Assembly (NCBI GenBank): GCA_002840095.1 | Contig: PGZL01000008.1 | Location: 389,790 to 453,789, forward strand | Length of the DNA: 64,000 nucleotides | Source of the DNA: Gammaproteobacteria bacterium HGW-Gammaproteobacteria-1 | GTDB lineage: Bacteria; Pseudomonadota; Gammaproteobacteria; Thiohalomonadales; Thiohalomonadaceae | Direction: 5' to 3' | In this document: positions 1 to 64,000 of the stretch, one piece after another | How positions within the stretch are numbered: the stretch's first letter is position 1 | Layout: every line of letters begins with the position of its first letter | Translations under genes and position numbers: made by a program | The notes under the pieces: generated by a model | Seen by the model: the letters and a program-made list of their open reading frames with translations, nothing else | The model's database searches: none | What the model was told of the DNA's origin: nothing

Positions 1-2
1 GC

Positions 3-1265
3 GGCGATGCCTTCGGCGCGGTGATGGTGGAACTGATTTCGCCGGATCGGCGCGAGGTGACCAATACCGAATTCATCCGCGCCTGGCAGGCGAAGGTGGC
101 GCCGGTTCCGGGCCTGGAAACCTTTGCGGTGGGTGCGCGCATGAGCGGGCCGCCGGGCCGCGATCTGGAGATCCGCCTCACCGGCCCGGATGTCGAGAGC
201 CTGAAGGCGGCGGCGCTGGACCTGACCGGCGTGCTGAACAACTACACCGGCGTATCGGCGGTGGAGGACGACATGCCCTTCGGCCGCGAGCAGCTCATCT
301 ACCGGCTTACGCCGGAAGGCCGCGCCGCGGGACTGACGGTGGAGGCGGTGGGACGGCAGTTGCGCGCCGCCTTCGACGGCCGTATCGCGCAGATCTACCA
401 GGACGGCCTGGACGAAATTGAGGTGCGCGTGGTGTTGCCGGACAACGAGCGTCACCGCATGGCCGGCCTGGAGCGTTTCGCCATCTTCCTGCCCGACGGC
501 CGCAGCCTGCCCTTCGGCACTGTCGCCGAGCTGGTGTCGCGCCAGGGCTTCGAGGCCCTGCGCCACGCCGACAGTCGCCTCGCGGTGCAGGTGTCCGGCG
601 ACGTGGACCGCACGCAGAACAATGCCGGCCGCATCATCGCCTCCTTGCAGGACGGCGTGCTGCCCGAGCTGGCGGCGCGTTACGGCATCGATTATTCGTT
701 CCAGGGCCGCGCCGCCGATCAGGCGGAGACCATCGGTGACATGAAGATGGGACTGGTGTTCGCGTTGCTGGGGATCTACGTCACCCTGGCCTGGGTGTTC
801 GGTTCCTACGGCTGGCCGCTGGTGGTGATGGCGATTATTCCCTTCGGCATCCTCGGCGCGCTGGTGGGGCACTGGGTGATGGGTACCGAGCTGACTGTGC
901 TGTCGCTGTTCGGGCTGTTCGGCCTCACCGGCATCGTGGTCAACAACTCCATCATCCTGGTGAGTTTCTATCAGGCATTGCGTGATGAGGGCATGGACAC
1001 CGGTGCCGCCATCGTCGAGGCTTCATGCCAGCGCCTGCGCGCCGTACTGCTCACCTCGCTGACCACCATAGTCGGCCTGGTGCCGCTGCTGTTCGAGCGC
1101 TCGTTGCAGGCCCAGTTCCTGATCCCCATGGCCATTTCGCTGGTGTTCGGCCTGGCCGTCGCCACCGCCCTGGTGCTGGTGGTGATCCCGGCGCTGCTGT
1201 CCTGGCACGAGCAATGGGCGGAAAGCTTCGCTGCCTGGCGCGGCAGGGTATCCGAACACGTCTAG
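3..1265 (+). CDS. RND efflux transporter permease (AcrB/CzcA superfamily), C-terminal ~420 aa; 5' end outside window
   Basis: Frame is open to the window edge. A periplasmic porter-type segment is followed by a hydrophobic C-terminal bundle with RND-typical stretches (GLVFALLGIYVTLAWVFGSYGWPLVVM, IVVNNSIILVSF, RLRAVLLTSLTTIVGLVPLLF). Confidence 0.85.
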   Translation, partial: GDAFGAVMVELISPDRREVTNTEFIRAWQAKVAPVPGLETFAVGARMSGPPGRDLEIRLTGPDVESLKAAALDLTGVLNNYTGVSAVEDDMPFGREQLIYRLTPEGRAAGLTVEAVGRQLRAAFDGRIAQIYQDGLDEIEVRVVLPDNERHRMAGLERFAIFLPDGRSLPFGTVAELVSRQGFEALRHADSRLAVQVSGDVDRTQNNAGRIIASLQDGVLPELAARYGIDYSFQGRAADQAETIGDMKMGLVFALLGIYVTLAWVFGSYGWPLVVMAIIPFGILGALVGHWVMGTELTVLSLFGLFGLTGIVVNNSIILVSFYQALRDEGMDTGAAIVEASCQRLRAVLLTSLTTIVGLVPLLFERSLQAQFLIPMAISLVFGLAVATALVLVVIPALLSWHEQWAESFAAWRGRVSEHV

Positions 1266-1287
1266 GAGCCGGAGCTTCCCCGGCATG

Positions 1288-1373
1288 TAGGATGGGTAGA
1301 GCGCAGCGAAACCCATCATTGGCGCTTCGATGATCACCGGGTGATGGGTTTCGCTTTGCTCTACCCATCCTAC
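1288..1373. repeat. Inverted pair of GTAG-type REPs (GTAGGATGGGTAGAGCGCAGCGAAACCCATC)
   Basis: Left arm at 1288-1317 and reverse-complement arm at 1343-1373. The same REP recurs three times in 62098-62560. Confidence 0.85.
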
Positions 1374-1422
1374 GAAAGACTGTTCGGTCCTTAGGGTGGA
1401 TCTGTCCCGGGCGGAGGGCAAT

Positions 1423-1452
1423 GTCGGATTACGCTGCGCTAACCCGACCTAC
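1423..1452 (-). repeat. Single REP (GTAGGTCGGGTTAGCGCAGCGTAATCCGAC on minus strand)
   Basis: A GTAG head plus a stem-loop with an AGCGCAGCG loop. Confidence 0.7.
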
Positions 1453-1479
1453 ATTGTTTTGTATCTTCCGTCTTCTCCT

Positions 1480-2046
1480 TTACTTCACGCCCTTGTCGCG
1501 CAAAAAGCCGCTGTAGCCCTGATCGGTGCCGTTGATGTGGTTGAGCAGCCACTTCTTGAGGAACTGCACCGCCTCTTCGATGGTGTCCTGCGGCTTGTCG
1601 TTGTAGCGCCGCATCAGTTCGTCGACCTTGGCGATCATCGCGGTGTGTTCGCCCTGGTGGGCGGTGAACGCGGGATAACCGTGGGTCTGCATCAATTCCT
1701 CTTCGCGCCGGAAGTGGGTCTTGGTGTAGTCCACCAGCGCATCGAAGGCTTCGCGCTCGTACTGCGGGTCGGTCTGGTAGTGGGCCGCGGTCTGCAACTG
1801 GTTGATGAGGTTGAGCAGCTTCTTGTGATCGTTGTCGATGGCCTCGATGCCGACGCTGTAGGAGTCCTGCCATTCCAGGAAGCGGTTGGCGACGATCCGC
1901 TTGTGGATGTAGGGCACCAGCGCCAGCACGATGATCAGGCCCCATGACACCGGGTTAAAAACGCTGACCATGAAGCCGAGCAGGATCACGGTGATGACGA
2001 TCAACAGCAGCAGCGCCAGGCCGAACATGCTCCATTGCTTGTTCAT
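1480..2046 (-). CDS. Membrane-anchored bacteriohemerythrin-domain protein
   Basis: Two N-terminal hydrophobic helices, then a hemerythrin/HHE pattern (WQDSYSVGIEAIDNDHKKL, HFRREEELM, HQGEHTAM, WLLNHINGTD). ATG at 2046 sits behind a G-rich SD; the track ORF start at 2070 is the alternative. Confidence 0.8.
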   Translation of the reverse strand: MNKQWSMFGLALLLLIVITVILLGFMVSVFNPVSWGLIIVLALVPYIHKRIVANRFLEWQDSYSVGIEAIDNDHKKLLNLINQLQTAAHYQTDPQYEREAFDALVDYTKTHFRREEELMQTHGYPAFTAHQGEHTAMIAKVDELMRRYNDKPQDTIEEAVQFLKKWLLNHINGTDQGYSGFLRDKGVK

Positions 2047-2157
2047 GTGTACCCCCGGATGAGTTGGCAATAGATGACTCGGCAGGGTATCCCTGCCGCA
2101 CTGCCGGTCATTGTGGGTAAGGGCGGGCCGGGGTTACTTGATCTGGGTCAAGGCAGC

Positions 2158-2586
2158 TCAGGCGCCGCATCCGGATGGCGTTCGCAGGGTCGCCGGGCCG
2201 GCGCCGACGATGGCGGAGTGATGCCGGGCTGCGGCATTCAGGGCCTGGTCCAGCACCATGCCCGCTTCGACGCCGTCCATGATCAGGCGCTGCAGGATGG
2301 CGCCGAGCATGGCGATGTTGTCGCGCATGTGTTCCTTGATGGGTTGCAGTATGTGCACGTCCAGCGGCGGGTCTTCCGGCAGGGTCCGTGCGAAGGCGGC
2401 GAAGTCGCGGCCGGTGGCCAGCCAGTAGCACATGTCGTAAATCAAATCGAAGGATTGCTGGAAGGCGGCCGGGTCGTCCGTGCCGAGGTTGGCGCGCAAT
2501 TCTTCCGCCAAATCGTTGCGGAACTGTTCCAGGCCGTAGCCGATCTCGCCTTTGACGATGTGTTCCGGGCTGAAGTCCCATTGCAT
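2158..2586 (-). CDS. Hypothetical 142-aa cytoplasmic protein (no family recognised)
   Basis: ATG at 2586 is preceded by AGGAGA. The gene starts 18 nt downstream of the stop of the ferredoxin gene on the same strand. Codon usage is consistent with its neighbours. Confidence 0.55.
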   Translation of the reverse strand: MQWDFSPEHIVKGEIGYGLEQFRNDLAEELRANLGTDDPAAFQQSFDLIYDMCYWLATGRDFAAFARTLPEDPPLDVHILQPIKEHMRDNIAMLGAILQRLIMDGVEAGMVLDQALNAAARHHSAIVGAGPATLRTPSGCGA

Positions 2587-2603
2587 GATTCTTCTCCTGT
2601 GGG

Positions 2604-3695
2604 TTAGCCGAAGATGGCGCTGAAGCTGTCGTTGTCGTCATCGCACACGGGGCAGCCGTCGCCGGCGTCCGTGGTGACATACAGGCGCCCGCAGCGTTCG
2701 CAACGCCGCCGCGGCACCACGTGCAGGTTGCGTACCGCCGCGGCGGCGGTGACGGTTTCCGCCAGGCGCAGGGCGCCGCGGTGGCAGGACTCCACGCACA
2801 CGCCGCAGCCCACGCAGCGCGGCGGGTTGAGACGCAGCACCCAGGCGGTGGCGGTCTCGCCAGCGACCAGGGCGCCGGTGGGACAGACCCGGCCGCAGGT
2901 TTCGCAGGCGGTGCAGGCGGCGGGATCAATCACCGGTACGCCGGCCGGCAGGGCGGGATGGGCGGGCAGCGCGGCGTCTTCGCCGGCGCCGTTGACGAGC
3001 AGGGCCTGCAGCAGTTCGCGCCGCGAAGGCAGGAAGGGCGCGGCGGCGCGTATGGCCCTGGCCGGTACCGGCGCCTGATCCTGAACCGGGTGTTGCAGCT
3101 GATCGATGCCGCGGCCGAACAGGCGGCGGAAGAACTGCCGTCGCTGCGGCTGTGCCTTTACCGCATTGGGGGCGGCATCGGCCAGCGTTACCTCGCCCCA
3201 GCGCACGCCGGGCGCTGCGGCGCGCAGCAGGGTCACGGCATCGAGCACCTGTGCCAGGGCCTCGGCGCCGGCGGTGCCGTGGGCGCAGTCGGCGCAGTGG
3301 TCGTGGCCAAGGAGTTCCACCTGGGTGCCGCGCGCCAGCAGGGCGGCGAAGGTGACCGGATCCAGCGCGCCCAGGCAGGGCGCGATGGCGGGGGCTTCAC
3401 GATCCGAGGGGGCGCAGGCGATGGTCAGCCGGTTGCCCGCGCGGGACAGTTCCAGCCAGTCGCGCCAGGGCAGGTTCTCCGCCTGCAAGGCGCCGGTGGG
3501 GCAGGCGCCGGCGCACAGGCCGCAGTTCCGGCAACGCTCCTGGCTCAGTTCGAAACCTTCTTCATCGAGCGCCAGCGCTTCGTGGGGACAGGCGGTGGCG
3601 CAGCTGTCGCATTCGCTGTAACGGAAGCGATAACGGGTGCAGCGCGCGGGGTGGGTGCGGGGATAGGCGCTGAGGTTGGCGGCAGGCGTGCTCAT
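2604..3695 (-). CDS. Cytoplasmic poly-ferredoxin (4Fe-4S dicluster domains x2) with C-terminal Zn-ribbon-like knuckles
   Basis: Motifs CDSCATACP, CRNCGLCAGACP, CTACETCGRVCP and CVGCGVCVESCH, plus CERCGR...CPVCDDD. No signal peptide. Its start overlaps the upstream stop (ATGA at 3692-3695). Confidence 0.8.
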   Translation of the reverse strand: MSTPAANLSAYPRTHPARCTRYRFRYSECDSCATACPHEALALDEEGFELSQERCRNCGLCAGACPTGALQAENLPWRDWLELSRAGNRLTIACAPSDREAPAIAPCLGALDPVTFAALLARGTQVELLGHDHCADCAHGTAGAEALAQVLDAVTLLRAAAPGVRWGEVTLADAAPNAVKAQPQRRQFFRRLFGRGIDQLQHPVQDQAPVPARAIRAAAPFLPSRRELLQALLVNGAGEDAALPAHPALPAGVPVIDPAACTACETCGRVCPTGALVAGETATAWVLRLNPPRCVGCGVCVESCHRGALRLAETVTAAAAVRNLHVVPRRRCERCGRLYVTTDAGDGCPVCDDDNDSFSAIFG

Positions 3696-4129
3696 TGGGC
3701 CTCGAAGACGTGCGCCGGTTCACCGGGCTGGCAGGTGTCGCGGGGGATGACGAAGCCGTAGGAGGAGGTGTCCTCCACCGGGGCGCTGAGATAGGCATCG
3801 CGTGCCGCTTCATAGGCGGCAAGCCCGCCGGCGGCGACATAGGCGCGGACCCCGTCATCGCGCTTTTCCAGCGTCTCGGCGATGGCCAGCGCCTGATCGT
3901 CGCGGTCGCCCACGATCAGCACCACGCCGCGACGGGCGCGGGTGGCGGCACCGTAGACGACGGCGCCGGCGAGGGGAGCGGTTCGCTGCTTTTCGCTGCG
4001 TGCGTCCAGCAGTTGCAGGCTCAGGCCGTAGTCGTTCATCAATTTGATCATGACCTCGTTGTCGGCCAGTTCGGCGGCAGGCAGTGCGGTGGATAACAGG
4101 AGCAATGCGATGACTGGAAGCGATCTCAT
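3692..4129 (-). CDS. Secreted rhodanese-homology-domain protein lacking the catalytic Cys
   Basis: Internal ATG at 4129 of the 488-aa track ORF gives a signal peptide (MRSLPVIALLLLSTALPAAE). A rhodanese-like core follows (LLDARSE...VVLIVGDRDDQALAIAETL...AAGGLAAYEAA), but the active-site loop reads VGDRDDQ instead of CxxxxxR. ATGA overlaps occur at both ends. Confidence 0.6.
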   Translation of the reverse strand: MRSLPVIALLLLSTALPAAELADNEVMIKLMNDYGLSLQLLDARSEKQRTAPLAGAVVYGAATRARRGVVLIVGDRDDQALAIAETLEKRDDGVRAYVAAGGLAAYEAARDAYLSAPVEDTSSYGFVIPRDTCQPGEPAHVFEAQ

Positions 4130-4830
4130 CCGTCTTGTGTCGTAGTGGGGGCGACTGTGGGAACGGCCGCCGCGAGCCGTTCCAGTTCGACCGCCGTGCA
4201 GGTGTCGGCGTTCACGACGAGTTGCCGCGCGCCGCCGTCGCGTATCCATTCGGCCGGGTCGCCGGCTGCATCGGCGAATGTCAGCCACAGGCGGTCGCCG
4301 ATTTCCTCGCTCAGTTCGGCACAGATACCGAGATCGTCCTCTGTCGCCTGGTGCAGGGAAAGCAGCAACTGTTCCACGCCCAGCCGCGCCATTTCGCGCG
4401 CGAACCAGGCGGCGTCGGTGCCGGTGCCCGTACCGTCGGCCAGCAGCAGTTCCCAGCGCGGTACCGGGCAGGTGGGCATGATGAAGCTGAAGTCGGCGTT
4501 GGATTCGCGATTGATCGACCAGCTTACTTCCATGCGCCGGGCCGGCAGCCACAGGCCGACGCGCTGGGCGCCGAAGCGGGCGATGGCCTCCTGCACCAGG
4601 GCGGTATCGAGCAGGGCCGTCTCGCCCAGCAGAACGCGGCGGGCGCCGGCGGCGAGCAGCGTGTCGGCCCGCGCCAGGGTGCCGCGCTCCATGACGACAT
4701 GGGCGCCGGCGCAGACGGGCGCCCCGGTTTCGTCGTCGAACATGAACAGCGGGTGGTCGGGCGGCGCGAAGCCGGGCGCCGACCAGGCGCCGACGGTGAG
4801 GGTGGCGGCAGAGGGCAGCGCGGCGTTCAT
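4126..4830 (-). CDS. HisA/HisF-like TIM-barrel family protein
   Basis: ATG at 4830. The segment RADTLLAAGARRVLLGETALLDTALVQEAIARFGAQRVGLWL resembles the HisA/HisF beta-alpha barrel signature. The gene is translationally coupled on both sides. Confidence 0.5.
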   Translation of the reverse strand: MNAALPSAATLTVGAWSAPGFAPPDHPLFMFDDETGAPVCAGAHVVMERGTLARADTLLAAGARRVLLGETALLDTALVQEAIARFGAQRVGLWLPARRMEVSWSINRESNADFSFIMPTCPVPRWELLLADGTGTGTDAAWFAREMARLGVEQLLLSLHQATEDDLGICAELSEEIGDRLWLTFADAAGDPAEWIRDGGARQLVVNADTCTAVELERLAAAVPTVAPTTTQDG

Positions 4831-5213
4831 ACGGCGATCCGGTTGGTCTGGAAGGACAGGGGCGGCGCGCCCAGCCACAGCGTCTGCGACTTGCCGTCGA
4901 GCCGGTCGCGCAGGGCGCGCACGCCCTCCAGGATCGGGCCGATGCGCAGGCCGGCATAGGCCGGAGCGAATTCGGGCAGGGTGCGCAGGGCATCGTCCAC
5001 GAACAGTTCGGCGCTCTCGTTATTGCGTTCGGCGGCGAAGTGAAAGGCCAGGGCGGCGAAGGCCATGGCCTGGAGGAAGCGCGCCAGCACGTCGCGTTCG
5101 CCGCTGCTGCTTTCCTGGATGATGCGTGACCAGCGTTCGTTGATCCAGTCGTGCACAACGTACATGTCGCCGCTGTTCCAGTAGTCGGCCAGTTCGTCCC
5201 ATAGCAGGAGCAT
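4827..5213 (-). CDS. DUF309-like small helical protein
   Basis: ATG at 5213 behind GAGGA. The stretch WNSGDMYVVHDWINERW...RDVLARFLQAMAFAALAFHFAAE resembles the DUF309 'HExxEexW ... lqGliq.A' pattern. Confidence 0.45.
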   Translation of the reverse strand: MLLLWDELADYWNSGDMYVVHDWINERWSRIIQESSSGERDVLARFLQAMAFAALAFHFAAERNNESAELFVDDALRTLPEFAPAYAGLRIGPILEGVRALRDRLDGKSQTLWLGAPPLSFQTNRIAV

Positions 5214-5233
5214 GGTGGTGTCCTCGCTCGGTA

Positions 5234-5983
5234 TCAGGCGCCGCAGCGCATGGGTTCGTCGGCGCCGGCCAGGGGCGGCAACTCCATCCTGCCCTGGTCC
5301 TCGTCGGTGACGTCCAGGCCCAGCAGCTCCAGTTCGAACGCGGCGAAGGCGTCGAGCAGCATGGCCGTCTCGCGGTAGAAAGAGTGGCTGGCTGCGCGCT
5401 CCACCAGGGCGGCATAGCCGCGCACCCAACGGCCCAGGTGCTGGGCCCAGAAACGCTTGACGCTCTTCTCCAGCCGGCGCTGCTCCTGGTTGTCGCCGCG
5501 CTGCATGGCGATGACGATGCGGTCCATCAGCGCGGCGATGAATTGCAGCTCCACGCCCAGCTGATCGTCAAATACCTGGAAACGGCCCGCACCGACGGAA
5601 AAACCCTCCTTGGCGTAGAACTCGCGTGCGGCAAAGCAAGGGTCTTGCTGAAAACCGCCTTTCAGGCGTACCGATTCCACCGGCGGAAAGCCGCCCGAGG
5701 AGGCGAACAGTACGGTGTATTCGCAGGCCAGGGTTTCCTGCAGTTCGTCCGGCGTGGGATCGATGAAATCGTTGTCGAAGGTGACGCCCAGTTCGGCGAG
5801 CGCCTCCAGTGATTCGGGGGTACGCAGGGCCGCCAGATAGTCGCGGCCGGGTTCTTCGATAAAGGCACCGGCGAGCAGCCGGTAATAGTGGGCGCGCGCG
5901 GCATATTCCTCCGCGGTACAGGCGGCGGGGGCAACGGCCTCCTGGCGCACGATCTCCAGGGGAATGGTGAACAGGTCCGACAT
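5234..5983 (-). CDS. TorD/DmsD-family redox-enzyme maturation chaperone
   Basis: ATG at 5983 behind GGAGG. TorD-like pattern present (YRLLAGAFIEEP..., EYTVLFASSGGFPPVESV, DDQLGVELQFIAALM, FWAQHLGRWV, FYRETAMLLDAF). It lies downstream of the molybdoenzyme gene. Confidence 0.75.
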   Translation of the reverse strand: MSDLFTIPLEIVRQEAVAPAACTAEEYAARAHYYRLLAGAFIEEPGRDYLAALRTPESLEALAELGVTFDNDFIDPTPDELQETLACEYTVLFASSGGFPPVESVRLKGGFQQDPCFAAREFYAKEGFSVGAGRFQVFDDQLGVELQFIAALMDRIVIAMQRGDNQEQRRLEKSVKRFWAQHLGRWVRGYAALVERAASHSFYRETAMLLDAFAAFELELLGLDVTDEDQGRMELPPLAGADEPMRCGA

Positions 5984-6007
5984 GGTAACCCTCCGATGAT
6001 CCAGGTG

Positions 6008-6212
6008 TAGAGAGAGATACAAGTTACAAGCCATGTAGGGTGGATAAGCGGAGCGCATCCACCGGGAGAGAGATAAAAGATACAAGTTACAAGATGCAAG
6101 TGAATGAACCCGCTGCGCGCGTGCTGTTTGAAATGCGAACAATCATGCGCGCAGCGCAGTCATCCTTCTGTATCTCTCCTCTTTTCTCTTTCCTCTTTGC
6201 TCTTGTATCTGC
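6008..6212. repeat. Composite palindromic element (TACAAG-type arms + conserved core) with an inserted REP
   Basis: Arms at 6011-6030/6064-6100 and 6166-6210. Core CGCTGCGCGC...GTTTGAA...GCGCAGCG at 6101-6165. REP GTAGGGTGGATAAGCGGAGCGCATCCACC at 6035-6063. Confidence 0.8.
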
Positions 6213-6256
6213 GTTCGGCGAAGACGCCCGCCCCGGAGGGCGGGCGCTTCGGTCCA

Positions 6257-8890
6257 TCAATGGCCACCAGTCGCCTTGTGCTTGACGCTGTCCGGGCCGG
6301 CCCAGGAGGCCATTTCCGGATGCATCTTGCGGTGCATGTCGCCGACGTAGGTGTAGCGCATGCCTTCCTTGTACCACTGCACGTGCTTGTTCCAGTCGGC
6401 CACCATGTCGCCGTACTTGTCGCCGGGCTGGGCCTTGCTCACCTTCACCACCGTGTCGTACCAGCCCTGCGAGCCGCCGATGGGATCGGCGACGGCGGGG
6501 ATGATGTGGTTGGGGTGCACGCCCTTGTCGTCCCACCACACGTTCTTCAGGTCCGGGTCGTCCGCCGCGCCGTACTGGCCGGCCGCTTCCTTCAGCTTGA
6601 GCTGGGCTAGGCGGCCGTAGCCCCAGTGGCCGTGGGCGGTGGAAACGGCGATGACCTTGGGATGGATGCCCTCGGTCACCAGCGCCTTGGTGACGATGTG
6701 GCCGACGCCGCTTTCGATGCGGATCAGGTCACCGGTCTTGATGCCCAGCTTCGCCGCCGTCTCGGTACCGAGCCAGGCGGGGTTGGCGTGGGATATCTCG
6801 GCCAGCCACTTCACCGCAGCGGTGCGTGATTGCTTGTGCACGTTGAGCTTGAAGGTGGTGAGGATCATCTCATCGTCCTTCATGTTCTCGTGCCAGGGCA
6901 TGCGCTTGAAGGTGGGCATGGGATTGAAGCCGTACTCGGCCCACTGATCGACGCGCACGTTGATCAGGCGGTCATGGGTGGGGAAGCCCACGTAGTTCCT
7001 GCCCTTGCGCTGTACGCCGATCACCTTGCCGTTCTTGTGTATGGCGCCCTTGCCGTCCACCATGGCGCCGGCCATGTCGGCCGCCGACAGCTCCTTCCGG
7101 TACAGCCCGTATTCCGCCGCAATCTCGCGCCCGGACTTGTCGGAGATCTTGCCGGTCCGGGGATTGAGCTTGCCGTAGATGGGCCACACGCCGTGCTTCT
7201 TGAGGAAGTCGAGACCGCCGGCTTCCTTCAGGCCCGGAATATTCTCGAACTGCTTGCGCAGATAGTCCTCCGCGCTCTTGAATCCCCAGAACTTCTTCAT
7301 GCCGCGCGAGCCGTCCGGGTCCAGCTTGTGGATCAGCTCCTGCAGGTAGACGCGGGTTTCCTTGCCCTCGCCCAGCGGTTTGATCACCGGCTGGCGGATG
7401 GCCAGCCAGGGCCACAGCGAGCTGGGCATGGATTCCGGCTCCCAGCGTTCCAGGTAAGGCACATCCGGCAGGATGATGTCGGCCAGCTGCGCCTCTTCGC
7501 CCATGAACGGCGACAGGCAGACGTAGAACGGGATCAGCTCCTCGTTGCGGAACAGCTCGCCCCATACCGCGTCGGCGCCCGGGTTGGTGTAGACCGGATT
7601 GTCCTGGTAGGAGAAGTAGACCTTGATCTTCTGCTTGCCCTCGGTGATCCAGAACGGCACCAGGTGACTGACCTTGTGCCCGGCCAGCGGATACTCGTCG
7701 GGATGGGCCAGGTAGGACGGGGTCGCCGGCTTGGGCGGCTGTGGCTGCGGCTGGTCGTAGCCCATGCCGCGCGGCAGGCAGTAGCCGCCGCGCTTCTCGA
7801 TGTTGCCGGTCATGATCGGCAGCATCATGCAGGCCTTTTCGTTGTAGGAGCCGTACATGTGCTTGGCCGGGCCGCGGTAGGTGTAGGTGGTGGCCGGCTT
7901 GGTGGTGGCGAACTCGCGCGCGATGCGCTCGATGGTTTCCACCGGCACGCCCGACAGCTTGGCGGCCCACTCCGGAGTGAACTGCTTGTAGTGGTCCTTC
8001 AGTTCCTGCACCGAGACGTTGGTCCAGTTCTCGATGAAGTCCGAGTCCTGCAGGTTCTCGCGCAGGATCACGTGGCCGAGAGCCAGCGCCACCGCACCGT
8101 CGGTGCCCGGATACACCGGAATCCACTCGTCGGAGAAGCCGGCGGTGTTGGACAGGCGCACGTCGAAGGTGACGATCTTCATGTTGCTGTCGACACGGCC
8201 CTCGGTGACGCGCTGCGAGAAGGGATTATGGAAGTAGGCCGCCTCCAGCACGTTGGAACCGAAGTTCAGCACGTACTTGGTGTTGGCGAAGTCCGGCATT
8301 TCTATGTCCGGGCCCCAGGTGGGTTCCATACCGATCTTTTTCGACGACTCGCACACCGAGGTGTGGTTGAGGATGGTGGCCGAGCCGAGGGTGTGCATGA
8401 AGCGCTCCAACACGCCGCCGGTACGGTTGCGGCCCCACTTCAGCATGATCTCGTTGGGATGGCCGTTCGTCAGCACGTCGTCCAGGCGCGCGGCGATTTC
8501 GTTGTAGGCCTCGTCCCAGGAGATGCGCTTCCACTTGCCCTCGCCGCGCTTGCCCACGCGCTTGAGCGGATAGAGGATGCGATCCGGATCGTAGCTGTAC
8601 CACATGCCGGCATTGCCCTTGGCGCACAGGCGGCCGCGGGTGGATACGTGCTCCGGGTTGCCCTCCAGCTTGACGACGCGGCCGTTCTCGACGAAGGCGA
8701 GCGCGCCGTCCTGGATGTTGCAGACGTGGCAGTTGGTGGGGATGGACTTGCGCTCGATAAGGCTGACCGGATCGATGTCGCGGCCGCCGAGATCGGCTTC
8801 CATGGCGCGCAGCATCGACGGCGCCGCCACGGCAGCGGCGGTGGTGCCGGCGCTGGCCTTCAAAAAGGTACGGCGAGTGAGTTTCAACAT
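6257..8890 (-). CDS. Tat-exported molybdopterin (bis-PGD) oxidoreductase catalytic subunit, Psr/Phs/Ttr/Arr-Arx clade; substrate unknown
   Basis: Twin-arginine leader MLKLTRRTFLKASAG...AAPSMLRA. N-terminal FeS motif CHVCNIQD-x27-C. KRVGKRGEGKWKRISWDEA motif. Putative Mo-ligand region NHTSVCESSKK. 877 aa. Confidence 0.9.
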   Translation of the reverse strand: MLKLTRRTFLKASAGTTAAAVAAPSMLRAMEADLGGRDIDPVSLIERKSIPTNCHVCNIQDGALAFVENGRVVKLEGNPEHVSTRGRLCAKGNAGMWYSYDPDRILYPLKRVGKRGEGKWKRISWDEAYNEIAARLDDVLTNGHPNEIMLKWGRNRTGGVLERFMHTLGSATILNHTSVCESSKKIGMEPTWGPDIEMPDFANTKYVLNFGSNVLEAAYFHNPFSQRVTEGRVDSNMKIVTFDVRLSNTAGFSDEWIPVYPGTDGAVALALGHVILRENLQDSDFIENWTNVSVQELKDHYKQFTPEWAAKLSGVPVETIERIAREFATTKPATTYTYRGPAKHMYGSYNEKACMMLPIMTGNIEKRGGYCLPRGMGYDQPQPQPPKPATPSYLAHPDEYPLAGHKVSHLVPFWITEGKQKIKVYFSYQDNPVYTNPGADAVWGELFRNEELIPFYVCLSPFMGEEAQLADIILPDVPYLERWEPESMPSSLWPWLAIRQPVIKPLGEGKETRVYLQELIHKLDPDGSRGMKKFWGFKSAEDYLRKQFENIPGLKEAGGLDFLKKHGVWPIYGKLNPRTGKISDKSGREIAAEYGLYRKELSAADMAGAMVDGKGAIHKNGKVIGVQRKGRNYVGFPTHDRLINVRVDQWAEYGFNPMPTFKRMPWHENMKDDEMILTTFKLNVHKQSRTAAVKWLAEISHANPAWLGTETAAKLGIKTGDLIRIESGVGHIVTKALVTEGIHPKVIAVSTAHGHWGYGRLAQLKLKEAAGQYGAADDPDLKNVWWDDKGVHPNHIIPAVADPIGGSQGWYDTVVKVSKAQPGDKYGDMVADWNKHVQWYKEGMRYTYVGDMHRKMHPEMASWAGPDSVKHKATGGH

Positions 8891-8921
8891 GTTTGTGCCT
8901 CCAGATTCATAGCGCCGAGCA

Positions 8922-9779
8922 TCAGTAGTAGGTTTGCAGGATCTGGCCGCCGTAGAGGATCGAGTAGCGCAGCGCCATGCCGCCTACCAGGATCAATACG
9001 GAGGCCGTCATCATGCCCACCTGTTGCCGTCCCAGCGGTGCCAGCAGCAGAACAATGGGAACTGCGGTGCCGGCGATGATGCCCAGGCCGATGAAGATCA
9101 GCCCCAAGGTGCCGGAGGTGAGGAACATGAAGGTCAGTTCCGCGCCGACGCCGCCGTAGGCGGTGGTGCCGAGCAGGGAAATGAGCATCGCGCCCACTGC
9201 GCCGCCGCTCCACAGCATCATCCTGCGCATGGCGCTGTTGGCCGCTTCGCTGCCCTTGGTCAGGAACGACGCCACCGCGGCGCCGGACACCAGCGACAGG
9301 CCGACAAACAGCACCGGCATCAACGGCGTGTTCCACACCGGACGGTGCTGGTGCACGGTGAGGTCGAAGCCGGTGTAGATGGGCAGCCCCAGGGCCAGCA
9401 GGCTGCCGATGATGGCCAGCCGCTTGCCGTTGACCTCGTCGCCCTTGCGCATCATGAAGAAATACAGCACCGCCACCAGGCCGAAGGAGATCAGGTTGAG
9501 ACCGCCCCAGGCCAGTGGCGACTGGAAGTTCAGATACGCCGGGTTGAGGATGTTGAGGAAGCGTCCCGGCTGCGACAGATCGCCGATCAGCAACAGTCCG
9601 CCGACGGCAAGCAGTACAAAGGACGCGTAAAAGGCGTTCTCGCGCAGCGGCCTGTAGTCTTCCCGGAACCAGGACAGGGCCGAGAAGAAGAACAGCGCCG
9701 ACGAGATGCCGATGACGAAGAAATAAATGGCGTAGGCGCTGGGCCAGGCCATCGTGTGAAACACGGTATATTCGTTCAT
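8922..9779 (-). CDS. NrfD/PsrC-type polytopic membrane quinol-interacting anchor subunit
   Basis: ATG at 9779 behind GGAGG, 14 nt after the FeS gene stop. Strongly hydrophobic multi-helix protein with NrfD-like segments (AWPSAYAIYFFVIGISS, GDLSQPGRFLNIL, PLAWGGLNLISF). Confidence 0.85.
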   Translation of the reverse strand: MNEYTVFHTMAWPSAYAIYFFVIGISSALFFFSALSWFREDYRPLRENAFYASFVLLAVGGLLLIGDLSQPGRFLNILNPAYLNFQSPLAWGGLNLISFGLVAVLYFFMMRKGDEVNGKRLAIIGSLLALGLPIYTGFDLTVHQHRPVWNTPLMPVLFVGLSLVSGAAVASFLTKGSEAANSAMRRMMLWSGGAVGAMLISLLGTTAYGGVGAELTFMFLTSGTLGLIFIGLGIIAGTAVPIVLLLAPLGRQQVGMMTASVLILVGGMALRYSILYGGQILQTYY

Positions 9780-9792
9780 GGTGGCCTCCGCC

Positions 9793-10503
9793 TCAGATAT
9801 GTTTGTTGCGGTTGAACGCCGCCCGCTCGATATCGGCCTGTTCGTCCTTGTGGTAGACCGCACGGCCGTAATCGGTGAGGCTGCGGTCGGCGCCGATATA
9901 GAACACATGGGGCTTGGTGCCCTGCTCGGGACGCAGGACCTGCGTTGCATGCCTGGCCACCAGTTGCGATACCTCGCTGTTCGGGTCGTTGATGTCGCCG
10001 AAGATGCGCGAGCGGCCGACGCAGGTCTGCACGCAGGCCGGTACCAGACCCTGGATCACGCGGTGGTAGCAGAAGGTGCACTTGTCCACCACCTTGGTGA
10101 TGTCGGTGTAGGTGCGGTGCTCTGGCAGCATGAAGCGGGCGTTATAGGGGCAGGAGGCCATGCAGGCCTTGCAGCCGATGCAGCGATCGTAGTGCTGCAA
10201 CACGAAGCCACCGTCTTCTAGCTTGTAGGTGGCTTCCACCGGGCAGGCGCGCACGCACGGGGGATCGTCGCAGTGGTTGCACAGGCGCGGCAGGAATTGC
10301 TTTTTCACGGTGGGGTACTTGCCGGTCACGCGGTAGGGGACCCAGGTACGGAATACCCCCAGCGGAACGTCGTACTCCGCTTTGCACGCCACCTGGCACG
10401 CCATGCACCCGATGCAGCGGCGCACGTCGATCACCATGGCGTAGCGCCGGACGCCGGGCCTTCCCCGCGTCTCGGTCGACGACATGAGCAGTTCTTGAGT
10501 CAT
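9793..10503 (-). CDS. Four-cluster 4Fe-4S electron-transfer subunit (PsrB/TtrB/NrfC-like)
   Basis: Motifs CIGCMACQVAC, CNHCDDPPCVRACP, CIGCKACMASCP and CTFC...CVQTC. ATG at 10503 behind GGAG. It is the first gene of the operon. Confidence 0.9.
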   Translation of the reverse strand: MTQELLMSSTETRGRPGVRRYAMVIDVRRCIGCMACQVACKAEYDVPLGVFRTWVPYRVTGKYPTVKKQFLPRLCNHCDDPPCVRACPVEATYKLEDGGFVLQHYDRCIGCKACMASCPYNARFMLPEHRTYTDITKVVDKCTFCYHRVIQGLVPACVQTCVGRSRIFGDINDPNSEVSQLVARHATQVLRPEQGTKPHVFYIGADRSLTDYGRAVYHKDEQADIERAAFNRNKHI

Positions 10504-10597
10504 TGTTCGCTCCTCAGTGGTGGAACCCAAGGGTGGCGTTGCCGCTCCCTCTTCGCATTCGCAGCAGCGCTGCCCAGACAGCCTGCGTCGCTACCGT

Positions 10598-10613
10598 TGC
10601 AACTCGCGGGCCA
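10598..10613 (-). promoter_or_regulatory. Near-consensus sigma54 -24/-12 promoter for the molybdoenzyme operon
   Basis: The minus strand reads TGGCCC-GCGAG-TTGCA against the consensus TGGCAC-N5-TTGCW, with exact GG/GC spacing. It lies about 95 nt upstream of the ATG at 10503. A sigma54 activator is encoded divergently. Confidence 0.65.
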
Positions 10614-10653
10614 AGGCGGGAGGCGGGCAAAATCACCTTGCAGGCAGTCGGGC

Positions 10654-10669
10654 GTTACCGCCCTGTAAC
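10654..10669. promoter_or_regulatory. Palindrome GTTAC-N6-GTAAC, candidate activator (bEBP) binding site 1
   Basis: GTTACCGCCCTGTAAC, centred about 50 bp upstream of the -24 element. Confidence 0.5.
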
Positions 10670-10686
10670 CTCCGGCGGCGAGCGGT

Positions 10687-10702
10687 GTTACCGTCGTGTA
10701 AC
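10687..10702. promoter_or_regulatory. Palindrome GTTAC-N6-GTAAC, candidate activator binding site 2
   Basis: GTTACCGTCGTGTAAC, centred 33 bp (three helical turns) from site 1. Confidence 0.5.
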
Positions 10703-10846
10703 GTGTCCGCTGCGGATGCAGGAAGGGGGCGCGTCAGGCGGGTGAAACCGGGTATGGTATGGAACCGGGTGTCCCCGCGTGCCGGCTTTCCCCGGCGGCG
10801 TGCGATGTCCGGATACCCTGTCAGCGTTGGTGTGGAGGAAACGACC

Positions 10847-11725
10847 GTGGTGAATCCGGGAGTCCGTCGATGGGCGGCAGCAGCCCTGCTGGTGTTTTCG
10901 GCTTGGATGCCCTTGGCGTGGTCCGTGCAGGGGGAGCCGATAAGGATTGGTCTCACCCCCGTGTTTCTCGATGACCAGACCTCCTTTGTCGAGGACTGGC
11001 GTGCTTATCTGGAACGGCGGCTGGGGCGGCCGGTGGCGTTCTCACAACGGAGCAGTTATCGCGACATCATGGATTTGCTGTTACAGGGCAAGCTCGATTT
11101 CGCCTGGGTCTGCGGTTACCCCTACGCGCGTTACGAGTCGGAGCTGCGGCTGGCTGCGGTCCCCGTCTACCAGGGGCAGCCGCTTTATCGCGCCTACCTC
11201 ATCGTGCCGTCCGGCGATACCGCCACCCGCTCGCTGGCCGATCTGCGCAACAAGCTGTTCGCCTATTCCGACGCCGATTCCAATTCCGGCTACCTGGTCG
11301 TGCAATACCAGCTGCTGGGCATGGAGACGCGCTCCGGCGAGTTCTTCCGGCGCACCTTCTTCACCGGCGCCCACCGCAAGGTGGTGGAGGCGGTGGCGGC
11401 GGGGGTGGCCGACGGCGGCACGGTGGACGGTTACGTGTGGGACGTGCTGAACGAGTTTCACCCCGAGCTGACCTCGCGCACCCGCGTGGTGTCCCGGTCT
11501 GAAACCTATGGCTTTCCGCCCCTGGTGGCCCGCCGCGGCGTCGACGACAGGATCATGCGGGAGGTGCAGGGGGCGCTGTTGTCCATGGACCGGGATGCGG
11601 AGGGCGTGGCCCTGCTGAAGCGCCTCAGCCTGGACGGCTTTACCCAAGGCAGCTCCAGTCTGTTCGACGGCATACGCCGCATGATGGCGGCGGTACGAGG
11701 TTCCAGCGGTGCTGCACAACCTTAG
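10847..11725 (+). CDS. Periplasmic PhnD-like (phosphonate/phosphite/arsenite-type) substrate-binding protein, AioX/ArxX-like sensor partner
   Basis: GTG at 10847 lies 8 nt after GGAGG and gives the signal peptide VVNPGVRRWAAAALLVFSAWMPLAWS; the alternative ATG is at 10805. PhnD-family pattern present (IRIGLTPVF..., LLQGKLDFAWVCGYPY, SNSGYLV, GTVDGYVWD). No ABC permease or ATPase is nearby. Confidence 0.8.
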   Translation: MVNPGVRRWAAAALLVFSAWMPLAWSVQGEPIRIGLTPVFLDDQTSFVEDWRAYLERRLGRPVAFSQRSSYRDIMDLLLQGKLDFAWVCGYPYARYESELRLAAVPVYQGQPLYRAYLIVPSGDTATRSLADLRNKLFAYSDADSNSGYLVVQYQLLGMETRSGEFFRRTFFTGAHRKVVEAVAAGVADGGTVDGYVWDVLNEFHPELTSRTRVVSRSETYGFPPLVARRGVDDRIMREVQGALLSMDRDAEGVALLKRLSLDGFTQGSSSLFDGIRRMMAAVRGSSGAAQP

Positions 11726-13157
11726 TTTTCGCTACAAGGTTCCCGTTCGCTCCAGCATCCTGATCCTGGTGACGGCGGTGTTCGTCACCGTGTCGCTGAT
11801 GTACCGGGCCTATGACGACATGCGACGCGATCTGCTGTTCAATGCCGAGGGCATGAGCCGGGTGCTGGTGCGTACCCTGGTGCCGGCGATACTGCACGAC
11901 GACGTGTGGCAGGTGTACGAAGTGATCCAGTCCGCCTACCCGGCGGCGGGTGCCGATACCACGCTGGCCAGCGAACTGATCATGGTGCTGGATGCCGCCG
12001 GCAACACCTACGTCGCCAACCAGCCGAAGCGTTTCCCCATGTTGTCGGATCCGGCGCTGGGTGGTCCGGAGTTCGCCCTGCTCAAGCGTGCGGCCCTGCA
12101 GCACCAGGAGGAGACGCCCGCGGTGGTGGACCTGGATCTGGCGGAGTATCTCTACCTGGTGATGCCGATAGTGTCCGATCGGGTGCGGCTCGGCAGCCTG
12201 GTGCTGGGCTTCCCGCGTTCGCTGTTCCTGCCGCGCTTTCTCACCATCGCCAAGCGCGCGGCATGGATGACGCTGCTGAGTCTGGCGGTGCTGCTGCCCA
12301 TCACCTGGTATTGGGCCGGACGCATGGCCCGGCCCATGATCCAGCTGGCCGACTGCATGGCCCGCCTGGGCACCACGACGCCGGAGCACATGCGCTGTGA
12401 TTTGTACGAGTCGCAGGACGAAATCGGCCGCCTCGGCCTGAGCTTCCGCCGCATGCTGGCGGAGTTGCAGGAAAAGCACGCGCTGGAGCGGCAGATCGTG
12501 GTGGCCGACCGCCTCGGTGCCATCGGCCGCCTGACCTCGTCCATCGCCCACGAGATCAACAATCCGCTGGGCGGCATGCTCAATGCCATCGACACCTTCA
12601 AGCGCCACGGCAATTGCGAAGACGAGCGCACCCATCGCACCATGTCGCTGCTGGAGCGCGGCCTGCTGCAAATCCGCGACACCGTGGCGGCGCTGCTGGT
12701 GGAGGCCAAGGCCGGCAGCCACACCCTGAAGCCGGTGGACATCGAGGACATCCACACCCTGGTGGCGCCTGAAGCGGCGAAGAAATCGGCGCGCATCGAA
12801 TGGCACAATGAGCTGCGCATGCCCATCGACCTGCCGGCCACGCCGGTGCGGCAGACGCTGATCAACCTGCTGCTCAACGCCGTACATGCGGTGGAGGAGA
12901 ACGGCCTGGTGCGGTGCCGGGTCTGGGCGCGCGACGGGCGCCTGCACATGCAGATCATCAACGACGGCCGCCACATCCCGGCCGACAAGATCGAACACCT
13001 GTTCGAACCCTTTTCGCCCCTGTCGGAAACCGGTCACGGCCTGGGGCTGTGGGTGTGTTACCAAATCGTGCAGCAGCTGGGCGGTGATATCCAGGTGCAC
13101 AGCGAGCCGGGGTCCACCGTGTTCACGGTGGTCCTGCGCTACGGAGAAAACGAATGA
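11709..13157 (+). CDS. Sensor histidine kinase (2 TM, periplasmic loop, HAMP, HisKA, HATPase), AioS/ArxS-like
   Basis: H-box SSIAHEINNPLGG. N, G1 and G2 boxes present (LLLNAVHAV, IINDGRHIP, GHGLGLWV). Overlaps the binding-protein gene end and the regulator start (ATGA at 13154-13157). Confidence 0.85.
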   Translation: MLHNLSFRYKVPVRSSILILVTAVFVTVSLMYRAYDDMRRDLLFNAEGMSRVLVRTLVPAILHDDVWQVYEVIQSAYPAAGADTTLASELIMVLDAAGNTYVANQPKRFPMLSDPALGGPEFALLKRAALQHQEETPAVVDLDLAEYLYLVMPIVSDRVRLGSLVLGFPRSLFLPRFLTIAKRAAWMTLLSLAVLLPITWYWAGRMARPMIQLADCMARLGTTTPEHMRCDLYESQDEIGRLGLSFRRMLAELQEKHALERQIVVADRLGAIGRLTSSIAHEINNPLGGMLNAIDTFKRHGNCEDERTHRTMSLLERGLLQIRDTVAALLVEAKAGSHTLKPVDIEDIHTLVAPEAAKKSARIEWHNELRMPIDLPATPVRQTLINLLLNAVHAVEENGLVRCRVWARDGRLHMQIINDGRHIPADKIEHLFEPFSPLSETGHGLGLWVCYQIVQQLGGDIQVHSEPGSTVFTVVLRYGENE

Positions 13158-14518
13158 GTGGTCGTGCAGTACGACTTTGTCTGGTGGAAGACGATGCCAT
13201 CATGGGTGAATCGCTGTGCGATCGCTTCGAGCTGGAAGGCTTCGCCATCGACTGGTTCCGCAACGCGCCGGAGGCCTTCGAGGCCATCGGCCGCCTGCCC
13301 TACGGCCTGGTGATCAGCGACATCCGCATGCCCGGCATGAGCGGCGAGCAGCTGTTCGAACAGGTGCTGGAGCGCTATGCGCAGCGGCCGCCGTTTCTGT
13401 TCATCACCGGCTACGGCGCCATCGACAAGGCGGTAAAGCTGCTCAAGCTGGGCGCCGCCGACTACATCACCAAGCCCTTCGATCTGGACCAGCTGGTGCA
13501 GAAGGTGCGCGAGCTGACCGCTGCCGCTGCCGGCGCGGCACCGGACGAGGCGGCGCCGGCGCTCGGCATCTGCCCCACCATGCGCCATATCGAGGAAACC
13601 CTGCCGCACCTGGCGCAGCGCGCCAACACCATCCTGCTGACCGGCGAATCGGGCGTGGGCAAGGAGCACGTGGCGCGCCTGATCCATCACTACGGCAGCG
13701 GCGACGCCGCGCCCTTCGTGGCGGTGAACTGCGGCGCCCTCACCGAGACCCTGCTGGAAGCCGAACTGTTCGGCTATGAGAAGGGCGCCTTCACCGGCGC
13801 CCTGCGCACCAAGAAGGGCGTGTTCGAACTGGCCCACGGCGGCACCCTGCTGCTGGACGAAATCGGCGAGATGCCGTTGCCCATGCAGGTGCGACTGCTG
13901 CGCGCCATCCAGGAACGCACCGTGGTGCGCGTCGGCGGCGAGCAGCCCATACACGTGGAACTGCGGCTGATCTGCGCCACCAACCGCGATCTCAAATGCA
14001 TGGCGGAACAGGGTCATTTCCGCGAGGACCTCTACTACCGCGTCAACGTCATCCACCTGCGCATCCCGCCCCTGCGCGAGCGCAAGGAGGACGTGCTGTG
14101 GTTCGCCCGCCGTTTTCTGCAGGAGTTCACCGCCGCCCATCCCGGCGAGGGCAAGGTGCTGCACCCGGACGCCGAGCGCGCCATGCTGGGCTATCCCTGG
14201 CCGGGCAATATCCGCGAACTGCGCCATACCCTGGAACGTGCCTGCATCCTCACCCGCGGCGAAATCCTCATGCCGCAGGATCTGTTCGAGGGCAGCATCG
14301 ACGAGCCGGCACCGCCGCCGCCGCCGGGCCAGCCGGCCTGCGACGACCTCGGCCAGTACATGCGCGCCTGCGAGCGTGCCTACATCCTGCGCGCGCTGGA
14401 TTCCCATCAATGGAAGATCGGCGATACTGCCGGCTATCTCGGCATCAGCCGCAAGAACCTGTGGGAGAAGATGAAGAAATACGCCATCCAGGCGGATGCG
14501 GCGGAGGAAGACGAATAA
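13154..14518 (+). CDS. Sigma54-dependent response regulator (REC + AAA+ bEBP + Fis-type HTH), AioR/ArxR/NtrC family
   Basis: REC domain with the acceptor Asp in LVISDIRMPGMSG. Walker A GESGVGKE. GAFTGA loop (EKGAFTGA). C-terminal HTH (TAGYLGISRKNLWEKMKKY). Confidence 0.9.
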   Translation: MSGRAVRLCLVEDDAIMGESLCDRFELEGFAIDWFRNAPEAFEAIGRLPYGLVISDIRMPGMSGEQLFEQVLERYAQRPPFLFITGYGAIDKAVKLLKLGAADYITKPFDLDQLVQKVRELTAAAAGAAPDEAAPALGICPTMRHIEETLPHLAQRANTILLTGESGVGKEHVARLIHHYGSGDAAPFVAVNCGALTETLLEAELFGYEKGAFTGALRTKKGVFELAHGGTLLLDEIGEMPLPMQVRLLRAIQERTVVRVGGEQPIHVELRLICATNRDLKCMAEQGHFREDLYYRVNVIHLRIPPLRERKEDVLWFARRFLQEFTAAHPGEGKVLHPDAERAMLGYPWPGNIRELRHTLERACILTRGEILMPQDLFEGSIDEPAPPPPPGQPACDDLGQYMRACERAYILRALDSHQWKIGDTAGYLGISRKNLWEKMKKYAIQADAAEEDE

Positions 14519-14534
14519 ACCTAAAAAGTTTACA

Positions 14535-14673
14535 GTCCGCAAATGAACACAAATAGACGCAAATAATTCACGGTGTTACACAGATGCGTCCTGTTCACCC
14601 GATGGGGGAGCGGGCGACTGGCTAACGGACGGCTCCTTTTTTGATTTGCGTCCATTTGCGCTTATTGGCGGAC
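14535..14673. repeat. Long hairpin, CGCAAAT-type arms
   Basis: Left arm GTCCGCAAATGAACACAAATAGACGCAAAT and right arm ATTTGCGTCCATTTGCGCTTATTGGCGGAC. The loop includes a short GGAGC/GCTCC stem plus T6, a possible terminator of the regulator operon. Confidence 0.75.
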
Positions 14674-14747
14674 GCATTTTGGATGAATCTGTCGGGGCGG
14701 CATCGTTCTTGCTTCCAATTTTGTAGGCAACAACCGCGAGAACAGCC

Positions 14748-15734
14748 ATGCAAACCCTGACCGACTCCTTTGGCCGCCGCATTACCTACCTGCGCCTGTC
14801 GCTGACCGACCATTGCAACCTGCGCTGCCGCTACTGCATGCCGGAAGATGCTCACGGCAGCGGTCGCGCCCGGCGGTTGAGCCTGGAGGAAACCGCTCGG
14901 CTGGTGGGGCTGTTCGCGCGCATGGGGGTGGAGCGGTTCCGGCTGACCGGCGGTGAACCGCTGCTGCGCAAGGACCTGGTCCCGCTGGCCGCCGCTCTTA
15001 CATCCTTGCCGGGCGTGCGTGATCTTTCCCTCTCCACCAACGCCCTGTTGCTGGAACAGAGCGCAGCAGCGCTGGCCGCCGCCGGCGTGGGGCGGCTCAA
15101 CATCTCCCTCGACTCCCTGCAACCGGAACGATTCGCCGACATCACCGGCGGCGGCGACCTGGCCGCCGTGCTGCGCGGCATCGAGGCGGCGCGGGCTGCC
15201 GGCATGACGCCCATCAAGCTCAACATGGTGGCCCTGAACGGCATCAACGACGACGAAATCACCGCCATGGCCGAGTTCGCCCAGGCACGCGGCCTGGAGC
15301 TGCGCTACATTGAAACCATGCCGGTGGGCGGCCAGGGCGAGTGGAGCATGCGCCACCATCTGCCCGCCGAGCAGATCATGGTACGGCTGAAGGAACATTA
15401 CGGCACCGACCTGCTGCCGCAGCACGAGGGTGCGGGCGGGCCGGCGCGCATGTACCGCATCGGCGCGCACGGCCCCCGTATCGGGGTCATTTCCGCCGTA
15501 TCGCGCCACTTCTGCGCCAGCTGCAACCGCGTGCGGCTCACCGCCGCGGGTGATCTGGTGCTCTGTCTCGGCAATGAAAACAGCGTGTCGCTGCGTGAGC
15601 CCATGCGCGCCGGCATGGATGACGAGGCACTCTGTGACCTGATCCGCGCCGCCATCCTGCGCAAGCCGGAACGGCACGACTTCAACGCGCCGCAGGTGGC
15701 GCCGCTGCGGCCGATGTACGCCCTGGGCGGTTGA
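14748..15734 (+). CDS. moaA: GTP 3',8-cyclase (molybdenum cofactor biosynthesis protein A)
   Basis: Radical-SAM motif CNLRCRYCMP. C-terminal cluster CASCNRVRLTAAGDLVLCL. Ends in the GG tail typical of MoaA. Confidence 0.9.
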   Translation: MQTLTDSFGRRITYLRLSLTDHCNLRCRYCMPEDAHGSGRARRLSLEETARLVGLFARMGVERFRLTGGEPLLRKDLVPLAAALTSLPGVRDLSLSTNALLLEQSAAALAAAGVGRLNISLDSLQPERFADITGGGDLAAVLRGIEAARAAGMTPIKLNMVALNGINDDEITAMAEFAQARGLELRYIETMPVGGQGEWSMRHHLPAEQIMVRLKEHYGTDLLPQHEGAGGPARMYRIGAHGPRIGVISAVSRHFCASCNRVRLTAAGDLVLCLGNENSVSLREPMRAGMDDEALCDLIRAAILRKPERHDFNAPQVAPLRPMYALGG

Positions 15735-15735
15735 A

Positions 15736-15896
15736 GGGAGATACAAGAGAAAGGATACAAGATGCAGGTGGATGAGTGCGCTGCGCGCACGGTGGTTTGA
15801 ATTTCAAACAGTACGAGCGCAGCGAGTTCTTTCCCTTGTATCTTGTCTCTTGTATCTTTTCTCTCTGCTCTTGTGCGCTACGCTTATCCACCCTGC
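15736..15896. repeat. Palindromic element (TACAAG arms + conserved core) plus half-REP
   Basis: Arms at 15736-15768 and 15833-15874. Core GAGTGCGCTGCGCGCACGGTGGTTTGAATTTCAAAC...GAGCGCAGCGAG. It starts 2 nt after the moaA stop. Confidence 0.8.
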
Positions 15897-15933
15897 GTGA
15901 ATAGTTGTGGAAACTTTTTGAGGAGTACCGAGC

Positions 15934-16365
15934 ATGCCCACCCCCCAACACCTCGGCGAACTGACGCCGCGTCAGGCCTGGCAGATGCTGCAGGACGATC
16001 CGCGCACCGTCCTGGTCGACATCCGCTCCGCCATGGAATTTCTTTTTGTCGGCCATCCCAGCGGCGCGGTGCACATCGCCTGGATCGACGAGCCCGACTG
16101 GACCGTCAACCCGCATTTCGTCACCGAAGTGCGCAAGCTGCTGCTGGGCGGCGTGGTGTGCGACAACCAGGGGGGCTGCGCGCCGGTGATCCTAAGCTGC
16201 CGCAGCGGCAAGCGCTCCAAGGAAGCCGGCAAGGCGCTGCTCGATGCGGGCTTCCGCAACGTGTACCACATCGACAGCGGCTTCGAGGGCGAGCTGGACG
16301 ATCACCATCACCGCAGCACCGTCAACGGCTGGCGCTTCGACGGCCTGCCGTGGGAGCAGTGCTGA
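15934..16365 (+). CDS. Single-domain rhodanese-like sulfurtransferase
   Basis: GAGGAG SD. Rhodanese fold (VLVDIRSAMEF..GHPSGAVHI) with active-site loop CRSGKRS. Confidence 0.8.
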   Translation: MPTPQHLGELTPRQAWQMLQDDPRTVLVDIRSAMEFLFVGHPSGAVHIAWIDEPDWTVNPHFVTEVRKLLLGGVVCDNQGGCAPVILSCRSGKRSKEAGKALLDAGFRNVYHIDSGFEGELDDHHHRSTVNGWRFDGLPWEQC

Positions 16366-16379
16366 GCGGCGGAGAATAG

Positions 16380-16492
16380 TTACAAGATACAAGTGACAAG
16401 ATACAAGCGATGGAGTGCGCTGCGCGCAAGGTTTGATTCAGAACTACATGAGCGTGGCGAGCCCATTTACTTGCATCTCGTCTCTTTGTCAG
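16380..16492. repeat. Palindromic element (TACAAG arms + conserved core)
   Basis: GTTACAAGATACAAGTGACAAGATACAAG, then core GAGTGCGCTGCGCGCAAGGTTTGA..., then CTTGCATCTCGTCTCTTTGTCAG. Confidence 0.75.
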
Positions 16493-16589
16493 TCCCTTAT
16501 GGTTTCCACTCGGTGTGCGTGCGGACGATCCGCGTTCGCCACGCCGGCGTCAACTGCGGCTTTCAAGTCAAACGGCAAACTTTATCGGA

Positions 16590-16623
16590 ATAAAAAGCCG
16601 GTATGAACTCGCGTTCATACCGG
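16590..16623 (-). terminator. Second intrinsic terminator (minus strand), about 30 nt after the first
   Basis: The minus strand reads CCGGUAUGAAC-gcga-GUUCAUACCGG followed by CUUUUUAUU. Confidence 0.6.
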
Positions 16624-16649
16624 TAATGTCCCACGGAGGGGGGCAGACG

Positions 16650-16680
16650 AAAAAAGCGGCCCGGCGACCTTGCCGGACCG
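16650..16680 (-). terminator. Intrinsic terminator (minus strand)
   Basis: The minus strand reads CGGUCCGGC-aagguc-GCCGGGCCG followed by CUUUUUU. No annotated minus-strand gene lies upstream of it. Confidence 0.6.
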
Positions 16681-17202
16681 AAACACCCCAAGGAAGCTCT
16701 CCAGGTCCCTGCGGAAACGCCTGCGAGGTCCTTGCCCGTCGCGGCCACGCCCTCTTCGGGCCACAGTCCAACAATTGACCTGCAGCCTCGGCGCCTGCCG
16801 CCGTGCCATGGTGTAAACGCAAGATATGGGCCACATCTGCCGGCGCCGCGGCAAACGCCGTGTTCTGCGTATGTCCGCCGCATTTCCGATGCGCACAGTC
16901 CTTGTCTTGTTACCGCGCGGTAGCGAGCGGGCGTGATGTGGATCGCGTGATGTAACAGCCAGGTAACGTCAGCGGAGCAGGTGGCGTAAGGACGATTATT
17001 ACGGTGGTGTGCACGCAGTCACGCTGTGACGAGTCGGGCAGGCACGGAGCGGTGTTCTGTGACGCAATCGGCGCATGGCCCGGCGCAGTAATTGCTAAAT
17101 ATCGCCTCAGCCGCGCCAGTGCTCAACACACGCCGAGTGCACGCGGTACAGCAGACTAGGGCCGGGGAGCGTCGGCCAACAATGCAAAGGAGACGATCAA
17201 CC

Positions 17203-17550
17203 ATGTCCATGCAGGAAGAAATGCGCTGGCACGACGGCAGGCCTCAAGGCAGCGGCGTGGCCGCGGGCGCCGCACCGCGCGGCACGGTAATCAAGGGTGA
17301 AACCGCAGATGGTCACGCGTTCCGCCCCAGGGACTGGGCGTACCGCCTCGCCACGGCGTGCGCGGTCAGCTGCCGCTATTGCGACGGGACGCCGGAGCGG
17401 CGCTTCAATCCCCATGTGCAGGTCACGGTGATGGACGGCGTGCCCAGCGTCTGGCTGTCGCCATGGCTGGGAGAAAACGATCCGGCCCGCTACGACTTCC
17501 TCGTCAAGTTCGGCAGCGACAACGATTTACAGGTTCTGTGCACGGTATAA
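17203..17550 (+). CDS. DUF3579-like small protein
   Basis: ATG at 17203 behind AAGGAG. The pattern IKGETADGHAFRPRDWAYRLA...FNPHVQV...NDLQV matches my recollection of DUF3579. Confidence 0.55.
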   Translation: MSMQEEMRWHDGRPQGSGVAAGAAPRGTVIKGETADGHAFRPRDWAYRLATACAVSCRYCDGTPERRFNPHVQVTVMDGVPSVWLSPWLGENDPARYDFLVKFGSDNDLQVLCTV

Positions 17551-17715
17551 GACAGGCTGTCGCACAGATTGAAAAACTCACTCGTGCCTGCGTTCCCGTG
17601 GATGCGTCTCCAGATGTCGCCATCGCCCGGCAGAGCCGGACTCCCACGAAAGGCGGGTAAGCGTGCGCGCCGCTCACACCTGCCTTGACCTGGCCTTTTT
17701 GCCCTTGCTTCTGCC

Positions 17716-19047
17716 TTACCCCGCCGTCACGCACACCGTGGCGAAGCCGCCGCCGGGGGTGCGGAAGTTGGTGGTCTGGCCGCGGTAGAGGCGGGCGGCG
17801 ATGAGCTGGATGGCGCCGTCGTAAACGTAGCAGCGCACGTCGGCCTTCAGTTCCACCACCTCGTTTTCCACCACGGCATGGCGCATGGACGGCGCCGCCA
17901 TTTCCTGCGCCACGTAATCCTCGTGCAGCAGTTTCTCGAACACCGTGCGTGTGAGCTTGGCACCCTCGTAGGCACCATGGCTGCCGTAGGCCGCCACCGG
18001 CTTGAAGAACAGGCGGCGGCGGTTGCGCCACAGCTCGTCGGCCCGGTCCGGCGTCACCCGCTGCGTCGGCGGCACGTGGGAAGTGATCTGGGCGATGTCC
18101 TGTTCCGCCGCGCCCAGCGCGGCCAGCGTCGCGGCGTCGGACAGCCGCACCAGGTGACGCTTGTCGGCATACAGGGCATGGCTTTGCGGATGCGGCGTGA
18201 GCACCACCCGGCCGGCGAGATACGCCTCGCGCAGCGGCGCCAGGTGCGGCGCTTCCAGGTAGAAGTCGGTGAGGCGGTTGTACACCAGATCGATGGGCTG
18301 GCCGTGCAGCGTCAGCCCGGCCGCGTCGCCCTGCAATTCACGCGGGTCGCATACCACGGACTCGATGCCGGCGGCAGCGAACAGGGCGACGAAGCGCAGA
18401 AACTCCGGAAAGAGATATTGCTCCTGCGGCTTTTCGTCGACGATGGCGATGCGGCGCAAGGGCGTGTCGCCGCGTGCCTGGTGCCATTCGCGCCGGAAGC
18501 TGTCGAGGATGGCGCATTCCGCTTCATCGGCCTGCTGGGCCGGCGCCACGCCGTGCAGTTCGCGGCAGCAGGAATTTTGCGCCGCCAGCAGGGCGGTGCT
18601 GATCAGTGCGCCGCCGGCGTTGCTGTTGATTTCGATGAGCTGCGGCCGCTCGCCGCCGAGATGGAAGTCGTAGCCGAACAAGACCCCGGGATAGCCAGGA
18701 TCGTGGGCGGCACTGGCGGGCGCCTCCGCCAGTGCGGCGGCACGCCAGCCCGGCAGGGCTGCGACGCGGTGGATGGCGGCGACGGTGTCGCGCATGGCCT
18801 CGAAGGCCGGTTGGGCTATGTATAGCGGTGCCGCCGCCACGCGCGGAAAGGTTGCCTCCGCCTTCAGCTCCTGCTGCGGGCACAGGCAGAAACGGTTGAG
18901 GCGCGAGGCGACGCGCACCGTGCCGTTGCCGGAGGATGTGGGGGATATGCTGTCGGGTTGCGCGGTCACGGTTGCAGGGACGCACCAGGTAGGTGTTGAT
19001 ATTGTGTCACGGCGGCCGTCCGAATTCACGGACGGCCGCGTCGACAT
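17716..19047 (-). CDS. ATP-grasp-like (circularly permuted/glutathionylspermidine-synthase-like) protein
   Basis: 443-aa ORF starting 2 nt after the arsM stop. Segments LIEINSNAGGAL, IDLVYNRLTDF and FFKPVAAYGSHGAY...VAQE resemble ATP-grasp type-2 proteins. The start may lie further downstream. Confidence 0.55.
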   Translation of the reverse strand: MSTRPSVNSDGRRDTISTPTWCVPATVTAQPDSISPTSSGNGTVRVASRLNRFCLCPQQELKAEATFPRVAAAPLYIAQPAFEAMRDTVAAIHRVAALPGWRAAALAEAPASAAHDPGYPGVLFGYDFHLGGERPQLIEINSNAGGALISTALLAAQNSCCRELHGVAPAQQADEAECAILDSFRREWHQARGDTPLRRIAIVDEKPQEQYLFPEFLRFVALFAAAGIESVVCDPRELQGDAAGLTLHGQPIDLVYNRLTDFYLEAPHLAPLREAYLAGRVVLTPHPQSHALYADKRHLVRLSDAATLAALGAAEQDIAQITSHVPPTQRVTPDRADELWRNRRRLFFKPVAAYGSHGAYEGAKLTRTVFEKLLHEDYVAQEMAAPSMRHAVVENEVVELKADVRCYVYDGAIQLIAARLYRGQTTNFRTPGGGFATVCVTAG

Positions 19048-19049
19048 GG

Positions 19050-19847
19050 TCAGCCGCCCGGCGCCACCCCAGGCTTGACGGCCTCGATGGCGGCGGAGGC
19101 GACGTAATCCTCCATACGGCGTCCCGGCGCCCAGTCGCGGATGAACCCGCGGCTTTCATCCTTGGACGCAATGCGCACGCCGGTAAAGCCCGCCGCACGC
19201 ATCATCGCTTCCAGCTCGCCGATGAGGGATGCGCCGGCCAGGCAGCCGGTATACAGCGCCAGGTCGTGTCGCGCCTGCTCGGGCAGTTCGGCGGTGGCCA
19301 CCACATCGCTGATGGCCAGGCGCCCGCCGGGCCGGAGCACCCGGAAGGCCTCGCGGAACACCTGGGCCTTGTCCGGCGAGAGGTTGATGACGCAGTTGGA
19401 GATGATCGCGTCGACGCTGGCGTCGGCCACCGGCAGGTGCTCGATCTCGCCGAGGCGGAACTCGACGTTTTGATAGCCGCCCTTGCGCGCATTGTCCCGC
19501 GCCCTGGTCAGCATTTCCGGCGTCATGTCGACACCGATTACCTTACCGGCATCGCCCACGGCGCGGGCGGCGAGGAAGGCATCGAAGCCGGCGCCGCTGC
19601 CCAGGTCGAGTACCACTTCGCCGGGCTGGACGGCGGCGATGGCCTGCGGGTTGCCGCAGCCGAGGCCGAGGTTGGCCCCTTCCGGCACCGCGCCGGCATC
19701 CGTGTCGCTATAGCCCAGCTGTAGCGCGACCACTGCGGCGGAGGCGGTGCCGCAACTGCCGCCGGCGCAGCAACCGCCGCCGTCCTGCCGCGCCACTTTG
19801 CCGTAGTTTTCCCGCACCGCGTTGCGGATTGCATCGTTGTTGTCCAT
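19050..19847 (-). CDS. arsM: Arsenite S-adenosylmethionine methyltransferase
   Basis: ATG at 19847 behind AGGAG. SAM motif VLDLGSGAGFD. Conserved As-binding cysteines present (GGGCCAGGSCG N-terminal pair, ISNCVINL, YTGCLAG). Confidence 0.85.
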   Translation of the reverse strand: MDNNDAIRNAVRENYGKVARQDGGGCCAGGSCGTASAAVVALQLGYSDTDAGAVPEGANLGLGCGNPQAIAAVQPGEVVLDLGSGAGFDAFLAARAVGDAGKVIGVDMTPEMLTRARDNARKGGYQNVEFRLGEIEHLPVADASVDAIISNCVINLSPDKAQVFREAFRVLRPGGRLAISDVVATAELPEQARHDLALYTGCLAGASLIGELEAMMRAAGFTGVRIASKDESRGFIRDWAPGRRMEDYVASAAIEAVKPGVAPGG

Positions 19848-19956
19848 GTTGCGCTCCTGGTTGGTTGTCACGTTCCCTGTACAGAACGGATGCGAAGCCG
19901 AAAAGACGCAAAAGGATTTGTCGCCGCGCGGACCTGCGCGTGCACCGAGAATGATC

Positions 19957-20520
19957 TCAGTCCGCGCCGGCCGCGGCACAGGCGGGGCCGCCGCTACGCG
20001 CCGTGTAGCCGACCAGCACGTCATCATGATCGAAATGGTAGCGGCAGCAGCGCTGGAACTCGTGCTGTAACAGCGTGCGTGCCCGCTGCACCCGCGATTT
20101 CGCGCCGGACAGGCCGATGTTCTGGCGTTCGGCGATCTCCTGCTGCGGCATGCCTGCCAGGTCCCATAGCAGGGCGATTCGATAATGTTCGGGCAGCCGC
20201 CCGGCCAAAGGTGTGATGCACGGTTCCAGCATGCGCAGCGAAACCGCGCTGTTGCCGCGGTCTGCGGCCAGCGACGCATCGATGCCGACTTCATCGCGTT
20301 GCGCGCGATAGTGATCCACGATGAGGTTGCGCGCGGTGCGCAGCAGCCAGGCGCGCAGCTGAACCGGCGCAGCGCCCTGCGGCGGGGTGTGGTGCAGGCG
20401 GAGAAAGGTTTCCTGCGCCAGATCCTCGGCCAACTCAGGACTGGGCAGCCGACGGCGCAGGTAGCGATAGACCGTCGCGTGATGCTGGTTCCAGGCGCTT
20501 TCGGTATCGGGTGTGTTCAT
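19957..20520 (-). CDS. ECF sigma factor with Cys/His-rich C-terminal extension (SigZ-like)
   Basis: ATG at 20520. Region 2 (DLAQETFLRLH) and region 4 (MPQQEIAERQNIGLSGAKSRVQRAR) are followed by QRCCRYHFDHDD...C. No adjacent anti-sigma gene. Confidence 0.8.
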   Translation of the reverse strand: MNTPDTESAWNQHHATVYRYLRRRLPSPELAEDLAQETFLRLHHTPPQGAAPVQLRAWLLRTARNLIVDHYRAQRDEVGIDASLAADRGNSAVSLRMLEPCITPLAGRLPEHYRIALLWDLAGMPQQEIAERQNIGLSGAKSRVQRARTLLQHEFQRCCRYHFDHDDVLVGYTARSGGPACAAAGAD

Positions 20521-20575
20521 TATGCACTCCGGAAATGATTGCGCGGCTCGCCCATATCGGCGGGCCGCAGGGGCA

Positions 20576-20806
20576 TCACAGCCAGGAGTCCACGGTCCTG
20601 CGGTCCGGCACACCACCGGCATGCACCACCTGGCCGTCGATCACCACGCCCGGAGTGGACATCACGCCGTAACTCATAATCTGGCCGATATCCTCGATTT
20701 TTTCCAGCTGCACCGCGACGCCTTTTTCCTCCGCCGCCTTGCGGATGAGATCGTAGGTGGTCTGGCAGTTGCGGCAGCCGGAGCCGAGTACCTTGATGTT
20801 CTTCAT
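20576..20806 (-). CDS. Thioredoxin-fold redox-active disulfide protein (TM0996/MTH895 type)
   Basis: 76 aa, MKNIKVLGSGCRNCQ... with a CxxC motif. This is a classic partner of COG0701 permeases. Confidence 0.8.
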   Translation of the reverse strand: MKNIKVLGSGCRNCQTTYDLIRKAAEEKGVAVQLEKIEDIGQIMSYGVMSTPGVVIDGQVVHAGGVPDRRTVDSWL

Positions 20807-20819
20807 GTTTATCTCCTGG

Positions 20820-21125
20820 TCAGCAGCAGGACTGGCCGCTCGTGGTGGTTGAACAGCCGCAGCTTTCCGTCGGCGCCGCCGCGATGCTGAAGGTCGGCGT
20901 CACCTGGGCGGCCTTGTCGTCAAAGGCGGCGTCCAGCTTCTGTGCCGCCTCGTCGCGGATATGGCGGGCGATTTCGATCACGGCGTCGAGCTGGTGTTCA
21001 GGGACCTTCATGTCGCGCAGGCGTTGCAGCTGGCACTGGCCCATGGCCGGGTGGTTGGAGGCGATGCCGGCGGCCAGTGAGACCATGGCGACGATGGAGG
21101 AATGCAGTTGCGGTTGATCAGTCAT
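20820..21125 (-). CDS. Small AhpD/carboxymuconolactone-decarboxylase-like protein with Cys-rich tail
   Basis: 101 aa. A helical CMD-like core is followed by a C-terminal ESCGCSTTTSGQSCC. The gene sits 13 nt upstream of the Trx-like gene. Confidence 0.45.
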   Translation of the reverse strand: MTDQPQLHSSIVAMVSLAAGIASNHPAMGQCQLQRLRDMKVPEHQLDAVIEIARHIRDEAAQKLDAAFDDKAAQVTPTFSIAAAPTESCGCSTTTSGQSCC

Positions 21126-21140
21126 GGAATGTCCCTCAAT

Positions 21141-21194
21141 GTAGGGTGCGCATTGCGCACCAATACCAAAAACGGTGCGCAGTGCGCACCCTAC
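21141..21194. repeat. Inverted REP pair GTAGGGTGCGCAnTGCGCACC
   Basis: GTAGGGTGCGCATTGCGCACC ... GGTGCGCAGTGCGCACCCTAC, between the permease and the CMD-like gene. Confidence 0.85.
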
Positions 21195-21200
21195 GCAATC

Positions 21201-22157
21201 TCATGCCAGCAGGTTGAAGCCCCAGCCGACCAGCATGAAGGCGACGGCGAGGACCCCGGAAAATACGGCCAGCCCCGGCCACTTGATCACCTTGCGCAGG
21301 ATGATCAGTTCCGGCACGGACAGGGCGGCGATGCTCATCATGAAGGCCAGGGTGGTGCCGACGGCGACGCCCTTGCCCAGCATGGCCTCGGCCACCGGGA
21401 TCACGCCTGTGGCGTTGGAATAGAGCGGCACGCCGAGTAGTACGGCGCCGGGGACGGCAAACCAGTTGTCCTTGCCGCCCAGGTGCTCGGTGACCCAGCC
21501 TTCGGGCACGTAGCCGTGGAACAGCGCGCCGACGGCGATGCCGGCGATGACCCACTTCCACAGCCGGCCGACGATTTCCTTCACCTCGCACCAGGCATAG
21601 CGGTGGCGTCCCAGTAGCGTGGTGTCGGGTTGTGGCAGGGCCACCTGGCCCATGTGGATCTTCCACACGTAGTCCTCCACCCAGCGCTCGGGCTTGAAGC
21701 GCTCCATGATGATGCCGCCGACGTAGGCCACGGCAAGGCCCGCCGCCACGTACATCACGGTCAGTTTCCAACCCAGGATGCCGAGCAGGATCACCACCGC
21801 CACTTCGTTGATCATCGGCGAGGCGATGAGGAACGAGAAGGTGACGCCAAGGGGGATCCCGGCCTCGACGAAGCCGATGAACAGCGGTACCGAGGAGCAG
21901 GAACAGAACGGCGTGATCGCACCGAGGGTGACGGCGGAACTGCGTGCCAGCCACTTGGGCTTGCCGCGCACGTAGTCACGCACCTTTTCCGGCGACAGCA
22001 GTGCGCGCAGCAGGCCCATCACGTAAATGATGAGCACCAGCATGACGAAGATCTTCACCGTGTCCATGACGAAGAAATGCGTCGCGGCGCCCAGATGGCT
22101 GGCAGGGTCGAGTCCCAGCCATTGGTAGACGATCAGATTGGCAAGAGTGTCGAACAT
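21201..22157 (-). CDS. COG0701 permease (ArsP-like candidate organoarsenical/metalloid efflux permease)
   Basis: Internal ATG at 22157 (MFDTLANL...). Polytopic, with the vicinal-Cys motif TPFCSCSSVP. Its start overlaps the MBL gene stop by 1 nt. Confidence 0.75.
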   Translation of the reverse strand: MFDTLANLIVYQWLGLDPASHLGAATHFFVMDTVKIFVMLVLIIYVMGLLRALLSPEKVRDYVRGKPKWLARSSAVTLGAITPFCSCSSVPLFIGFVEAGIPLGVTFSFLIASPMINEVAVVILLGILGWKLTVMYVAAGLAVAYVGGIIMERFKPERWVEDYVWKIHMGQVALPQPDTTLLGRHRYAWCEVKEIVGRLWKWVIAGIAVGALFHGYVPEGWVTEHLGGKDNWFAVPGAVLLGVPLYSNATGVIPVAEAMLGKGVAVGTTLAFMMSIAALSVPELIILRKVIKWPGLAVFSGVLAVAFMLVGWGFNLLA

Positions 22158-23080
22158 CAGCGGCGATTCTCGAACTGCACGTAGCTGCGGTTTACGTTGC
22201 CGCGGTGCAGCTCGGCGAAGTTGGCCAGGTCGCGGAAGGCCGGTGCGTCGGTCAGGCGATCCACCACCTCGTCGATGGGTTCCCAGTTGTCGGCGGCGGC
22301 ACTCACTTCCCGCGCCAGCCAATCGAGATAGTCGCCGGTCTGACGCTGTGCCTTGGCCAGATCGCATACGCTGCCGTGGCCGGGCACGATGTGCAGCGGT
22401 GCCAGCGCTTCCATGGCGTGGAAGGTGTCGCGCCAGGCAACGAGATCGGACCAGGGCAGCACGCCGAGCAGGCGATCGACATAGACCAGATCGCCGCTGT
22501 ACAGTACGCGTTCCTGCGGCAGCCACACCACCGCATCGCCGGCGAAGTGGGCATCGCCCAGCCAGCGCAGTTGCAGTTCGACGCCGCCCACCGTGAGCGT
22601 GGTTGCATCGGAGCCGACCGGTTCCGGCGCGGTATACGCCTTGGTGCCGGCAACGCGTTCCTTCAGCTCGGGCTGGAGTTGCTGAAAATGTTGCGTGCCG
22701 AACTGCTTTTGCGTCGCCACCGTGCGCTGCAAAGCGATGATGCGCGCGCCCTTGCGGGCGAAATAGCCGTTGCCCAGCCAGCGATGATCCTGGCTGCCGG
22801 TGTTGAGCACGTGGGTGATCTGCTTGTCGGTCACGCCGGCCACCGCCTGCTCGATGAGCTGCGCGCCGCTGTCGGAGGCACCGGAGTCGATCAGCACCAC
22901 GCCGTCATTGGTGACCACGAAGCCGAAGTTGGCATTGAGGCCGTAGTTGTCATAGGTACGTCCGCCGGTGGGGCCGACGACGGCGTAGGCAGGGCCGCTG
23001 ACGTGCTGCACCTTGAGAACATCGGCCGCCGTTGTCGTGGCAGACGCTGTTAACAGCAGAAGGGCAAAGAGACTGCGCAT
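22157..23080 (-). CDS. Secreted metallo-beta-lactamase-fold protein with degenerate His motif
   Basis: Signal peptide MRSLFALLLLTASATTTAADV. MBL fold elements present (GDAHFAGD, SGDLVY, VPGHG), but the HxHxDH box reads NTGSQDH. Confidence 0.65.
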   Translation of the reverse strand: MRSLFALLLLTASATTTAADVLKVQHVSGPAYAVVGPTGGRTYDNYGLNANFGFVVTNDGVVLIDSGASDSGAQLIEQAVAGVTDKQITHVLNTGSQDHRWLGNGYFARKGARIIALQRTVATQKQFGTQHFQQLQPELKERVAGTKAYTAPEPVGSDATTLTVGGVELQLRWLGDAHFAGDAVVWLPQERVLYSGDLVYVDRLLGVLPWSDLVAWRDTFHAMEALAPLHIVPGHGSVCDLAKAQRQTGDYLDWLAREVSAAADNWEPIDEVVDRLTDAPAFRDLANFAELHRGNVNRSYVQFENRR

Positions 23081-23092
23081 GGAGGTTCCTCG

Positions 23093-24175
23093 TTATTGAA
23101 TGCGTTGCGGACGCTCGTACCAGGCTTTGCTGGCATTGACGATCTTCACCACCGACAGCATCACCGGCACCTCGATCAGCACGCCGACCACGGTGGCCAG
23201 CGCGGCGCCGGAATCGAAGCCGAACAGGGCGATGGCGGCGGCCACGGCCAGTTCGAAGAAGTTGCTGGCGCCGATCAGAGCCGAGGGACCGGCCACGCTG
23301 TGCGCCACCTTGAACTGGCGGTTGAGCAGATAGGCGAGGCCGGAATTGAAATACACCTGAATCAGGATCGGCACCGCCAGCATGGCGATGATCAGCGGCT
23401 GTGCCAGGATCTGTTCGCCCTGGAAGCCGAACAGCAGTACCAGGGTGGCGAGCAGGGCCATCAACGAGATCGGGTGCATGTGCTTCAAGAGAGCATCCAG
23501 TCTGGCCTGACCGCCGCGCCGCAATACGCGGCGGCGCCACCACTGCGCGAACAGCACCGGGATGACGATGTACAGCAGCACCGACAGCAGCAGTGTGCTC
23601 CAGGGCACGGTGATGGAGGCGAGGCCCAGCAGCAGACCGACGATGGGGGCGAAGGCAAACACCATGATGGTATCGTTGAGCGCCACCTGGGTCAGGGTGA
23701 AGTGCGGTTCGCCCTTGGTGAGATGGCTCCACACGAACACCATCGCCGTGCAGGGGGCAGCGGCAAGAATGATCAGGCCGGCAATATAGCTGTCGTGCTG
23801 ATCGGCGGGCAGGGCATCGGCGAACACGCCGCGGATGAAGAACCAGGCCAGCAGCGCCATGGAAAACGGCTTCACCGCCCAGTTGATGAACAGGGTGACG
23901 CCGATGCCGCGCCAGTGCTCCTTCACCTGCGACAGCGCGGTAAAGTCGATCTTGAGCAGCATGGGGATGATCATCAGCCAGATCAGCACCGCCACCGGCA
24001 GGTTGACCTGCGCCAGCTCCAGTCCGCCGATGAAGTGGAATAGCGCGGCGAAGAAGTGCCCCAGCGTGATGCCGGCAGCGATGCACAGGAATACCCACAG
24101 CGTCAGATAGCGCTCGAACACGCCCAGCGGAGCGCCGGCGGCTTCTTTGGCGATTACCTCACATTGCGCGGACAT
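23093..24175 (-). CDS. acr3: Arsenite efflux permease, ACR3 family
   Basis: 360-aa polytopic protein with ACR3-typical segments (LGVFERYLTLWVFLCI, AAAPCTAMVFVW, VALNDTIMV). Confidence 0.9.
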   Translation of the reverse strand: MSAQCEVIAKEAAGAPLGVFERYLTLWVFLCIAAGITLGHFFAALFHFIGGLELAQVNLPVAVLIWLMIIPMLLKIDFTALSQVKEHWRGIGVTLFINWAVKPFSMALLAWFFIRGVFADALPADQHDSYIAGLIILAAAPCTAMVFVWSHLTKGEPHFTLTQVALNDTIMVFAFAPIVGLLLGLASITVPWSTLLLSVLLYIVIPVLFAQWWRRRVLRRGGQARLDALLKHMHPISLMALLATLVLLFGFQGEQILAQPLIIAMLAVPILIQVYFNSGLAYLLNRQFKVAHSVAGPSALIGASNFFELAVAAAIALFGFDSGAALATVVGVLIEVPVMLSVVKIVNASKAWYERPQRIQ

Positions 24176-24191
24176 GGTAACAACCCCTTTT

Positions 24192-24261
24192 GCGCAGAGA
24201 CGCAGAGGAAAACTGATTTCATCTTCTCTGCGTCCTCCGCGTCTCTGCGCCTCTGCGTTGG
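24192..24261. repeat. Hairpin, ACGCAGAG-type arms (between acr3 and arsC)
   Basis: GCGCAGAGACGCAGAGG ... TTCTCTGCGTCCTCCGCGTCTCTGCGCCTCTGCGTTGG. Confidence 0.75.
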
Positions 24262-24271
24262 ATGCTTTTGT

Positions 24272-24703
24272 TTACTGTTTGCTGGCCAAATCAGCCACCA
24301 GGGCGCGTACGCGTTCGCGGATTTCGTCGCGGGCGGCACGGAACACCGCCATGATTTCCTCCTCGCTGCCGGTGGCCTTGGCCGGGTCGTTGAGCGGCCA
24401 GTGGATCTTGCGCACGGAGGCGGGCAGAGCCGGGCAGTGTTCATCGGCGTGGCCGCAGACGGTGACCACCACGTCGGCGGCATCGATCATTTCCTGGGTC
24501 ACCTTGGTGGACTCCTGGCCGGAGATGTCGATATCGGCCTCGGCCATGACCTTGATGGCGCGCGGGTTCTTGCCGTGGGCCTCGATGCCGGCGGACTGCA
24601 CTTCGAGGCGGCCGGCGGCGAAATGGCGGCCCCAGCCTTCGGCCATTTGCGAGCGGCAGGAGTTGCCGGTGCAGAGGAACAGCAGGTTGAGTTTCTTGCT
24701 CAT
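24272..24703 (-). CDS. arsC: Arsenate reductase, LMW-PTPase (thioredoxin-coupled) type
   Basis: P-loop LFLCTGNSCRSQMAEG plus downstream Cys residues (VTVCGHADEHCP). ATG at 24703; the track GTG at 24715 is the alternative. Confidence 0.9.
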   Translation of the reverse strand: MSKKLNLLFLCTGNSCRSQMAEGWGRHFAAGRLEVQSAGIEAHGKNPRAIKVMAEADIDISGQESTKVTQEMIDAADVVVTVCGHADEHCPALPASVRKIHWPLNDPAKATGSEEEIMAVFRAARDEIRERVRALVADLASKQ

Positions 24704-24749
24704 CGTTGTTTCCACATTAATCAGGGAGAAAACCGTTGATTTCTATTTG

Positions 24750-24941
24750 GTCCGCGAATGAACGCAAATTAAAAGATATTCACTCTCGCCAAGACGCCAA
24801 GCACGCCAAGACACCCAGCAACGAAACCAACCCTCCGGGTCGGCAGTTGCCGTCTTGCGGTTTTCTTTGCGTCTTGGCGTTCTTGGCGAGATTCCATTGA
24901 CGTTTTCAGGTTCATCTCTCAATTCGCGTCCATTTGCGGAC
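24750..24941. repeat. Nested double hairpin (outer CGCAAAT arms, inner CGCCAAGA arms) between arsC and arsR
   Basis: Outer arms at 24750-24771 and 24921-24941. Inner arms at 24783-24811 and 24853-24892. Confidence 0.8.
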
Positions 24942-24956
24942 TCGTGTTTCGAATGT

Positions 24957-25310
24957 TCAGGCGCAGCACACCGCGCCGGGGCGATTAGGCATTTCACGAA
25001 GCGCGGTGTGGTCTGTGGCAAAGGGCGCCTGGTTGGCCACGCCCTCGGCGGTGATGCGCAGCACCTCCAGCGCCCAGGCCGGCAGCTCCGGGTGCAGGCG
25101 GTAATACACCCACAGTCCCTGGCGGCGATCGGCGACGATGCCGGCCTCGCGCAGCTGGGCCAGGTGGCGGGAAATCTTGGGCTGGATCTCGCCCAGGGCG
25201 TGGGTGAGCTCGCACACGCACAACTCGCTTTCGCCCCGCATCAACAGCAGGCAGCGCAGGCGGGTGGGGTCGGCGAGGGCGCGGAACAGGGATTCGGTGG
25301 TCAGTGGCAT
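24957..25310 (-). CDS. arsR: ArsR/SmtB-family arsenic-responsive repressor
   Basis: HTH with the As(III)-binding ELCVCEL motif. The internal ATG (13th codon of the track ORF) was placed by frame arithmetic. Confidence 0.85.
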   Translation of the reverse strand: MPLTTESLFRALADPTRLRCLLLMRGESELCVCELTHALGEIQPKISRHLAQLREAGIVADRRQGLWVYYRLHPELPAWALEVLRITAEGVANQAPFATDHTALREMPNRPGAVCCA

Positions 25311-25449
25311 GGCGCTATATATACGCCAACCCATATATATGATCAAGCGTATGTAATGCGCAGCATGCGGCGGTGGCGGATCTCGCGCATTACGGCCCCG
25401 CGACCAATCCGGTATAGTAGCCGCCTGTTTTCCTTACTGATTCCCGCGC

Positions 25450-26535
25450 ATGAAAACGCTACACGTCGACCTGGGGGCGCGCAGCTACCCCATCCACATC
25501 GGTCCCGGCCTGCTCGGGCGCGCCGACCTGGTGATTCCCTACGTCACCGGGACGCAGGTGATGATCGTCAGCAACGAAACGGTGGCGCCGCTGTACCTGG
25601 AGCGTACCCTGGAGGCCTTCAAGGGGATCCGCACCGAGTCGGTGATCCTGCCCGACGGCGAGCAGTACAAGACCCTGGAAACGGTCAACACTGTCTTCGA
25701 CGGCCTGCTGTCCAAGCGCTTCGACCGCAAGTGCACCCTGGTGGCCCTGGGCGGCGGCGTGGTGGGCGACATGACCGGCTTTGCCGCCGCCTGCTACCAG
25801 CGCGGCGTGTCCTTCATCCAGATCCCCACCACCCTGCTGTCCCAGGTGGACTCCTCGGTGGGCGGCAAGACCGGCGTGAACCACCCGCTGGGCAAGAACA
25901 TGATCGGCGCCTTCCACCAGCCGCGCTGCGTGCTGGCCGATACCGACACCCTCAATACCCTGGACGAACGCCAGCTGCGTGCCGGCATCGCCGAGGTGAT
26001 CAAGTACGGCCTGATCAACGATCCGGAATTCTTCGCCTGGCTGGAGCAGAACATGAATGCGCTGCTGGCGCGCGAGCCGGAGGCGCTGAGCTACGCCATC
26101 GAACGCTCCTGCCGCGACAAGGCGGCCATCGTCGCCGCCGACGAGACCGAGGGCGGGGTACGCGCCCTGCTCAACCTGGGCCACACCTACGGCCACGCCA
26201 TTGAGACCGGCATGGGCTACGGCGAGTGGCTGCACGGCGAGGCCATCGCCGCCGGCATGGTGATGGCGGCGGAACTGTCGCAGCAGCTGGGCTGGATGGA
26301 TGCCGCTGACGTGGCGCGCGCGCGCCGCCTGTTTGTGGCCGCCGGCCTGCCGGTGCAGGCACCGGCCGAACTGGACGCCGCCCGTTTCCTCGAATTGATG
26401 GCGGTGGACAAGAAGGTACAGGCAGGCAAGCTGCGGCTGATTTTGCTGCGCGGCATCGGCCAGGCACTGATCAGCGACAGCGCCACGCCGGAGCAGATCA
26501 GCGCCGGCATCGCGCTGCATCGCAGCGGCGGCTGA
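25450..26535 (+). CDS. aroB: 3-dehydroquinate synthase
   Basis: 361 aa with the AroB pattern ([45 protein letters not shown]). Confidence 0.92.
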
Positions 26536-26554
26536 GGCCGGGCGGTAAAGATCA

Positions 26555-26784
26555 GCCGCAGAGGGCACAGAGAAAAAAAACGATCATTACTCTCGCCAAG
26601 ACGCCAAGTGCGCCAAGAAATGCCTTGTATCACCCATCAGGGTGCGGCGCAGAAGAATGGTTGGGGTGATATAGCTTGATGTTAAGGTTTTCTTGGCGCT
26701 CTCTGCGTCTTGGCGAGAGTTTCATGTATGTTGGGTAAAGCAGTGTAAACGGTTCTTCTCTGTGTTCTCTGTGCCCTCTGTGGC
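26555..26784. repeat. Nested double hairpin (outer CACAGAG/GCAGAG arms, inner CGCCAAGA arms)
   Basis: Outer arms at 26555-26574 and 26755-26784. Inner arms at 26590-26619 and 26689-26719. Located between aroB and the dGTPase-like gene. Confidence 0.8.
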
Positions 26785-26803
26785 TCAAACAAAGGTTTCT
26801 TGG

Positions 26804-27955
26804 ATGGACAATCTGGCCCCCTACGCAGCAGCCTGCACCCATTCACGCGGCCGCCGTCATCCCGAATCCGCACCGCAGTACCGCAGCGAGTTCCAGCGCG
26901 ATCGCGATCGCATCGTCCATTCCTCCGCCTTCCGCCGCCTGGAGTACAAGACCCAGGTGTTCGTCAATCACGAAGGCGACATGTTCCGCACCCGCCTCAC
27001 CCATTCCATCGAGGTGGCGCAGATCGGCCGTGCCATCGCCCGCGCCCTGCACCTGAACGAAGACCTCACCGAGTCCGTCAGCCTGGCCCACGATCTGGGC
27101 CACACCCCCTTCGGCCATGCCGGCCAGGATGCGCTCAACGACTGCATGCGCGATTACGGCGGCTTCGAGCACAACCTGCAATCGCTGCGCGTGGTGGATG
27201 AACTGGAGGACCGCTACGCCGAGTTTCGCGGCCTCAATCTCACCTACGAAACCCGCGAAGGCATCCTCAAGCACTGCTCGCAGGAAAACGCGCGGCTGCT
27301 GGGAGAGTTGGGCCAACGTTTCCTCGACAAGGGCCAGCCCAGCCTGGAGGCGCAGATCGCCAACGTCGCCGACGCCATCGCCTACAACAATCACGACGTC
27401 GACGACGGCCTGCGCGCCGGACTGCTCAGCGTCGAGCAACTGTGCCAGATCGAACTGTTTGCCGAACAGCACGCCGCGGTACAGCGCGCCTATCCCGAAC
27501 TCACCGGGCGGCGCCAGGTGCACGAAATCATCCGCCGCATGATCAACCGCCAGGTGGTCGATCTGCTGGAGACCAGCCGCGGTCTCATCGAGGAGGCCGC
27601 GCCCGTGGATATCGACGCGGTGCGGGCCCACAGCGAACCCCTGCTGCGTTTCAGCGACACCATGCAGCAGCAGCACCAGAGCCTCAAGCGCTTCCTGCGC
27701 GTCAATCTGTACCAGCACTACCGCGTGCACCGCATGACGGTGAAATCGCAGCGCATCGTGCGTGATCTGTTCGGCGCCATCTTCGACGATCCGCGCCTGC
27801 TGCCCCTGCCGCACCAGGCCAACGTCGCCGCGCTGGAACAGCAGCACGGCCCCGCCGGCCGCGCCCGCGCCGTGGCTGACTACATCGCCGGCATGACCGA
27901 TCGCTACGCCATCGCCGAACACCGCAAGCTGTTCAATCCCACCGAACTGACCTGA
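26804..27955 (+). CDS. dGTP triphosphohydrolase-like HD-domain protein
   Basis: ATG at 26804. Motifs [35 protein letters not shown] and [12 protein letters not shown]. The track ORF 5' extension lies inside a repeat. Confidence 0.85.
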
Positions 27956-27987
27956 CGGCGGCAACGCAGCGAACATAGCAAAACCCG

Positions 27988-28053
27988 CCGCAAAGACGCA
28001 GAGGCGCGGAGAAAATCACAATGGTATTTCTCCGCGGCTCTGCGTCTTTGCGG
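27988..28053. repeat. Hairpin, ACGCAGAG-type arms
   Basis: CCGCAAAGACGCAGAGGCGCGGAGAA ... TTCTCCGCGGCTCTGCGTCTTTGCGG. Confidence 0.8.
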
Positions 28054-28181
28054 CACGGGGTCGAAGTGCCTCACATTCGCCTTGAGAAATCAGCGTCTTG
28101 GCGGCATACTTTCGCCCAACCGCAGGGGGCCCGCCGGCCCCTGAAACAACAACATAGAAGCCGGAAGCCGCGTCATCGGAC

Positions 28182-28436
28182 ATGCGTATCTACATGCAGA
28201 CCCCCGTCACCGATGAACACGCGCCGCGTTATTACCACCTGTTCCTGCAGGAAGACCTGCTCGGCGGCTGGACCCTGGTGCGGGAGTGGGGCTTTCAGGG
28301 GGCGTCGGGGCGCGTGGTGCGCGAGCATTTCCCGACCCGGGAGGCGGCGGAGTCTGCTATCATCAGCGGGCGTGATGCACAGCTGAAACGTGGATACCGA
28401 GTGATGTTCATGCAGGGAGAGGAGCGACCCACATGA
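28182..28436 (+). CDS. WGR-domain small protein
   Basis: 84 aa. YYHLFLQEDLLGGWTLVREWGFQGASGRV and KRGYR match the WGR signature. Its stop overlaps the next start (ATGA). Confidence 0.7.
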   Translation: MRIYMQTPVTDEHAPRYYHLFLQEDLLGGWTLVREWGFQGASGRVVREHFPTREAAESAIISGRDAQLKRGYRVMFMQGEERPT

Positions 28437-30457
28437 TCCGGGCCCTTCGCCGTAACAAGGACCCAATGGCCGCCCCTCCCTATCTTTCCCATTACAAGCT
28501 GCGCGAGAACCCCTTCTCCGGCGGACCCCGCTACTTCTTCGCCGACCCCGAGCGCGCGCAGACCCTCAACATGTTGCAGCACCTCACCCAGTACAGCGAA
28601 GAGCTGCTGCTGGTGAGCGGCCCTGCGGGCAGCGGCAAGACCACCCTGCTGGAACAATACCTGGCGCGCGCCGACGACGACTGGAAGGTGTGCCGCGTCA
28701 GCGCCGCCGAAACCCCCGATCCCGCCGCCCTGTTCCTTGCCGCCGCGCGCTGCTTCGGCCTGCACACCGACGGCGTGGCGTCCGACGCCCTGCTCGGTGC
28801 GCTGCAGGAACATCTCAATCATCTGCAGCAGACCATGACCCCGGTGCTGGTGGTGGACGATGCCGACCGCCTGTCCGACGACGCGCTGGAGATCGTGGTG
28901 CGCCTCACCGAACTGCCGGGCGAACACGGCAAGCTGGTGCGCACCATACTCTTCGCCGACGCCGCGATCCTGCCGCGCTTCGACAGCCAGCGTTTCGCCA
29001 CCGCCCCCAAGCCCCACCGTCTCGATCTCAAGCCGCTGGACGAGGCGCAGACCATCGCCTATCTGCAGCACCGTCTCGCCACCGCCGGATTCGCCGGTGG
29101 GCCGCTGTTCCAGCCGCGCGAACTGAAGCGCATCCACAGGCAGTCGCAGGGCTGGCCCGGCGGCATCAATGTACAGGCCCACGAGGTGTTGATGAGCAAA
29201 CGCAAGAGCGGCGCCGCCGCTGCCTGGCCTTATCTTGCGGCCGGCGCGCTGATCGCCGCCGGTGGCGGCGCCTACTGGCATTTTTCCGGCGGCAACGTGG
29301 TGCCCGTTCCCGCCCCCCCGGCGCCGATGGCCGCCGCCATGCCACCGACGGCGGCACCGGAGCGGCCCATCCTGCGTTATGCGGGCGAGGCACAGGCGAC
29401 CGCACTGGTGGTGCGCGGCGGCGAAACGGTGCAGATCACCTGCGTCGCGCCCGCCGCCGAACCGGCCGCGCCCCTGGCGCAGCCCATGCTGCGCGAAGTG
29501 ACGCCGCCGATCGCCGCGGAACCACCGCCCGCACCGGCGGTGGCCGCCCCCGAACCCGTGCCGGCAGCCCCTGCCGTGGCCGAAGCCCCGGCACAAGAAC
29601 CCGCACCGGCCGTGGCTCCTGCGCCCGAACCGGTCGCACCCGCCATGGAGGCTGCGCCCGTTGAGCCCGCCCCTGCGCCGGAAGCCGCAGTGCCCGAGCC
29701 GGCACCGGCGGAACCAGCTGCCCCTGTCGCCATGGAGGCCCCGGCCATGGCCCAGCCTGTGCCCGCCGAACCTGTGGCGGAACCCGCGCCGCCTGCCGTC
29801 GAGGTGCCGGTCCTGCCGGTGGCGGTGATCGAACGGGTGGAGCCGGACCCCGCCACGGGCAGCCGCCAGCCGCAAAGCCTGATCCTGTACGGCCGCAACT
29901 TCACGCCCCAGAGCCAGGTGACCGTGAGCTGGCGCGGCCGGCGCAAGGCCCTGGCCGCCGCCCAGGTACAGGTGCTGGACAGCAGCCGCATCGCCATCGA
30001 AATCACCACCGGCACGACGCCGGATACCTGGTCGGTGACGGTGGCCGACGCCGACGGCCAGGTGTCGGAGCCGTTCCCCTTCAAGGTGGAGGCGCCCAAG
30101 GCCGCCCCGGCACCCGCTGCCCCGGCGGCCCGATCCGCCGCCGCCGGCTTCCGCGACAGCGCCTGGCTCAAGGCGCGGGACCCGCGCCGCTACACGGTGC
30201 AGCTGGTGGGCGCCGGTACCGAGCAGGCGGTGCGCGATCACCTCAACGGTTACGACGTGCGCGGCGACATTGCCCAACTGGTCACCCGCCGCGACGGCAA
30301 GCCCTGGCACGTGCTGTTCTGGGGCGACTTCGCCGACCGCGCCGCGGCCGAGCGCGCCGTGGCCGCCCTGCCGGTGCCGCTCAAGAAAGTGGCGCCGTGG
30401 ATCCGTTCCTATGCCGACGTCCACGGCGAAATGGCGGCGGGCGGCGTGGGTCAATAA
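28433..30457 (+). CDS. AAA+ (ExeA/MshM-like) ATPase with Pro/Ala-rich linker, IPT/TIG-like domain and SPOR domain (DamX-position protein)
   Basis: Walker A GPAGSGKTTL and Walker B LVVDDADRL. Roughly 150 aa of PA-rich low complexity. C-terminal SPOR-like region (YTVQLVGAGTEQAV...WHVLFWGDFADRAAAERA). It occupies the slot between aroB and gltB. Confidence 0.75.
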   Translation: MIRALRRNKDPMAAPPYLSHYKLRENPFSGGPRYFFADPERAQTLNMLQHLTQYSEELLLVSGPAGSGKTTLLEQYLARADDDWKVCRVSAAETPDPAALFLAAARCFGLHTDGVASDALLGALQEHLNHLQQTMTPVLVVDDADRLSDDALEIVVRLTELPGEHGKLVRTILFADAAILPRFDSQRFATAPKPHRLDLKPLDEAQTIAYLQHRLATAGFAGGPLFQPRELKRIHRQSQGWPGGINVQAHEVLMSKRKSGAAAAWPYLAAGALIAAGGGAYWHFSGGNVVPVPAPPAPMAAAMPPTAAPERPILRYAGEAQATALVVRGGETVQITCVAPAAEPAAPLAQPMLREVTPPIAAEPPPAPAVAAPEPVPAAPAVAEAPAQEPAPAVAPAPEPVAPAMEAAPVEPAPAPEAAVPEPAPAEPAAPVAMEAPAMAQPVPAEPVAEPAPPAVEVPVLPVAVIERVEPDPATGSRQPQSLILYGRNFTPQSQVTVSWRGRRKALAAAQVQVLDSSRIAIEITTGTTPDTWSVTVADADGQVSEPFPFKVEAPKAAPAPAAPAARSAAAGFRDSAWLKARDPRRYTVQLVGAGTEQAVRDHLNGYDVRGDIAQLVTRRDGKPWHVLFWGDFADRAAAERAVAALPVPLKKVAPWIRSYADVHGEMAAGGVGQ

Positions 30458-30655
30458 CCGGCACCATCCGTTCCCGGCAGCCGGCCGCCGCCGCCGCCGG
30501 GGGCGAGTAAAGCCCCGCTAACCTCTCTTCCCGCGCGGTTTCTTGCGCATTGAACCTCCCCCCTCAGGGCAGTATACTTCTTGACCCTTTTTGCCCGGCC
30601 TCCGGGCAAGTAGCCATTTTCGCCCGGTTTTTTTGCGAGACTTCACCTAAGACTA

Positions 30656-33600
30656 GTGGCCGTGAACGACAGACAGAGCATGCTCGGCGGGCTGTACAGC
30701 CCCGCCTTCGAAAAGGACAACTGCGGCTTCGGCCTGATTGCCCATATGGACGGCGCCGCCAGCCACTGGCTGGTGGACACCGCTATTGGTGCGCTGGGGC
30801 GCATGACCCATCGCGGCGCCATCGCCGCCGACGGCAAGACCGGCGACGGTTGCGGCCTGTTGATGAAGAAGCCGGACGCGTTCATGCGCGCGGTGGCGGC
30901 CGAACTGAAGTTCACGCTGGCCGACAACTATGCCGTGGGCATGGTGTTCCTCAACCAGGATGCCGCGCTGGCCGCCAAGGCGCGCAAGCAGCTGGAGCAG
31001 GACATGGCCGCGGAAGGCCTGCTGGTGGCCGGCTGGCGCGTGGTGCCGACCAATGCCGACGCCTGCGGCGCCGAGGCGCTGAAGACCCTGCCGCGCATCG
31101 AACAGATCTTCGTCAGCGCCCCCGCGGGCATGGACGAGGCGGCGCTGGAGCGTCACCTTTATATAGCGCGCCGCCGCACCGAGAAGGCCATCGAGGCCGG
31201 CGACCCGGCGTTCTACGTGCCCAGCCTGTCCAGCCGCGTGGTTTCCTATAAAGGACTGGTGATGCCGTCCTACCTGGCGGCCTTCTATACCGATTTGAAC
31301 GACGAGCGCCTGGCCTCCGCGCTGTGCGTGTTTCACCAGCGCTTCTCCACCAACACCTGGCCGCAGTGGCGCCTGGCGCAGCCTTTCCGCTATCTCGCCC
31401 ACAACGGCGAGATCAACACCGTGCAGGGCAACCGCTACTGGTCGGTGGCGCGCGGCCACAAGTTCGAGACGCCGCTGATCCCCAACATGGACGACGTGCG
31501 CCCGCTGGTGTCCATGACCGGCTCCGACTCCAACAGCCTCGACAACATGCTGGAAGCGCTGCTTGCCGGTGGCATGGACATCTTCCGCGCCATGCGCCTG
31601 CTGGTGCCGCCCGCCTGGCAGAACGTGGAGACCATGGATCCGGATCTGCGTGCCTTCTACGAATACAACTCCATGCACATGGAGCCGTGGGACGGCCCGG
31701 CGGGCATCGTGCTCACCGATGGCCGCCACGCCGCCTGCACCCTGGATCGCAACGGCCTGCGCCCGGCGCGCTGGGTGATCACCCGCGGCAACGGTACGGC
31801 GACTCCGGAGGAGGGCGACTATCGCGGCTGCATCATCACCCTCGCCTCGGAAATCGGCGTGTTCGACTACACCCCCGACGACGTCATCGCCAAGGGCCGT
31901 CTCAAGCCCGGCCAGATGCTGGCGGTGGACACCATCGCCTGCAAGCTGCTGCTGCCGCAGGACGTGGACACCATGCTCAAGGGCCGCCAGCCCTACAAGC
32001 AGTGGATGTCCGCGCACGTCAAGCGCCTGGAATCCGAGCTGAACGAGGCCGCCTCCGGTTCGGAGCTGGAGCGCGATGCGCTCGACGTGCACCAGAAGAT
32101 GTTCCAGGTGAGCTTCGAGGAGCGCGACCAGGTGCTGCGCCCGCTGGCCGAGGCCGGCCAGGAAGCCATCGGCTCCATGGGCGACGACACGCCGATGGCG
32201 GTGCTGTCCACCCGCGTGCGCTCGCTGTACGACTACTTCCGCCAGCAGTTCGCCCAGGTCACCAATCCGCCCATCGATCCGCTGCGCGAAGCCATCGTCA
32301 TGTCGCTGGAGACCTGCTTCGGCCGCGAGAAGAACCTGTTCGAGGAAACCCCGCAACACGCGGCGCGCCTGCTGGTGGATTCGCCGGTGCTGTCGCGCGG
32401 CAAGTTCGCCCGCCTGCTGGCCCTGGACAGCGCCGACTGCGCCCACGTGCGCATCGATCTGAACTATGCCAAGGGTGGCGAGCTGAAGGCCGCCATCACC
32501 GCGGTGTGCGACAGCGCCGTGGCCGCGGTGAAGTCCGGCAAGGTCGTCATCGTGTTGTCCGATCGTGCCCTCGGCGAAGACACGCTGCCGATCCACGCCC
32601 TGCTCGCCACCGGCGCCGTGCACCATCGCCTGATCAAGGAAGGCCTGCGCTGCGACGCCAACATCGTGGTGGAGACCGGCACCGCGCGCGACCCGCATCA
32701 TTTCGCCGTGCTCATCGGGTTCGGCGCCACCGCCGTGTATCCGTACCTGGCCTACGAAGTGCTGCACGATCTGGTGCGCAGCAACGAAATCAGCGGCAAG
32801 GATCCGGTCAAGTTGATGGAGTCCTACCGCAAGGGCATCAACAAGGGTCTGTACAAGATCATCTCCAAGATGGGCATTTCCACCATCGCCAGCTACCGCG
32901 GTTCGCAGCTGTTCGAATCGGTGGGCCTGCACGAGGACGTGGTGGAGCTGTGCTTCAAGGGCACCACCAACCGCCTGTCCGGTTCGCACTTTGCCGATCT
33001 GGAAGACGATCAGCGGTTGCTGGCGAAGGAAGCGTGGAATCCGCGCAAGACCATCCAGCAGGGCGGCCTGCTCAAGTACCTGCACAACGGCGAGTACCAC
33101 GCCTACAACCCGGACGTGGTGCAGACCCTGCACAAGGCCGTACGCAGCGGCGATTACGCCGACTATCTGGAATACGCCAGGCTGGTGAATGAGCGTCCGG
33201 TGGCGATGCTGCGCGACATGCTCAAGGTGCGCGGCGATCTCAAGCCCATTGCCATCGACGAGGTGGAATCGGAAGAGGCCATCATGCGGCGCTTCGATTC
33301 CGCCGGCATGTCCCTGGGCGCATTGTCGCCCGAGGCGCACGAGGCACTGGCCACGGCCATGAACCGCCTCGGCGGCCGCTCCAACTCCGGTGAAGGCGGC
33401 GAAGACCCGGCGCGCTACGGCACCGAGAGGATGTCGAAGATCAAGCAGGTGGCCTCCGGCCGCTTCGGCGTCACCCCGCACTACCTGGTCAATGCCGAAG
33501 TGCTGCAGATCAAGGTGGCCCAGGGCGCCAAGCCCGGCGAGGGCGGCCAGCTGCCCGGCGACAAGGTGGACAAGCTGATCGCCAAGTTGCGCTATGCCAT

Positions 33601-35167
33601 GCCCGGCGTGGCGCTGATTTCGCCGCCGCCGCATCACGACATCTATTCCATCGAGGATCTGGCGCAGCTGATCTTCGATCTGAAGCAGGTCAATCCGCAG
33701 GCGCTGGTGTCGGTGAAGCTGGTGGCCGAGGCCGGCGTCGGCACCATCGCCGCCGGTGTGGCCAAGGCCTACGCCGACCTGATCACCATTTCCGGTTACG
33801 ACGGCGGCACCGGCGCCAGCCCGCTGGCCTCGGTGAAGTACGCCGGCTCGCCGTGGGAACTGGGCATGACCGAGACCCACCAGATCCTGCGCGCCAACGA
33901 CCTGCGCGACAAGGTGCGGGTGCAGACCGACGGCGGCCTCAAGACCGGCCTCGACGTGGTCAAGGCGGCGATGCTGGGCGCCGAGAGCTTCGGCTTCGGC
34001 ACCGGCCCGATGGTGGCGCTGGGCTGCAAGTTCCTGCGCATCTGCCACCTGAACAACTGCGCCACCGGCGTCGCCACCCAGGACAAGGTGCTGCGCATGG
34101 AGCACTTCATCGGCCTGCCCGAGATGGTGATGAACTACTTCAAGTTCATCGCGCGCGAGACGCGCGAGTGGATGGCGAAGCTGGGCGTGCGTTCCATGGA
34201 AGAGCTCATCGGCCGCACCGACCTGCTGGAGATCATGCAGGGCGCCACCGCCAAGCAGCAGCGCCTCAACCTCACGCCGCTGCTGTCCGACGGCGGCGTG
34301 CCGGCCGACAAGCCGCGCTTCTGCACCGCGCCGAAGAACGAGCCCTTCGACAAGGGCGAGCTGGCCGAGCAGATGGTGCGCGACTGCCTGGGCGCCATCG
34401 AAGGCAAGAAGGGCGGCGAGTTCCATTACGCGGTGAAGAACGTGAACCGTTCCATCGGTGCGCGCCTGTCCGGCGAAATCGCCCGCCGTTACGGCAACCA
34501 GGGCATGGGCGATACGCCCATCACCCTGCGCCTCACCGGCACCGCCGGCCAGAGCTTCGGCGTGTGGAACGCCGGCGGCCTGCACATGGTGCTGGAAGGC
34601 GACGCCAACGATTACGTCGGCAAGGGCATGGCCGGCGGCCGCCTGGTGATCCATCCGCCCAAGGGCAGCCGCTTCCACAGCCAGGAGACCAGCATCATCG
34701 GCAACACCTGCCTGTACGGCGCCACCGGCGGCACGCTGTACGCCGCGGGCCTCGCCGGCGAGCGTTTCGCCGTGCGCAACTCCGGCGCCCATGCGGTGGT
34801 GGAAGGCGTCGGCGATCACGGCTGCGAATACATGACCGGCGGCGTGGTGATGGTGCTGGGCCAGACCGGCCTCAACTTCGGCGCCGGCATGACCGGCGGC
34901 TTCGCCTACGTGCTGGACCTGGATAACGGTTTCGTCGATCGCTACAACCACGAGCTCATCGACATCCACCGCGTCGGCACCGAGAAGACCGAAGCGCACC
35001 GCGCCCACCTGCGCCAGATGCTCGAGGCCTTCGTGGCCGAGACCGGCAGCGCCTGGGGCCGTCACATCCTGGATCACTTCGCCGACATGGTGGGCAAGTT
35101 CTGGCTGGTGAAGCCCAAGGCCTCGGAGATCGACAGCCTGCTCGAAACGCTGTTGAGCGCCGCCTAA
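30656..35167 (+). CDS. gltB: Glutamate synthase (NADPH) large subunit
   Basis: 1503 aa. Ntn-amidotransferase start ...[13 protein letters not shown], followed by the FMN/3Fe-4S central domains and the C-terminal GXGXG domain. GTG at 30656; an ATG at 30680 is also possible. Confidence 0.95.
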
Positions 35168-36598
<1,431 letters not shown>

Positions 36599-36609
36599 TT
36601 AAAACCGTC

Positions 36610-36709
36610 GCGGAGACGCAGAGACGCAGAGAAAATTATTGCGACACGATCGCGGCAATCGCCGTGATGGTTGCCAAGCGATAACCCTCTGCGTCTCCGC
36701 GTCTCTGCG
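36610..36709. repeat. Hairpin, ACGCAGAG-type arms (gltD-hemE intergenic)
   Basis: CGCGGAGACGCAGAGACGCAGAGAA ... CCTCTGCGTCTCCGCGTCTCTGCG. Confidence 0.8.
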
Positions 36710-36726
36710 ACAGAGGGTTTTCGTTG

Positions 36727-37791
36727 ATGGCTGAACTGAAGAACGATCGTTTCCTGCGCGCCCTGCTCAAGCAGCCGGTGGACGTGACCCCGGTGTGGAT
36801 GATGCGCCAGGCCGGACGCTATCTGCCGGAGTACCGCGCCACCCGCACCAAGGCCGGCAGCTTCATGGACCTGTGCAAGAATCCTGAGCTGGCCTGCGAG
36901 GTCACCATCCAGCCGCTGGAGCGTTTTCCCCTCGACGCCGCCATCCTGTTTTCCGACATCCTCACCGTGCCCGACGCCATGGGCCTGGGCCTGCGCTTCG
37001 CCGAAGGCGAGGGGCCGATCTTCGATCGCCCGGTACGCACGGCGGCCGACGTGGACAAGCTGTTCGTGCCGGACCCGGAGGGCGAGCTGAAGTACGTGAT
37101 GGATGCGGTACGCACCATTCGCCGCGAGCTGGACGGGCGCGTGCCGCTGATCGGTTTCTCCGGCAGTCCGTGGACCCTGGCCACCTACATGGTGGAAGGC
37201 GGCTCCTCCAAGGAGTTTGCCCAGGTGAAGGGCATGCTGTACGACCGCCCCGACCTGATGCACAAGCTGCTCGAGGTGACCGCGCAGGCGGTGACGCAGT
37301 ATCTCAACGCCCAGGTGGACGCCGGCGCCCAGGCGCTGATGATCTTCGACACCTGGGGCGGCGCGCTCACCCCGCGCGACTACCAGGAATTCTCCCTGCG
37401 CTACATGGCGCAGATCATCGCCGGCCTCAAGCGCGAGGCCGACGGCCGCAAGGTGCCGGTGGTGCTGTTCACCAAGGGCGGCGGCCAGTGGCTGGAGCCC
37501 ATGGCCGAGGCCGGTGCCGACGCCCTGGGCCTGGACTGGACCGTGGACATCGGTGCGGCGCGGGCGCGGGTCGGCGCCAAGGTCGCCCTGCAGGGCAATA
37601 TGGATCCGTGCGTGCTGTACGCTTCGCCGGAACGCATCCGCAGCGAAGTGGCCGCCATACTCGCCGCCTACGGCCAGGGCTCCGGCCATGTGTTCAACCT
37701 GGGCCACGGTATCCACCAGCATGTGAACCCGGAGCACGCCGCAGCCTTTGTGGAGGCAGTGCACCAGTTGAGTGCACCCTACCACCAGTAA
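36727..37791 (+). CDS. hemE: Uroporphyrinogen decarboxylase
   Basis: The [37 protein letters not shown] signature. Confidence 0.95.
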
Positions 37792-37846
37792 AGTCGGCAT
37801 GCCGTGCGCAATGCGTCCTGGCCGGATTCTCTCCCTCTTAAACCAC

Positions 37847-37876
37847 AAAAAAAGCCCGGTATTTCCGGGCTTTTTT
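37847..37876. terminator. Bidirectional intrinsic terminator after hemE
   Basis: AAAAAAA-GCCCGG-tattt-CCGGGC-TTTTTT. Confidence 0.75.
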
Positions 37877-37895
37877 ATGGTTTAGCATATGGGCA

Positions 37896-37923
37896 GGTAC
37901 TAATAATATTGCTTAATAGTACC
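37896..37923. promoter_or_regulatory. AT-rich inverted repeat (operator-like) upstream of gene 37968
   Basis: GGTACTAATAA-tattgc-TTAATAGTACC, inside the only strongly AT-rich intergenic stretch of the window. Confidence 0.35.
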
Positions 37924-37967
37924 ACTGGCTTTAGTGTTAAGCAGTTCACATAAATGGAGGCGCAGAC

Positions 37968-38369
37968 ATGCGGATGATTACGGCGGGGCAACTGTTGTTG
38001 TTGCTGGCCGGCATCGGGATGATGACCGTTTCCCATGGCGCGGATGACGACTACCTCAAGGCGCTGAAGGAGGAGACCCAGGCGCTGACCGGGGGTGGAG
38101 CGGCCCCTGCCGCGGCCGCCCCGGCTCCGGCGGAGGCAACCAAGCCGCAGCCGGCCTGGTCGGCGGCGGGACAGGGACTGGGCGAGGGGCTGCCGCCCGA
38201 TCTGTCGCACGAACAGTTTGAGGCGGCGCTCAAGAGCAGCTACTTCGGTACGTTCATGTTTTACGCAAAACTGAACGCCACGGACAAGGCGGCTGTCTAT
38301 CAGGCCTACAAGGAAGACGGGCAGATTGCTCATATTCGAGAGAAGACGACCAGCCTGCTGAAGCGCTGA
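37968..38369 (+). CDS. Small secreted protein, unknown function
   Basis: Signal-like N-terminus (MRMITAGQLLLLLAGIGMMTVSHGA), an Ala/Pro linker and a conserved-looking C-terminal helix. A GGAGG SD is present. The upstream region is AT-rich. Confidence 0.5.
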   Translation: MRMITAGQLLLLLAGIGMMTVSHGADDDYLKALKEETQALTGGGAAPAAAAPAPAEATKPQPAWSAAGQGLGEGLPPDLSHEQFEAALKSSYFGTFMFYAKLNATDKAAVYQAYKEDGQIAHIREKTTSLLKR

Positions 38370-38394
38370 CGGCAGGCGGATCCACTGGGGGAAG

Positions 38395-39156
38395 ATGATG
38401 AAACAGATGCGACGGGTTTTCGGTGTGTGCGCCGCGGTGCTGGCCGGCGGTGTATGGGTGGGTGCCGCGCAGGCACTGGATGTGAAAATTACCGAAAGCC
38501 GCGAAACGGTGACGGTGCAGCACCACGGCAAGCCGTACGTGATCCAGCGCGAGCAGGATCCGGCGCACGTGGTTGACGCCGCCTGGGGCAAGACCTCGCG
38601 CAAGTGCCCTCCCTTCTGTCTGCAGCCCAACGTGCCGCTGCCCGGCGTACATGCGGTGGGCGAGCTGGAGGTGCTGGACTTCATGGAGAAGAAGGTGAAC
38701 ACCGGCCAGGGCCTGCTGATCGATTCGCGCCTGCCGTCCTGGTACATGTCGGGGACCATACCCGGCTCGATCAACATTCCCTTCACGGTGTTCGGTGAAA
38801 TCCCCACCGCGGCGGACGTGGAAAAGGCCTTCAAGCTGCTGGGCGTGGAGCGCCGTCCCAACGTGGGCGGGCTGCGCCGTTCGCTGGAGCGGCAGTTCGC
38901 TGCCTGGGACCTGTTCGACGCGCGCTACAAGACGGCCTACTGGGATTTCACCAACGCCAAGGAAGTCGTGCTGTGGTGTAACGGCCCCTGGTGCGGTCAG
39001 TCGCCGCGCGCCATCAAGAACCTGGTGAAGCTGGGCTATCCGCTGGAGCGCATCCACTACTATCGCGGCGGCATGCAGATGTGGAAGGTGCTGGGCCTGC
39101 CCAGCGTGGTGCCGGAACCGAATACGGTGATGTTCGAGGTGAGCGGCGGCGAGTAG
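38395..39156 (+). CDS. Periplasmic rhodanese-like domain protein
   Basis: Signal peptide ...GGVWVGAAQA. Rhodanese core (LLIDSRLPSWYMSGTIPGSINIP) with loop WCNGPWCGQS. Confidence 0.7.
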   Translation: MMKQMRRVFGVCAAVLAGGVWVGAAQALDVKITESRETVTVQHHGKPYVIQREQDPAHVVDAAWGKTSRKCPPFCLQPNVPLPGVHAVGELEVLDFMEKKVNTGQGLLIDSRLPSWYMSGTIPGSINIPFTVFGEIPTAADVEKAFKLLGVERRPNVGGLRRSLERQFAAWDLFDARYKTAYWDFTNAKEVVLWCNGPWCGQSPRAIKNLVKLGYPLERIHYYRGGMQMWKVLGLPSVVPEPNTVMFEVSGGE

Positions 39157-39177
39157 ACGCTGCTGCCGTCACGGCAA

Positions 39178-39212
39178 ACGACCAAGGCCGGGGCAACCCG
39201 GCCTTGGTCGTT
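39178..39212 (+). terminator. Perfect 15-bp hairpin after the periplasmic rhodanese gene (no U-tract)
   Basis: ACGACCAAGGCCGGG-gcaa-CCCGGCCTTGGTCGT. Confidence 0.45.
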
Positions 39213-39237
39213 CTGGAGGGCAGGTAATACGCGGGCG

Positions 39238-39369
39238 GTGAGCGCTGCGAGTTCATTCACTTGTATCTACAGGTGAACAAAGACGCAGGGTGCGCACCGC
39301 GCACCAACAACGCGGGTCGGAAAAAGCAAAAGGCAAAATCCAACGCAGAGGCGCAGAGGCCGCAAAGAA
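39238..39369. repeat. Cluster of truncated repeat fragments
   Basis: Half core plus TACAAG arm (GAGCGCTGCGAGTTCATTCACTTGTATCT), a half REP (GCAGGGTGCGCACCGCGCACC) and a half ACGCAGAG arm (CCAACGCAGAGGCGCAGAGGCCGCAAAG). Confidence 0.6.
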
Positions 39370-39543
39370 AGGCAGGTGTTGCAGGGACCCTGTTTATCGG
39401 GCGATGACCGCCTGTCAGGCAATGCCGGCCTTGGCGTGGTGCAGATGCAGGACCCGCTCCGGGGGCGAACGATTCGCCGAGAGGACTCGGCTCCTTGTAT
39501 CTTGCAACTGGTATCTGCGTTGTTCGCCCGCGGAGCCGGGCTC

Positions 39544-39951
39544 CTACTGAATGACGAAGTCGGTGAAGTACAGGGCTTCCAGGCCTTCCCGCTTCAGGCC
39601 GGCGTGGGTTTCCAGCACGCCGCGCAGTTCCTCCAGCGCCTGCTGCCGTACCTGTTCGCGCACCTGCACGTCATACATGTTGTCCACGGTCTGTGCCGAC
39701 AGCAGCGTGATCAGGGTGTGGCGCACCGGGCCGGTGTGGGCCTGCAGCGCCGCCAGCACGGCGGGGTCGCGGCTCATGGCCTGCACCCGGACCTGCATGA
39801 AGCGCACCTTGCCGGCGCTGTTGAGGTTGACCACGATGGCCGGTTCCAGGGCCAGGTAGGGGCTGGCACCGGCGCTGCCGCCGCCGGAGGCGGCGATCGC
39901 CGGGGCACTAAGGACGTTGCACAGCAGGAGGGCGGCGAGCAGTCGTTTCAT
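39544..39951 (-). CDS. FliL-family (flagellar basal-body-associated-like) protein, orphan
   Basis: Signal/anchor followed by the FliL pattern (YLALEPAIVVNL...RFMQVRVQAM...VRHTLITLLS...LYFTDFVIQ). No flagellar genes are nearby. Confidence 0.6.
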   Translation of the reverse strand: MKRLLAALLLCNVLSAPAIAASGGGSAGASPYLALEPAIVVNLNSAGKVRFMQVRVQAMSRDPAVLAALQAHTGPVRHTLITLLSAQTVDNMYDVQVREQVRQQALEELRGVLETHAGLKREGLEALYFTDFVIQ

Positions 39952-40028
39952 CGTAGGGCAATCGGGTGGGTTAGGGCGGATATCATGCCATGGTGTTAGA
40001 ACAGGGGCTAGGCTGAAAACCTTAACCT

Positions 40029-40158
40029 GTCCGCAAATGAACGCAAATATTCATCATGTGACAAGGGATGGTCGGTTCACTTGGCGGGTGACGCGTTGCG
40101 GCTGCTCCGGCCTCGAGCCTGCCGATTTATTTGCGTCCATTCGCGTTCATTCGCGGAC
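40029..40158. repeat. Long hairpin, CGCAAAT-type arms
   Basis: GTCCGCAAATGAACGCAAAT ... ATTTGCGTCCATTCGCGTTCATTCGCGGAC. Confidence 0.8.
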
Positions 40159-40206
40159 CCGATTGCCGTTAGCCGCCCGATACCGCTGCGCTCTATCGGG
40201 CCTACG

Positions 40207-40308
40207 CCCTAGGGGCTAGGGAATGTGCTCGCTTCGCTCGATTTTTTTAGAACAGTTGTGCGCGCAGCGCACTCCTCCCCTAGCCCCTCATCCCTAGTCC
40301 CTAGCCCC
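40207..40308. repeat. Palindromic element with CCCTAG-type arms and the same conserved core (reverse orientation); overlaps the xerC 3' end
   Basis: CCCTAGGGGCTAGGG, then core (reverse complement GGAGTGCGCTGCGCGCAC...GAGCGAAGCGAG), then CCCCTAGCCCCTCATCCCTAGTCCCTAGCCCC. The xerC stop TAG at 40294-40296 lies in the arm. Confidence 0.8.
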
Positions 40309-41208
40309 TTTCTTCTTCGCCCGCGGGTGCGCCGCGTCGTAGACCTTGGCCAGGTGTTGGAAGTCGAGGTGGGTGTAGATCTGGGTGGTGGCGATGTTGG
40401 CGTGGCCGAGCAGCTCCTGCACCGCGCGCAGGTCACCGCTGGATTCCAGCATGTGGCTGGCGAAGGAGTGGCGCAGCATGTGCGGATGCACCGGCACGGC
40501 GAGGCCCTGGGCCAGGGCGCGGCGGCGCATGTGATCCTGCACGGTACGGCCGGCGATGCGCTTGCCGCTGCGGCCGAGAAACAGGGCGGAAGTCGCCGCC
40601 GCGCCGGATTGCAGATGGCGCCGTTGCAGCCAGGCGTGCAGGGCGGCGAGGGCCTTGCGGCCGACGGGCAGGACGCGGGTCTTGGCGCCCTTGCCGGTGA
40701 CGCGCACCGTGGCGTCGTTCATGTCCACGTCGGTGCAGTCGAGCCCGACCAGCTCCGCCAGGCGCAGGCCGGAGGAATACATCAGCTCCATGATGGCGCG
40801 GTCGCGCACGGCGGCGTCGTCGTCGCCGGGGATTTCCAGCAGGCGCGCCGTCTGATCCACGTCCAGGGTCTGCGGCAGCTTGCGCGGACTTTTCGGCGCC
40901 GGGATGTCCTGCGCCGGGTTGTGTCCGGCGACGCCCTCGCGCAGCAGGAAGTTGAAAAAGCTGCGGATGGCGGAGAGTTCCCGCTGCAGGCTGCTGCCGC
41001 CGATACCGGTGCGGTGGCGCCAGGCCACGTAGGCGCGCACCTGCGGCGCACTCAGCGCCGTCCAGTCGGCGATGCCCTGACGGTCGCAGAAATCGCACAG
41101 GTGGCGCAGGTCGCGCAGGTAGTTGTCGAGGGTGTGGGGCGAAAGACGGCGTTCGTGGCGCAGATGCTGCGCGTAGCGCTCGACCCAGTCCAGCGCCGCC
41201 GTCTCCAT
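40294..41208 (-). CDS. xerC: Tyrosine recombinase XerC
   Basis: R...HxxR...Y catalytic pattern (ELMYSSGLRLAEL, HMLRHSFASHML, LGHANIATTQIYTH), in the conserved dapF-DUF484-xerC context. Confidence 0.9.
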   Translation of the reverse strand: METAALDWVERYAQHLRHERRLSPHTLDNYLRDLRHLCDFCDRQGIADWTALSAPQVRAYVAWRHRTGIGGSSLQRELSAIRSFFNFLLREGVAGHNPAQDIPAPKSPRKLPQTLDVDQTARLLEIPGDDDAAVRDRAIMELMYSSGLRLAELVGLDCTDVDMNDATVRVTGKGAKTRVLPVGRKALAALHAWLQRRHLQSGAAATSALFLGRSGKRIAGRTVQDHMRRRALAQGLAVPVHPHMLRHSFASHMLESSGDLRAVQELLGHANIATTQIYTHLDFQHLAKVYDAAHPRAKKKGARD

Positions 41209-41212
41209 GGCG

Positions 41213-41881
41213 TCAGGCCGTGAAGTCCTTGCCGAGCAGGCGCGCCAGCACGGCGCCCAGGTAGCGCAGGAAGGTGGTGCCCATCTCGGCGTGGAAACGG
41301 CGCGGATCGATGCTGCCGATGCCGATCAGGCCGATGCACTGCCGGCTGTCCGGCGCGAACATCGGTATGACGGCGCCGGAGGCCAGTTCGTCCGCCGCCT
41401 TGCCGAACAGGAACTGCGCCTGCGCCGTCGCGATGTGGCCGCACACCGGTTCGCCGCGTTCGATGATTTTGTCGAACAGCTGGCGACTTTTGTCGCTGTC
41501 GGCGTCGAAGCGCTTCAGTTCCACCGCGTCGGCATGGAAATCCTCGCGCAGGCCCTCGCGCAACCGGCGCAGCAGCTCCCCGCTGCCGCGGGTTTCCATC
41601 AGGCCGAGGATCAGGTGTTCGATGCGTTCCAGCAGGTGTTCGTTGTCGCGCGCGGTCTGGGTCAGGTGTTGCAGCTTGCGCTTCAGCTCCTGGCGCTGTT
41701 CGCGCAGCACCGCCACCTGGCGCTCGATGAGCGACACGGCGCCGCGGGCGTCATGGGGCAGTTCCAGGTCGGTCAGCAGATAGTCGTGGCGCAGAAAGAA
41801 GTCGGGCTGGCGGCGCAGGTAGTCGGCGACGGCCGCCTCGCTCAGTTCGGTTTCCTTCGCTTCGAGTGGTTGTGTACTCAC
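41213..41881 (-). CDS. DUF484 (YigA-like) GAF-type protein
   Basis: GTG at 41881 overlaps the dapF stop (GTGA). The motif [13 protein letters not shown] and conserved position between dapF and xerC support the call. Confidence 0.8.
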
Positions 41882-42708
41882 AAATCGATCTCCCCCTGAA
41901 AAACCCGTGTCGCCGGTCCCGTCATCCACAGCGGTGCGTCGCCGCCGTCCCAGCGTATGGTAAGACTGCCCCCCGGCAGGTCGACGCGCACTTCCTCATC
42001 CAGTTCGCCCCAGCGCCTGCCCACCGCCACCGCCGCGCACGCTCCGGTGCCGCAGGCCAGGGTCTCGCCGGCGCCGCGCTCATACACGCGCAGGCGGATG
42101 TGGCCGCGATCGACGATCTCCATGAAGCCGACGTTGACCCGGCGCGGAAAGCGCGGATGCGACTCCAGTTGCGGGCCGAGCCGTGCCACCTCCGCCGTGG
42201 CCACGTCCTCGACGCGCAGCACCGCATGGGGGTTGCCCATGGATACCGCGCCGATGGTGAGCGGTTCGCGGCCGATCTCCAGCGGATACTTGTCCGCCTC
42301 GACCTCGGCGGTGAAGGGGATCTGCGCCGGGTCGAAGCGGGGCGCGCCCATGTTGACGCGGATCTCGCCGTCGGCTTCCACGTACAGGGTGATCACCCCG
42401 GAGGCGGTTTCCACCACGATGGCGTCCTTGTCCGTCAGCCCCTCGTCGCGCACGAAGCGGGCGAAGCAGCGCGCGCCGTTGCCGCACTGTTCCACCTCGC
42501 CGCCGTCGGCGTTGAAGATGCGGTAGCGGAAGTCGACGCCGGTCTGGCCGGGCTTTTCCACCAGCAGCAATTGATCGCAGCCGACGCCGAAGCGGCGGTC
42601 GGCGAGAAAGCGTACCTGTTCGGTGCCGAGGCGGATGTCGCGGCGAAAGGCGTCGATGACCACGAAGTCATTGCCCAGGCCGTGCATTTTGACGAAGGAA
42701 AGGTGCAT
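41878..42708 (-). CDS. dapF: Diaminopimelate epimerase
   Basis: [28 protein letters not shown] and [16 protein letters not shown], carrying both catalytic Cys residues. Confidence 0.95.
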
Positions 42709-42725
42709 GGGGAGTCAGGTTACCC

Positions 42726-43169
42726 CTAGTCACCGGCCTTGAAAAGGGCGCTGTCGCAGGCCAGGTAGTCGCGGTAGATGCAGCGGTCCATCACCACCCA
42801 GATACCGGCGGCCCGGGCGCGCAATGCAGCCGCCTCGTTGACCACACCATCCTGCAGCCACAGCGCCGGAATCTTCAGTTCGATGCAGGCGTCGACGATC
42901 TCGTCCACGTGTTCCGGTGCGCGGAACACGTCGACCAGATCGACCGGGCCGGGCAGGGCGTGGAGGTCGGGTACGGCGCGCTCGCCCAGCACTTCATCCA
43001 GCGCCGGCCGCACCGGCACGATGCGGTAACCGAACTGTTGCAGGGCCTGCGCCACGCAGTAACTGGGGCGGCTGGGCTTGGGCGACAGGCCGACCACGGC
43101 GATGGTGCGCAGCCGGCGCAGGCGCTGGCAGATATCTTCCCAGGACGGATTTGTGAAATGATCATTCAT
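42726..43169 (-). CDS. CoA-binding domain protein (YccU-like)
   Basis: ATG at 43169. IAVVGLSPKPSRPSY...GYRIVPVRP matches the typical CoA-binding Rossmann fold. Confidence 0.75.
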   Translation of the reverse strand: MNDHFTNPSWEDICQRLRRLRTIAVVGLSPKPSRPSYCVAQALQQFGYRIVPVRPALDEVLGERAVPDLHALPGPVDLVDVFRAPEHVDEIVDACIELKIPALWLQDGVVNEAAALRARAAGIWVVMDRCIYRDYLACDSALFKAGD

Positions 43170-43186
43170 CCAAAATACCCCCGCTG

Positions 43187-43318
43187 CTCTCGCCAAGACG
43201 CCAAGTGCGCCAAGAAAAACAGGGCAGTACGCCCGCAAGGCCGATACACCGATCGGTGTGCACGAGAGCCGGCAGCCGGATTTCCCGCCTTCTCTGCGCC
43301 TTGGCGTCTTGGCGAGAG
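43187..43318. repeat. Hairpin, CGCCAAGA-type arms
   Basis: CTCTCGCCAAGACGCCAAGTGCGCCAAGAA ... TTCTCTGCGCCTTGGCGTCTTGGCGAGAG. Confidence 0.8.
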
Positions 43319-43337
43319 TTCATTGGCCGTTTTACGC

Positions 43338-44003
43338 TCATGGCAAAAATCCACTGACGGTGAAATGGCGATCGCTGACCACCGTGACGGCAAGGTCGAG
43401 GTCGGCGGCGCGGAGTTGCGCCTGCACCTCGTCGACCGTGTAGGCGGCGAGCAGGGAATGAAAGAAGTCGTGGCGCAGCACTTCCGGCTCGCCGGCGGCG
43501 TACTGCGCCACCATCGCCTCGGCCGTCGCGCGGCTGTCCGGGCGCATCAGGTCCATGACGAACACCGCGGCGCCCGGCGCGCCATGGATGAGTATGCTTT
43601 GCCACAGCACCATTGGGTCGGCCAGGTGGTGCAGCAGGCTGTTGCAGATGAGGGTGGCGTAGCGCGCCTGCGGCAGTTCCGCACCGGGCAGGTAGCCGTG
43701 GATGTAGCGGATGCGTGATTCCAGATCGCTGCCGCGCTGCTGTGTTTCAGCGAGGCGCAGCATGGCGGCGGCGCCGTCGACGCCATGCAGGGTGCAGGCG
43801 GGAAAGGCGCGGGCGTAGCGTCGGGTGATGTCACCGGGGCCGCAGCCGAGATCGAGCACGGCGCCCTGCGGTTCCAGGCCGGGGAACTGTTCGCGGAACA
43901 GGGCGATGAAGCGGTCGTGCGGTGCGCTGAAGTCGGCCTCGGCATAGGCGCGCGCCTGGGCCGCTTCGTCCATCAGTTCGGGTTCGGCGACCCGTTCCAT
44001 CAT
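43338..44003 (-). CDS. Class I SAM-dependent methyltransferase
   Basis: Motif I VLDLGCGPGDIT. The stop of lysA overlaps its start. Confidence 0.75.
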   Translation of the reverse strand: MMERVAEPELMDEAAQARAYAEADFSAPHDRFIALFREQFPGLEPQGAVLDLGCGPGDITRRYARAFPACTLHGVDGAAAMLRLAETQQRGSDLESRIRYIHGYLPGAELPQARYATLICNSLLHHLADPMVLWQSILIHGAPGAAVFVMDLMRPDSRATAEAMVAQYAAGEPEVLRHDFFHSLLAAYTVDEVQAQLRAADLDLAVTVVSDRHFTVSGFLP

Positions 44004-45250
44004 TCCGGCAGCAGGCTTTCGCCGGCGTACAGCGCGGCCAGGGTTTCGCGCTGGCGCACCAGGTAGCTTTGGTCACCGTCCACCATCACCTCGGCGGCGC
44101 GCGGCCGCGAGTTGTAGTTGGAGCTCATGGAAAAGCCGTAGGCGCCGGCGGAGCGCACCGCCAGCAGGTCGCCCTCGCACAGTGCCAGCGCGCGATCCTT
44201 GCCGAGGAAGTCGCCGGTTTCGCAGATGGGTCCGACCACGTCGTAATGCTGCGCCGGCAGGTCGCTGCGCGGCACGACCGGGACGATGTCCATCCAGGCC
44301 TCGTACAGCGTGGGCCGGATCAGGTCGTTCATGGCCGCGTCCACCACGGCGAAATTCTTGTGCGCGGTGTGCTTGAGGTACTCGACCCGGGTGAGCAGGA
44401 TGCCGGCATTGCCGATGATGGCGCGGCCCGGTTCGATGATCACTTTGAGGTCGCGCCCGGCGAGACGATCCAGCAGCGGCGCGGCGTAGTCGCCGGGCAG
44501 GGGCGGCGTTTCGTCGCGGTAGGTGATGCCGAGGCCGCCGCCGAGGTCCAGGTGGCGCACGGCGATGCCGCGCCGATACAAGGTGTCCACCAGCGCCAGC
44601 ACCCGGTCCAGCGCATCGACGAAGGGACGGGTCTCGGTGATCTGCGAGCCGATGTGGCAGTCGACGCCGACGATTTCGATGTGCGGCATTTCGGCGGCGC
44701 GGGCGTAAACCTCGGCAGCAGCCTCGATGTCGACGCCGAACTTGTTTTCCTTCAGCCCGGTGGAGATGTAGGGATGGGTCTTGGCGTCCACGTCGGGATT
44801 GACGCGCAGCGACACCGGCGCGCGGCGGCCTATCTCGCCGGCCACGGCGTTGAGCCGCTCCAGTTCCGGTGCGGACTCCACGTTGAAGCAGTGGATGCCC
44901 ACTTCCAGCGCGCGGCGCATTTCGTCGGCGCGCTTGCCGACGCCGGAGAACACCACCTTGGCGGGATCGCCGCCGGCGGCCAGCACCCGTTCCAGTTCGC
45001 CCACCGAGACGATGTCGAAGCCGGCGCCGAGACGCGCCAGCAGGTTCAGCACGCCCAGATTGGAATTGGCCTTCACCGCGTAGCAGATCAGGTGTTCGTG
45101 TCCCGCCAGGGCGGCGTCGAAGGCGCGGTAGTGACGCTCGATGGTGGCGCGGGAGTAGATGTAGCAGGGCGTGCCGTATTTGGCGGCCAGGGCGGACACG
45201 TCGAGCTCTTCGGCAATCAGGCGGCCGTCGCGGAAATTGAAATGGTTCAT
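44000..45250 (-). CDS. lysA: Diaminopimelate decarboxylase
   Basis: ATG at 45250 (MNHFNFRDGRL...). PLP site YAVKANSNLGVL and the motifs GGGLGI and CETGD. Confidence 0.95.
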   Translation of the reverse strand: MNHFNFRDGRLIAEELDVSALAAKYGTPCYIYSRATIERHYRAFDAALAGHEHLICYAVKANSNLGVLNLLARLGAGFDIVSVGELERVLAAGGDPAKVVFSGVGKRADEMRRALEVGIHCFNVESAPELERLNAVAGEIGRRAPVSLRVNPDVDAKTHPYISTGLKENKFGVDIEAAAEVYARAAEMPHIEIVGVDCHIGSQITETRPFVDALDRVLALVDTLYRRGIAVRHLDLGGGLGITYRDETPPLPGDYAAPLLDRLAGRDLKVIIEPGRAIIGNAGILLTRVEYLKHTAHKNFAVVDAAMNDLIRPTLYEAWMDIVPVVPRSDLPAQHYDVVGPICETGDFLGKDRALALCEGDLLAVRSAGAYGFSMSSNYNSRPRAAEVMVDGDQSYLVRQRETLAALYAGESLLPE

Positions 45251-45263
45251 GATCTCGCAGGTA

Positions 45264-45458
45264 TTAACGTGGTTCGGCACTTTCCTGCACCCCGCCCGCA
45301 GCGGGCTGGCGCATTGATTCGCTCCCGGCGAATTGTTTTTGTCCACCGTCCTGCGGCAGGTAGAGGTCGCCCCGCGCACCGCAGCCGCCCAGCATGCTGG
45401 CAATGCCGAGTATGACGATGACGGCCCAGAGGGCATACTGTCCCCAACAAAAGCGCAT
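45264..45458 (-). CDS. lptM: Small lipoprotein LptM (YifL-like)
   Basis: 64 aa with a lipobox followed by LGGCGARGDLYLP. It holds the conserved position between cyaY and lysA. Confidence 0.65.
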   Translation of the reverse strand: MRFCWGQYALWAVIVILGIASMLGGCGARGDLYLPQDGGQKQFAGSESMRQPAAGGVQESAEPR

Positions 45459-45533
45459 GCGCGTATACACCCGGGTAGCGGAAAAGTCGCTACAGTATAC
45501 CTGCAACCGCCCGCCGATTTCAGGAGACCCGCA

Positions 45534-45860
45534 ATGGAGCTGATGAGCGAATCCGAGTTCAACCGCCACATCGACGACACCCTGCTCGCCATCGAAAGCG
45601 CCATCGATGCCGCCGACACCGATCTCGATTACGAAAACAGCGGCGGTGTCCTCACGGTGCATTGCGGCAACGGCTCGCAGCTCATCATCAACCGCCAGAC
45701 ACCGGTGCGGCAGCTGTGGCTGGCCACGCGCAGCGGCGGCTATCACTTCGACTGGGATGACGACGCCGAGGGCTGGGTGCGCGACAGCGACGGCGCCCCA
45801 TTGACGGAGGTGCTGGCCGGGGAACTGGCGGCGCAATGCGGCGAAGCCCTGGAGCTGTAG
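45534..45860 (+). CDS. cyaY: Frataxin homologue CyaY
   Basis: ATG at 45534 behind AGGAG. Motifs ESEFNRHIDDTL and LIINRQTPVRQLWLA...G.YHF. Confidence 0.85.
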   Translation: MELMSESEFNRHIDDTLLAIESAIDAADTDLDYENSGGVLTVHCGNGSQLIINRQTPVRQLWLATRSGGYHFDWDDDAEGWVRDSDGAPLTEVLAGELAAQCGEALEL

Positions 45861-45920
45861 GGTGTGCACCGCGCACCTGTGCAGCCGTCGGGAAAAGACG
45901 GTGCGCGCTGCGCACCCTAC
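45857..45920. repeat. Inverted REP pair exactly filling the cyaY / DUF938 convergent gap
   Basis: GTAGGGTGTGCACCGCGCACC ... GGTGCGCGCTGCGCACCCTAC. Both GTAG heads contain the TAG stops of the flanking genes. Confidence 0.85.
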
Positions 45921-46564
45921 GCAGGGCCGTTGAATCCCGCGCTTCCCTTGCGCCACACCAGGGTGCGGTTGTCCGCCGGCATGGCGTAGTCCTGCCATAG
46001 CACCAGGCCCGCCGCCCGCGCCAGGGCGTCCAGGGCCTCGAAATCGCGCACCCCGCTGGCGGGATCGCGCTGGCGCAGCCAGGCATCGAAGCGGGCGTTG
46101 CTGTCGGCGGTGTAAGCGCCGCCGTAGTTGAACGGCCCATACAGCGCGAACACGCCCTCTGCCTCCAGCAGCCTCCCCACCCCGGCAAACATGGCCTCGA
46201 CCGCATCCCAGCCCATGATGTGTGCGGTATTGGCGCTGAATACCGCGTCCACCGTATCCGCCGGCCACGGCCCGGTGCGTACGTCGAGGGGGAGCGGCGG
46301 CAGGAGGTTGGGGCTGTCCGCCTCGGCCAGCCAGGCCTGGATGGCCGCGTGGTTTTCCTCCAGATCGCTGGTCTGCCACAGGAGATGGGGCAGTTCGGGG
46401 GCGAAATAGACTGCGTGCTGGCCGGTGCCGCTGCCGATCTCCAGCAGGCGGCGCCGGCCGGCCAGCACTTCGCGCAGCACGGCGAGTATCGGCGCGCGGT
46501 TCTGCAGGCAGGATTCGGCTATGGGCTTCATTGGCTTGTGTCGGTTGTCGCTGTTGTTCGACAA
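45917..46564 (-). CDS. DUF938-type SAM-dependent methyltransferase
   Basis: NRAPILAVLREVL...LLEIGSGTGQHAVYFAPELPHLLWQTSD matches the DUF938 signature. Confidence 0.7.
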   Translation of the reverse strand: MSNNSDNRHKPMKPIAESCLQNRAPILAVLREVLAGRRRLLEIGSGTGQHAVYFAPELPHLLWQTSDLEENHAAIQAWLAEADSPNLLPPLPLDVRTGPWPADTVDAVFSANTAHIMGWDAVEAMFAGVGRLLEAEGVFALYGPFNYGGAYTADSNARFDAWLRQRDPASGVRDFEALDALARAAGLVLWQDYAMPADNRTLVWRKGSAGFNGPA

Positions 46565-46645
46565 TGGGCGCGCCGAGGAGATAAATCAATGTCCGCCGGC
46601 CGGTGCCAGCCGGCCAGGAGCGGACGGAGGAGTGGATAAGACGTG

Positions 46646-47683
46646 ATGCGACTGGCCTGTTTTTTCCTGTTGAGCCTGCTGGCCCTGCCGCTGGCGGCGG
46701 CACCCGACGGCGCCGAGCTCTATGCCCAGAACTGCGCCGTCTGCCATGGCGCCGACGGCCGCGGCGGCGTGGGCGTGCCCCTGGCCCTGCCCAGCTTCCT
46801 GCCCAGCGTCGACGACGACTATCTGACGGCCACCATCCGCAACGGCCGCCCCGGCCGGGTGATGCCCGCCTTCACCCAGCTGCGCGACGACCAGGTGCGG
46901 GCCATCATCGACTATCTGCGCCACTGGATGCCGGCCGGCAGCACGGTGGTCAAGCTGTCCAGGGAGCCGGTGCACGGTGACGCGCAGCGGGGCAAGACCC
47001 TGTTCGCCCAGCGCTGCGCCGCCTGTCACGGCGCCCACGGCGAGGGCGGTCACGGCACCGGCGTCACCTTCTCCCGCCCGCGCGACCTGCCCATCATCGC
47101 CCCGGCATTGAACAATCCCGGCTTTCTCGCCGCCGCCACCGATCAGATGATCAAGACCACCCTGATGAACGGCCGCGAGGGGACGCCCATGGTGTCCTTC
47201 CTCCAGCAGGGGCTGTCGGAGCGCGACATCGACGACGTGGTGAGCTACGTGCGGTCCTTCGCCGGCACCGTGCAGGGCTGGCGTCCGGGCAACGACGACA
47301 CGCCGATGCTGGAAATGGATTCGCCCTACAGCCTGGCCGAGACGGTGGAGGCGGTGAAGCGCGCCGCGGTGGGCAAGAACTTCCGCATCATCCGTGAGCA
47401 AAGCCTGGAAAACGGGCTGTACGCGCCGGGCGAGGAAGGCCAGGAAACGACCATCATCTATTTCTGCAATTTCAACTTCATCAACCAGGCACTGGCGCTG
47501 GACCCGCGCGTCGGCCTGTTCATGCCCTGCCGCATCACCGTGGTGGAGCGCGCAGGCCAGGTGAAGGTGATGAGCATCAACCCAAAGTATCTCAGCCGCC
47601 TGTTCAACAATGCCGAACTGGACAAGCCCTGCGAGGAGATGCACCAGGTCTATCTGGGCATCATGGAGGAGGCCACGCTATGA
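46646..47683 (+). CDS. Secreted di-haem cytochrome c fused to a C-terminal DUF302 domain
   Basis: Signal peptide. Two CxxCH sites (CAVCHG, CAACHG) with distal Met regions (GRVMPAF, GTPMVSF). A DUF302-like tail follows (KNFRIIREQ...GLFMPCRITVVERAGQVKVMSINPKYL). Confidence 0.75.
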   Translation: MRLACFFLLSLLALPLAAAPDGAELYAQNCAVCHGADGRGGVGVPLALPSFLPSVDDDYLTATIRNGRPGRVMPAFTQLRDDQVRAIIDYLRHWMPAGSTVVKLSREPVHGDAQRGKTLFAQRCAACHGAHGEGGHGTGVTFSRPRDLPIIAPALNNPGFLAAATDQMIKTTLMNGREGTPMVSFLQQGLSERDIDDVVSYVRSFAGTVQGWRPGNDDTPMLEMDSPYSLAETVEAVKRAAVGKNFRIIREQSLENGLYAPGEEGQETTIIYFCNFNFINQALALDPRVGLFMPCRITVVERAGQVKVMSINPKYLSRLFNNAELDKPCEEMHQVYLGIMEEATL

Positions 47684-48138
47684 CCCGGTGCAGGACATTC
47701 GTGATGCTGGCCGTGATCTGGCTCGGCCTGATTCCGGCGGCGGGTGCGGAGTCGCTGTTCATGGCCCGCTCCAGCCAGGCCTTCCCGGAGACCATGACGG
47801 TCCTGCAGGAGGTCATCGCCCGGCACGGCTATACCGTATCGCGGGTGCAGCGCGTCGACATCGGTCTCACCGGCAGCGGTTTCCAGACCGACATGTACCG
47901 CCTGGTGTTCTTCGCCAAGCCGGACGAGCTGCGCGATCTGTCGCAGCGCTATCCGCATCTGATTCCCTACCTGCCCTGGCCCATCACCATCTTCGCCGAA
48001 GGGGAAGAAACCCTGCTGGTCACCGCCAACCCGGCGGAGCTGCGCGCCCTGGCCGTCAACGACGAACTGGAACAGCTGTTTCAGCGCTGGAGCGGCGAGT
48101 TCCGCGCCATGCTGGAAGAGGTGAGGAAGAGGGATTAA
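47680..48138 (+). CDS. Secreted DUF302 domain protein
   Basis: ATGA overlap with the upstream gene. A signal peptide is followed by a DUF302 pattern (HGYTVSRVQRVD..., YLPWPITIFAEGEETLLVTANP). Confidence 0.7.
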   Translation: MTRCRTFVMLAVIWLGLIPAAGAESLFMARSSQAFPETMTVLQEVIARHGYTVSRVQRVDIGLTGSGFQTDMYRLVFFAKPDELRDLSQRYPHLIPYLPWPITIFAEGEETLLVTANPAELRALAVNDELEQLFQRWSGEFRAMLEEVRKRD

Positions 48139-48143
48139 AGGCA

Positions 48144-48291
48144 GTTACAAGTTACAAGTTACAAGTTACAAGTTACAAGATAACCCCCACACAATCTTGC
48201 TTGTCACTTGTCACTTGTCACTTGTCACTTGTCACTTGTCACTTGTCACTTGTCACTTGTCACTTGTCACTTGTCACTTGTCACTTGTCAC
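48144..48291. repeat. Heptamer microsatellites (GTTACAA)x5 and (TTGTCAC)x13 forming an imperfect inverted repeat
   Basis: Arrays at 48144-48178 and 48201-48291 were counted directly. The units are near reverse complements (GTGACAA versus GTTACAA). Confidence 0.9.
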
Positions 48292-51132
48292 TATCAACAC
48301 CCGGTTCAACTCATTCTCGATGCGGCGCTTGTAGTTGAGGAAGTGTACCGTCTGCACCTTGTTGACGCCCTGCTCGCCGAGAACGGCGCGCGACATGCCG
48401 ATGTCGGTGATGTAGATGGGATAGGACTGGCCGCTGCGGCGCAGTTCCAGCACATGGTGCACCACCGCACCGAACAGGTCCGCGCCGTATTCCAGTGTTG
48501 AAAACTCCCGGTCGCCGCAATACAGGGTGAAGATGGTCTTGCCGTTCTCGTCGTGGTCGACGATGACCTGGAGGCTGAAGTACTGCTGCTGATAGGCGGC
48601 ACGGAATTCCGGCGCCTGGCGTTCCAGCTTGTGGCGCTTTTCGCTGTCGCGGCTGATGATATAAAACTCGACGCCGTCCGCGCCGCTGATCTGCTGCCCT
48701 TCCTGCATCAGAAAATTGATGCGGTTAAGAACCGCTTCAAAGAAGCGGCTGTACTGGCTGAGCAGCAGGGTGGTGTCGAAGAGCGGCAGCGTTTCATGGA
48801 ACAGCGAGCCGCGCTCATCCAGTACGTAGACTTCCACCGTATCGCTCTGCACGCGATAGAAGAACTGCACCCAGCCGCTGCGGTTGCGGCTGTAGATGAC
48901 CGGTAGCACCGAGTCTGGAAATATCTGCGCGTCCAGCACCACCGGCCGGAAGACGGTGGCGGGCCGTCCCAAGGCGGTGAACAGAGCCGCTTCGCTGGGA
49001 ACGGCTTCGTAGTGCAGCGCGTCGCCTTCGAGAGACAGCAGATAGTAGCCGCGGCCCACGCCGACGACATAACGGCTGTTCTGCGTTGCCTTGGCGCCGT
49101 ACCAGGTGGCGACCAGGTCATGGAACAGTTTTTCGATACGCTGCGCCGCGATGTGGCCGCGCTGGGCACTGGTGCCGAAGACCTGGATGCGGGGCGGCGC
49201 CTCGCCGCGCGACGGCGGCGCCCACTTGAAGTACTCGCAGAAGAAATCCATCAGCCCCTTGCCGCGGCGGAAGTGATAGGTGAGCACTTCGCGCCAGCTG
49301 GTGACGATCACCAGATCCATGGTCTGGATCAGGTTCCTGCCGGTGCCGCCGTAGCTGAGCGCATCGGGGCGGCCGCTGGAGATCGCCTGGCCCAGGCTGA
49401 GCGAGGTGAACGAATCCAGTTCGTTGTTCACGAACAGCGCGCTGTGCACAATGCGCGCCGGGCCCGCATACTCCTCCAGCGAGCGGGTGTCGAGACAGCC
49501 GGCGGGAAACAACGCCTGCATGCGCTCGATGATGGCCTTCAGCTCGTTGGAGGTCAGTTGGGTGATCTTGGGGTAGAGCACCACTACCGTGTGTTTGTCG
49601 ATGATGCCGTTGAAGTAGCACCAGGCCATCAGCTCGATGATGTTGCGGGCGCGCTTGATCGGCGTGGCCAGCCGCATTTCGTCGCTGGTGAGCGTGCCGC
49701 GGTACAGCTGCCAGCCTGCCTGCTGCTGTTCGTCCAGCAATTCCTCGACCGTAATCGCCGCTTCGCGCAGGTCGGCGTTGATGCCGCGGTTGAGCAGTTC
49801 GACCTTGCCGGCCTTGCGTTCGAAGGCTGCGTAAAGCTTGCGGCCGAGCACCGTAAGGTCGCGCTGGCTGATCAGCGACAGGCCGGCATAGCGGCGCGCG
49901 AAGTCGGACAGGAAGCGGTAGCTGACGGTAAGTGCGTCGAACAGCAGGCGCCGCTCCTCGGCCACCCGCTGCACCTTCCAGGTGTGGCGCGAGTCCATCA
50001 CCCGGAGGTCGGCCGGAGTCCAGCCCCAGCGCTGGGTCAGCGGCAACATCAGTTCGCGCTGCCAGCTTTCCTCATGGTTGCGGCGCTCCTCGCTCAGGTT
50101 CTCGCCGGCTTTGAAATAAAAGGCGCGGCGCGCCAGCTTCAGCCGTTGGCGATCGCCCTGGTTTTGCAGGTATTCCTCCACCTTCTCCAGCATCATCAGA
50201 TAGGGATCGAGCCGGCTGACGTTGTCCTCGTTGTCGTACAGCGCCTTTTTGAAGCGCAGGCTGAGCAGGTCGATGTGCGGGTATTCGTTGGCGTAGCACT
50301 CGATCAGCAGCAGCTTGAGGGCGGCCTTGTAGGGTGAGTCGATGCCCTTGTAGGTGTGCCACAAGGCGGCGCCGAAAAACTCCTCGGCAGGGATATGGGT
50401 GAGGCCGCCGAAATCGAGATGGTCGCGGACATGGAGGAAACGCTTTGCCTGCAACCCGCCCACATATTCTTCGTAGTCGCTCTCGTGCGACGGCGGTACC
50501 AGCCACCACAGCGGCGCCTGTCCGGCGATGAGTATGGCGGTACGGTAAAACTCTTCCAGCAGCAGGTTGTGCTGGGCCGAGCCGGAGCTCTCCTCGGACA
50601 GGGGCAGGACTTCGCCGTTGCGGAAGCGCTCGACGTTGACCATGTAAAAGTGCACTTCCAGATCGAGGGTCGCGGCCCAGGCCTCGATGGCACTGGCCTT
50701 TTGCTGCAGCAGGGCGAGCTGGGCCGGGCCCAGGGCCGGGTCGTGGCAGACCCAGATGTCGAAATCGCTCTCTTCCGAGTAGGCGATGCTGCCCGGGCTG
50801 CCGATCATGTAAAGGGCGAGAATGGGGAACTGGCGCAGGTGCTGGCGCTTGAGCTCGAAGCTGCGGCTGATCCGTTTGGCCGCTTCCAGCTCGCGTCGGG
50901 CGGGCTCGTGCCGGAACAGGCCGGCCGGTGTTTCCTTGGAGGCGAAGCCCGGCAGCAGCGGGTGATTGATGTGAAACAGCAGCGGCAGGATGTCGAGCAC
51001 GTCGCGCTGACGCTCGCGCAGGGCGTCCCGCGCACGCAACAGGCGCGCATGGTTGAGCTTCATGAAGCGGTGGCGTACCGCCTTGAAGTCGATGTCGCCG
51101 TCAGTGTGTGTCGCCGTGCTGTCGCCGCTCAT
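48274..51132 (-). CDS. cyaA: Class I adenylate cyclase
   Basis: 952 aa. N-terminal pattern ...FMKLNHARLLRARDAL..RQRDVLDILPLLFHINHPLLPGF and overall length match enterobacterial-type CyaA. The stop lies inside the heptamer array. Confidence 0.9.
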   Translation of the reverse strand: MSGDSTATHTDGDIDFKAVRHRFMKLNHARLLRARDALRERQRDVLDILPLLFHINHPLLPGFASKETPAGLFRHEPARRELEAAKRISRSFELKRQHLRQFPILALYMIGSPGSIAYSEESDFDIWVCHDPALGPAQLALLQQKASAIEAWAATLDLEVHFYMVNVERFRNGEVLPLSEESSGSAQHNLLLEEFYRTAILIAGQAPLWWLVPPSHESDYEEYVGGLQAKRFLHVRDHLDFGGLTHIPAEEFFGAALWHTYKGIDSPYKAALKLLLIECYANEYPHIDLLSLRFKKALYDNEDNVSRLDPYLMMLEKVEEYLQNQGDRQRLKLARRAFYFKAGENLSEERRNHEESWQRELMLPLTQRWGWTPADLRVMDSRHTWKVQRVAEERRLLFDALTVSYRFLSDFARRYAGLSLISQRDLTVLGRKLYAAFERKAGKVELLNRGINADLREAAITVEELLDEQQQAGWQLYRGTLTSDEMRLATPIKRARNIIELMAWCYFNGIIDKHTVVVLYPKITQLTSNELKAIIERMQALFPAGCLDTRSLEEYAGPARIVHSALFVNNELDSFTSLSLGQAISSGRPDALSYGGTGRNLIQTMDLVIVTSWREVLTYHFRRGKGLMDFFCEYFKWAPPSRGEAPPRIQVFGTSAQRGHIAAQRIEKLFHDLVATWYGAKATQNSRYVVGVGRGYYLLSLEGDALHYEAVPSEAALFTALGRPATVFRPVVLDAQIFPDSVLPVIYSRNRSGWVQFFYRVQSDTVEVYVLDERGSLFHETLPLFDTTLLLSQYSRFFEAVLNRINFLMQEGQQISGADGVEFYIISRDSEKRHKLERQAPEFRAAYQQQYFSLQVIVDHDENGKTIFTLYCGDREFSTLEYGADLFGAVVHHVLELRRSGQSYPIYITDIGMSRAVLGEQGVNKVQTVHFLNYKRRIENELNRVLIVTSDK

Positions 51133-51140
51133 GATAAACG

Positions 51141-51386
51141 TCAGGGATTGACCGGATCGCAGGAGCCCTGGCGCAGCCAGACGCCGTCCTGGCAGCGCAG
51201 TAATTCATCGCCGCTGCATACGTAGTCGCCGCGGCCATAGGCGACGCCGTTGAACTGGCAGGCCGCCAGCTCGCCCACCTGCTGGGCCCGCTCGGCATAG
51301 CGCTCATCGGTTTCTTCCAGGATCGGCGAGGTGCGCTTCTCAGGATCCGGCGCGCCGACGTGGGGTGCTGCAATGCGTTCGGACAT
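51141..51386 (-). CDS. Small 4-Cys protein, unknown function, co-transcribed with cyaA
   Basis: 81 aa ending 9 nt before the cyaA ATG. Cys pattern C-x16-C-x7-C-x11-C (ACQFNGVAYGRGDYVCSGDELLRCQDGVWLRQGSC). Confidence 0.5.
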   Translation of the reverse strand: MSERIAAPHVGAPDPEKRTSPILEETDERYAERAQQVGELAACQFNGVAYGRGDYVCSGDELLRCQDGVWLRQGSCDPVNP

Positions 51387-51630
51387 GGCTGTTCTCCCGT
51401 TACCTACCCCCCTGAAGGATACCGGCAGGAGCAGGGAAACGCCACGTATGCGTCCCGAATACCCGGCGAACCGGCGACGGCGGGCCGCACTCCGGGGACG
51501 GCGCCGGAGGAGCCGCTCAGGGCGGCAGGCGGGGCGGGTGCGGGCGGCCTGGAAAAATGCTTTAAAAACCCATTGTTAGGGCGCGAGAAATAATGCGGGG
51601 AGGCAGGGCGATCATCCTGCGCGCAGGACT

Positions 51631-51659
51631 GGTGGATGCGCTGTGCTTATCCACCCTAC
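51631..51659 (-). repeat. Single REP (GTAGGGTGGATAAGCACAGCGCATCCACC on minus strand)
   Basis: Same REP type as the one at 6035-6063. Confidence 0.75.
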
Positions 51660-51664
51660 ATCGG

Positions 51665-52132
51665 TTACTTCGCGGCCTCAGGCGTGGCATCCCAATAGAG
51701 GATCAACACAAGGCCGGAAAGTACCAATGGCGTGACCACGAACATTGTGTAGTCCATGTGCGCTCCGGCTTTGTCCATGGCTTCCAACAGAGGCATACCT
51801 ATTTGTGGCCGGGTGAAATAGTACACCGTTGTCAGGAATATCTCGGTCAGCCACAGCGCAAGAACCAGAGCAGATAATGCAGCGATTCTGACGATGGCAC
51901 CGGTTCGGAACAGTAGCGAAAAAGCCAGCGCACTCAGTGCAAGAGGAGCCACGACGATATAGAACCATGGGAGAAACAGAAATCTTGGTGTTCCCGTCAA
52001 GAGTAGTACCGTGAAGAATGGAACGTACAGCGCCAGAAAGATTCCTGCTATGACCCGGACCGGTTTGCGTCGGATTTTTTCTCTTGCAGAGCCTTTGGCG
52101 TGTTTCATGTGGTGCACCAGTCCAGTATGCAA
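51665..52132 (-). CDS. Small polytopic membrane protein, unknown function (AT-richer than surroundings)
   Basis: Four hydrophobic helices. An alternative ATG is at 52108. Base composition is visibly lower in GC than the flanking genes. Confidence 0.5.
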   Translation of the reverse strand: MHTGLVHHMKHAKGSAREKIRRKPVRVIAGIFLALYVPFFTVLLLTGTPRFLFLPWFYIVVAPLALSALAFSLLFRTGAIVRIAALSALVLALWLTEIFLTTVYYFTRPQIGMPLLEAMDKAGAHMDYTMFVVTPLVLSGLVLILYWDATPEAAK

Positions 52133-52171
52133 ATCACAGGGGTACAGGAAGCCGAACAGCCCCTGCGGTCC

Positions 52172-52525
52172 CTACTTATATTCCTCTGCCCGCTTTGCGC
52201 TGCCCCTGACCTTGTCCACCGGATAGCGCTCCTCGTTGCGCGCCATTTTGTCCTTGACCGCCCGGATCAGGTCGACGTTGAGGCGATCGGCGATGCGGAT
52301 GAGGTAGATCTGGATGTCGGCCAGTTCCAGGCGCACTTCGTCCAGTTTTTCCGGGCTCAATGCTTCGCTCTGTTCGGCACTAAGCCATTGGAAATGCTCC
52401 ACCAGTTCGGCGGCCTCGGCGATGAGGGCCATGGCGAGGTTCTTGGGATTGTGGAACTGCTCCCAGTCGCGCACCTTGGCGAACAGGGCGAGGCGCTGGC
52501 GCAGGTCTTCGAGGCTGTCGCTCAT
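52172..52525 (-). CDS. MazG-like nucleotide pyrophosphohydrolase (all-alpha NTP-PPase)
   Basis: 117 aa. FAKVRDWEQFHNPKNLAMALIAEAAELVEHFQW...ELADIQIYLIRIA matches the typical EExxE...ExxD architecture. Confidence 0.8.
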   Translation of the reverse strand: MSDSLEDLRQRLALFAKVRDWEQFHNPKNLAMALIAEAAELVEHFQWLSAEQSEALSPEKLDEVRLELADIQIYLIRIADRLNVDLIRAVKDKMARNEERYPVDKVRGSAKRAEEYK

Positions 52526-52563
52526 GGTTCCCGATCTCCTTCAATCAAGCAAAAACACTGTTG

Positions 52564-52639
52564 TTCTCGCAAAGACGCCAGGCACGCCAAGAAAAACAAA
52601 TGCTCCTGTTTGCCCTGCGTCGTCGCGCCTTGACGAGAG
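52564..52639. repeat. Degenerate hairpin, CGCCAAGA-type arms
   Basis: TTCTCGCAAAGACGCCAGGCACGCCAAGAA ... GCGTCGTCGCGCCTTGACGAGAG. Confidence 0.6.
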
Positions 52640-52704
52640 TGCGGCGGGCACGGTCCGCCCTGTGAATGCTTCCGGTTGTGCGGTCATAGTTTTGCAACCG
52701 GGCG

Positions 52705-53397
52705 TTAACGGATGCGCCAGTTGTCGGTACTCACCTTCAGCTGCCGCAGCCGCGCAGCGAGCAGGTCGGGAAAGCGCTTGTACCAGGTGGCGTTGAGCGG
52801 CGAGGGGTGGGGCAGCGGATGCAGGCGCAGGAGGCGCTGCGTGCCGTCGCGGGCGGTGAGGGTGATCTCGGTGTGTTGCTCGAAGCGATCCTCGCGTTCC
52901 CAGAAGGCTTCCAGCTGCGCCTTCACCGCCTTGTCCTGGTTGATGGCGAACCAGAGAAAGGCCTCGCGCCCCAGGGTGATGATGTCCCGGCCGCGCCAGG
53001 TGTGCAGCAGCAGGTCGGCCACCAGGGGCTGGAACTGCTTCTTTACCTTGGTGGACCAGGCCTTGTTGCCGATGGGCTTGTAGGGGACGGTGTTGGCCCA
53101 GAAGAACATCCTGCCGACTTCCACCGAGGCGGCGAAGTCGGGCAGCGGCTTGCCGTACAGGTGCTGGTACAGCGGTCCGCGCACCTTCTGGCCGCCGGCG
53201 CCGATGAAGGGCAGGCCGTGCTGCACCTCGTCGCGGCCCGGATCGCGGCCGAAGAAGGCGACGCGCACGTCGGGGGCACCGAGGCCGATGATGGGATCGA
53301 GCGGACTCTTGCCGCAGTCCCGGTAGACCGGCTCGTCGATGCCGGCCAGTTCGCGGGCGAGGGGGACAAAGGCGTCGTGCAGGGTTTGCGTGTTCAT
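52705..53397 (-). CDS. Uracil-DNA glycosylase superfamily protein (family 4/5-like)
   Basis: Motif A-like FFGRDPGRDE..GLPFIGAGG and motif B-like HPLPHPSPLN. Confidence 0.7.
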   Translation of the reverse strand: MNTQTLHDAFVPLARELAGIDEPVYRDCGKSPLDPIIGLGAPDVRVAFFGRDPGRDEVQHGLPFIGAGGQKVRGPLYQHLYGKPLPDFAASVEVGRMFFWANTVPYKPIGNKAWSTKVKKQFQPLVADLLLHTWRGRDIITLGREAFLWFAINQDKAVKAQLEAFWEREDRFEQHTEITLTARDGTQRLLRLHPLPHPSPLNATWYKRFPDLLAARLRQLKVSTDNWRIR

Positions 53398-53475
53398 GAG
53401 CGATAGCGGGTGTCAGGAGTGTGCCGGGCCCATAGTCTACCGCAGACGGCGCCGGGTACGCCGCGAGATGCAGGT

Positions 53476-54135
53476 TCAGGGCGGCGGCCGGCCGGGGCGG
53501 AAGCGGTAGTAGTAGTCGTAGCAGGGCTGGCACAGCGAGTGGCTGATCCGCGGCGGCAGCCGGTCGACCCAGGCCGGCACCCAGTCCCAGTGTTCCGGCT
53601 GCACCGCGCGCTGCACGCGGCGGCAATGGCTGCACTGCACGATCAGGCCGTGATTGTCGCGGTAGCGGGTTTCGTCCGGCGGCTGCGCTGCCCCGGCATC
53701 GGCGTCTTGGGGCCTGGTAATGGTCAGGTTGTTGATGATGATGATCACCTCGCCGCTGGCGAGGGGATAGCTCTTCTGGTGAAAGCGGCGGTACACGCCG
53801 CTGCTGGAGCACTCGTAGTCATGCTGCCAGACCAGGCGCTCGCGCAGCACCTGGGCATAGGCATCGCGGTAATACGGCTGCAAGGGGCCACTGATGGCGT
53901 GCAGCAGCGGAGTGCCCAGGGGAAAACGCTCGGAGATGCCCGGCTCGCCATGGTTGTCCTGCGCAAAGCGGTACCAGGCGGGATTGAAGTAGCACAGCCG
54001 CAATTCGCTATCGAGGGCGTACACCGCGCCGTGCTCGTTCTCCAGCGTGCCAAGCGCAAACTTGTCCAGCGCCGCGGCAAATCCGGGGGCGATACGCGCA
54101 GTGGGAAGCGGGCTGCTGGCGGGTGACATGGGCAT
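53476..54135 (-). CDS. PAS-like domain protein with C-terminal CxxC...CxxC module
   Basis: A PAS-like core (YALDSELRLCYFNPAWYRFA...) followed by CSHCRR...CQPCYDYYY. Confidence 0.5.
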   Translation of the reverse strand: MPMSPASSPLPTARIAPGFAAALDKFALGTLENEHGAVYALDSELRLCYFNPAWYRFAQDNHGEPGISERFPLGTPLLHAISGPLQPYYRDAYAQVLRERLVWQHDYECSSSGVYRRFHQKSYPLASGEVIIIINNLTITRPQDADAGAAQPPDETRYRDNHGLIVQCSHCRRVQRAVQPEHWDWVPAWVDRLPPRISHSLCQPCYDYYYRFRPGRPPP

Positions 54136-54197
54136 GTGGCCGTAGCGAAACGCGATGCATCAGTATCGTACTAACCCGGCGTATTTGCCATAGTCGT

Positions 54198-54665
54198 TCA
54201 GCGGGCAATGGCGGCGAACGCGGCGTGCGTCAGCGCCGCCAGATCGGCCGGCGCCAGTTCGATTTCCAGGCCGCGGCGTCCCGCGCTGACATAAATGGTG
54301 GCATGCCCGCGGGCGGAGTCGTCGATGACGGTGCGCAGCGCCTTCTTCTGCCCCAGCGGGCTGATGCCGCCGACGACGTAGCCGGTGGCGCGCTCGGCGT
54401 CGGCGGGACGCGCCATGTCGGCGCTGCGGGCGTTCAGCGCGGCGGCCAGCTGCTTGAGGTTGAGCTGGTTGGCCACCGGCACCACCGCCACCACCAGCTC
54501 CCTGCCGTCGAGTTGCGCGAGCAGGGTCTTGAACACCCGTGCCGGGCTCAAGCCCAGTTTGTCCGCCGCTTCCTCGCCATAGGCGGTCGCGGCCCTGTCG
54601 TGTTCGTAGCTGTGTACGGCATAGGTGATGCGCGCACGTTTGGCGGCGTTGATGGCGGGCGTCAT
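54198..54665 (-). CDS. ybaK: Cys-tRNA(Pro)/Cys-tRNA(Cys) deacylase YbaK
   Basis: ATG at 54665 (MTPAINAAKRARI...). Motifs VFKTLL, TGYVVGGISPLGQKK and IYVSAGRRG. Confidence 0.85.
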   Translation of the reverse strand: MTPAINAAKRARITYAVHSYEHDRAATAYGEEAADKLGLSPARVFKTLLAQLDGRELVVAVVPVANQLNLKQLAAALNARSADMARPADAERATGYVVGGISPLGQKKALRTVIDDSARGHATIYVSAGRRGLEIELAPADLAALTHAAFAAIAR

Positions 54666-55198
54666 GGCAGCCCGGCGGTAAAGCGCTGTACGTCGCTCAT
54701 GGCGGTGTACTCGGCCACGTCGATGCCGGCCTTGTGGAAGTCGATGGCATCGGGGAAACCGCTGGCCTGTTCGCCGCGCCGCTGCGCCTCCTCGACCCAC
54801 TGCCGCGACCAGCGCGCCAGATCGGAGAGCGCCGTGTCGTCGAATGCCCCGGCGGCACAGGTCAATGCCTCCCAGAAGCCGCTGCGCGACAGGGGCCGGT
54901 AGAGCGCCGCGACGGCGCTGACGTTCCGCTGTTCCAATGCCTGACGCAGGCACTGCACGTTTTGCTGCATCAGGACGGCGCGGGCCTGGTCCAGGTGCCG
55001 CTCCACTGTTTGCCTGATCGCCTGGTACACCGGGCGCGCCTGCTCGCCGGCATCGGCGCCGGACGCGACGAAAGTCTGCAAGGCGGTCAGGGCGGCGAGG
55101 TGCTGCTCGCTGCCGGGCGCATGGCTGGCCAGGTGGCGGCAGAAGCCCTCCACTTGCTCCACGGTGAAATGCAGCGACAGCACGTCGTCGGCAGTCAT
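54662..55198 (-). CDS. Hypothetical 178-aa helical protein
   Basis: ATGA overlaps with both neighbours. No family recognised. Confidence 0.5.
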   Translation of the reverse strand: MTADDVLSLHFTVEQVEGFCRHLASHAPGSEQHLAALTALQTFVASGADAGEQARPVYQAIRQTVERHLDQARAVLMQQNVQCLRQALEQRNVSAVAALYRPLSRSGFWEALTCAAGAFDDTALSDLARWSRQWVEEAQRRGEQASGFPDAIDFHKAGIDVAEYTAMSDVQRFTAGLP

Positions 55199-55575
55199 GG
55201 CGTCAACGCGGCCTCCAGGTGCGCCTCGCTCACGGGATAGGTGAGCACTGCGTGGAGAGGGTGGATCACCCGCAGCTTTTCCACATGCGCGAGATCGTCC
55301 TTCGCCGCCAGCACGATGACCCTGGCCTGCGGCGCGTACTTCACCAGCGAGTGCAGCAGCACGTCGAGGTTGCTGATGTTGGTGGCCTGGTAATAGGTGC
55401 TGAAGGCGTAGATGAAATCAGCCACCACGAAATCCGGTGGCTGCTTCTTCAGCGCGGCCAGCGCCTTGCGCTGGCTGTCGAAGCGCATCTGTTCCATGCC
55501 GAGGCGTTGATACAGCGCTGCAAAGTTGGGGTGTTGCGGCGCTTCGATGATGGAGTAGAGCAGGGGCCGGGTCAT
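55195..55575 (-). CDS. Hypothetical 126-aa protein (flavodoxin/CheY-like fold suspected)
   Basis: ATG at 55575 overlaps the GIY-YIG gene stop. The alternating beta-alpha pattern (PDFVVADFIY, RVIVLAAKDD) suggests the fold. Confidence 0.45.
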   Translation of the reverse strand: MTRPLLYSIIEAPQHPNFAALYQRLGMEQMRFDSQRKALAALKKQPPDFVVADFIYAFSTYYQATNISNLDVLLHSLVKYAPQARVIVLAAKDDLAHVEKLRVIHPLHAVLTYPVSEAHLEAALTP

Positions 55576-55838
55576 GATGTCGGCATACCTTGCGCCAGGG
55601 CGAGTTTTGCCGCGCGGCTGAGTTTGCGGATCGCCGCCTCGCGCTTGCATGCGTCGGAACGGCTGGCTGCCGGTTCGCAGTGCAGCAGCGCCACCGGCCG
55701 ACGGGCACGGGTGTAGCGGGCGCCGAGCCTGTCATCGTTGTTGTGCTCGTCGAGGCGGCGCGGCACATCAGTGGTCACGCCGGTGTACAGCGTGTCGTCG
55801 GCGCAGCGCAGCAGGTAGACGAACCAGGTGTCGGACAT
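55572..55838 (-). CDS. GIY-YIG domain protein (UPF0213/YhbQ-like)
   Basis: WFVYLLRCADDTLYTGVTTDVPRRLDEHN, 88 aa. Confidence 0.8.
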   Translation of the reverse strand: MSDTWFVYLLRCADDTLYTGVTTDVPRRLDEHNNDDRLGARYTRARRPVALLHCEPAASRSDACKREAAIRKLSRAAKLALAQGMPTS

Positions 55839-55960
55839 GATGGGGGGAGTATACCAATCCGGGGCGCTTGTTTTGGCGGGGATTTCGGTCCCCTGCGCCG
55901 TGTGGTGGTGCGCGCTATCGCGCGGATTGATTTTTGGTGCGGGGAGCCGCCCCGCGCGCG

Positions 55961-56563
55961 GGTTACTTTTCTTTGTTCGGCCAAAGAAAACTAACGAAAA
56001 GAAAGGCCGCCCGATTGCCGCGCCCTGCGGGTTCCCTGTGCTTCTCGCCCGAATCGGCGCTCGCCTACGCGCCGTCCCTGGCGCGAAGGCGAGGACAGGC
56101 CATCCATGGCCTGTCCCCTTCGGGCTTCTCCCGATTCGGGCTGCGATGCTCGGCGCGGCAGACGGGGGGTAAACCGAAAGTCAAAATCAAAACCCAAAGT
56201 CAAAACCGCTCCGTTTCCCGTAGGGTGCGCACCGCGCACCATTCTTCCGGTAGGCACGGCATTGGTGCGCAATGCGCACCCTACATCGTCATGTGTGCGC
56301 GCAGCGCACACCATCCAGCGCGATGCCGTCAGGCGAGCCGGATTTGACGTTCAAACCCCTCTGTCTCGCCGAGCAACGCAGCCCGGGGCGGAATAGCCCG
56401 CAGGGGGCGTGCCATGGATGGCGCGCATTTCTCCGTCGGCACACGGACGTGCCGTCGGAGAAACCCGTCCCGGGCGAGTAGCGCAGGGAACCGCGATAGC
56501 GGCGAGACATCGGGGCGGCCTTTTCTTTCGTTAGTTTCTTTTGGCCGCGCAAAAGAAAGTAAC
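55961..56563. repeat. About 600-bp palindromic composite: two inverted ~260-bp repeat copies around a central REP pair
   Basis: The left end GTTACTTTTCTTTGTTCGGCCAAAGAAAACTAACGAAAAGAAAGGCCGCCC matches the reverse complement of the right end (...GGGCGGCCTTTTCTTTCGTTAGTTTCTTTTGGCCGCGCAAAAGAAAGTAAC). Internal matches include CCATCCATGGC and GCTGCG(A/T)TGCTCGGCG. REPs lie at about 56220-56300. Confidence 0.75.
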
Positions 56564-56644
56564 ACGTCATCCCCCGCCTAAATCAGGGCGCGCAGCGCAC
56601 AACACACACGGCACAGGGGATCGAAATCCCCCGTCAAAAAAAGA

Positions 56645-58237
56645 TCACTCGATCGCCTGACTCCGCAGGTAATCCTCATAAGTACCGCTGAAGTCGACGA
56701 CACCCTGCGGCGTCAACTCGATGATGCGGGTGGCCAGCGAGGACACGAATTCGCGGTCGTGGCTGACGAAGATCAGGGTGCCGTCGTAGTTTTCCAGCGC
56801 CAGGTTGAGCGACTCGATGGATTCCATGTCCAGATGGTTGGTCGGCTCGTCCATGAGCATCACGTTGGCCCGCTGCAGCATCAGCTTGCCGAACAGCATG
56901 CGGCCCTGTTCACCGCCGGAGATCACCTTCACCGACTTGCCGATGTCGTCCTGCGAAAACAGCAGGCGGCCGAGGGTGCCGCGGATCACCTGTTCGTCGT
57001 CGCCGGGGCGGGCCCAGTGGCTCATCCATTCGAACAGCGGCATGTCGTTGGCGAAGTCGGCGGCGTGGTCCTGGGCGAAGTAGCCGAGGGCGGCGTTTTC
57101 CGACCACTTGATGTCGCCCTTGTCGGATTCCAGATCGTTCACCAGGCAGCGCAGCAGGGTGGTCTTGCCGATGCCGTTGGGGCCGATGATGGCGATGCGT
57201 TCGCCCACTTCCACCAGCAGGTTGAGATTCTGGAACAGCGGCTTGCCGTCGTAGCCCTTGCTGAGGCCTTCCACTTCGAGCACGTTGCGGTACAGCTTCT
57301 TGTCCTGGTTGAAGCGGATGAACGGATTCTGCCGGCTCGACGGCTTGACCTCGGCCAGCTGGATCTTGTCGATCTGCCGCGCGCGCGAGGTGGCCTGCTT
57401 GGCCTTGGAGGCGTTGGCGGAGAAACGGCTGACGAAGGTTTGCAGCTCGGCGATTTGCGCCTTCTTCTTGGCATTGTCGGCCAGCAGGCGCTCGCGCACC
57501 TGGGTGGCGGCGGTCATGTATTCGTCGTAGTTGCCCGGATAGACGCGCAGCTCGCCGTAGTCCAAGTCGGCCATGTGGGTGCAGACCGAGTTCAGGAAAT
57601 GGCGGTCATGGGAGATGATCACCATGGTGCTGTTGCGCGCGTTGAGCACGTCTTCCAGCCAGCGGATGGTGTTGATGTCCAGGTTGTTGGTGGGTTCGTC
57701 CAGCAGCAGGATGTCCGGGTCGGAGAACAGCGCCTGCGCCAGCAGCACGCGCAGTTTCCAGCCGGGCGCCACCGCGCTCATCGGGCCGCTGTGCTGTTCC
57801 ACCGGGATGCCGACGCCGAGCAGCAACTCGCCGGCGCGGGCCTCGGCGGTGTAGCCGTCGAACTCGGCGAACTGCACTTCCAGGTCGGCCACCTTCATGC
57901 CGTCGTCTTCGGTCATTTCCGGCAGGGCATAGATGCGGTCGCGTTCGTGCTTGATCTGCCACAGCTCGGCATGGCCCATGATCACCGTGTCGAGCACGCT
58001 GTACTGCTCGAAGGCGAACTGGTCCTGGCGCAGCTTGCCCAGGCGCTCGTTGGGGTCGAGGCTGACGTTGCCGGCGCTGGGTTCCAGGTCGCCGCCGAGG
58101 ATTTTCATCAGCGTCGATTTGCCGCAGCCGTTGGCGCCGATGAGGCCGTAGCGGTTGCCGTCACCGAACTTGACGGAAATGTTTTCGAACAGGGGCTTGG
58201 CCCCGAACTGCATGGTGATGTTGGCGGTGGTGAGCAC
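56645..58237 (-). CDS. ybiT: ABC-F family ATPase (YbiT-like)
   Basis: Two ABC cassettes ([18 protein letters not shown]; LSGGE signatures) and no TM domain. The N-terminus is nearly colinear with E. coli YbiT as I recall it. Confidence 0.9.
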
Positions 58238-58517
58238 GGCGGTGTTCCAGGTTGCTGTGTCGGACTAAAACGTACTGACTGGCGCAGGTGGTGCGCCAGG
58301 AAGGCGAAGTCCGCGGGATTCAATCGGGTCTTGTTGTCTCCGGCGGGCGAGGGGGCGTATGCCGGAGCGGCGCTATTGTCGCATAGGCGATGCCTGCCCG
58401 CATCAATTCCGCGTAAAAAACAGGGGCAAACCGCGGCTGGGGGTCAATTCAGGCGCGACGCGGGCGGCCGCTTGCGCTACCCTGCGGCCCTCTTACATCA
58501 GGGCAGAGGCCGTAGCG

Positions 58518-58907
58518 ATGAAATGGTTTTTCCGCATCTTTTTCCGCACGATACGTCTCGTGCTGACACCGTTGATGTTGTTGTGGGAGCGGCTGACGCC
58601 GCCGCGCGCCCTGGTGCGCACGGCGGAGCGGCAGCAGCAGGTGGATGCCGAGACCGGCAGGCTGGCCTTGTACCAGTTCCGCGCCTGTCCCTTTTGCATG
58701 CGGGTGCGGCGCGAAATGGCGCGCCTGGCGCTGGGGATTGAGCTGCGCGACGCCCAGCACGACGCGGCGCATCGTCTGGCCCTGCAGCAGGGGGGCGGCG
58801 AGATCAAGGTACCCTGCCTGCGCATTGACGGCGCGGACGGGACCACCTCCTGGATGTACGAGTCGGCGGAGATCATCCGCTATTTGCAGGAGCGCTACGC
58901 CGGCTGA
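58518..58907 (+). CDS. Membrane-anchored glutaredoxin-like protein
   Basis: ATG at 58518. An N-terminal hydrophobic helix is followed by LYQFRACPFCMRVR...KVPCL, a Grx fold. Confidence 0.7.
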   Translation: MKWFFRIFFRTIRLVLTPLMLLWERLTPPRALVRTAERQQQVDAETGRLALYQFRACPFCMRVRREMARLALGIELRDAQHDAAHRLALQQGGGEIKVPCLRIDGADGTTSWMYESAEIIRYLQERYAG

Positions 58908-58917
58908 GGGCCGGCGC

Positions 58918-59316
58918 CTACTTGTCGCCGTCCTTTTTCAGCATGCTCTTGAGGTCGGCGAAGGGATTGAAGGTGGCAGCCTCCTGTTTCGGTGCCGCCA
59001 GGCCGTCATAGCCGCGCACCTTGTCCACGTAGCGCTGGTGTTCGTTGTCGTGGCAGTAGAGGCAGAGGTTTTCCCAGTTGCTGCCGTCGGGCGGGTTGTT
59101 GTCGTGGTTGTGATCTTTGTGGTGGACGGTGAGCTCGTGCAGGTTGGCCTGGGTGAACTCGCGGGCGCAGCGGCCGCAGATCCAGGGGTGGATGCGCAGC
59201 GATTGCTCGCGGTAGCCCTCCAGGCGTTTTTCGCGCTCCTTGTGGACGCCGGCCACCAGCTTGTCCAGCTTGTTGTGGTCGATGGGTTTGCCGGGGGTGC
59301 GGCGCGGATCGGACAT
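58918..59316 (-). CDS. yajD: HNH nuclease YajD-like
   Basis: ATG at 59316. Motifs CGRCAREF...LTVHHKDHNHDNN...NLCLYCHDNEH. Confidence 0.85.
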   Translation of the reverse strand: MSDPRRTPGKPIDHNKLDKLVAGVHKEREKRLEGYREQSLRIHPWICGRCAREFTQANLHELTVHHKDHNHDNNPPDGSNWENLCLYCHDNEHQRYVDKVRGYDGLAAPKQEAATFNPFADLKSMLKKDGDK

Positions 59317-59404
59317 GACGGTTTCCTGGGATAGGGCTGTTGTGCAGTAGATTCTATACGGCAAAAACAGTTCACCGCAAAGGAGACAAAGAAATCCAAA
59401 ACCT

Positions 59405-59491
59405 CAATGCAGAGACGCAGAGGCGCGGAGAATACGGAGATTGGCAATAGTCATCCTTTGCGGCCTCTGCGTCTCTGCGCCTCTGCGTTGG
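59405..59491. repeat. Hairpin, ACGCAGAG-type arms
   Basis: CAATGCAGAGACGCAGAGGCGCGGAGAA ... GCGGCCTCTGCGTCTCTGCGCCTCTGCGTTGG. Confidence 0.8.
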
Positions 59492-59514
59492 ATTTTTTGT
59501 GTGCACTTTTTCTC

Positions 59515-61185
59515 TCAAGCCGCGGCTGATTGCTGCGCCTGGGCCCGATTCAGCGCCGACAGCACGGCCTTGAGCGAGGCGCTGACGGTGTCGTGGTCCA
59601 GGGCCGCGCCGCTGTAACGGCGGCCGCCGACGTTGATCTGCACGTAGGCCGCCGCCTCGGCATGGGTGCCGGCGCCGATGGCGTGTTCGCTGTAGTCCAC
59701 CACGTTCACCTGCTCGCCGCTGTGCCGGGTCCAGGCATCGACGAAGGCCGAGATGGCGCCCTCGCCCCTGCCGTCCAGGGTGCGGGCATTGCCGCGTTCG
59801 ACGATGTCGGCGGCGAGGGTGTCCACCGCGCCCTCGCGGTCGAGACGGTAGCCCAGCAGCCGCACCGGCGCCTGGTCGGCGACGAAGTGGGCGAGGAACA
59901 GCTGGTGGATGGTGGCGCTGTCGATCTCGCCGGCGCGGCGCTCGCTTTCGCGCTGCACCAGCTGCGCCAGTTCCACCTGCATCCAGCGCGGCAGGCTGAG
60001 GCCGTAGTCGCGCTCCAGCACGAAGGCCACGCCGCCCTTGCCCGACTGGCTGTTGACGCGGATCACCGCCTGGTAGTCGCGGCCGAGGTCGCGCGGGTCG
60101 ATGGGCAGGTAGGCCACCTGCCAGTGCTCATCCGGCTTCTGCAACTTGAGGCTCTTGCGGATGGCGTCCTGGTGGCTGCCGGAAAAGGCCGTATAGACCA
60201 TTTCGCCGATCCAGGGATGGCGCGGGTGCACCGGCAGGGTGGTGCACTCGGTGTAGGTCTGGATGACGGCGTCCGGGTTGGAAAGATCCAGCTCGGGGTC
60301 GATGCCCTGGCTGTAGAGGTTCATCGCCATGGTGACGATGTCCATGTTGCCGGTGCGCTCGCCGTTGCCGAGCAGGGTGCCCTCGACGCGGTCGGCGCCG
60401 GCGAGCACGGCCATCTCCGCCGCCGCCACCGCGCAGCCGCGATCGTTGTGGGTGTGCACCGACACGATGATGCTGTCACGGCGGCTGACGTTGCGGCAGA
60501 ACCATTCCACCTGATCGGCGAACACGTTGGGCATGGCGCTTTCCACCGTTGCCGGCAGGTTGATGATGCACCGCTGCTGCGGGGTCGGCTGCCACACGTC
60601 GGTCACCGCATCGCACACCTCCACCGCGTAATCCATTTCGGTGTTGGAGAAGCTCTCGGGCGAATACTGGAACACCCATTCGGTGGCCGGGTATTTGGCC
60701 GCCTCGCGCTTGAGCAATTGGGCGCCGCGCACGGCGATGCCCTTGATGGCCTCGCGGTCCATCTGGAACACGCGCTCGCGCTGCACCGTGGAGGTGGAGT
60801 TGTAGACGTGGACGATGGCGCGCTTTGCCCCCTGGAGGGCCTCGAAGGTGCGCACGATGAGGTCCTCGCGCGCCTGCACCAGCACCTGCACGGTGACGTC
60901 GTCCGGGATCTGTTTTGCCTCGATGAGCCAGCGCACGAAGTCGAAATCCGGCTGGCTGGCCGACGGGAAGCCCACCTCGATCTCCTTGAAGCCGAGTTCA
61001 ACCAGCAAGGCCCACATCTTGCGCTTCTGCGCCACGTCCATGGGCTCCAGCAACGCCTGGTTGCCGTCGCGCAGGTCGACGCTGGCCCAGATGGGCGCGC
61101 GTTGGATGCTGCGGCTGGGCCACTGGCGGTCGGCCAGAGCCACCGTCGGGGCGGGGCGGTATTTGCGGTGGTCGAAGGCGGTCAT
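59515..61185 (-). CDS. leuA: 2-isopropylmalate synthase (long LeuA form)
   Basis: ATG at 61185 behind AGGAG. Motifs WASVDLRDGNQAL, HTHNDRGCAVA and a C-terminal regulatory domain. Confidence 0.9.
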   Translation of the reverse strand: MTAFDHRKYRPAPTVALADRQWPSRSIQRAPIWASVDLRDGNQALLEPMDVAQKRKMWALLVELGFKEIEVGFPSASQPDFDFVRWLIEAKQIPDDVTVQVLVQAREDLIVRTFEALQGAKRAIVHVYNSTSTVQRERVFQMDREAIKGIAVRGAQLLKREAAKYPATEWVFQYSPESFSNTEMDYAVEVCDAVTDVWQPTPQQRCIINLPATVESAMPNVFADQVEWFCRNVSRRDSIIVSVHTHNDRGCAVAAAEMAVLAGADRVEGTLLGNGERTGNMDIVTMAMNLYSQGIDPELDLSNPDAVIQTYTECTTLPVHPRHPWIGEMVYTAFSGSHQDAIRKSLKLQKPDEHWQVAYLPIDPRDLGRDYQAVIRVNSQSGKGGVAFVLERDYGLSLPRWMQVELAQLVQRESERRAGEIDSATIHQLFLAHFVADQAPVRLLGYRLDREGAVDTLAADIVERGNARTLDGRGEGAISAFVDAWTRHSGEQVNVVDYSEHAIGAGTHAEAAAYVQINVGGRRYSGAALDHDTVSASLKAVLSALNRAQAQQSAAA

Positions 61186-61203
61186 GATCGCTCCTGCGTC
61201 GCG

Positions 61204-61476
61204 GTGACAAGTTTCAAGTTGCAAGTTACAAGGGCAAGAAAAGGCGCAGATGCGCCGGGTACTGTGGCGGCCCTTGTGGGGCGTTGCCGTTGCCGCATCC
61301 TCGTGAGAATTGGCAGGTTTGACCCGATGTTTGCGGGTTGGTGAAAGATTACGCCAGCGGCTGCGGCAGGTGCTTGCGAAGTTTTGTAATAGATGGAGGC
61401 ATTAAGCAATAATGTTGCGCGGTTAGGCGAGGCGGCGCCATAATCACCTTGTCACTTGCAACTTGCCACTTGGAAC
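61204..61476. repeat. TACAAG-type inverted arms enclosing the whole leuA / lrp divergent promoter region
   Basis: GTGACAAGTTTCAAGTTGCAAGTTACAAGG at 61204-61233 and CCTTGTCACTTGCAACTTGCCACTTGGAAC at 61447-61476, with a loop of about 215 bp. Confidence 0.7.
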
Positions 61477-61485
61477 TGCCTTTAT

Positions 61486-61947
61486 ATGGAACTAGACCGC
61501 TACGACCGCCGCATCCTCGAACTCCTGCAACAGGATGGCCGCATCAGCAACCAGGAACTGGCCGACCGCATCGGCCTGTCGCCCTCCCCCTGCCTGCGCC
61601 GGGTGCGCGCCTTGGAGGAGTCGGGCCTGATCCTCGGCTACCGTGCCCTGCTCGACGCCAAGGCGCTCGGCCTGAGCCTGATGGCGCTGATCCACATCTC
61701 CATGGACCGCCACACCCCGGAGCGCTTCGCCAATTTCGAGGCCAGGGTCGCCGCCCTGCCCGAGGTGCTGGAATGCCTGCTCATCACCGGTCAGGACGCC
61801 GACTACCAGCTCAAGGTGGTGGTGCGCGACATGGAGGCCTACCAGGAGTTGTTGCTCGACAAGATCACCCGCATCGAGGGGGTGAGCGGGGTGCATTCCA
61901 GCTTCGTGATGCGCAGGGTGGTGGACAAGACGGCTTTGCCGGTTTGA
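61486..61947 (+). CDS. Lrp/AsnC-family transcriptional regulator
   Basis: MELDRYDRRILELLQQDGRISNQELADRIGLSPSPCLRRVRALEE. Divergent from leuA. Confidence 0.9.
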   Translation: MELDRYDRRILELLQQDGRISNQELADRIGLSPSPCLRRVRALEESGLILGYRALLDAKALGLSLMALIHISMDRHTPERFANFEARVAALPEVLECLLITGQDADYQLKVVVRDMEAYQELLLDKITRIEGVSGVHSSFVMRRVVDKTALPV

Positions 61948-61953
61948 GGATTA

Positions 61954-62023
61954 GTTTCGAGTTTCGAGTTTCGAGTTTCGAGTTTCGAGTTTCGAGTTTC
62001 GGGTTTCGGGTTTCGGGTTTCGC
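61954..62023 (+). repeat. Heptamer microsatellite (GTTTCGA)x6 (GTTTCGG)x3 (GTTTCGC)x1
   Basis: Counted directly. It starts 7 nt after the lrp-family gene stop. Confidence 0.9.
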
Positions 62024-62568
62024 GTAGGGTGCGCATTGCGCACCAGCGGCACCAAGCGCAGGCAATACGGTGCGCGGTGCGCACCCTACGATGGCCCGTA
62101 GGATGGGTAGAGCGCAGCGAAACCCATGCGGTTGTCGGAAAAGATGGGTTTCGTTGCACTCTACCCATCCTACATTTGGTTCTTGGGCAGTGTGTGCACC
62201 TACGTTTGTTCGTTTCGTCTCAGGGCCTCGACCGGCACCAGATGGTGCGCGGTGCGCACCCTACATTGGCCGGAAACAGTAGGATGGGTAGAGCGCAGAG
62301 AAACCCATGCGGTTGTCGGAAAAAGATGGGTTTCGTTGCACTCTACCCATCCTACATTTGGTTCTTGGGCAGTGTGTGCACCTACGTTTGTTCGTTTCGT
62401 CTCAGGGCCTCGACCGGCGCCAGATGGTGCGCGGTGCGCACTCTACATTGGCCGGAAACAGTAGGATGGGTAGAGCGCAGCGAAACCCATGCGGTTGTCG
62501 GAAAAAGATGGGTTTCGTTGCACTCTACCCATCCTACATTTGGTGCTTGGGCAGTGTGCGCACCCTAC
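62024..62568. repeat. BIME-like array: about 2.6 tandem copies of a 181/182-bp unit built from two REP types
   Basis: Unit starts at 62098, 62279 and 62461. Each unit is an inverted GTAGGATGGGTAGAGCGCAG(C/A)GAAACCCAT pair plus a GGTGCGCGGTGCGCACCCTAC-type REP. The terminal REP contains the stop of gene 62565. Confidence 0.85.
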
Positions 62569-63653
62569 ATTTGTTCGCTTCTTTTCAAGGTGAACTTCTC
62601 GCCGAACAGCACCGGCCGGTAGCTCATCTTTACCCTGCGTAAATTTTCCAGGCCGAGGTCGTCGCCGACGTTGATGTAGTCGCAGTCGGCGTAGGTGCGG
62701 GCATATTCGCGGAACAGGTATTGCGCCGCGCCGGGGATGGCGAAGTTGGTCTTTTCCACCAGTACGCTGGCCATGTTGCGGCTGATGCGTTCGCCGAAGG
62801 TGAAGCCTTCGATGCGATTGTCGACGATGAGGCACAGGCCGCTCAGGCCGAGCGCGTCGTAGTGGGCCAGCGCCCGTTCTATCCCCTGCCGCTCCAGTTC
62901 CACGCTGGCGATGAAGTCGGCCACGGCGGTGCCGTGCAGCCCCTCCAGTCTTGCGCGCATCCACTGGCTGAGCAGTTCGCGCATGCCGTCCCAGTGCCTG
63001 CGGTGCAGCGGTTCGATGCGGTGGTTGGGATGGGCGCGGCAGAACTGATTGATCTCGCTGCGCTTGGTCTTGTAGCTGTTGCCGCGCAGCTCGATCAGAT
63101 CGGCGGTGCGGTAGATGTAGTCGGGGAAGGCCGGTTCCAGCAACCACGCCCCGTCGTCCAGATGGGGCGAGCGGCCGTCGCCGTCCAGTTCCAGCAGGCG
63201 CGCGAATTCCGGGCTGACGTAATCGACGCGGCTGTCGCTGACGTGATGGTTGTAGCTGTCCATGATCTCGACGCAGGTGCGCAGGGCGCGCGCCTGGTTG
63301 CCCGCCGCACCGATGGGCGGCAGCAGCATGCCGAGCTGGTTGCCGTTGAGGCTGAACAGGCAGAAGCAGTCGTCGATGATCTGGTAGAAGCCGCTCATGC
63401 GCGACAGCCACATGAAGTTGTTGCTGAAGCTGAGGTCGGCCACCAGGAAATCGCAGGCGTCGACGTGGCTGTCGAACAGCGCCTTGGCTTCGATGGTCAG
63501 CGGCAGCAGGCGGTATTCACCGGCGGACAGAAAACGCTGTGCCGGGAGCGGGCGGACGGGGAGGGGAACGATCGGTCGGACGGTGGTGGGCGTCTGGCCA
63601 AATATGTGGGGTTCGGATGTTTCTGTACTGCCGATCTCAAGGTTACCGAGCAT
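62565..63653 (-). CDS. DUF2156 (MprF C-terminal / aminoacyl-PG-synthase-like acyltransferase fold) protein
   Basis: ATG at 63653. Motifs SFSNNFMW, LRGNSYKTKRSEINQF, VEKTNFAIPGAAQYLF and YRP. The track ORF 5' extension runs into the heptamer array. Confidence 0.65.
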   Translation of the reverse strand: MLGNLEIGSTETSEPHIFGQTPTTVRPIVPLPVRPLPAQRFLSAGEYRLLPLTIEAKALFDSHVDACDFLVADLSFSNNFMWLSRMSGFYQIIDDCFCLFSLNGNQLGMLLPPIGAAGNQARALRTCVEIMDSYNHHVSDSRVDYVSPEFARLLELDGDGRSPHLDDGAWLLEPAFPDYIYRTADLIELRGNSYKTKRSEINQFCRAHPNHRIEPLHRRHWDGMRELLSQWMRARLEGLHGTAVADFIASVELERQGIERALAHYDALGLSGLCLIVDNRIEGFTFGERISRNMASVLVEKTNFAIPGAAQYLFREYARTYADCDYINVGDDLGLENLRRVKMSYRPVLFGEKFTLKRSEQM

Positions 63654-63804
63654 ACACGCTCCGCAAAGGACCTCTTGTTGCCGATGGGGTGTCGCGGGAA
63701 AGACCGCACGGTCTGTCAGGTGGGAGCCTCGCGGCTTCCTGCCCCGGACGCCGTTGTTATAACGGAGCGGCGGGGGGAAAAGAAGAGGGTGGCGAAAATA
63801 TTTT

Positions 63805-63897
63805 GTTTCGAGTTTCGAGTTTCGAGTTTCGAGGTTCGAGTTTCGAGGTTCGGGATGGCTCCGCCCCATGGGTGCGAAACCCGCAACCCGAAACTCG
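63805..63897. repeat. Heptamer array (GTTTCGA-like x7) with a short complementary arm
   Basis: Array at 63805-63853, with the complementary CCCGAAACTCGAAAC at about 63877-63897. Same unit and orientation as the array at 61954-62023. Confidence 0.85.
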
Positions 63898-63906
63898 AAA
63901 CTGCTT

Positions 63907-64000
63907 CTAGCGCCAGTGCAGAAACGGCGCCACGGTGAAGTAAAGGATGACCAGGATGACGGCGGCGTAGGCCAGCAGGCGCAGGGGCTCGCGGCGGAAG
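63907..64000 (-). CDS. 3' end of a membrane-protein gene continuing beyond the window
   Basis: The open frame from the window edge ends ...LLAYAAVILVILYFTVAPFLHWR-TAG. It is too short to classify. Confidence 0.3.
   Translation of the reverse strand, partial: FRREPLRLLAYAAVILVILYFTVAPFLHWR

Follow-up and report, generated by a model that had tools for sequence, protein, structure and literature searches.

A nine-gene operon that is widely conserved and has never been characterized was found in the window, the whole 64-kb stretch of DNA analysed. It encodes a Mo-bisPGD enzyme of separate lineage that is anchored in the membrane and faces the periplasm, and it lies beside genes for the same arsenite sensor as that of the known arsenite oxidases. 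This control makes it likely that the product is one more arsenic redox-cycling enzyme of groundwater bacteria that has been overlooked so far. Arsenite very probably induces the operon. The chances are judged about even that the enzyme is an arsenite:quinone oxidoreductase, converting As(III) to arsenate and delivering the electrons to the quinone pool. Neither experimental or expression data on any family member nor a published link between this enzyme family and arsenite control was found in the literature searched.

Operon content and conservation

The operon B-C-A-D-E-F-G-H-I on the minus strand is divergent from X-S-R on the plus strand (Table 1). The genes named in the original prediction were recovered with strong HMM support at its coordinates or a few codons off; its start for X, 10847, is an alternative to the public gene call. 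The start codon of D is upheld by alignment to the EbN1 orthologue. Codon-position GC and public gene calls resolve the region 2100-5200 into five genes, E to I, and the conserved operon therefore counts nine genes. ORFs of 488 aa and 273 aa from a mechanical list were rejected in this region on the same grounds.

Table 1. Features of the locus and of the nearby arsenic cluster (positions in the window)
Feature	Position	Strand	Product or description	Basis or remark
Bacteriohemerythrin	1480-2046	-	membrane-anchored, co-directional; outside conserved module	HMM; 2/83 loci
I	2158-2586	-	conserved protein, 142 aa; final conserved operon gene	present in 58/83 loci
H	2604-3695	-	polyferredoxin, 363 aa, ArxB2 homologue	Cys motifs, ArxB2 identity
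G	3692-4129	-	145 aa, N-terminal signal-like segment	alignment A3
F	4126-4830	-	conserved protein, 234 aa, distantly HisF/HisA-like	profile vs PDB
E	4827-5213	-	conserved cytoplasmic protein, 128 aa	weak DUF309 match
D	5234-5983	-	TorD/NarJ-type maturation chaperone, 249 aa	Nitrate_red_del (Pfam), E 1e-15
A	6257-8890	-	Tat-exported Mo-bisPGD catalytic subunit, 877 aa	Molybdopterin, Molydop_binding, Molybdop_Fe4S4, TAT_signal
C	8922-9779	-	NrfD/PsrC-type haem-free membrane anchor, 285 aa	NrfD (Pfam), E 2e-33
B	9793-10503	-	periplasmic FeS subunit, 236 aa	Fer4_11, E 2e-24; top NCBIfam model TtrB
Sigma54 -24/-12 element	10598-10613	-	TGGCCCGCGAGTTGCA	about 95 nt upstream of B start codon
UAS	10654-10702	-	two 16-bp palindromes GTTAC-N6-GTAAC (10687-10702, 10654-10669)	match AioR consensus
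X	10805-11725	+	periplasmic PhnD-like binding protein, AioX/ArxX-type sensor	Phosphonate-bd, E 3e-53; public gene call
S	11709-13157	+	membrane histidine kinase	HAMP, HisKA, HATPase_c
R	13154-14518	+	sigma54-dependent response regulator	Response_reg, Sigma54_activat (AAA+), HTH_8
moaA	14748-15734	+	GTP 3',8-cyclase, molybdenum cofactor synthesis	HMM
Rhodanese gene	15934-16365	+	single-domain; outside conserved module	HMM; 1/83 loci
Arsenic resistance/methylation cluster	19050-25346	-	arsR, arsC, acr3, MBL-fold, ArsP_1, arsM	includes small ORF
arsM	19050-20294	-		ars cluster
ArsP_1 permease	about 21201-22100	-		ars cluster
MBL-fold gene	22157-23080	-		ars cluster
acr3	23093-24175	-		ars cluster
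arsC	24272-24715	-		ars cluster
arsR	24957-25346	-		ars cluster

With little change, the module is found in the genomes of about 80 species, with identities of 73-81% for A. Cultured carriers include Aromatoleum aromaticum EbN1, Azoarcus sp. KH32C, Hydrogenophaga taeniospiralis and Thauera aminoaromatica S2. Among the loci with full 10-kb flanks, 37 of 42 hold the complete core, and X is divergent from B within 1.6 kb in 65 of 73 loci, hence the arrangement is not due to chance. A ten-gene operon had been proposed; synteny was conserved for the nine genes B to I, but not for the hemerythrin and rhodanese genes (Table 1) or arsM (0/83 loci). The proposed ars/arsM setting is real in the window, but only partly conserved, an ars gene being present in the fetched flanks of 23 of 81 loci. 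A frequent companion is moaA, located at most 10 kb away in 24 of 83 loci; in some loci, it lies between X and B with its own palindrome and sigma54 element. The module adjoins aioBA in one locus (L030) and a complete arx cluster in another (L077). In the latter, each has its own XSR set, which speaks against a simple redundancy of the module with Arx.

Catalytic subunit

As originally predicted, A lies outside the named families. It missed every curated NCBIfam cut-off, scoring 361 bits for PhsA (cut-off 694), 184 for ArrA (1600), 129 for TtrA (1750) and 28 for AioA (359). For comparison, the ArrA model gave 431 for a genuine ArxA, and the TtrA model 663 for a Ttr-like enzyme. In a neighbor-joining tree with 100 bootstraps, the A family was monophyletic (bootstrap 100) and sister to 'Unk' (bootstrap 100), an uncharacterized clade (Duval et al., 2008, PMC2500031). 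Both together were sister to ArrA plus ArxA (bootstrap 84). A nested in no characterized clade, and a grouping with Ttr or Psr/Phs appeared in none of the 100 bootstraps. Cut-offs and tree together rule out A as TtrA, PhsA/PsrA, ArrA, ArxA or AioA. The lineage is not wholly unseen: Duval et al. (2008, PMC2500031) listed sequences of Azoarcus/Aromatoleum EbN1 and Dechloromonas RCB within an unknown B-C-A clade, where they formed divergent branches, and these are very likely the lineage of A.

The N-terminus of A reads MLKLTRRTFLK. The Cys ligand of Mo sits in NHTSVCESSKK, with an Arr-like H-T-S-V-C...K-K segment. Across 77 orthologues, 329 of the 877 positions are invariant. In the FS0 motif, C-x2-C-x3-D, a family-specific Asp replaces the third Cys; speculatively, it could raise the cluster potential, as in Aio. 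K[W/Y]GRNR occupies the position of the Arr motif (R/K)GRY and the Arx motif xGRGWG, and the absence of both counts against an arsenite oxidase. A has the Gly-Arg pair that is reported to be shared by all arsenic-metabolizing Mo enzymes and to be missing in Ttr (PMC12949373). Its presence also in the 'Unk' relatives, a group without a known arsenic link, weakens this argument for arsenite as substrate.

Further subunits and accessory proteins

B contains 16 Cys in four cluster motifs and no Tat signal of its own. Its identity is 51% with TtrB, 34% with ArxB and 55% with its counterpart in the arsenic-island enzyme of Citrobacter arsenatis. C is free of Cys and presumably holds a quinone site. 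Four CxxCxxCxxxC motifs and extra CxxC pairs were present in H, which shares 28.7% identity over 356 aa with Sulfuricella ArxB2 (E 4e-20), a protein described as arx-cluster-specific. E has 20 invariant columns (alignment A1) and no relative found in the PDB. A profile of F (alignment A2) matched HisF in the PDB (E 3.5e-8); the match is limited to about 55 residues, a part of the beta/alpha barrel. G has no Pfam match and a poor AlphaFold model (pLDDT 53). Its C-terminal motif FVIPxxTCxxG is invariant, and most orthologues carry a vicinal Cys pair (PPCC) that is missing from the present copy. E, F, G and I are conserved, yet without counterpart in aio, arx and arr, a further point against an arsenite oxidase.

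Sensor and promoter

Judged by sequence, X, S and R are true members of the AioXSR/ArxXSR family. Identities with Sulfuricella ArxXSR (pSCD) are 53% for X, 46% for S and 56% for R, and the pocket residues are kept, bearing out the originally noted likeness to the aio/arx binding protein, kinase and sigma54 activator. S is 28% identical to AioS and R 43% to AioR. In the PDB, X matched AioX with an E-value of 1e-63, ArrX with 6e-37. X has every arsenite-contacting residue of crystallized AioX; 65 orthologues share with it both the pocket (Y88, C106, Y131, S161, N162, S163, H192, D210) and the V56/F57 loop. This hydrophobic V-F signalling loop occurs in AioX and ArxX and is missing from the arsenate binder ArrX. 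Of ten oxyanions, AioX and ArxX bound arsenite alone (PMC5908839). X proteins linked to arx or aio branch from within those linked to the module.

The two palindromes upstream of B, with starts 33 bp apart, follow the AioR consensus GTT-N10-AAC (PMC5335332). Four matches were present in 64 kb, 0.26 being expected, and among 79 related loci, 62 have the motif ahead of B. Two sites at this same 33-bp spacing are present in the aioB promoter of Sinorhizobium M14, and true arx promoters carry identical half-sites. Of 77 loci, 55 have a comparable sigma54 element (9 or more of the 11 positions of TGGCAC-N5-TTGC); its median position is -114 nt relative to the beginning of the B match.

Proposed function

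Periplasmic X would bind As(III) via its conserved Cys pocket and activate the kinase S, which would phosphorylate R. Bound to the two palindromes, R would open the -24/-12 promoter of the operon. A would receive its cofactor with the aid of the TorD-like D, be exported through Tat together with B and dock on C, the NrfD-type anchor. H, as a homologue of ArxB2, probably also aids cofactor loading or maturation. Electrons would leave Mo via FS0, cross the four clusters of B and reach a quinone in C.

The substrates originally considered were As, Sb, Se and thio-oxyanions. Arsenic is now strongly favored, with arsenite as inducer, which narrows this list. In line with this are the Arr/Arx affinity of A, the arx-like companions H, D and moaA, and the ars, arx or aio genes beside the module in some loci. 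We infer arsenite as substrate and the oxidative direction for A: both known oxidases rely on this arsenite-type sensor, which favors oxidation. The host range covers Alpha-, Beta- and Gammaproteobacteria, in which ubiquinone is the main quinone; at its potential, oxidizing As(III) is favored over reducing As(V). In some bacteria, arsenate respiration is likewise arsenite-induced, as with the arr genes of Shewanella via ArsR, and the sensor therefore leaves the direction of the enzyme unfixed. Canonical Arr works in Betaproteobacteria (Sulfuritalea), thus ubiquinone hosts are compatible with reduction.

The enzyme is considered unlikely to be a quinol:arsenate oxidoreductase, a new lineage of respiratory arsenate reductases whose inducer would be the arsenite formed by ArsC or by the enzyme itself. 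This reading would suit the grouping with Arr/Arx and the ArrA-like active-site segment (H-S/T-S-V-C...K; Gly-Arg), and the complete arx cluster beside the module in L077 makes sense if the two enzymes run in opposite directions. D and H parallel ArrD/ArrE (TorD and a 4Fe-4S protein), which accompany arrAB (PMC11283718). Ttr-like arsenate reductases with B-C-A order are already known (PMC12949373), and a B-C-A enzyme with Gly-Arg is located in the arsenic island of the arsenate reducer Citrobacter arsenatis. However, X keeps the loop of the arsenite binders that ArrX lacks, and A lacks (R/K)GRY, the marker of functional ArrA. The arsenate respiration known to date from hosts of the family has been linked to canonical arrAB, and ubiquinol is a poor electron donor for As(V).

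Antimonite, thioarsenite/thioarsenate or methylarsenite as substrate, with arsenite or the substrate species as inducer, appears quite improbable. The specificity motif GRNR is unlike those of Arr and Arx, and the module keeps its own XSR even beside arx. G is probably periplasmic, and its invariant Cys, usually in addition to the vicinal pair, suits thiophilic metalloid binding or sulfur carriage. Many hosts are sulfur oxidizers (Sulfuricella, Sulfuritalea, Thiobacillus, Hydrogenophilus thiooxidans, Thiohalomonadaceae), but many others are not sulfur specialists (Aromatoleum, Thauera, Rhodoferax, Polaromonas). arsM and the rhodanese gene are nearby in the window, but not conserved with the module, and X and AioX have identical pockets.

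A reductase of thiosulfate, polysulfide or tetrathionate with an incidental arsenic link, as suggested by public names ('thiosulfate reductase', 'related to thiosulfate reductase and polysulfide reductase'), the top curated HMMs (PhsA for A, TtrB for B) and the ttrBCA gene order, is hardly credible, since all HMM scores are far under the family cut-offs, the tree never groups A with Ttr or Psr/Phs, the Gly-Arg pair is absent from true Ttr, 65 of 73 loci have arsenite-type three-component regulators instead of TtrSR, and ubiquinol is unable to drive thiosulfate or polysulfide reduction.

Comparison with known systems

The putative arsenite:quinone oxidoreductase is encoded in a mixed architecture, in agreement with the original prediction. 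Its B-C-A order is that of ttr, whose TtrSR regulators differ from those of the present operon. With arx, the locus shares the type of regulators, moaA, a TorD gene and an ArxB2-like polyferredoxin; in the arx locus of pSCD, moaA is likewise adjacent.

Gene content and conservation of the module

The locus combines a predicted Aio/Arx-style arsenite regulon with a Mo-bisPGD respiratory enzyme of a separate lineage, which the regulon would drive. The structural operon encodes an FeS subunit (B), an NrfD anchor (C), the catalytic subunit (A), a TorD chaperone (D) and five further proteins (E-I). The genes of the PhnD-like binding protein X, the histidine kinase S and the sigma54 activator R are divergent from it. 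All genes named in the original prediction are real, as HMM scans matched each of them. The GC content of the window is 61-70%. The 877-aa A is identical to a protein named from the MAG 'Gammaproteobacteria bacterium HGW-Gammaproteobacteria-1'. The five-gene set E-I was defined by public gene calls from the identical contig and by codon-position GC. On the same basis, the mechanical ORFs at 3692-5158 (488 aa) and 2108-2929 (273 aa) proved to be high-GC artefacts.

Features of the locus (positions in the window)
Feature	Position	Strand	Description
B	9793-10503	minus	four-cluster FeS protein, 16 Cys in four motifs
C	8922-9779	minus	heme-free NrfD anchor
A	6257-8890	minus	Molybdop_Fe4S4, Molybdopterin and Molydop_binding domains; twin-arginine leader
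D	5234-5983	minus	TorD/NarJ chaperone
E	downstream of D	minus	128 aa
F	downstream of D	minus	234 aa
G	downstream of D	minus	145 aa
H	downstream of D	minus	363-aa polyferredoxin
I	downstream of D	minus	142 aa
Hemerythrin gene	after I		membrane-anchored; not in conserved module
X	10805-11725	plus	PhnD-like
S	11709-13157	plus	HAMP histidine kinase
R	13154-14518	plus	REC, sigma54 AAA+ and HTH_8
moaA, then rhodanese gene	after R	plus	
ars cluster	19050-25346		arsR, arsC, acr3, MBL-fold gene, ArsP_1 permease, arsM
arsM ORF	19050-20294		414 aa
443-aa gene	17716-19047		directly 3' of arsM
First palindrome pair	10654-10669, 10687-10702		GTTAC-N6-GTAAC, both perfect
Second palindrome pair	16909-16924, 16952-16967	minus	AioR-type, 43 bp apart
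-24/-12 box TGGCCCATATCTTGC	16819-16833	minus	downstream of second palindrome pair
Intrinsic terminators	16657-16680, 16598-16623		two, consecutive
Candidate small RNA region	16590-16810		
Weaker -24/-12 box	17081-17096	rightward	before DUF3579 gene
DUF3579 gene	17203-17550		
GC-rich palindrome TGCGCTGCGCGCA	6146-6158, 16416-16428		13 nt; in A-D gap and just past rhodanese gene

Among the accessory proteins, H is a full-length ArxB2 homologue (E 4e-20). A search for PDB relatives of E found none, and F gave only a partial HisF-like match. No Pfam match was obtained for G, and its model from a shallow alignment (pLDDT 53) was too poor for a fold search. G carries an invariant C-terminal Cys, usually plus a vicinal Cys pair. 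With gathering thresholds, the whole window gave no Rfam match, hence no Moco riboswitch is present. Past 25.4 kb, the window holds the housekeeping genes aroB, gltBD, hemE, cyaA and leuA.

Further observations concern the surroundings of the operon. The arsenite methyltransferase model covers only residues 152-409 of the arsM ORF, which has either a true start about 150 codons downstream or an uncharacterized N-terminal extension. The 443-aa gene shows coding-type GC3 and no Pfam or NCBIfam match; homologues with 47-49% identity are located near acr3/arsC beside the module in two other loci (L027, L080). The A-D intergenic gap is unusually long (273 nt; 12 nt in Aromatoleum aromaticum EbN1). 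The palindrome in this gap and past the rhodanese gene may be a REP-like element.

A pattern scan with one genome per species yielded 121 matches, 80 of which were fetched. Synteny was scored by tblastn with all window proteins. The arrangement R-S-X divergent from B-C-A-D-E-F-(G)-H-I is near-universal in the fetched loci, and the synteny expected for the operon and its regulators was recovered as a complete core in 37 of the 42 loci with full 10-kb flanks. X is divergent from B at a distance of at most 1.6 kb in 65/73 loci. The identity of A is 73-81% across module loci, and 329 of its 877 positions are invariant (77 sequences). Regulators and accessory genes are less conserved than A (25-71% identity). 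The wider neighborhood in the original prediction was present but proved not to be conserved: hemerythrin, rhodanese and arsM genes accompany the module in 2, 1 and 0 of 83 loci, respectively. Its arsenic-island setting stands for the window with the ars cluster, while an ars-type gene occurs in the flanks of 23/81 loci. A moaA gene is nearby in 24/83 loci.

Hosts belong to the Rhodocyclales (Aromatoleum, Thauera, Azoarcus, Dechloromonas, Sulfuritalea) and the Burkholderiales (Rhodoferax, Polaromonas, Hydrogenophaga taeniospiralis, Noviherbaspirillum). Further hosts are Sulfuricella, Thiobacillus, Gallionella, Hydrogenophilus, Thiohalomonadaceae, Chromatiaceae and a few Alphaproteobacteria. 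Groundwater and mine-water metagenomes are frequent sources, including Horonobe (HGW), Rifle (RIFOXY/RIFCSP), NC_groundwater and African mine water. On plasmid pAZKH of Azoarcus sp. KH32C, the genes arsR-arsC-arsD-arsA-acr3 precede the module, whose genes carry generic RefSeq names throughout. In strain EbN1, the module adjoins genes for an ArsP_1 permease and a thioredoxin-like protein. In the Sulfuricella sp. MAG STA_15 (L077, 13274-18160), a second XSR set and arxB2, a genuine arx cluster, come directly after the module. In a Hydrogenophilales MAG (L030, 10494-16470), it is followed by moaA, aioBA and aioXS. Since the module occurs beside arx, with its own XSR, and beside aio, it is no simple replacement for Arx or Aio. 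In the Sulfuricella MAG, two arsenite three-component systems thus lie side by side, and their binding sites are nearly identical.

Phylogenetic position of the catalytic subunit

In public databases, A and its module are named 'thiosulfate reductase' or generically. The best curated and PDB sequence matches of A were the PhsA model and the PsrA structure. The PhsA score (NF012032) was 361 bits, below the cut-off of 694. A reached 184 bits on the ArrA model (NF041714, cut-off 1600), 128.9 bits on the TtrA model (NF011567, cut-off 1750) and 27.7 bits on the AioA model (TIGR02693, cut-off 359). As controls, the ArrA model gave 431 bits for a true ArxA and the TtrA model 663 bits for a Ttr-like enzyme.

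A neighbor-joining tree (704 columns, 100 bootstraps) included plasmid references (Sulfuricella pSCD arx, E. coli ttrBCA and phsABC, Sinorhizobium pSinA aioBA), relatives from Thermomicrobium and Natrinema, and partial ArrA and PsrA sequences taken from PDB alignments. The A orthologues in XSR/B-C-A modules, here called the family, were monophyletic (bootstrap 100). With A below all NCBIfam cut-offs tested, this clade of its own bears out the assignment to no named family. The family joined the Thermomicrobium and Natrinema relatives, which represent the clade Unk, with a bootstrap of 100, and this pair joined ArrA/ArxA with 84. Nesting in a characterized clade was not recovered: the family grouped with Ttr (TtrA/CitA) and with Psr/Phs in 0 of 100 replicates each, and it lies outside Arr/Arx. 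The Bacillus selenate reductase subunit SrdA (SrdBCA) has been placed with TtrA (PMC7331816), a group that the family does not join.

The lineage has been recognized as unknown since 2008. Sequences from EbN1 and Dechloromonas RCB were described as divergent basal branches of Unk and set apart as an enzyme type of their own (Duval et al., 2008, PMC2500031). These branches are very likely the family studied here; the EbN1 locus fits the published description. In full-text literature searches, no paper was found that ties this enzyme to XSR, arsenite or any activity. To the extent found, neither the regulatory link nor the twelve-gene conserved module nor the breadth of its distribution has been described.

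An exhaustive HMMER search identified metagenomic relatives with 42-51% identity to A. One of them (P0122) is encoded in a B-C-A-TorD-polyferredoxin arrangement and carries the same GRNR motif. Several of the nearest relatives outside the family (P0121, P0124, P0126 and P0128; 43-51% identity) are without the Mo-ligand Cys segment, and their FS0 motifs are degenerate. By these features they look like non-catalytic, ActB/QrcB-like derivatives of the A lineage. A NapC/NirT-type multiheme cytochrome follows P0121.

A separate observation was made on a Citrobacter arsenatis LY-1 plasmid (L089, NZ_CP037863.1, 9869-15264), which encodes, within an arsenic island, a different B-C-A Mo enzyme divergent from arsRDABC. 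The B subunit, annotated as 'DsrO', is 55% identical to that of the window and also occurs on plasmids of Citrobacter freundii, Enterobacter ludwigii and Salmonella. The 1008-aa A groups with TtrA (bootstrap 100) and, unlike true TtrA, carries Gly-Arg. The enzyme is probably a mis-annotated Ttr-like arsenate reductase.

Active site and FS0 cluster

At the position of the Arr motif (R/K)GRY and the Arx motif xGRGWG, the family has K[W/Y]GRNR, with KWGRNR in the window. According to a 2026 study, the Gly-Arg pair is strictly conserved in all arsenic-metabolizing enzymes (Arr, Arx, Ttr-like arsenate reductases) and missing in true Ttr; its Arg (R165) binds arsenate (PMC12949373). In the alignment with the family, the pair was invariant in the family and present in ArxA, ArrA, Unk and the Citrobacter arsenatis enzyme, and absent from TtrA (E. 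coli plasmid), PhsA, PsrA and AioA. The Mo-ligand segment NHTSVCESSKK is nearer to that of ArrA (SHSSVCAEAHK) than to that of PsrA (SVSLCTAPRE).

The motif of FS0, the FeS cluster of A itself, is CHVCNIQDG at residues 54-61 (C-x2-C-x3-D). In place of the third Cys, all members of the family have an Asp. Every Arr, Arx, Ttr, Psr, Phs and Unk reference has the third Cys, and none has the Asp. The substitution is not a sequencing error, since it recurs in some of the distant relatives with 45-51% identity (P0121, P0123, P0127). We know of no precedent for it in this enzyme family. FS0 could hold a [3Fe-4S] or an Asp-ligated cluster.

Regulators and promoter

X matched the crystallized AioX with an E value of 1e-63 and the arsenate binder ArrX with 6e-37. 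The AioX pocket residues comprise C106, which bonds arsenite (Badilla et al., 2018, PMC5908839). X of the window keeps this pocket (Y88, C106, Y131, S161, S163, H192, D210) and the V56-F57 signaling loop, which is missing in ArrX and PhnD. Each of these pocket and loop positions is kept in 54-68 of 68 aligned sequences, and they are essentially invariant over the 65 module-linked X. AioX and ArxX bind arsenite with Kd values of 177 and 311 nM, respectively, and do not bind nine other oxyanions, including antimonite, arsenate, tetrathionate and thiosulfate (PMC5908839). The identity to ArxXSR of Sulfuricella pSCD is 53% for X, 46% for S and 56% for R, which is as high as that to their own orthologues in other modules. 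In the X tree, arx-linked and aio-linked X nest among the module-linked X. This rules out a separate clade of module-linked X, which would have hinted at another ligand, and is in line with published work in which the phylogeny of XSR tracks the host and not the enzyme. The regulators are predicted arsenite sensors of the Aio/Arx type. The mixed architecture proposed originally, a ttr-like B-C-A order under Aio/Arx-type XSR control, was confirmed.

A -24/-12 element, TGGCCCGCGAGTTGCA, is located about 95 nt upstream of B, and the two perfect palindromes of the first pair lie upstream of it. In the whole window, 4 palindrome sites with at most one mismatch were found, with 0.26 expected. The palindrome fits the footprinted AioR consensus GTT-N10-AAC (PMC5335332), and the pair matches the arrangement given by Li et al. 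(2013), with two palindromes in tandem 100-200 nt before aioB. In pSinA, the true aioB promoter carries a pair of such sites at the same 33-bp spacing, and the same half-sites occur in the arx intergenic regions of pSCD and the Sulfuricella MAG. A palindrome was present upstream of B in 62/79 related loci, and a -24/-12 box (at least 9/11 positions) in 55/77, with a median position of -114 nt relative to the start of the B match. A moaA gene located between X and B carries a separate sigma54 element on the far side of the shared palindromes. A scan for sigma70 promoters (1300-17000) gave no sites. The palindromes and the -24/-12 box, conserved across loci, argue strongly for arsenite-, R- and RpoN-dependent transcription of the operon.

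The second palindrome pair is followed by a good -24/-12 box, TGGCCCATATCTTGC, and about 130 nt past this box by the two terminators, with no convincing ORF between. A small RNA of about 160-215 nt that responds to arsenite may be encoded here. A search of the other loci found no homologue of this candidate, and its fold energy was insignificant (z = -0.77). Alternatively, the second palindromes may serve the weaker rightward box before the DUF3579 gene.

Proposed function

According to the favored reading, held with about even confidence, the module encodes an arsenite-induced periplasmic enzyme. A would oxidize As(III), and the electrons would reach quinone through C. The oxidative direction is indicated by the arsenite-type sensor, which is common to both known oxidases, by the hosts, which are of the ubiquinone type, and, more weakly, by the unusual FS0 cluster. 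Against the oxidative direction, arsenite also induces arsenate respiration in some bacteria, and canonical Arr works in Betaproteobacteria. A further point against it is that the module, with its own XSR, adjoins complete arxXSR-arxB2 in the Sulfuricella MAG and moaA-aioBA-aioXS in the Hydrogenophilales MAG, and so is no mere replacement for Arx or Aio.

Arsenate reduction by A is unlikely. Quite unlikely, too, is an enzyme for antimonite or for thio- or methyl-arsenic species, of which the distinct GRNR motif and the Cys residues of G give a hint. A sulfur-compound reductase, as annotated, is very improbable and fits poorly with the tree, the Gly-Arg pair, the regulators and ubiquinone.

Somewhat short of even confidence is placed in the wider form of the As(III)-oxidizing reading. 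The enzymes would then constitute a third, phylogenetically independent arsenite:quinone oxidoreductase family beside AIO and ARX, present in more than 100 species of groundwater, sediment and wastewater Proteobacteria and invisible to aioA/arxA/arrA surveys. Their FS0, Asp-ligated or 3Fe, would be without precedent, and four accessory proteins would be new, among them a Cys-bearing periplasmic one that may pass arsenite on to the enzyme.

Arsenic mobility in aquifers hinges on microbial As(III)/As(V) conversion, which field studies quantify almost wholly via aioA, arxA and arrA. Denitrifiers and lithotrophs, the kind to which the hosts belong, are usually credited with nitrate-dependent arsenite oxidation. 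The module is present in at least 121 species-level genomes. If it encodes an arsenic redox enzyme, current gene surveys undercount this capacity, and the annotation 'thiosulfate reductase' wrongly assigns the module to sulfur cycling. A Mo-bisPGD branch acknowledged as unknown since 2008 would obtain a function, a natural comparison for direction and specificity in Arr/Arx-type sites (GRY, GRGWG, GRNR) would become available, and a new kind of FS0 ligation would be indicated. Cultured carriers amenable to genetics (Aromatoleum aromaticum EbN1, Azoarcus sp. KH32C, Thauera aminoaromatica S2 and Hydrogenophaga taeniospiralis) make the question directly testable.

Comparison with known systems

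The module stands out by its ttr-like order, by a specificity motif of a new kind, by the unusual ligand of FS0 and by four additional conserved genes. Three candidates were rejected. The Sb(III) oxidase NaoABC, compared by subunit make-up, has a NapA-like subunit and the Rieske-type NaoC, whereas the module has NrfD and no Rieske protein. The Soe-like candidate of Thioalkalivibrio is cytoplasmic without a Tat signal, and canonical betaproteobacterial ArrAB carries the (R/K)GRY motif.

Psr and Phs share the NrfD-type anchor. Their order is A-B-C instead of B-C-A, they have no Gly-Arg, and PsrA, unlike the family, has no His before the Cys ligand.

ArrAB(C)(DE) has a similar Mo-ligand segment, and equivalents of Arg165 and Lys198 are found in A. 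The roles of Arr residues beyond R165 and (R/K)GRY were reportedly treated by Glasser et al. in 2018. A TorD gene and a 4Fe-4S protein accompany Arr (ArrD/ArrE), as in the module (PMC11283718). However, A is without (R/K)GRY, the gene order is another one, and the sensor of the module is of the arsenite-binding type.

TtrBCA has the B-C-A order, and its TtrB is 51% identical to B. B-C-A enzymes with Gly-Arg that act on arsenic are the Ttr-like arsenate reductases of Anaeromyxobacter PSR-1 and Pyrobaculum (PMC12949373). In contrast to TtrA (about 1020 aa), A comprises 877 aa, with 20-29% identity in patches. B is without a Tat signal of its own, which TtrB has (PMC2500031). The module relies on a free X and the sigma54-dependent R, Ttr on TtrS and the NarL-type TtrR.

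Unk is the sister of the family, with 31-33% identity over the full length. It shares Gly-Arg, the H-T-N/S-V/I-C segment and, where an anchor is present, the B-C-A order. The Thermomicrobium and Natrinema relatives differ by an FeS subunit of 510-590 aa and have no XSR and no NrfD anchor in the stretch fetched. This layout is exactly that of the anchor-less Unk subgroup, whose members have no Tat signal (Duval et al., 2008, PMC2500031). The kinship with Unk assigns no activity to the family.

AioXSR is close in regulation: X is 42-50% identical to AioX, R has the same REC/AAA+/HTH_8 layout, and two GTT-N10-AAC palindromes 33 bp apart precede a -24/-12 box. The enzymes differ. A is unrelated to AioA, the operon has no Rieske gene, and aioBA is absent from the window. 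The presumed outlet of the module is a quinone-reactive NrfD anchor, that of Aio a soluble cytochrome or azurin.

In ARX of Alkalilimnicola ehrlichii, Sulfuricella denitrificans pSCD and Azoarcus sp. CIB, too, XSR and the structural operon diverge, and a sigma54 promoter carries GTNAC-N6-GTAAC sites. Common to both systems are a Mo subunit that is Tat-exported, Cys-ligated and equipped with Gly-Arg, an FeS subunit with four clusters, the NrfD anchor, the TorD chaperone, a polyferredoxin of the ArxB2 type, an adjacent moaA and an arsenic-island context. ArxB2 has been described as arx-cluster-specific. Unlike ArxA, A lies outside the Arr/Arx clade (about 30-35% identity, in patches), has GRNR instead of the GRGWG of Sulfuricella ArxA (xGRGWG), and holds an Asp for the third Cys of FS0. 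The module follows B-C-A-D...H, as opposed to arx B2-A-B-C-D, and includes the extra conserved genes E, F, G and I. With H, TorD, NrfD, moaA and XSR counted, each component of arx thus finds its counterpart in the module, on another catalytic scaffold and in another order.

Follow-up and report, generated by a model that had tools for sequence, protein, structure and literature searches.

The catalytic subunit of a predicted periplasmic molybdenum or tungsten enzyme of Gammaproteobacteria bacterium HGW-Gammaproteobacteria-1 carries an aspartate in place of the third cysteine of its N-terminal iron–sulphur cluster (FS0) motif. Comparison with its relatives identifies this residue, Asp61, as a conserved trait of a lineage, and its most likely meaning is that FS0 is a [4Fe-4S] cluster with 3Cys/1Asp ligation and tuned redox properties, a reading that we regard as probable. 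Positions below refer to the window, the whole 64 000-nucleotide stretch of DNA that was analysed.

The gene for this protein, subunit A, lies on the minus strand (6257–8890), and its translation and Pfam matches describe a Tat-exported Mo/W-bisPGD (MopB) protein of 877 residues. Translation of this reading frame bore out the motif reported in the preliminary description, C54-x2-C57-x3-D61-x27-C89 (8624–8731, minus strand): the sequence runs ...TNC(54)HVC(57)NIQD(61)GALAFVENGRVVKLEGNPEHVSTRGRLC(89)AKG, and the extent from C54 to C89 is exactly 8731–8624. Subunit A thus lacks the four-cysteine FS0 motif C-x2-C-x3-C-x(24–27)-C, while retaining its spacing and the other three cysteines. The codon of Asp61 is GAC (8708–8710, minus strand; ‘gtc’ on the plus strand), two substitutions away from TGC or TGT. 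That this is no simple sequencing slip, as had been proposed from the codon, is supported by the identical protein on 13 contigs from public assemblies (the two places shown are in two different ENA assemblies) and by the conservation of the aspartate in relatives, so an error of sequencing or assembly could be ruled out. The motif had been aligned by eye, and this register also proved right. Pairwise HMMER alignments place D61 opposite the third cluster cysteine of Thermus thermophilus PsrA (2vpw), Shewanella ArrA (6cz7) and FdhA (9vap). Duval et al. 2008 published a multiple alignment (PMC2500031, Additional file 2) in which both UnkA_AzoEb and UnkA_DecAr read NCHVCNIQDG; their aspartate shares a column with the third cysteine of all the ArrA (among them the A. 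ehrlichii sequence since renamed ArxA), Psr/PhsA and TtrA sequences, and of the Nap/Fdh/Aro/Nas ones. A wrong register was ruled out by the agreement of these four alignments, and the statement that characterized Psr, Phs, Ttr, Arr and Arx enzymes use cysteine here agrees with the curated alignment in every case.

Pfam recognized TAT_signal, Molybdop_Fe4S4 (residues 48–100), Molybdopterin and Molydop_binding domains in subunit A, the last three scoring 38.3, 117.9 and 57.3 bits, each exceeding its gathering score, which corresponds to the domain architecture of a type I MopB protein. The twin-arginine signal peptide (TRRTFLK...; 8801–8890, minus strand) spans approximately residues 1–30, with the TAT_signal match at residues 3–23. 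A cofactor-free AF2 model was predicted with high confidence (pLDDT 89.8, pTM 0.90; pLDDT 81–90 in the FS0 loop). Its best fold matches were PsrA 2vpw (TMt 0.83) and then ArrA 6cz7 (0.76–0.77), so the modelled fold can confidently be described as PsrA/ArrA-like. Cys180 (8351–8353, minus strand), within NHTSVCESSKK, aligns with the cysteine of the PsrA LCTAP motif and is kept in 41 of 43 Asp-type and six of seven Cys-type homologues; on these grounds it is the predicted Mo/W ligand, in line with the cysteine (or selenocysteine) of type I enzymes. Two positions after the fourth FS0 ligand, in the sequence C-A-K-G, lies the conserved basic residue Lys91 (8618–8620, minus strand), at which all 50 aligned homologues have lysine or arginine. 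We take this residue to link FS0 to the pterin, from the established role of Lys44 in FdhH.

Subunit A is encoded in an operon of the order B-C-A-chaperone. Subunit B (9793–10503, minus strand; 236 residues, Pfam Fer4_11) is a four-cluster ferredoxin with 16 cysteines in four canonical groups. It scored below the cut-offs of the TtrB, DsrO and ArrB models, and its N-terminus, MTQELLMSSTETRGRPGVRRYAMVIDVRRC, read by eye, has no hydrophobic signal region ahead of the first cluster. Subunit C (8922–9779, minus strand; 285 residues, Pfam NrfD) is a membrane anchor of the NrfD/PsrC type that is conserved in the close clade, as is the NarJ/TorD-family maturation chaperone downstream of A (5234–5983, minus strand; Pfam Nitrate_red_del). 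Divergent from the operon is a gene for an AioX-type periplasmic arsenite-binding sensor protein (10805–11725, plus strand), with its best PDB match to AioX (6esv/6esk, E = 1e-63), compared with 6.5e-37 for ArrX and no better than 1e-14 for PtxB/PhnD. All seven residues of the AioX arsenite pocket listed in PMC5908839 have identical equivalents (Y88, C106, Y131, S161, S163, H192 and D210). An AioS/AioR-like sensor histidine kinase and sigma54-dependent response regulator follow (11709–14518, plus strand; Pfam and NCBIfam AtoS/AtoC-type matches), and within the close clade this pair is conserved together with the operon. The adjacent AioX-family protein, kinase and sigma54 regulator amount to regulation of the Arr/Arx/Aio type, in which arsenite binding by the sensor is predicted from sequence. 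Genes of the ars type are frequent neighbours of related operons, the setting often being an arsenic island. MoaA is found in only about one-third of close-clade loci.

Over its full length, subunit A is 78% identical to Aromatoleum aromaticum EbN1 CAI09802.1 (= YP_160703.1), and a homologue cluster at the same identity, P0031, has an N-terminus and FS0 block equal to those of UnkA_AzoEb in the published alignment. Subunit A is thus identified by sequence as an orthologue of UnkA_AzoEb and a member of the Unk AzoEb/DecAr branch. It shares with UnkA_AzoEb and UnkA_DecAr the NCHVCNIQDG motif, the B-C-A gene order and a Tat signal on A, with no essential difference between them. The lineage has therefore been seen before, as the Azoarcus EbN1/Dechloromonas Unk branch, and its aspartate is visible without comment in the supplement of Duval et al. 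2008 (BMC Evol Biol 8:206). Their text gives C-X2-C-X3-C-X27-C for all clades, leaves the aspartate unmentioned, notes that UnkA_AzoEb and UnkA_DecAr diverge from the main Unk group and states that no Unk member had been studied.

Named families fit less well. The PhsA equivalog model scored 361 bits against a cut-off of 694, and the order B-C-A is not the ABC of Psr/Phs. For Ttr, the scores were 129 bits versus 1750 (TtrA), 230 versus 416 (TtrB) and 50 versus 314 (TtrC); the operon shares the BCA order of Ttr but seemingly not its Tat signal on B. The ArrA model gave 184 bits against a cut-off of 1600, and the gene order is neither CAB nor B2ABCD, the arrangements of Arr and Arx (PMC6683785). 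NCBIfam, source names and RefSeq annotation yielded only generic names when searched for a specific one. The enzyme is very common, and databases mislabel it as a thiosulfate or polysulfide reductase. PsrA/PhsA (T. thermophilus 2VPW; Salmonella PhsA) remain the best match in sequence (E = 8e-57) as well as fold and share the Cys Mo ligand, the NrfD anchor and a four-cluster B subunit. They differ in having the third FS0 cysteine where subunit A has aspartate, and the window operon adds an AioX-type sensor and ars neighbours. ArrA/ArxA, the second-best structural match (6CZ7), likewise adjoin an X-S-R arsenic-type regulator, but their FS0 has four cysteines whereas that of subunit A has three and an aspartate.

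The third position is aspartate in 119 of 120 close homologue clusters (≥75% identity); one close cluster, P0114, a single contig, has alanine. Of the 79 related loci (39–82% identity) whose motif could be read, 72 have aspartate. Across these 79 loci the codon is GAC in 52, GAT in 20 and TGC or TGT in seven, and among 50 diverse homologues C54, C57 and C89 are invariant. The synonymous turnover between GAC and GAT indicates purifying selection at Asp61, and these sequence data point to an ancient substitution, with purifying selection having fixed aspartate in the UnkA AzoEb/DecAr lineage. The lineage never has glutamate, serine, asparagine or glycine here, a pattern that favours a specific role of the carboxylate over the mere absence of cysteine. 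Inspection by eye of residues near the cluster for co-variation between Asp- and Cys-type sisters revealed nothing consistent.

A fourth ligand could conceivably be supplied from elsewhere, by a distant cysteine of A, a residue of B or His55, leaving Asp61 a bystander or misaligned, and His55 is indeed invariant in the clade of ≥75% identity. We consider this highly improbable: four independent alignments concur on the register, and other Asp-type members have leucine, phenylalanine, isoleucine, threonine or serine in place of His55. Subunit A contains only seven cysteines, and a column-by-column search for a compensating one found no column that is cysteine-rich in Asp-type proteins alone. 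One of the seven, C371, is conserved in both Asp- and Cys-type proteins and lies three residues before R374, a residue retained in most relatives that we take, by analogy with FdhH, to line the active site. The 16 cysteines of subunit B are all taken by its own four clusters.

The preliminary description had raised two ideas that fared differently on the tree. Its suggestion that the aspartate may mark a distinct enzyme lineage is supported by a 22-row clade (SH-aLRT 100) with representatives in Pseudomonadota, Nitrospirota, Thermodesulfobacteriota, Nitrospinota and Desantisbacteria; all of its members that keep FS0 have aspartate. The idea that aspartate defines a monophyletic group failed: a second, well-supported sister clade mixes 17 Asp-type with eight Cys-type members, at least seven changes between aspartate and cysteine are required, and a single Asp clade is rejected by the AU test (p = 0.00014), for a group defined post hoc with the tree already seen. 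Aspartate as a single-origin clade marker was thereby ruled out. Repeated switching of this kind is what would be expected if both residues act as ligands.

Loss of cofactor sites does occur in this lineage. Within the 22-row clade, the Mo-ligand cysteine has been lost from a derived sub-branch (P0121, P0123, P0143, L057 and L059), whose neighbours (P0124, P0126, P0128 and P0154) went on to lose all FS0 cysteines. These degenerate relatives are not QrcB, as they scored 146–174 bits with the NCBIfam QrcB model against a cut-off of 440. Their existence lends some colour to the idea that FS0 of subunit A is itself degenerating, with aspartate a sign of relaxed constraint and the cluster absent or non-functional. 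This seems very unlikely, as C54, C57, D61, C89, K91 and NHTSxCESSKK are strictly kept in its own and all basal branches, conservation extends to subunits B and C and the maturation chaperone, and the codon turnover described above speaks for purifying selection. Subunit A retains both the FS0 and the Mo-ligand sites, and shows none of the cofactor-site loss of the QrcB/ActB type (QrcB model 152 bits versus 440). The rest of the electron wire is intact, with C54, C57, C89, K91 and C180 conserved and four canonical clusters in B.

We propose that FS0 wires the Mo/W-bisPGD site to the four-cluster B subunit of a periplasmic, quinone-coupled B-C-A enzyme. The carboxylate of Asp61, at the third ligand position (CysC), would bind the fourth iron in a [4Fe-4S] cubane. 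Compared with Psr, Phs, Ttr and Arr, whose FS0 is all-Cys, this 3Cys/1Asp ligation would alter the potential, spin state or lability of the cluster; the direction of any shift in potential we can only infer. The role envisaged is like that of Asp71 in Kuenenia NXR-A or the histidine of NarG. Our best guess at the substrate is an arsenic-type oxyanion.

In ferredoxins that convert between 3Fe and 4Fe clusters, the residue at the vacant corner is classically an aspartate. FS0 might instead be a [3Fe-4S] cluster with C54, C57 and C89 as its only lasting ligands, Asp61 binding iron transiently or not at all, and with a high potential like that of AioA. This alternative is possible, though we think it unlikely. 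The pattern C-x2-C-x3-D...C is chemically just as compatible with such a cluster, three cysteines are available with no substitute in subunit A, and the adjacent AioX-type sensor would fit an oxidase with a high-potential wire. A 3Fe FS0 is workable in a MopB enzyme, as AioA itself demonstrates (PMC5908839). However, a position required only to lack cysteine would be expected to drift among small or neutral residues, yet aspartate is found in approximately 190 sequences of 40–100% identity, with both codons, and the ligand position lost in AioA is the fourth rather than the third. AioA resembles subunit A in having a non-standard three-cysteine FS0 and in being an arsenic enzyme under AioXSR control, but its [3Fe-4S] cluster has the fourth position missing, its partner is a Rieske protein and an NrfD anchor is lacking. 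The two are only distantly related: subunit A scores 27.7 bits with the NCBIfam arsenite_ox_L model.

Direct precedent for 3Cys/1Asp ligation comes from the sole solved MopB enzyme with an aspartate in the motif, in which that residue is a 4Fe ligand. In the crystal structure of Kuenenia stuttgartiensis NXR-A (PDB 7B04), FS0 is bound by three cysteines and Asp71, which is proposed to tune the cluster potential (PMC8387239). An aspartate-ligated FS0 is therefore not new in principle. The ligand list in the preliminary description stood for the all-Cys families but omitted NXR-A. Literature searches for an aspartate ligand in a Psr-, Arr- or Ttr-type FS0 found none. The resemblance to NXR-A is confined to a presumed likeness of mechanism. 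NXR-A is of type II (NarG-like), with the motif C67-x3-D71-x3-C75...C115 and aspartate at the second position, whereas the spacing here is C-x2-C-x3-D...C with aspartate at the third. It has an Asp Mo ligand, a NarH-like B subunit and haem C partners, compared with the Cys ligand and NrfD anchor here, and HMMER aligns only residues 194–306 of these distantly related proteins.

Across the enzyme superfamily, FS0 gates electron flow between the catalytic metal and the transfer chain, and its known ligand variants (Nar with His, NXR with Asp, Aio with a 3Fe cluster) belong to enzymes that act on high-potential couples. A 3Cys/1Asp set conserved in an enzyme that is Psr/Arr-related and Cys-ligated would extend the ligand list to the type I branch, and C-x2-C-x3-D-G offers a simple sequence marker for this enzyme. 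More speculatively, and with considerable doubt, a non-cysteinyl FS0, whether Asp-ligated or 3Fe, may have been the redox adaptation by which a third, independent lineage of arsenic-type (As or Sb) oxyanion oxidoreductases arose from a Psr-type reductase scaffold. Such enzymes, under AioXSR-type arsenite control, would give electrons to the quinone pool or take them from it, and their FS0 would have counterparts in the high-potential variants of AioA (3Fe) and NXR (Asp). In a bolder variant, the Asp-bound ‘unique’ iron might be accessible to substrate, by analogy with the FS0 iron recently claimed for Salmonella Xsr enzymes (PMC13524816); this could explain relatives that keep C-C-D-C without a Mo ligand. 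The enzyme is found in Betaproteobacteria of groundwater and sediments, for example Aromatoleum, Thauera, Dechloromonas, Sulfuritalea, Gallionella, Rhodoferax and Hydrogenophaga. As the enzyme adjoins an arsenite sensor system and often ars genes, its wiring bears on a possible third arsenic redox enzyme of aquifers, and since cultured, genetically tractable hosts exist in A. aromaticum EbN1 and Azoarcus sp. KH32C, its role could be tested directly.

The catalytic subunit A is an 877-residue protein encoded on the reverse strand (6257-8890) that begins with a twin-arginine signal (MLKLTRRTFLK...) and matches all three Pfam domains of Mo/W-bisPGD catalytic subunits: Molybdop_Fe4S4 (residues 48-100), Molybdopterin and Molydop_binding. 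Residues 54-89 read C-HV-C-NIQ-D-...-C, which is the type I spacing (C-x2-C-x3-X-x27-C) for FS0, the Fe-S cluster beside the Mo/W site, with Asp in the third slot. On translation, the motif spans exactly C89 to C54 at 8624-8731 (reverse strand), and the Asp61 codon at 8708-8710 (plus-strand gtc) reads GAC in the coding orientation. HMMER aligned D61 to the third cluster Cys of PsrA (2vpw), ArrA (6cz7) and the formate dehydrogenase FdhA (9vap), and the columns of the alignment published by Duval et al. 2008 (PMC2500031) make the same pairing. Translation, codon and four concordant alignments thus bear out the C-x2-C-x3-D-x27-C motif and GAC codon reported in the preliminary description. Its statement that characterised Psr, Phs, Ttr, Arr and Arx subunits have Cys here also agrees with the published column, where Cys is present in all ArrA (among them the A. 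ehrlichii protein since renamed ArxA), all Psr/PhsA and all TtrA, and likewise in the other UnkA, Nap, Fdh, Aro and Nas sequences.

No curated NCBIfam family claims subunit A (score/cut-off 361/694 for PhsA, 184/1600 for ArrA, 129/1750 for TtrA and 152/440 for QrcB). An AlphaFold2 model from a 50-sequence alignment (pLDDT 89.8, pTM 0.90; FS0 loop 81-90) ranked PsrA first in Foldseek (TMt 0.83), followed by ArrA (0.76-0.77). CAI09802.1 of Aromatoleum aromaticum EbN1 shares 78% identity with the protein, and its N-terminus and FS0 block are those of UnkA_AzoEb (YP_160703.1) as given by Duval et al. 2008 (PMC2500031; Additional files 1-2). That study defined the uncharacterised Unk clade, with a BCA gene order, and noted a divergence of the sequences from Azoarcus EbN1 and Dechloromonas from other Unk, adding that no member had been studied. 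Its Figure 1 legend gives C-X2-C-X3-C-X27-C for all clades, whereas its alignment shows NCHVCNIQDG in UnkA_AzoEb and UnkA_DecAr; the Asp has therefore been in print, without comment, since 2008. Where relatives usually end, at TVVKVxKA, the protein continues for approximately 55 residues (…DKYGD…HPEMA…GGH; residues ~820-877, 6260-6433, reverse strand); this C-terminal extension is a conserved feature of the query's clade that the clade at 40-46% identity lacks.

An identical protein is present on 13 contigs of public assemblies, from at least two different ENA assemblies. Asp is present in 119 of the best 120 homologue clusters, which lie at 75-81% identity and come from Thauera, Aromatoleum, Gallionella, Chromatiaceae and Rhodocyclales MAGs. 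The exception, P0114, is a single ENA contig with Ala (CHVCNIQAG), one base away from GAC, explained either by an error or by a D-to-A variant that is natural but rare. A scan of loci, with one genome per species, yielded 80 at 39-82% identity; where the motif was readable (79 loci), 72 carry Asp (GAC 52, GAT 20) and seven Cys. This synonymous turnover with the residue unchanged indicates purifying selection on Asp, and the lack of Glu, Ser, Asn or Gly at the position in the homologue clusters and loci of the query lineage argues for a specific carboxylate role. More broadly, 150 representatives of 50%-identity clusters include 11 with Asp, 89 with Cys and a few with Ser or Thr. By alignment the three Ser rows are P0198, P0200 and P0263 (CCNMCGGQSG) and Thr occurs in P0217 (CLQCPGGTG), all from other Tat-exported Psr-like clusters; the third FS0 position may be the ligand that generally varies across the superfamily.

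We built an IQ-TREE phylogeny of 69 full-length sequences. The query's clade (22 rows, SH-aLRT 100) has origin labels from Pseudomonadota, Nitrospirota, Thermodesulfobacteriota, Nitrospinota, Myxococcota/Deltaproteobacteria and Desantisbacteria, and every member retaining the FS0 motif has Asp. A second, also well-supported clade (25 rows, 40-46% identity to the query) is mixed, with 17 Asp and eight Cys, and the tree requires at least seven D/C switches. A single Asp group was rejected by the AU test (delta lnL 583, p = 0.00014), a result weakened somewhat by the group having been drawn up after the tree was seen. The earlier suggestion that Asp marks a distinct lineage therefore holds for the query's own clade, but not for Asp carriers as one monophyletic group: Asp is fixed in the query lineage, and in this part of the family it has repeatedly taken the place of Cys, the two being interchangeable. 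Within the Asp clade lies a derived sub-branch in which the Mo-ligand Cys has gone first (Gly or Ser there) while C-C-D-C is kept (P0121, P0123, P0143, L057:11-2377, L059:1011-3422); in its neighbours every FS0 Cys is also gone (P0124, P0126, P0128, P0154 and P0233). The MopB protein has here decayed step by step into a cofactor-less form. Assignment of the degenerate sub-branch to QrcB was rejected, given NCBIfam scores of 146-174 against a cut-off of 440.

The best-supported reading is that FS0 would be a cubane cluster with 3Cys/1Asp coordination, Asp61 supplying the carboxylate ligand. A fourth ligand from another residue is unlikely: subunit A contains just seven Cys (54, 57, 89, 180, 354, 371 and 458), the 50-sequence alignment has no column with Cys in Asp-type but not Cys-type proteins, His55 varies outside the closest clade, and the 16 Cys of the ferredoxin subunit B fall into four canonical groups. 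C371 is kept in both types alike, three residues ahead of R374, which is retained in most relatives and which, by analogy with FdhH, probably lines the active site. Degeneration of the site is improbable too, since the electron wire looks functional: conservation extends to Lys91, the NHTSxCESSKK motif around the Mo ligand, subunits B and C and the chaperone. A [3Fe-4S] cluster deserves more weight, though it is clearly the less probable outcome: in Pyrococcus furiosus ferredoxin, an Asp ligand gives a higher potential than Cys and allows the cluster to convert to the 3Fe form. For the 3Cys/1Asp cubane, direct precedent comes from Kuenenia NXR-A, whose structure was solved at 3.0 A (PMC8387239). 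There, however, the Asp is the second ligand of a type II motif rather than the third, the Mo ligand is itself Asp, and the protein is a distant relative; ours would most plausibly work like NXR-A at FS0 without being a member of NXR.

The locus has the order X-S-R | B-C-A-chaperone plus four or five tail genes, kept throughout the 75-82% clade. Tail genes 3' of the chaperone (2158-5213, reverse strand) encode a 128-aa protein, a 234-aa HisF-like barrel, a 363-aa polyferredoxin and a 142-aa protein, co-conserved with the operon in that clade; for a 145-aa gene (3692-4129, reverse strand), tblastn matched just one other locus. S is a histidine kinase and R a sigma54 activator. X (10805-11725, forward strand) is a periplasmic binding protein closely homologous to the arsenite-binding sensor AioX (6esv, E = 1e-63), with weaker matches to ArrX (6.5e-37) and PtxB/PhnD (1e-14 or weaker). 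By alignment, it is identical at 7/7 arsenite-pocket residues of AioX listed by Badilla et al. 2018 (PMC5908839): Y88, C106, Y131, S161, S163, H192 and D210. This closeness to AioX suggests that arsenite may switch the operon on. The window also encodes an ArsM-like methyltransferase, ArsP, a metallo-beta-lactamase-fold protein and Acr3 (19050-24175, reverse strand). Within 10 kb of related loci, Acr3 was found in 14 cases and ArsP in 10, one or other being this near in approximately one-third of close-clade loci. On plasmid pAZKH of Azoarcus sp. KH32C, arsC-arsD-arsA-acr3 (L083, 3847-7707) adjoins the equivalent locus, whose A subunit also reads CHVCNIQDG. From the AioX-like sensor and the recurrent ars linkage, our best guess is that the enzyme acts on an arsenic-type substrate.

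Asp-ligated FS0 was already known in NXR, and the lineage was sighted in 2008 by Duval et al. What is new is the recognition of a conserved C-x2-C-x3-D variant in a Cys-ligated, Psr/Arr-related branch, together with its breadth, its repeated exchange with Cys and its association with regulators of the arsenite-sensor type.
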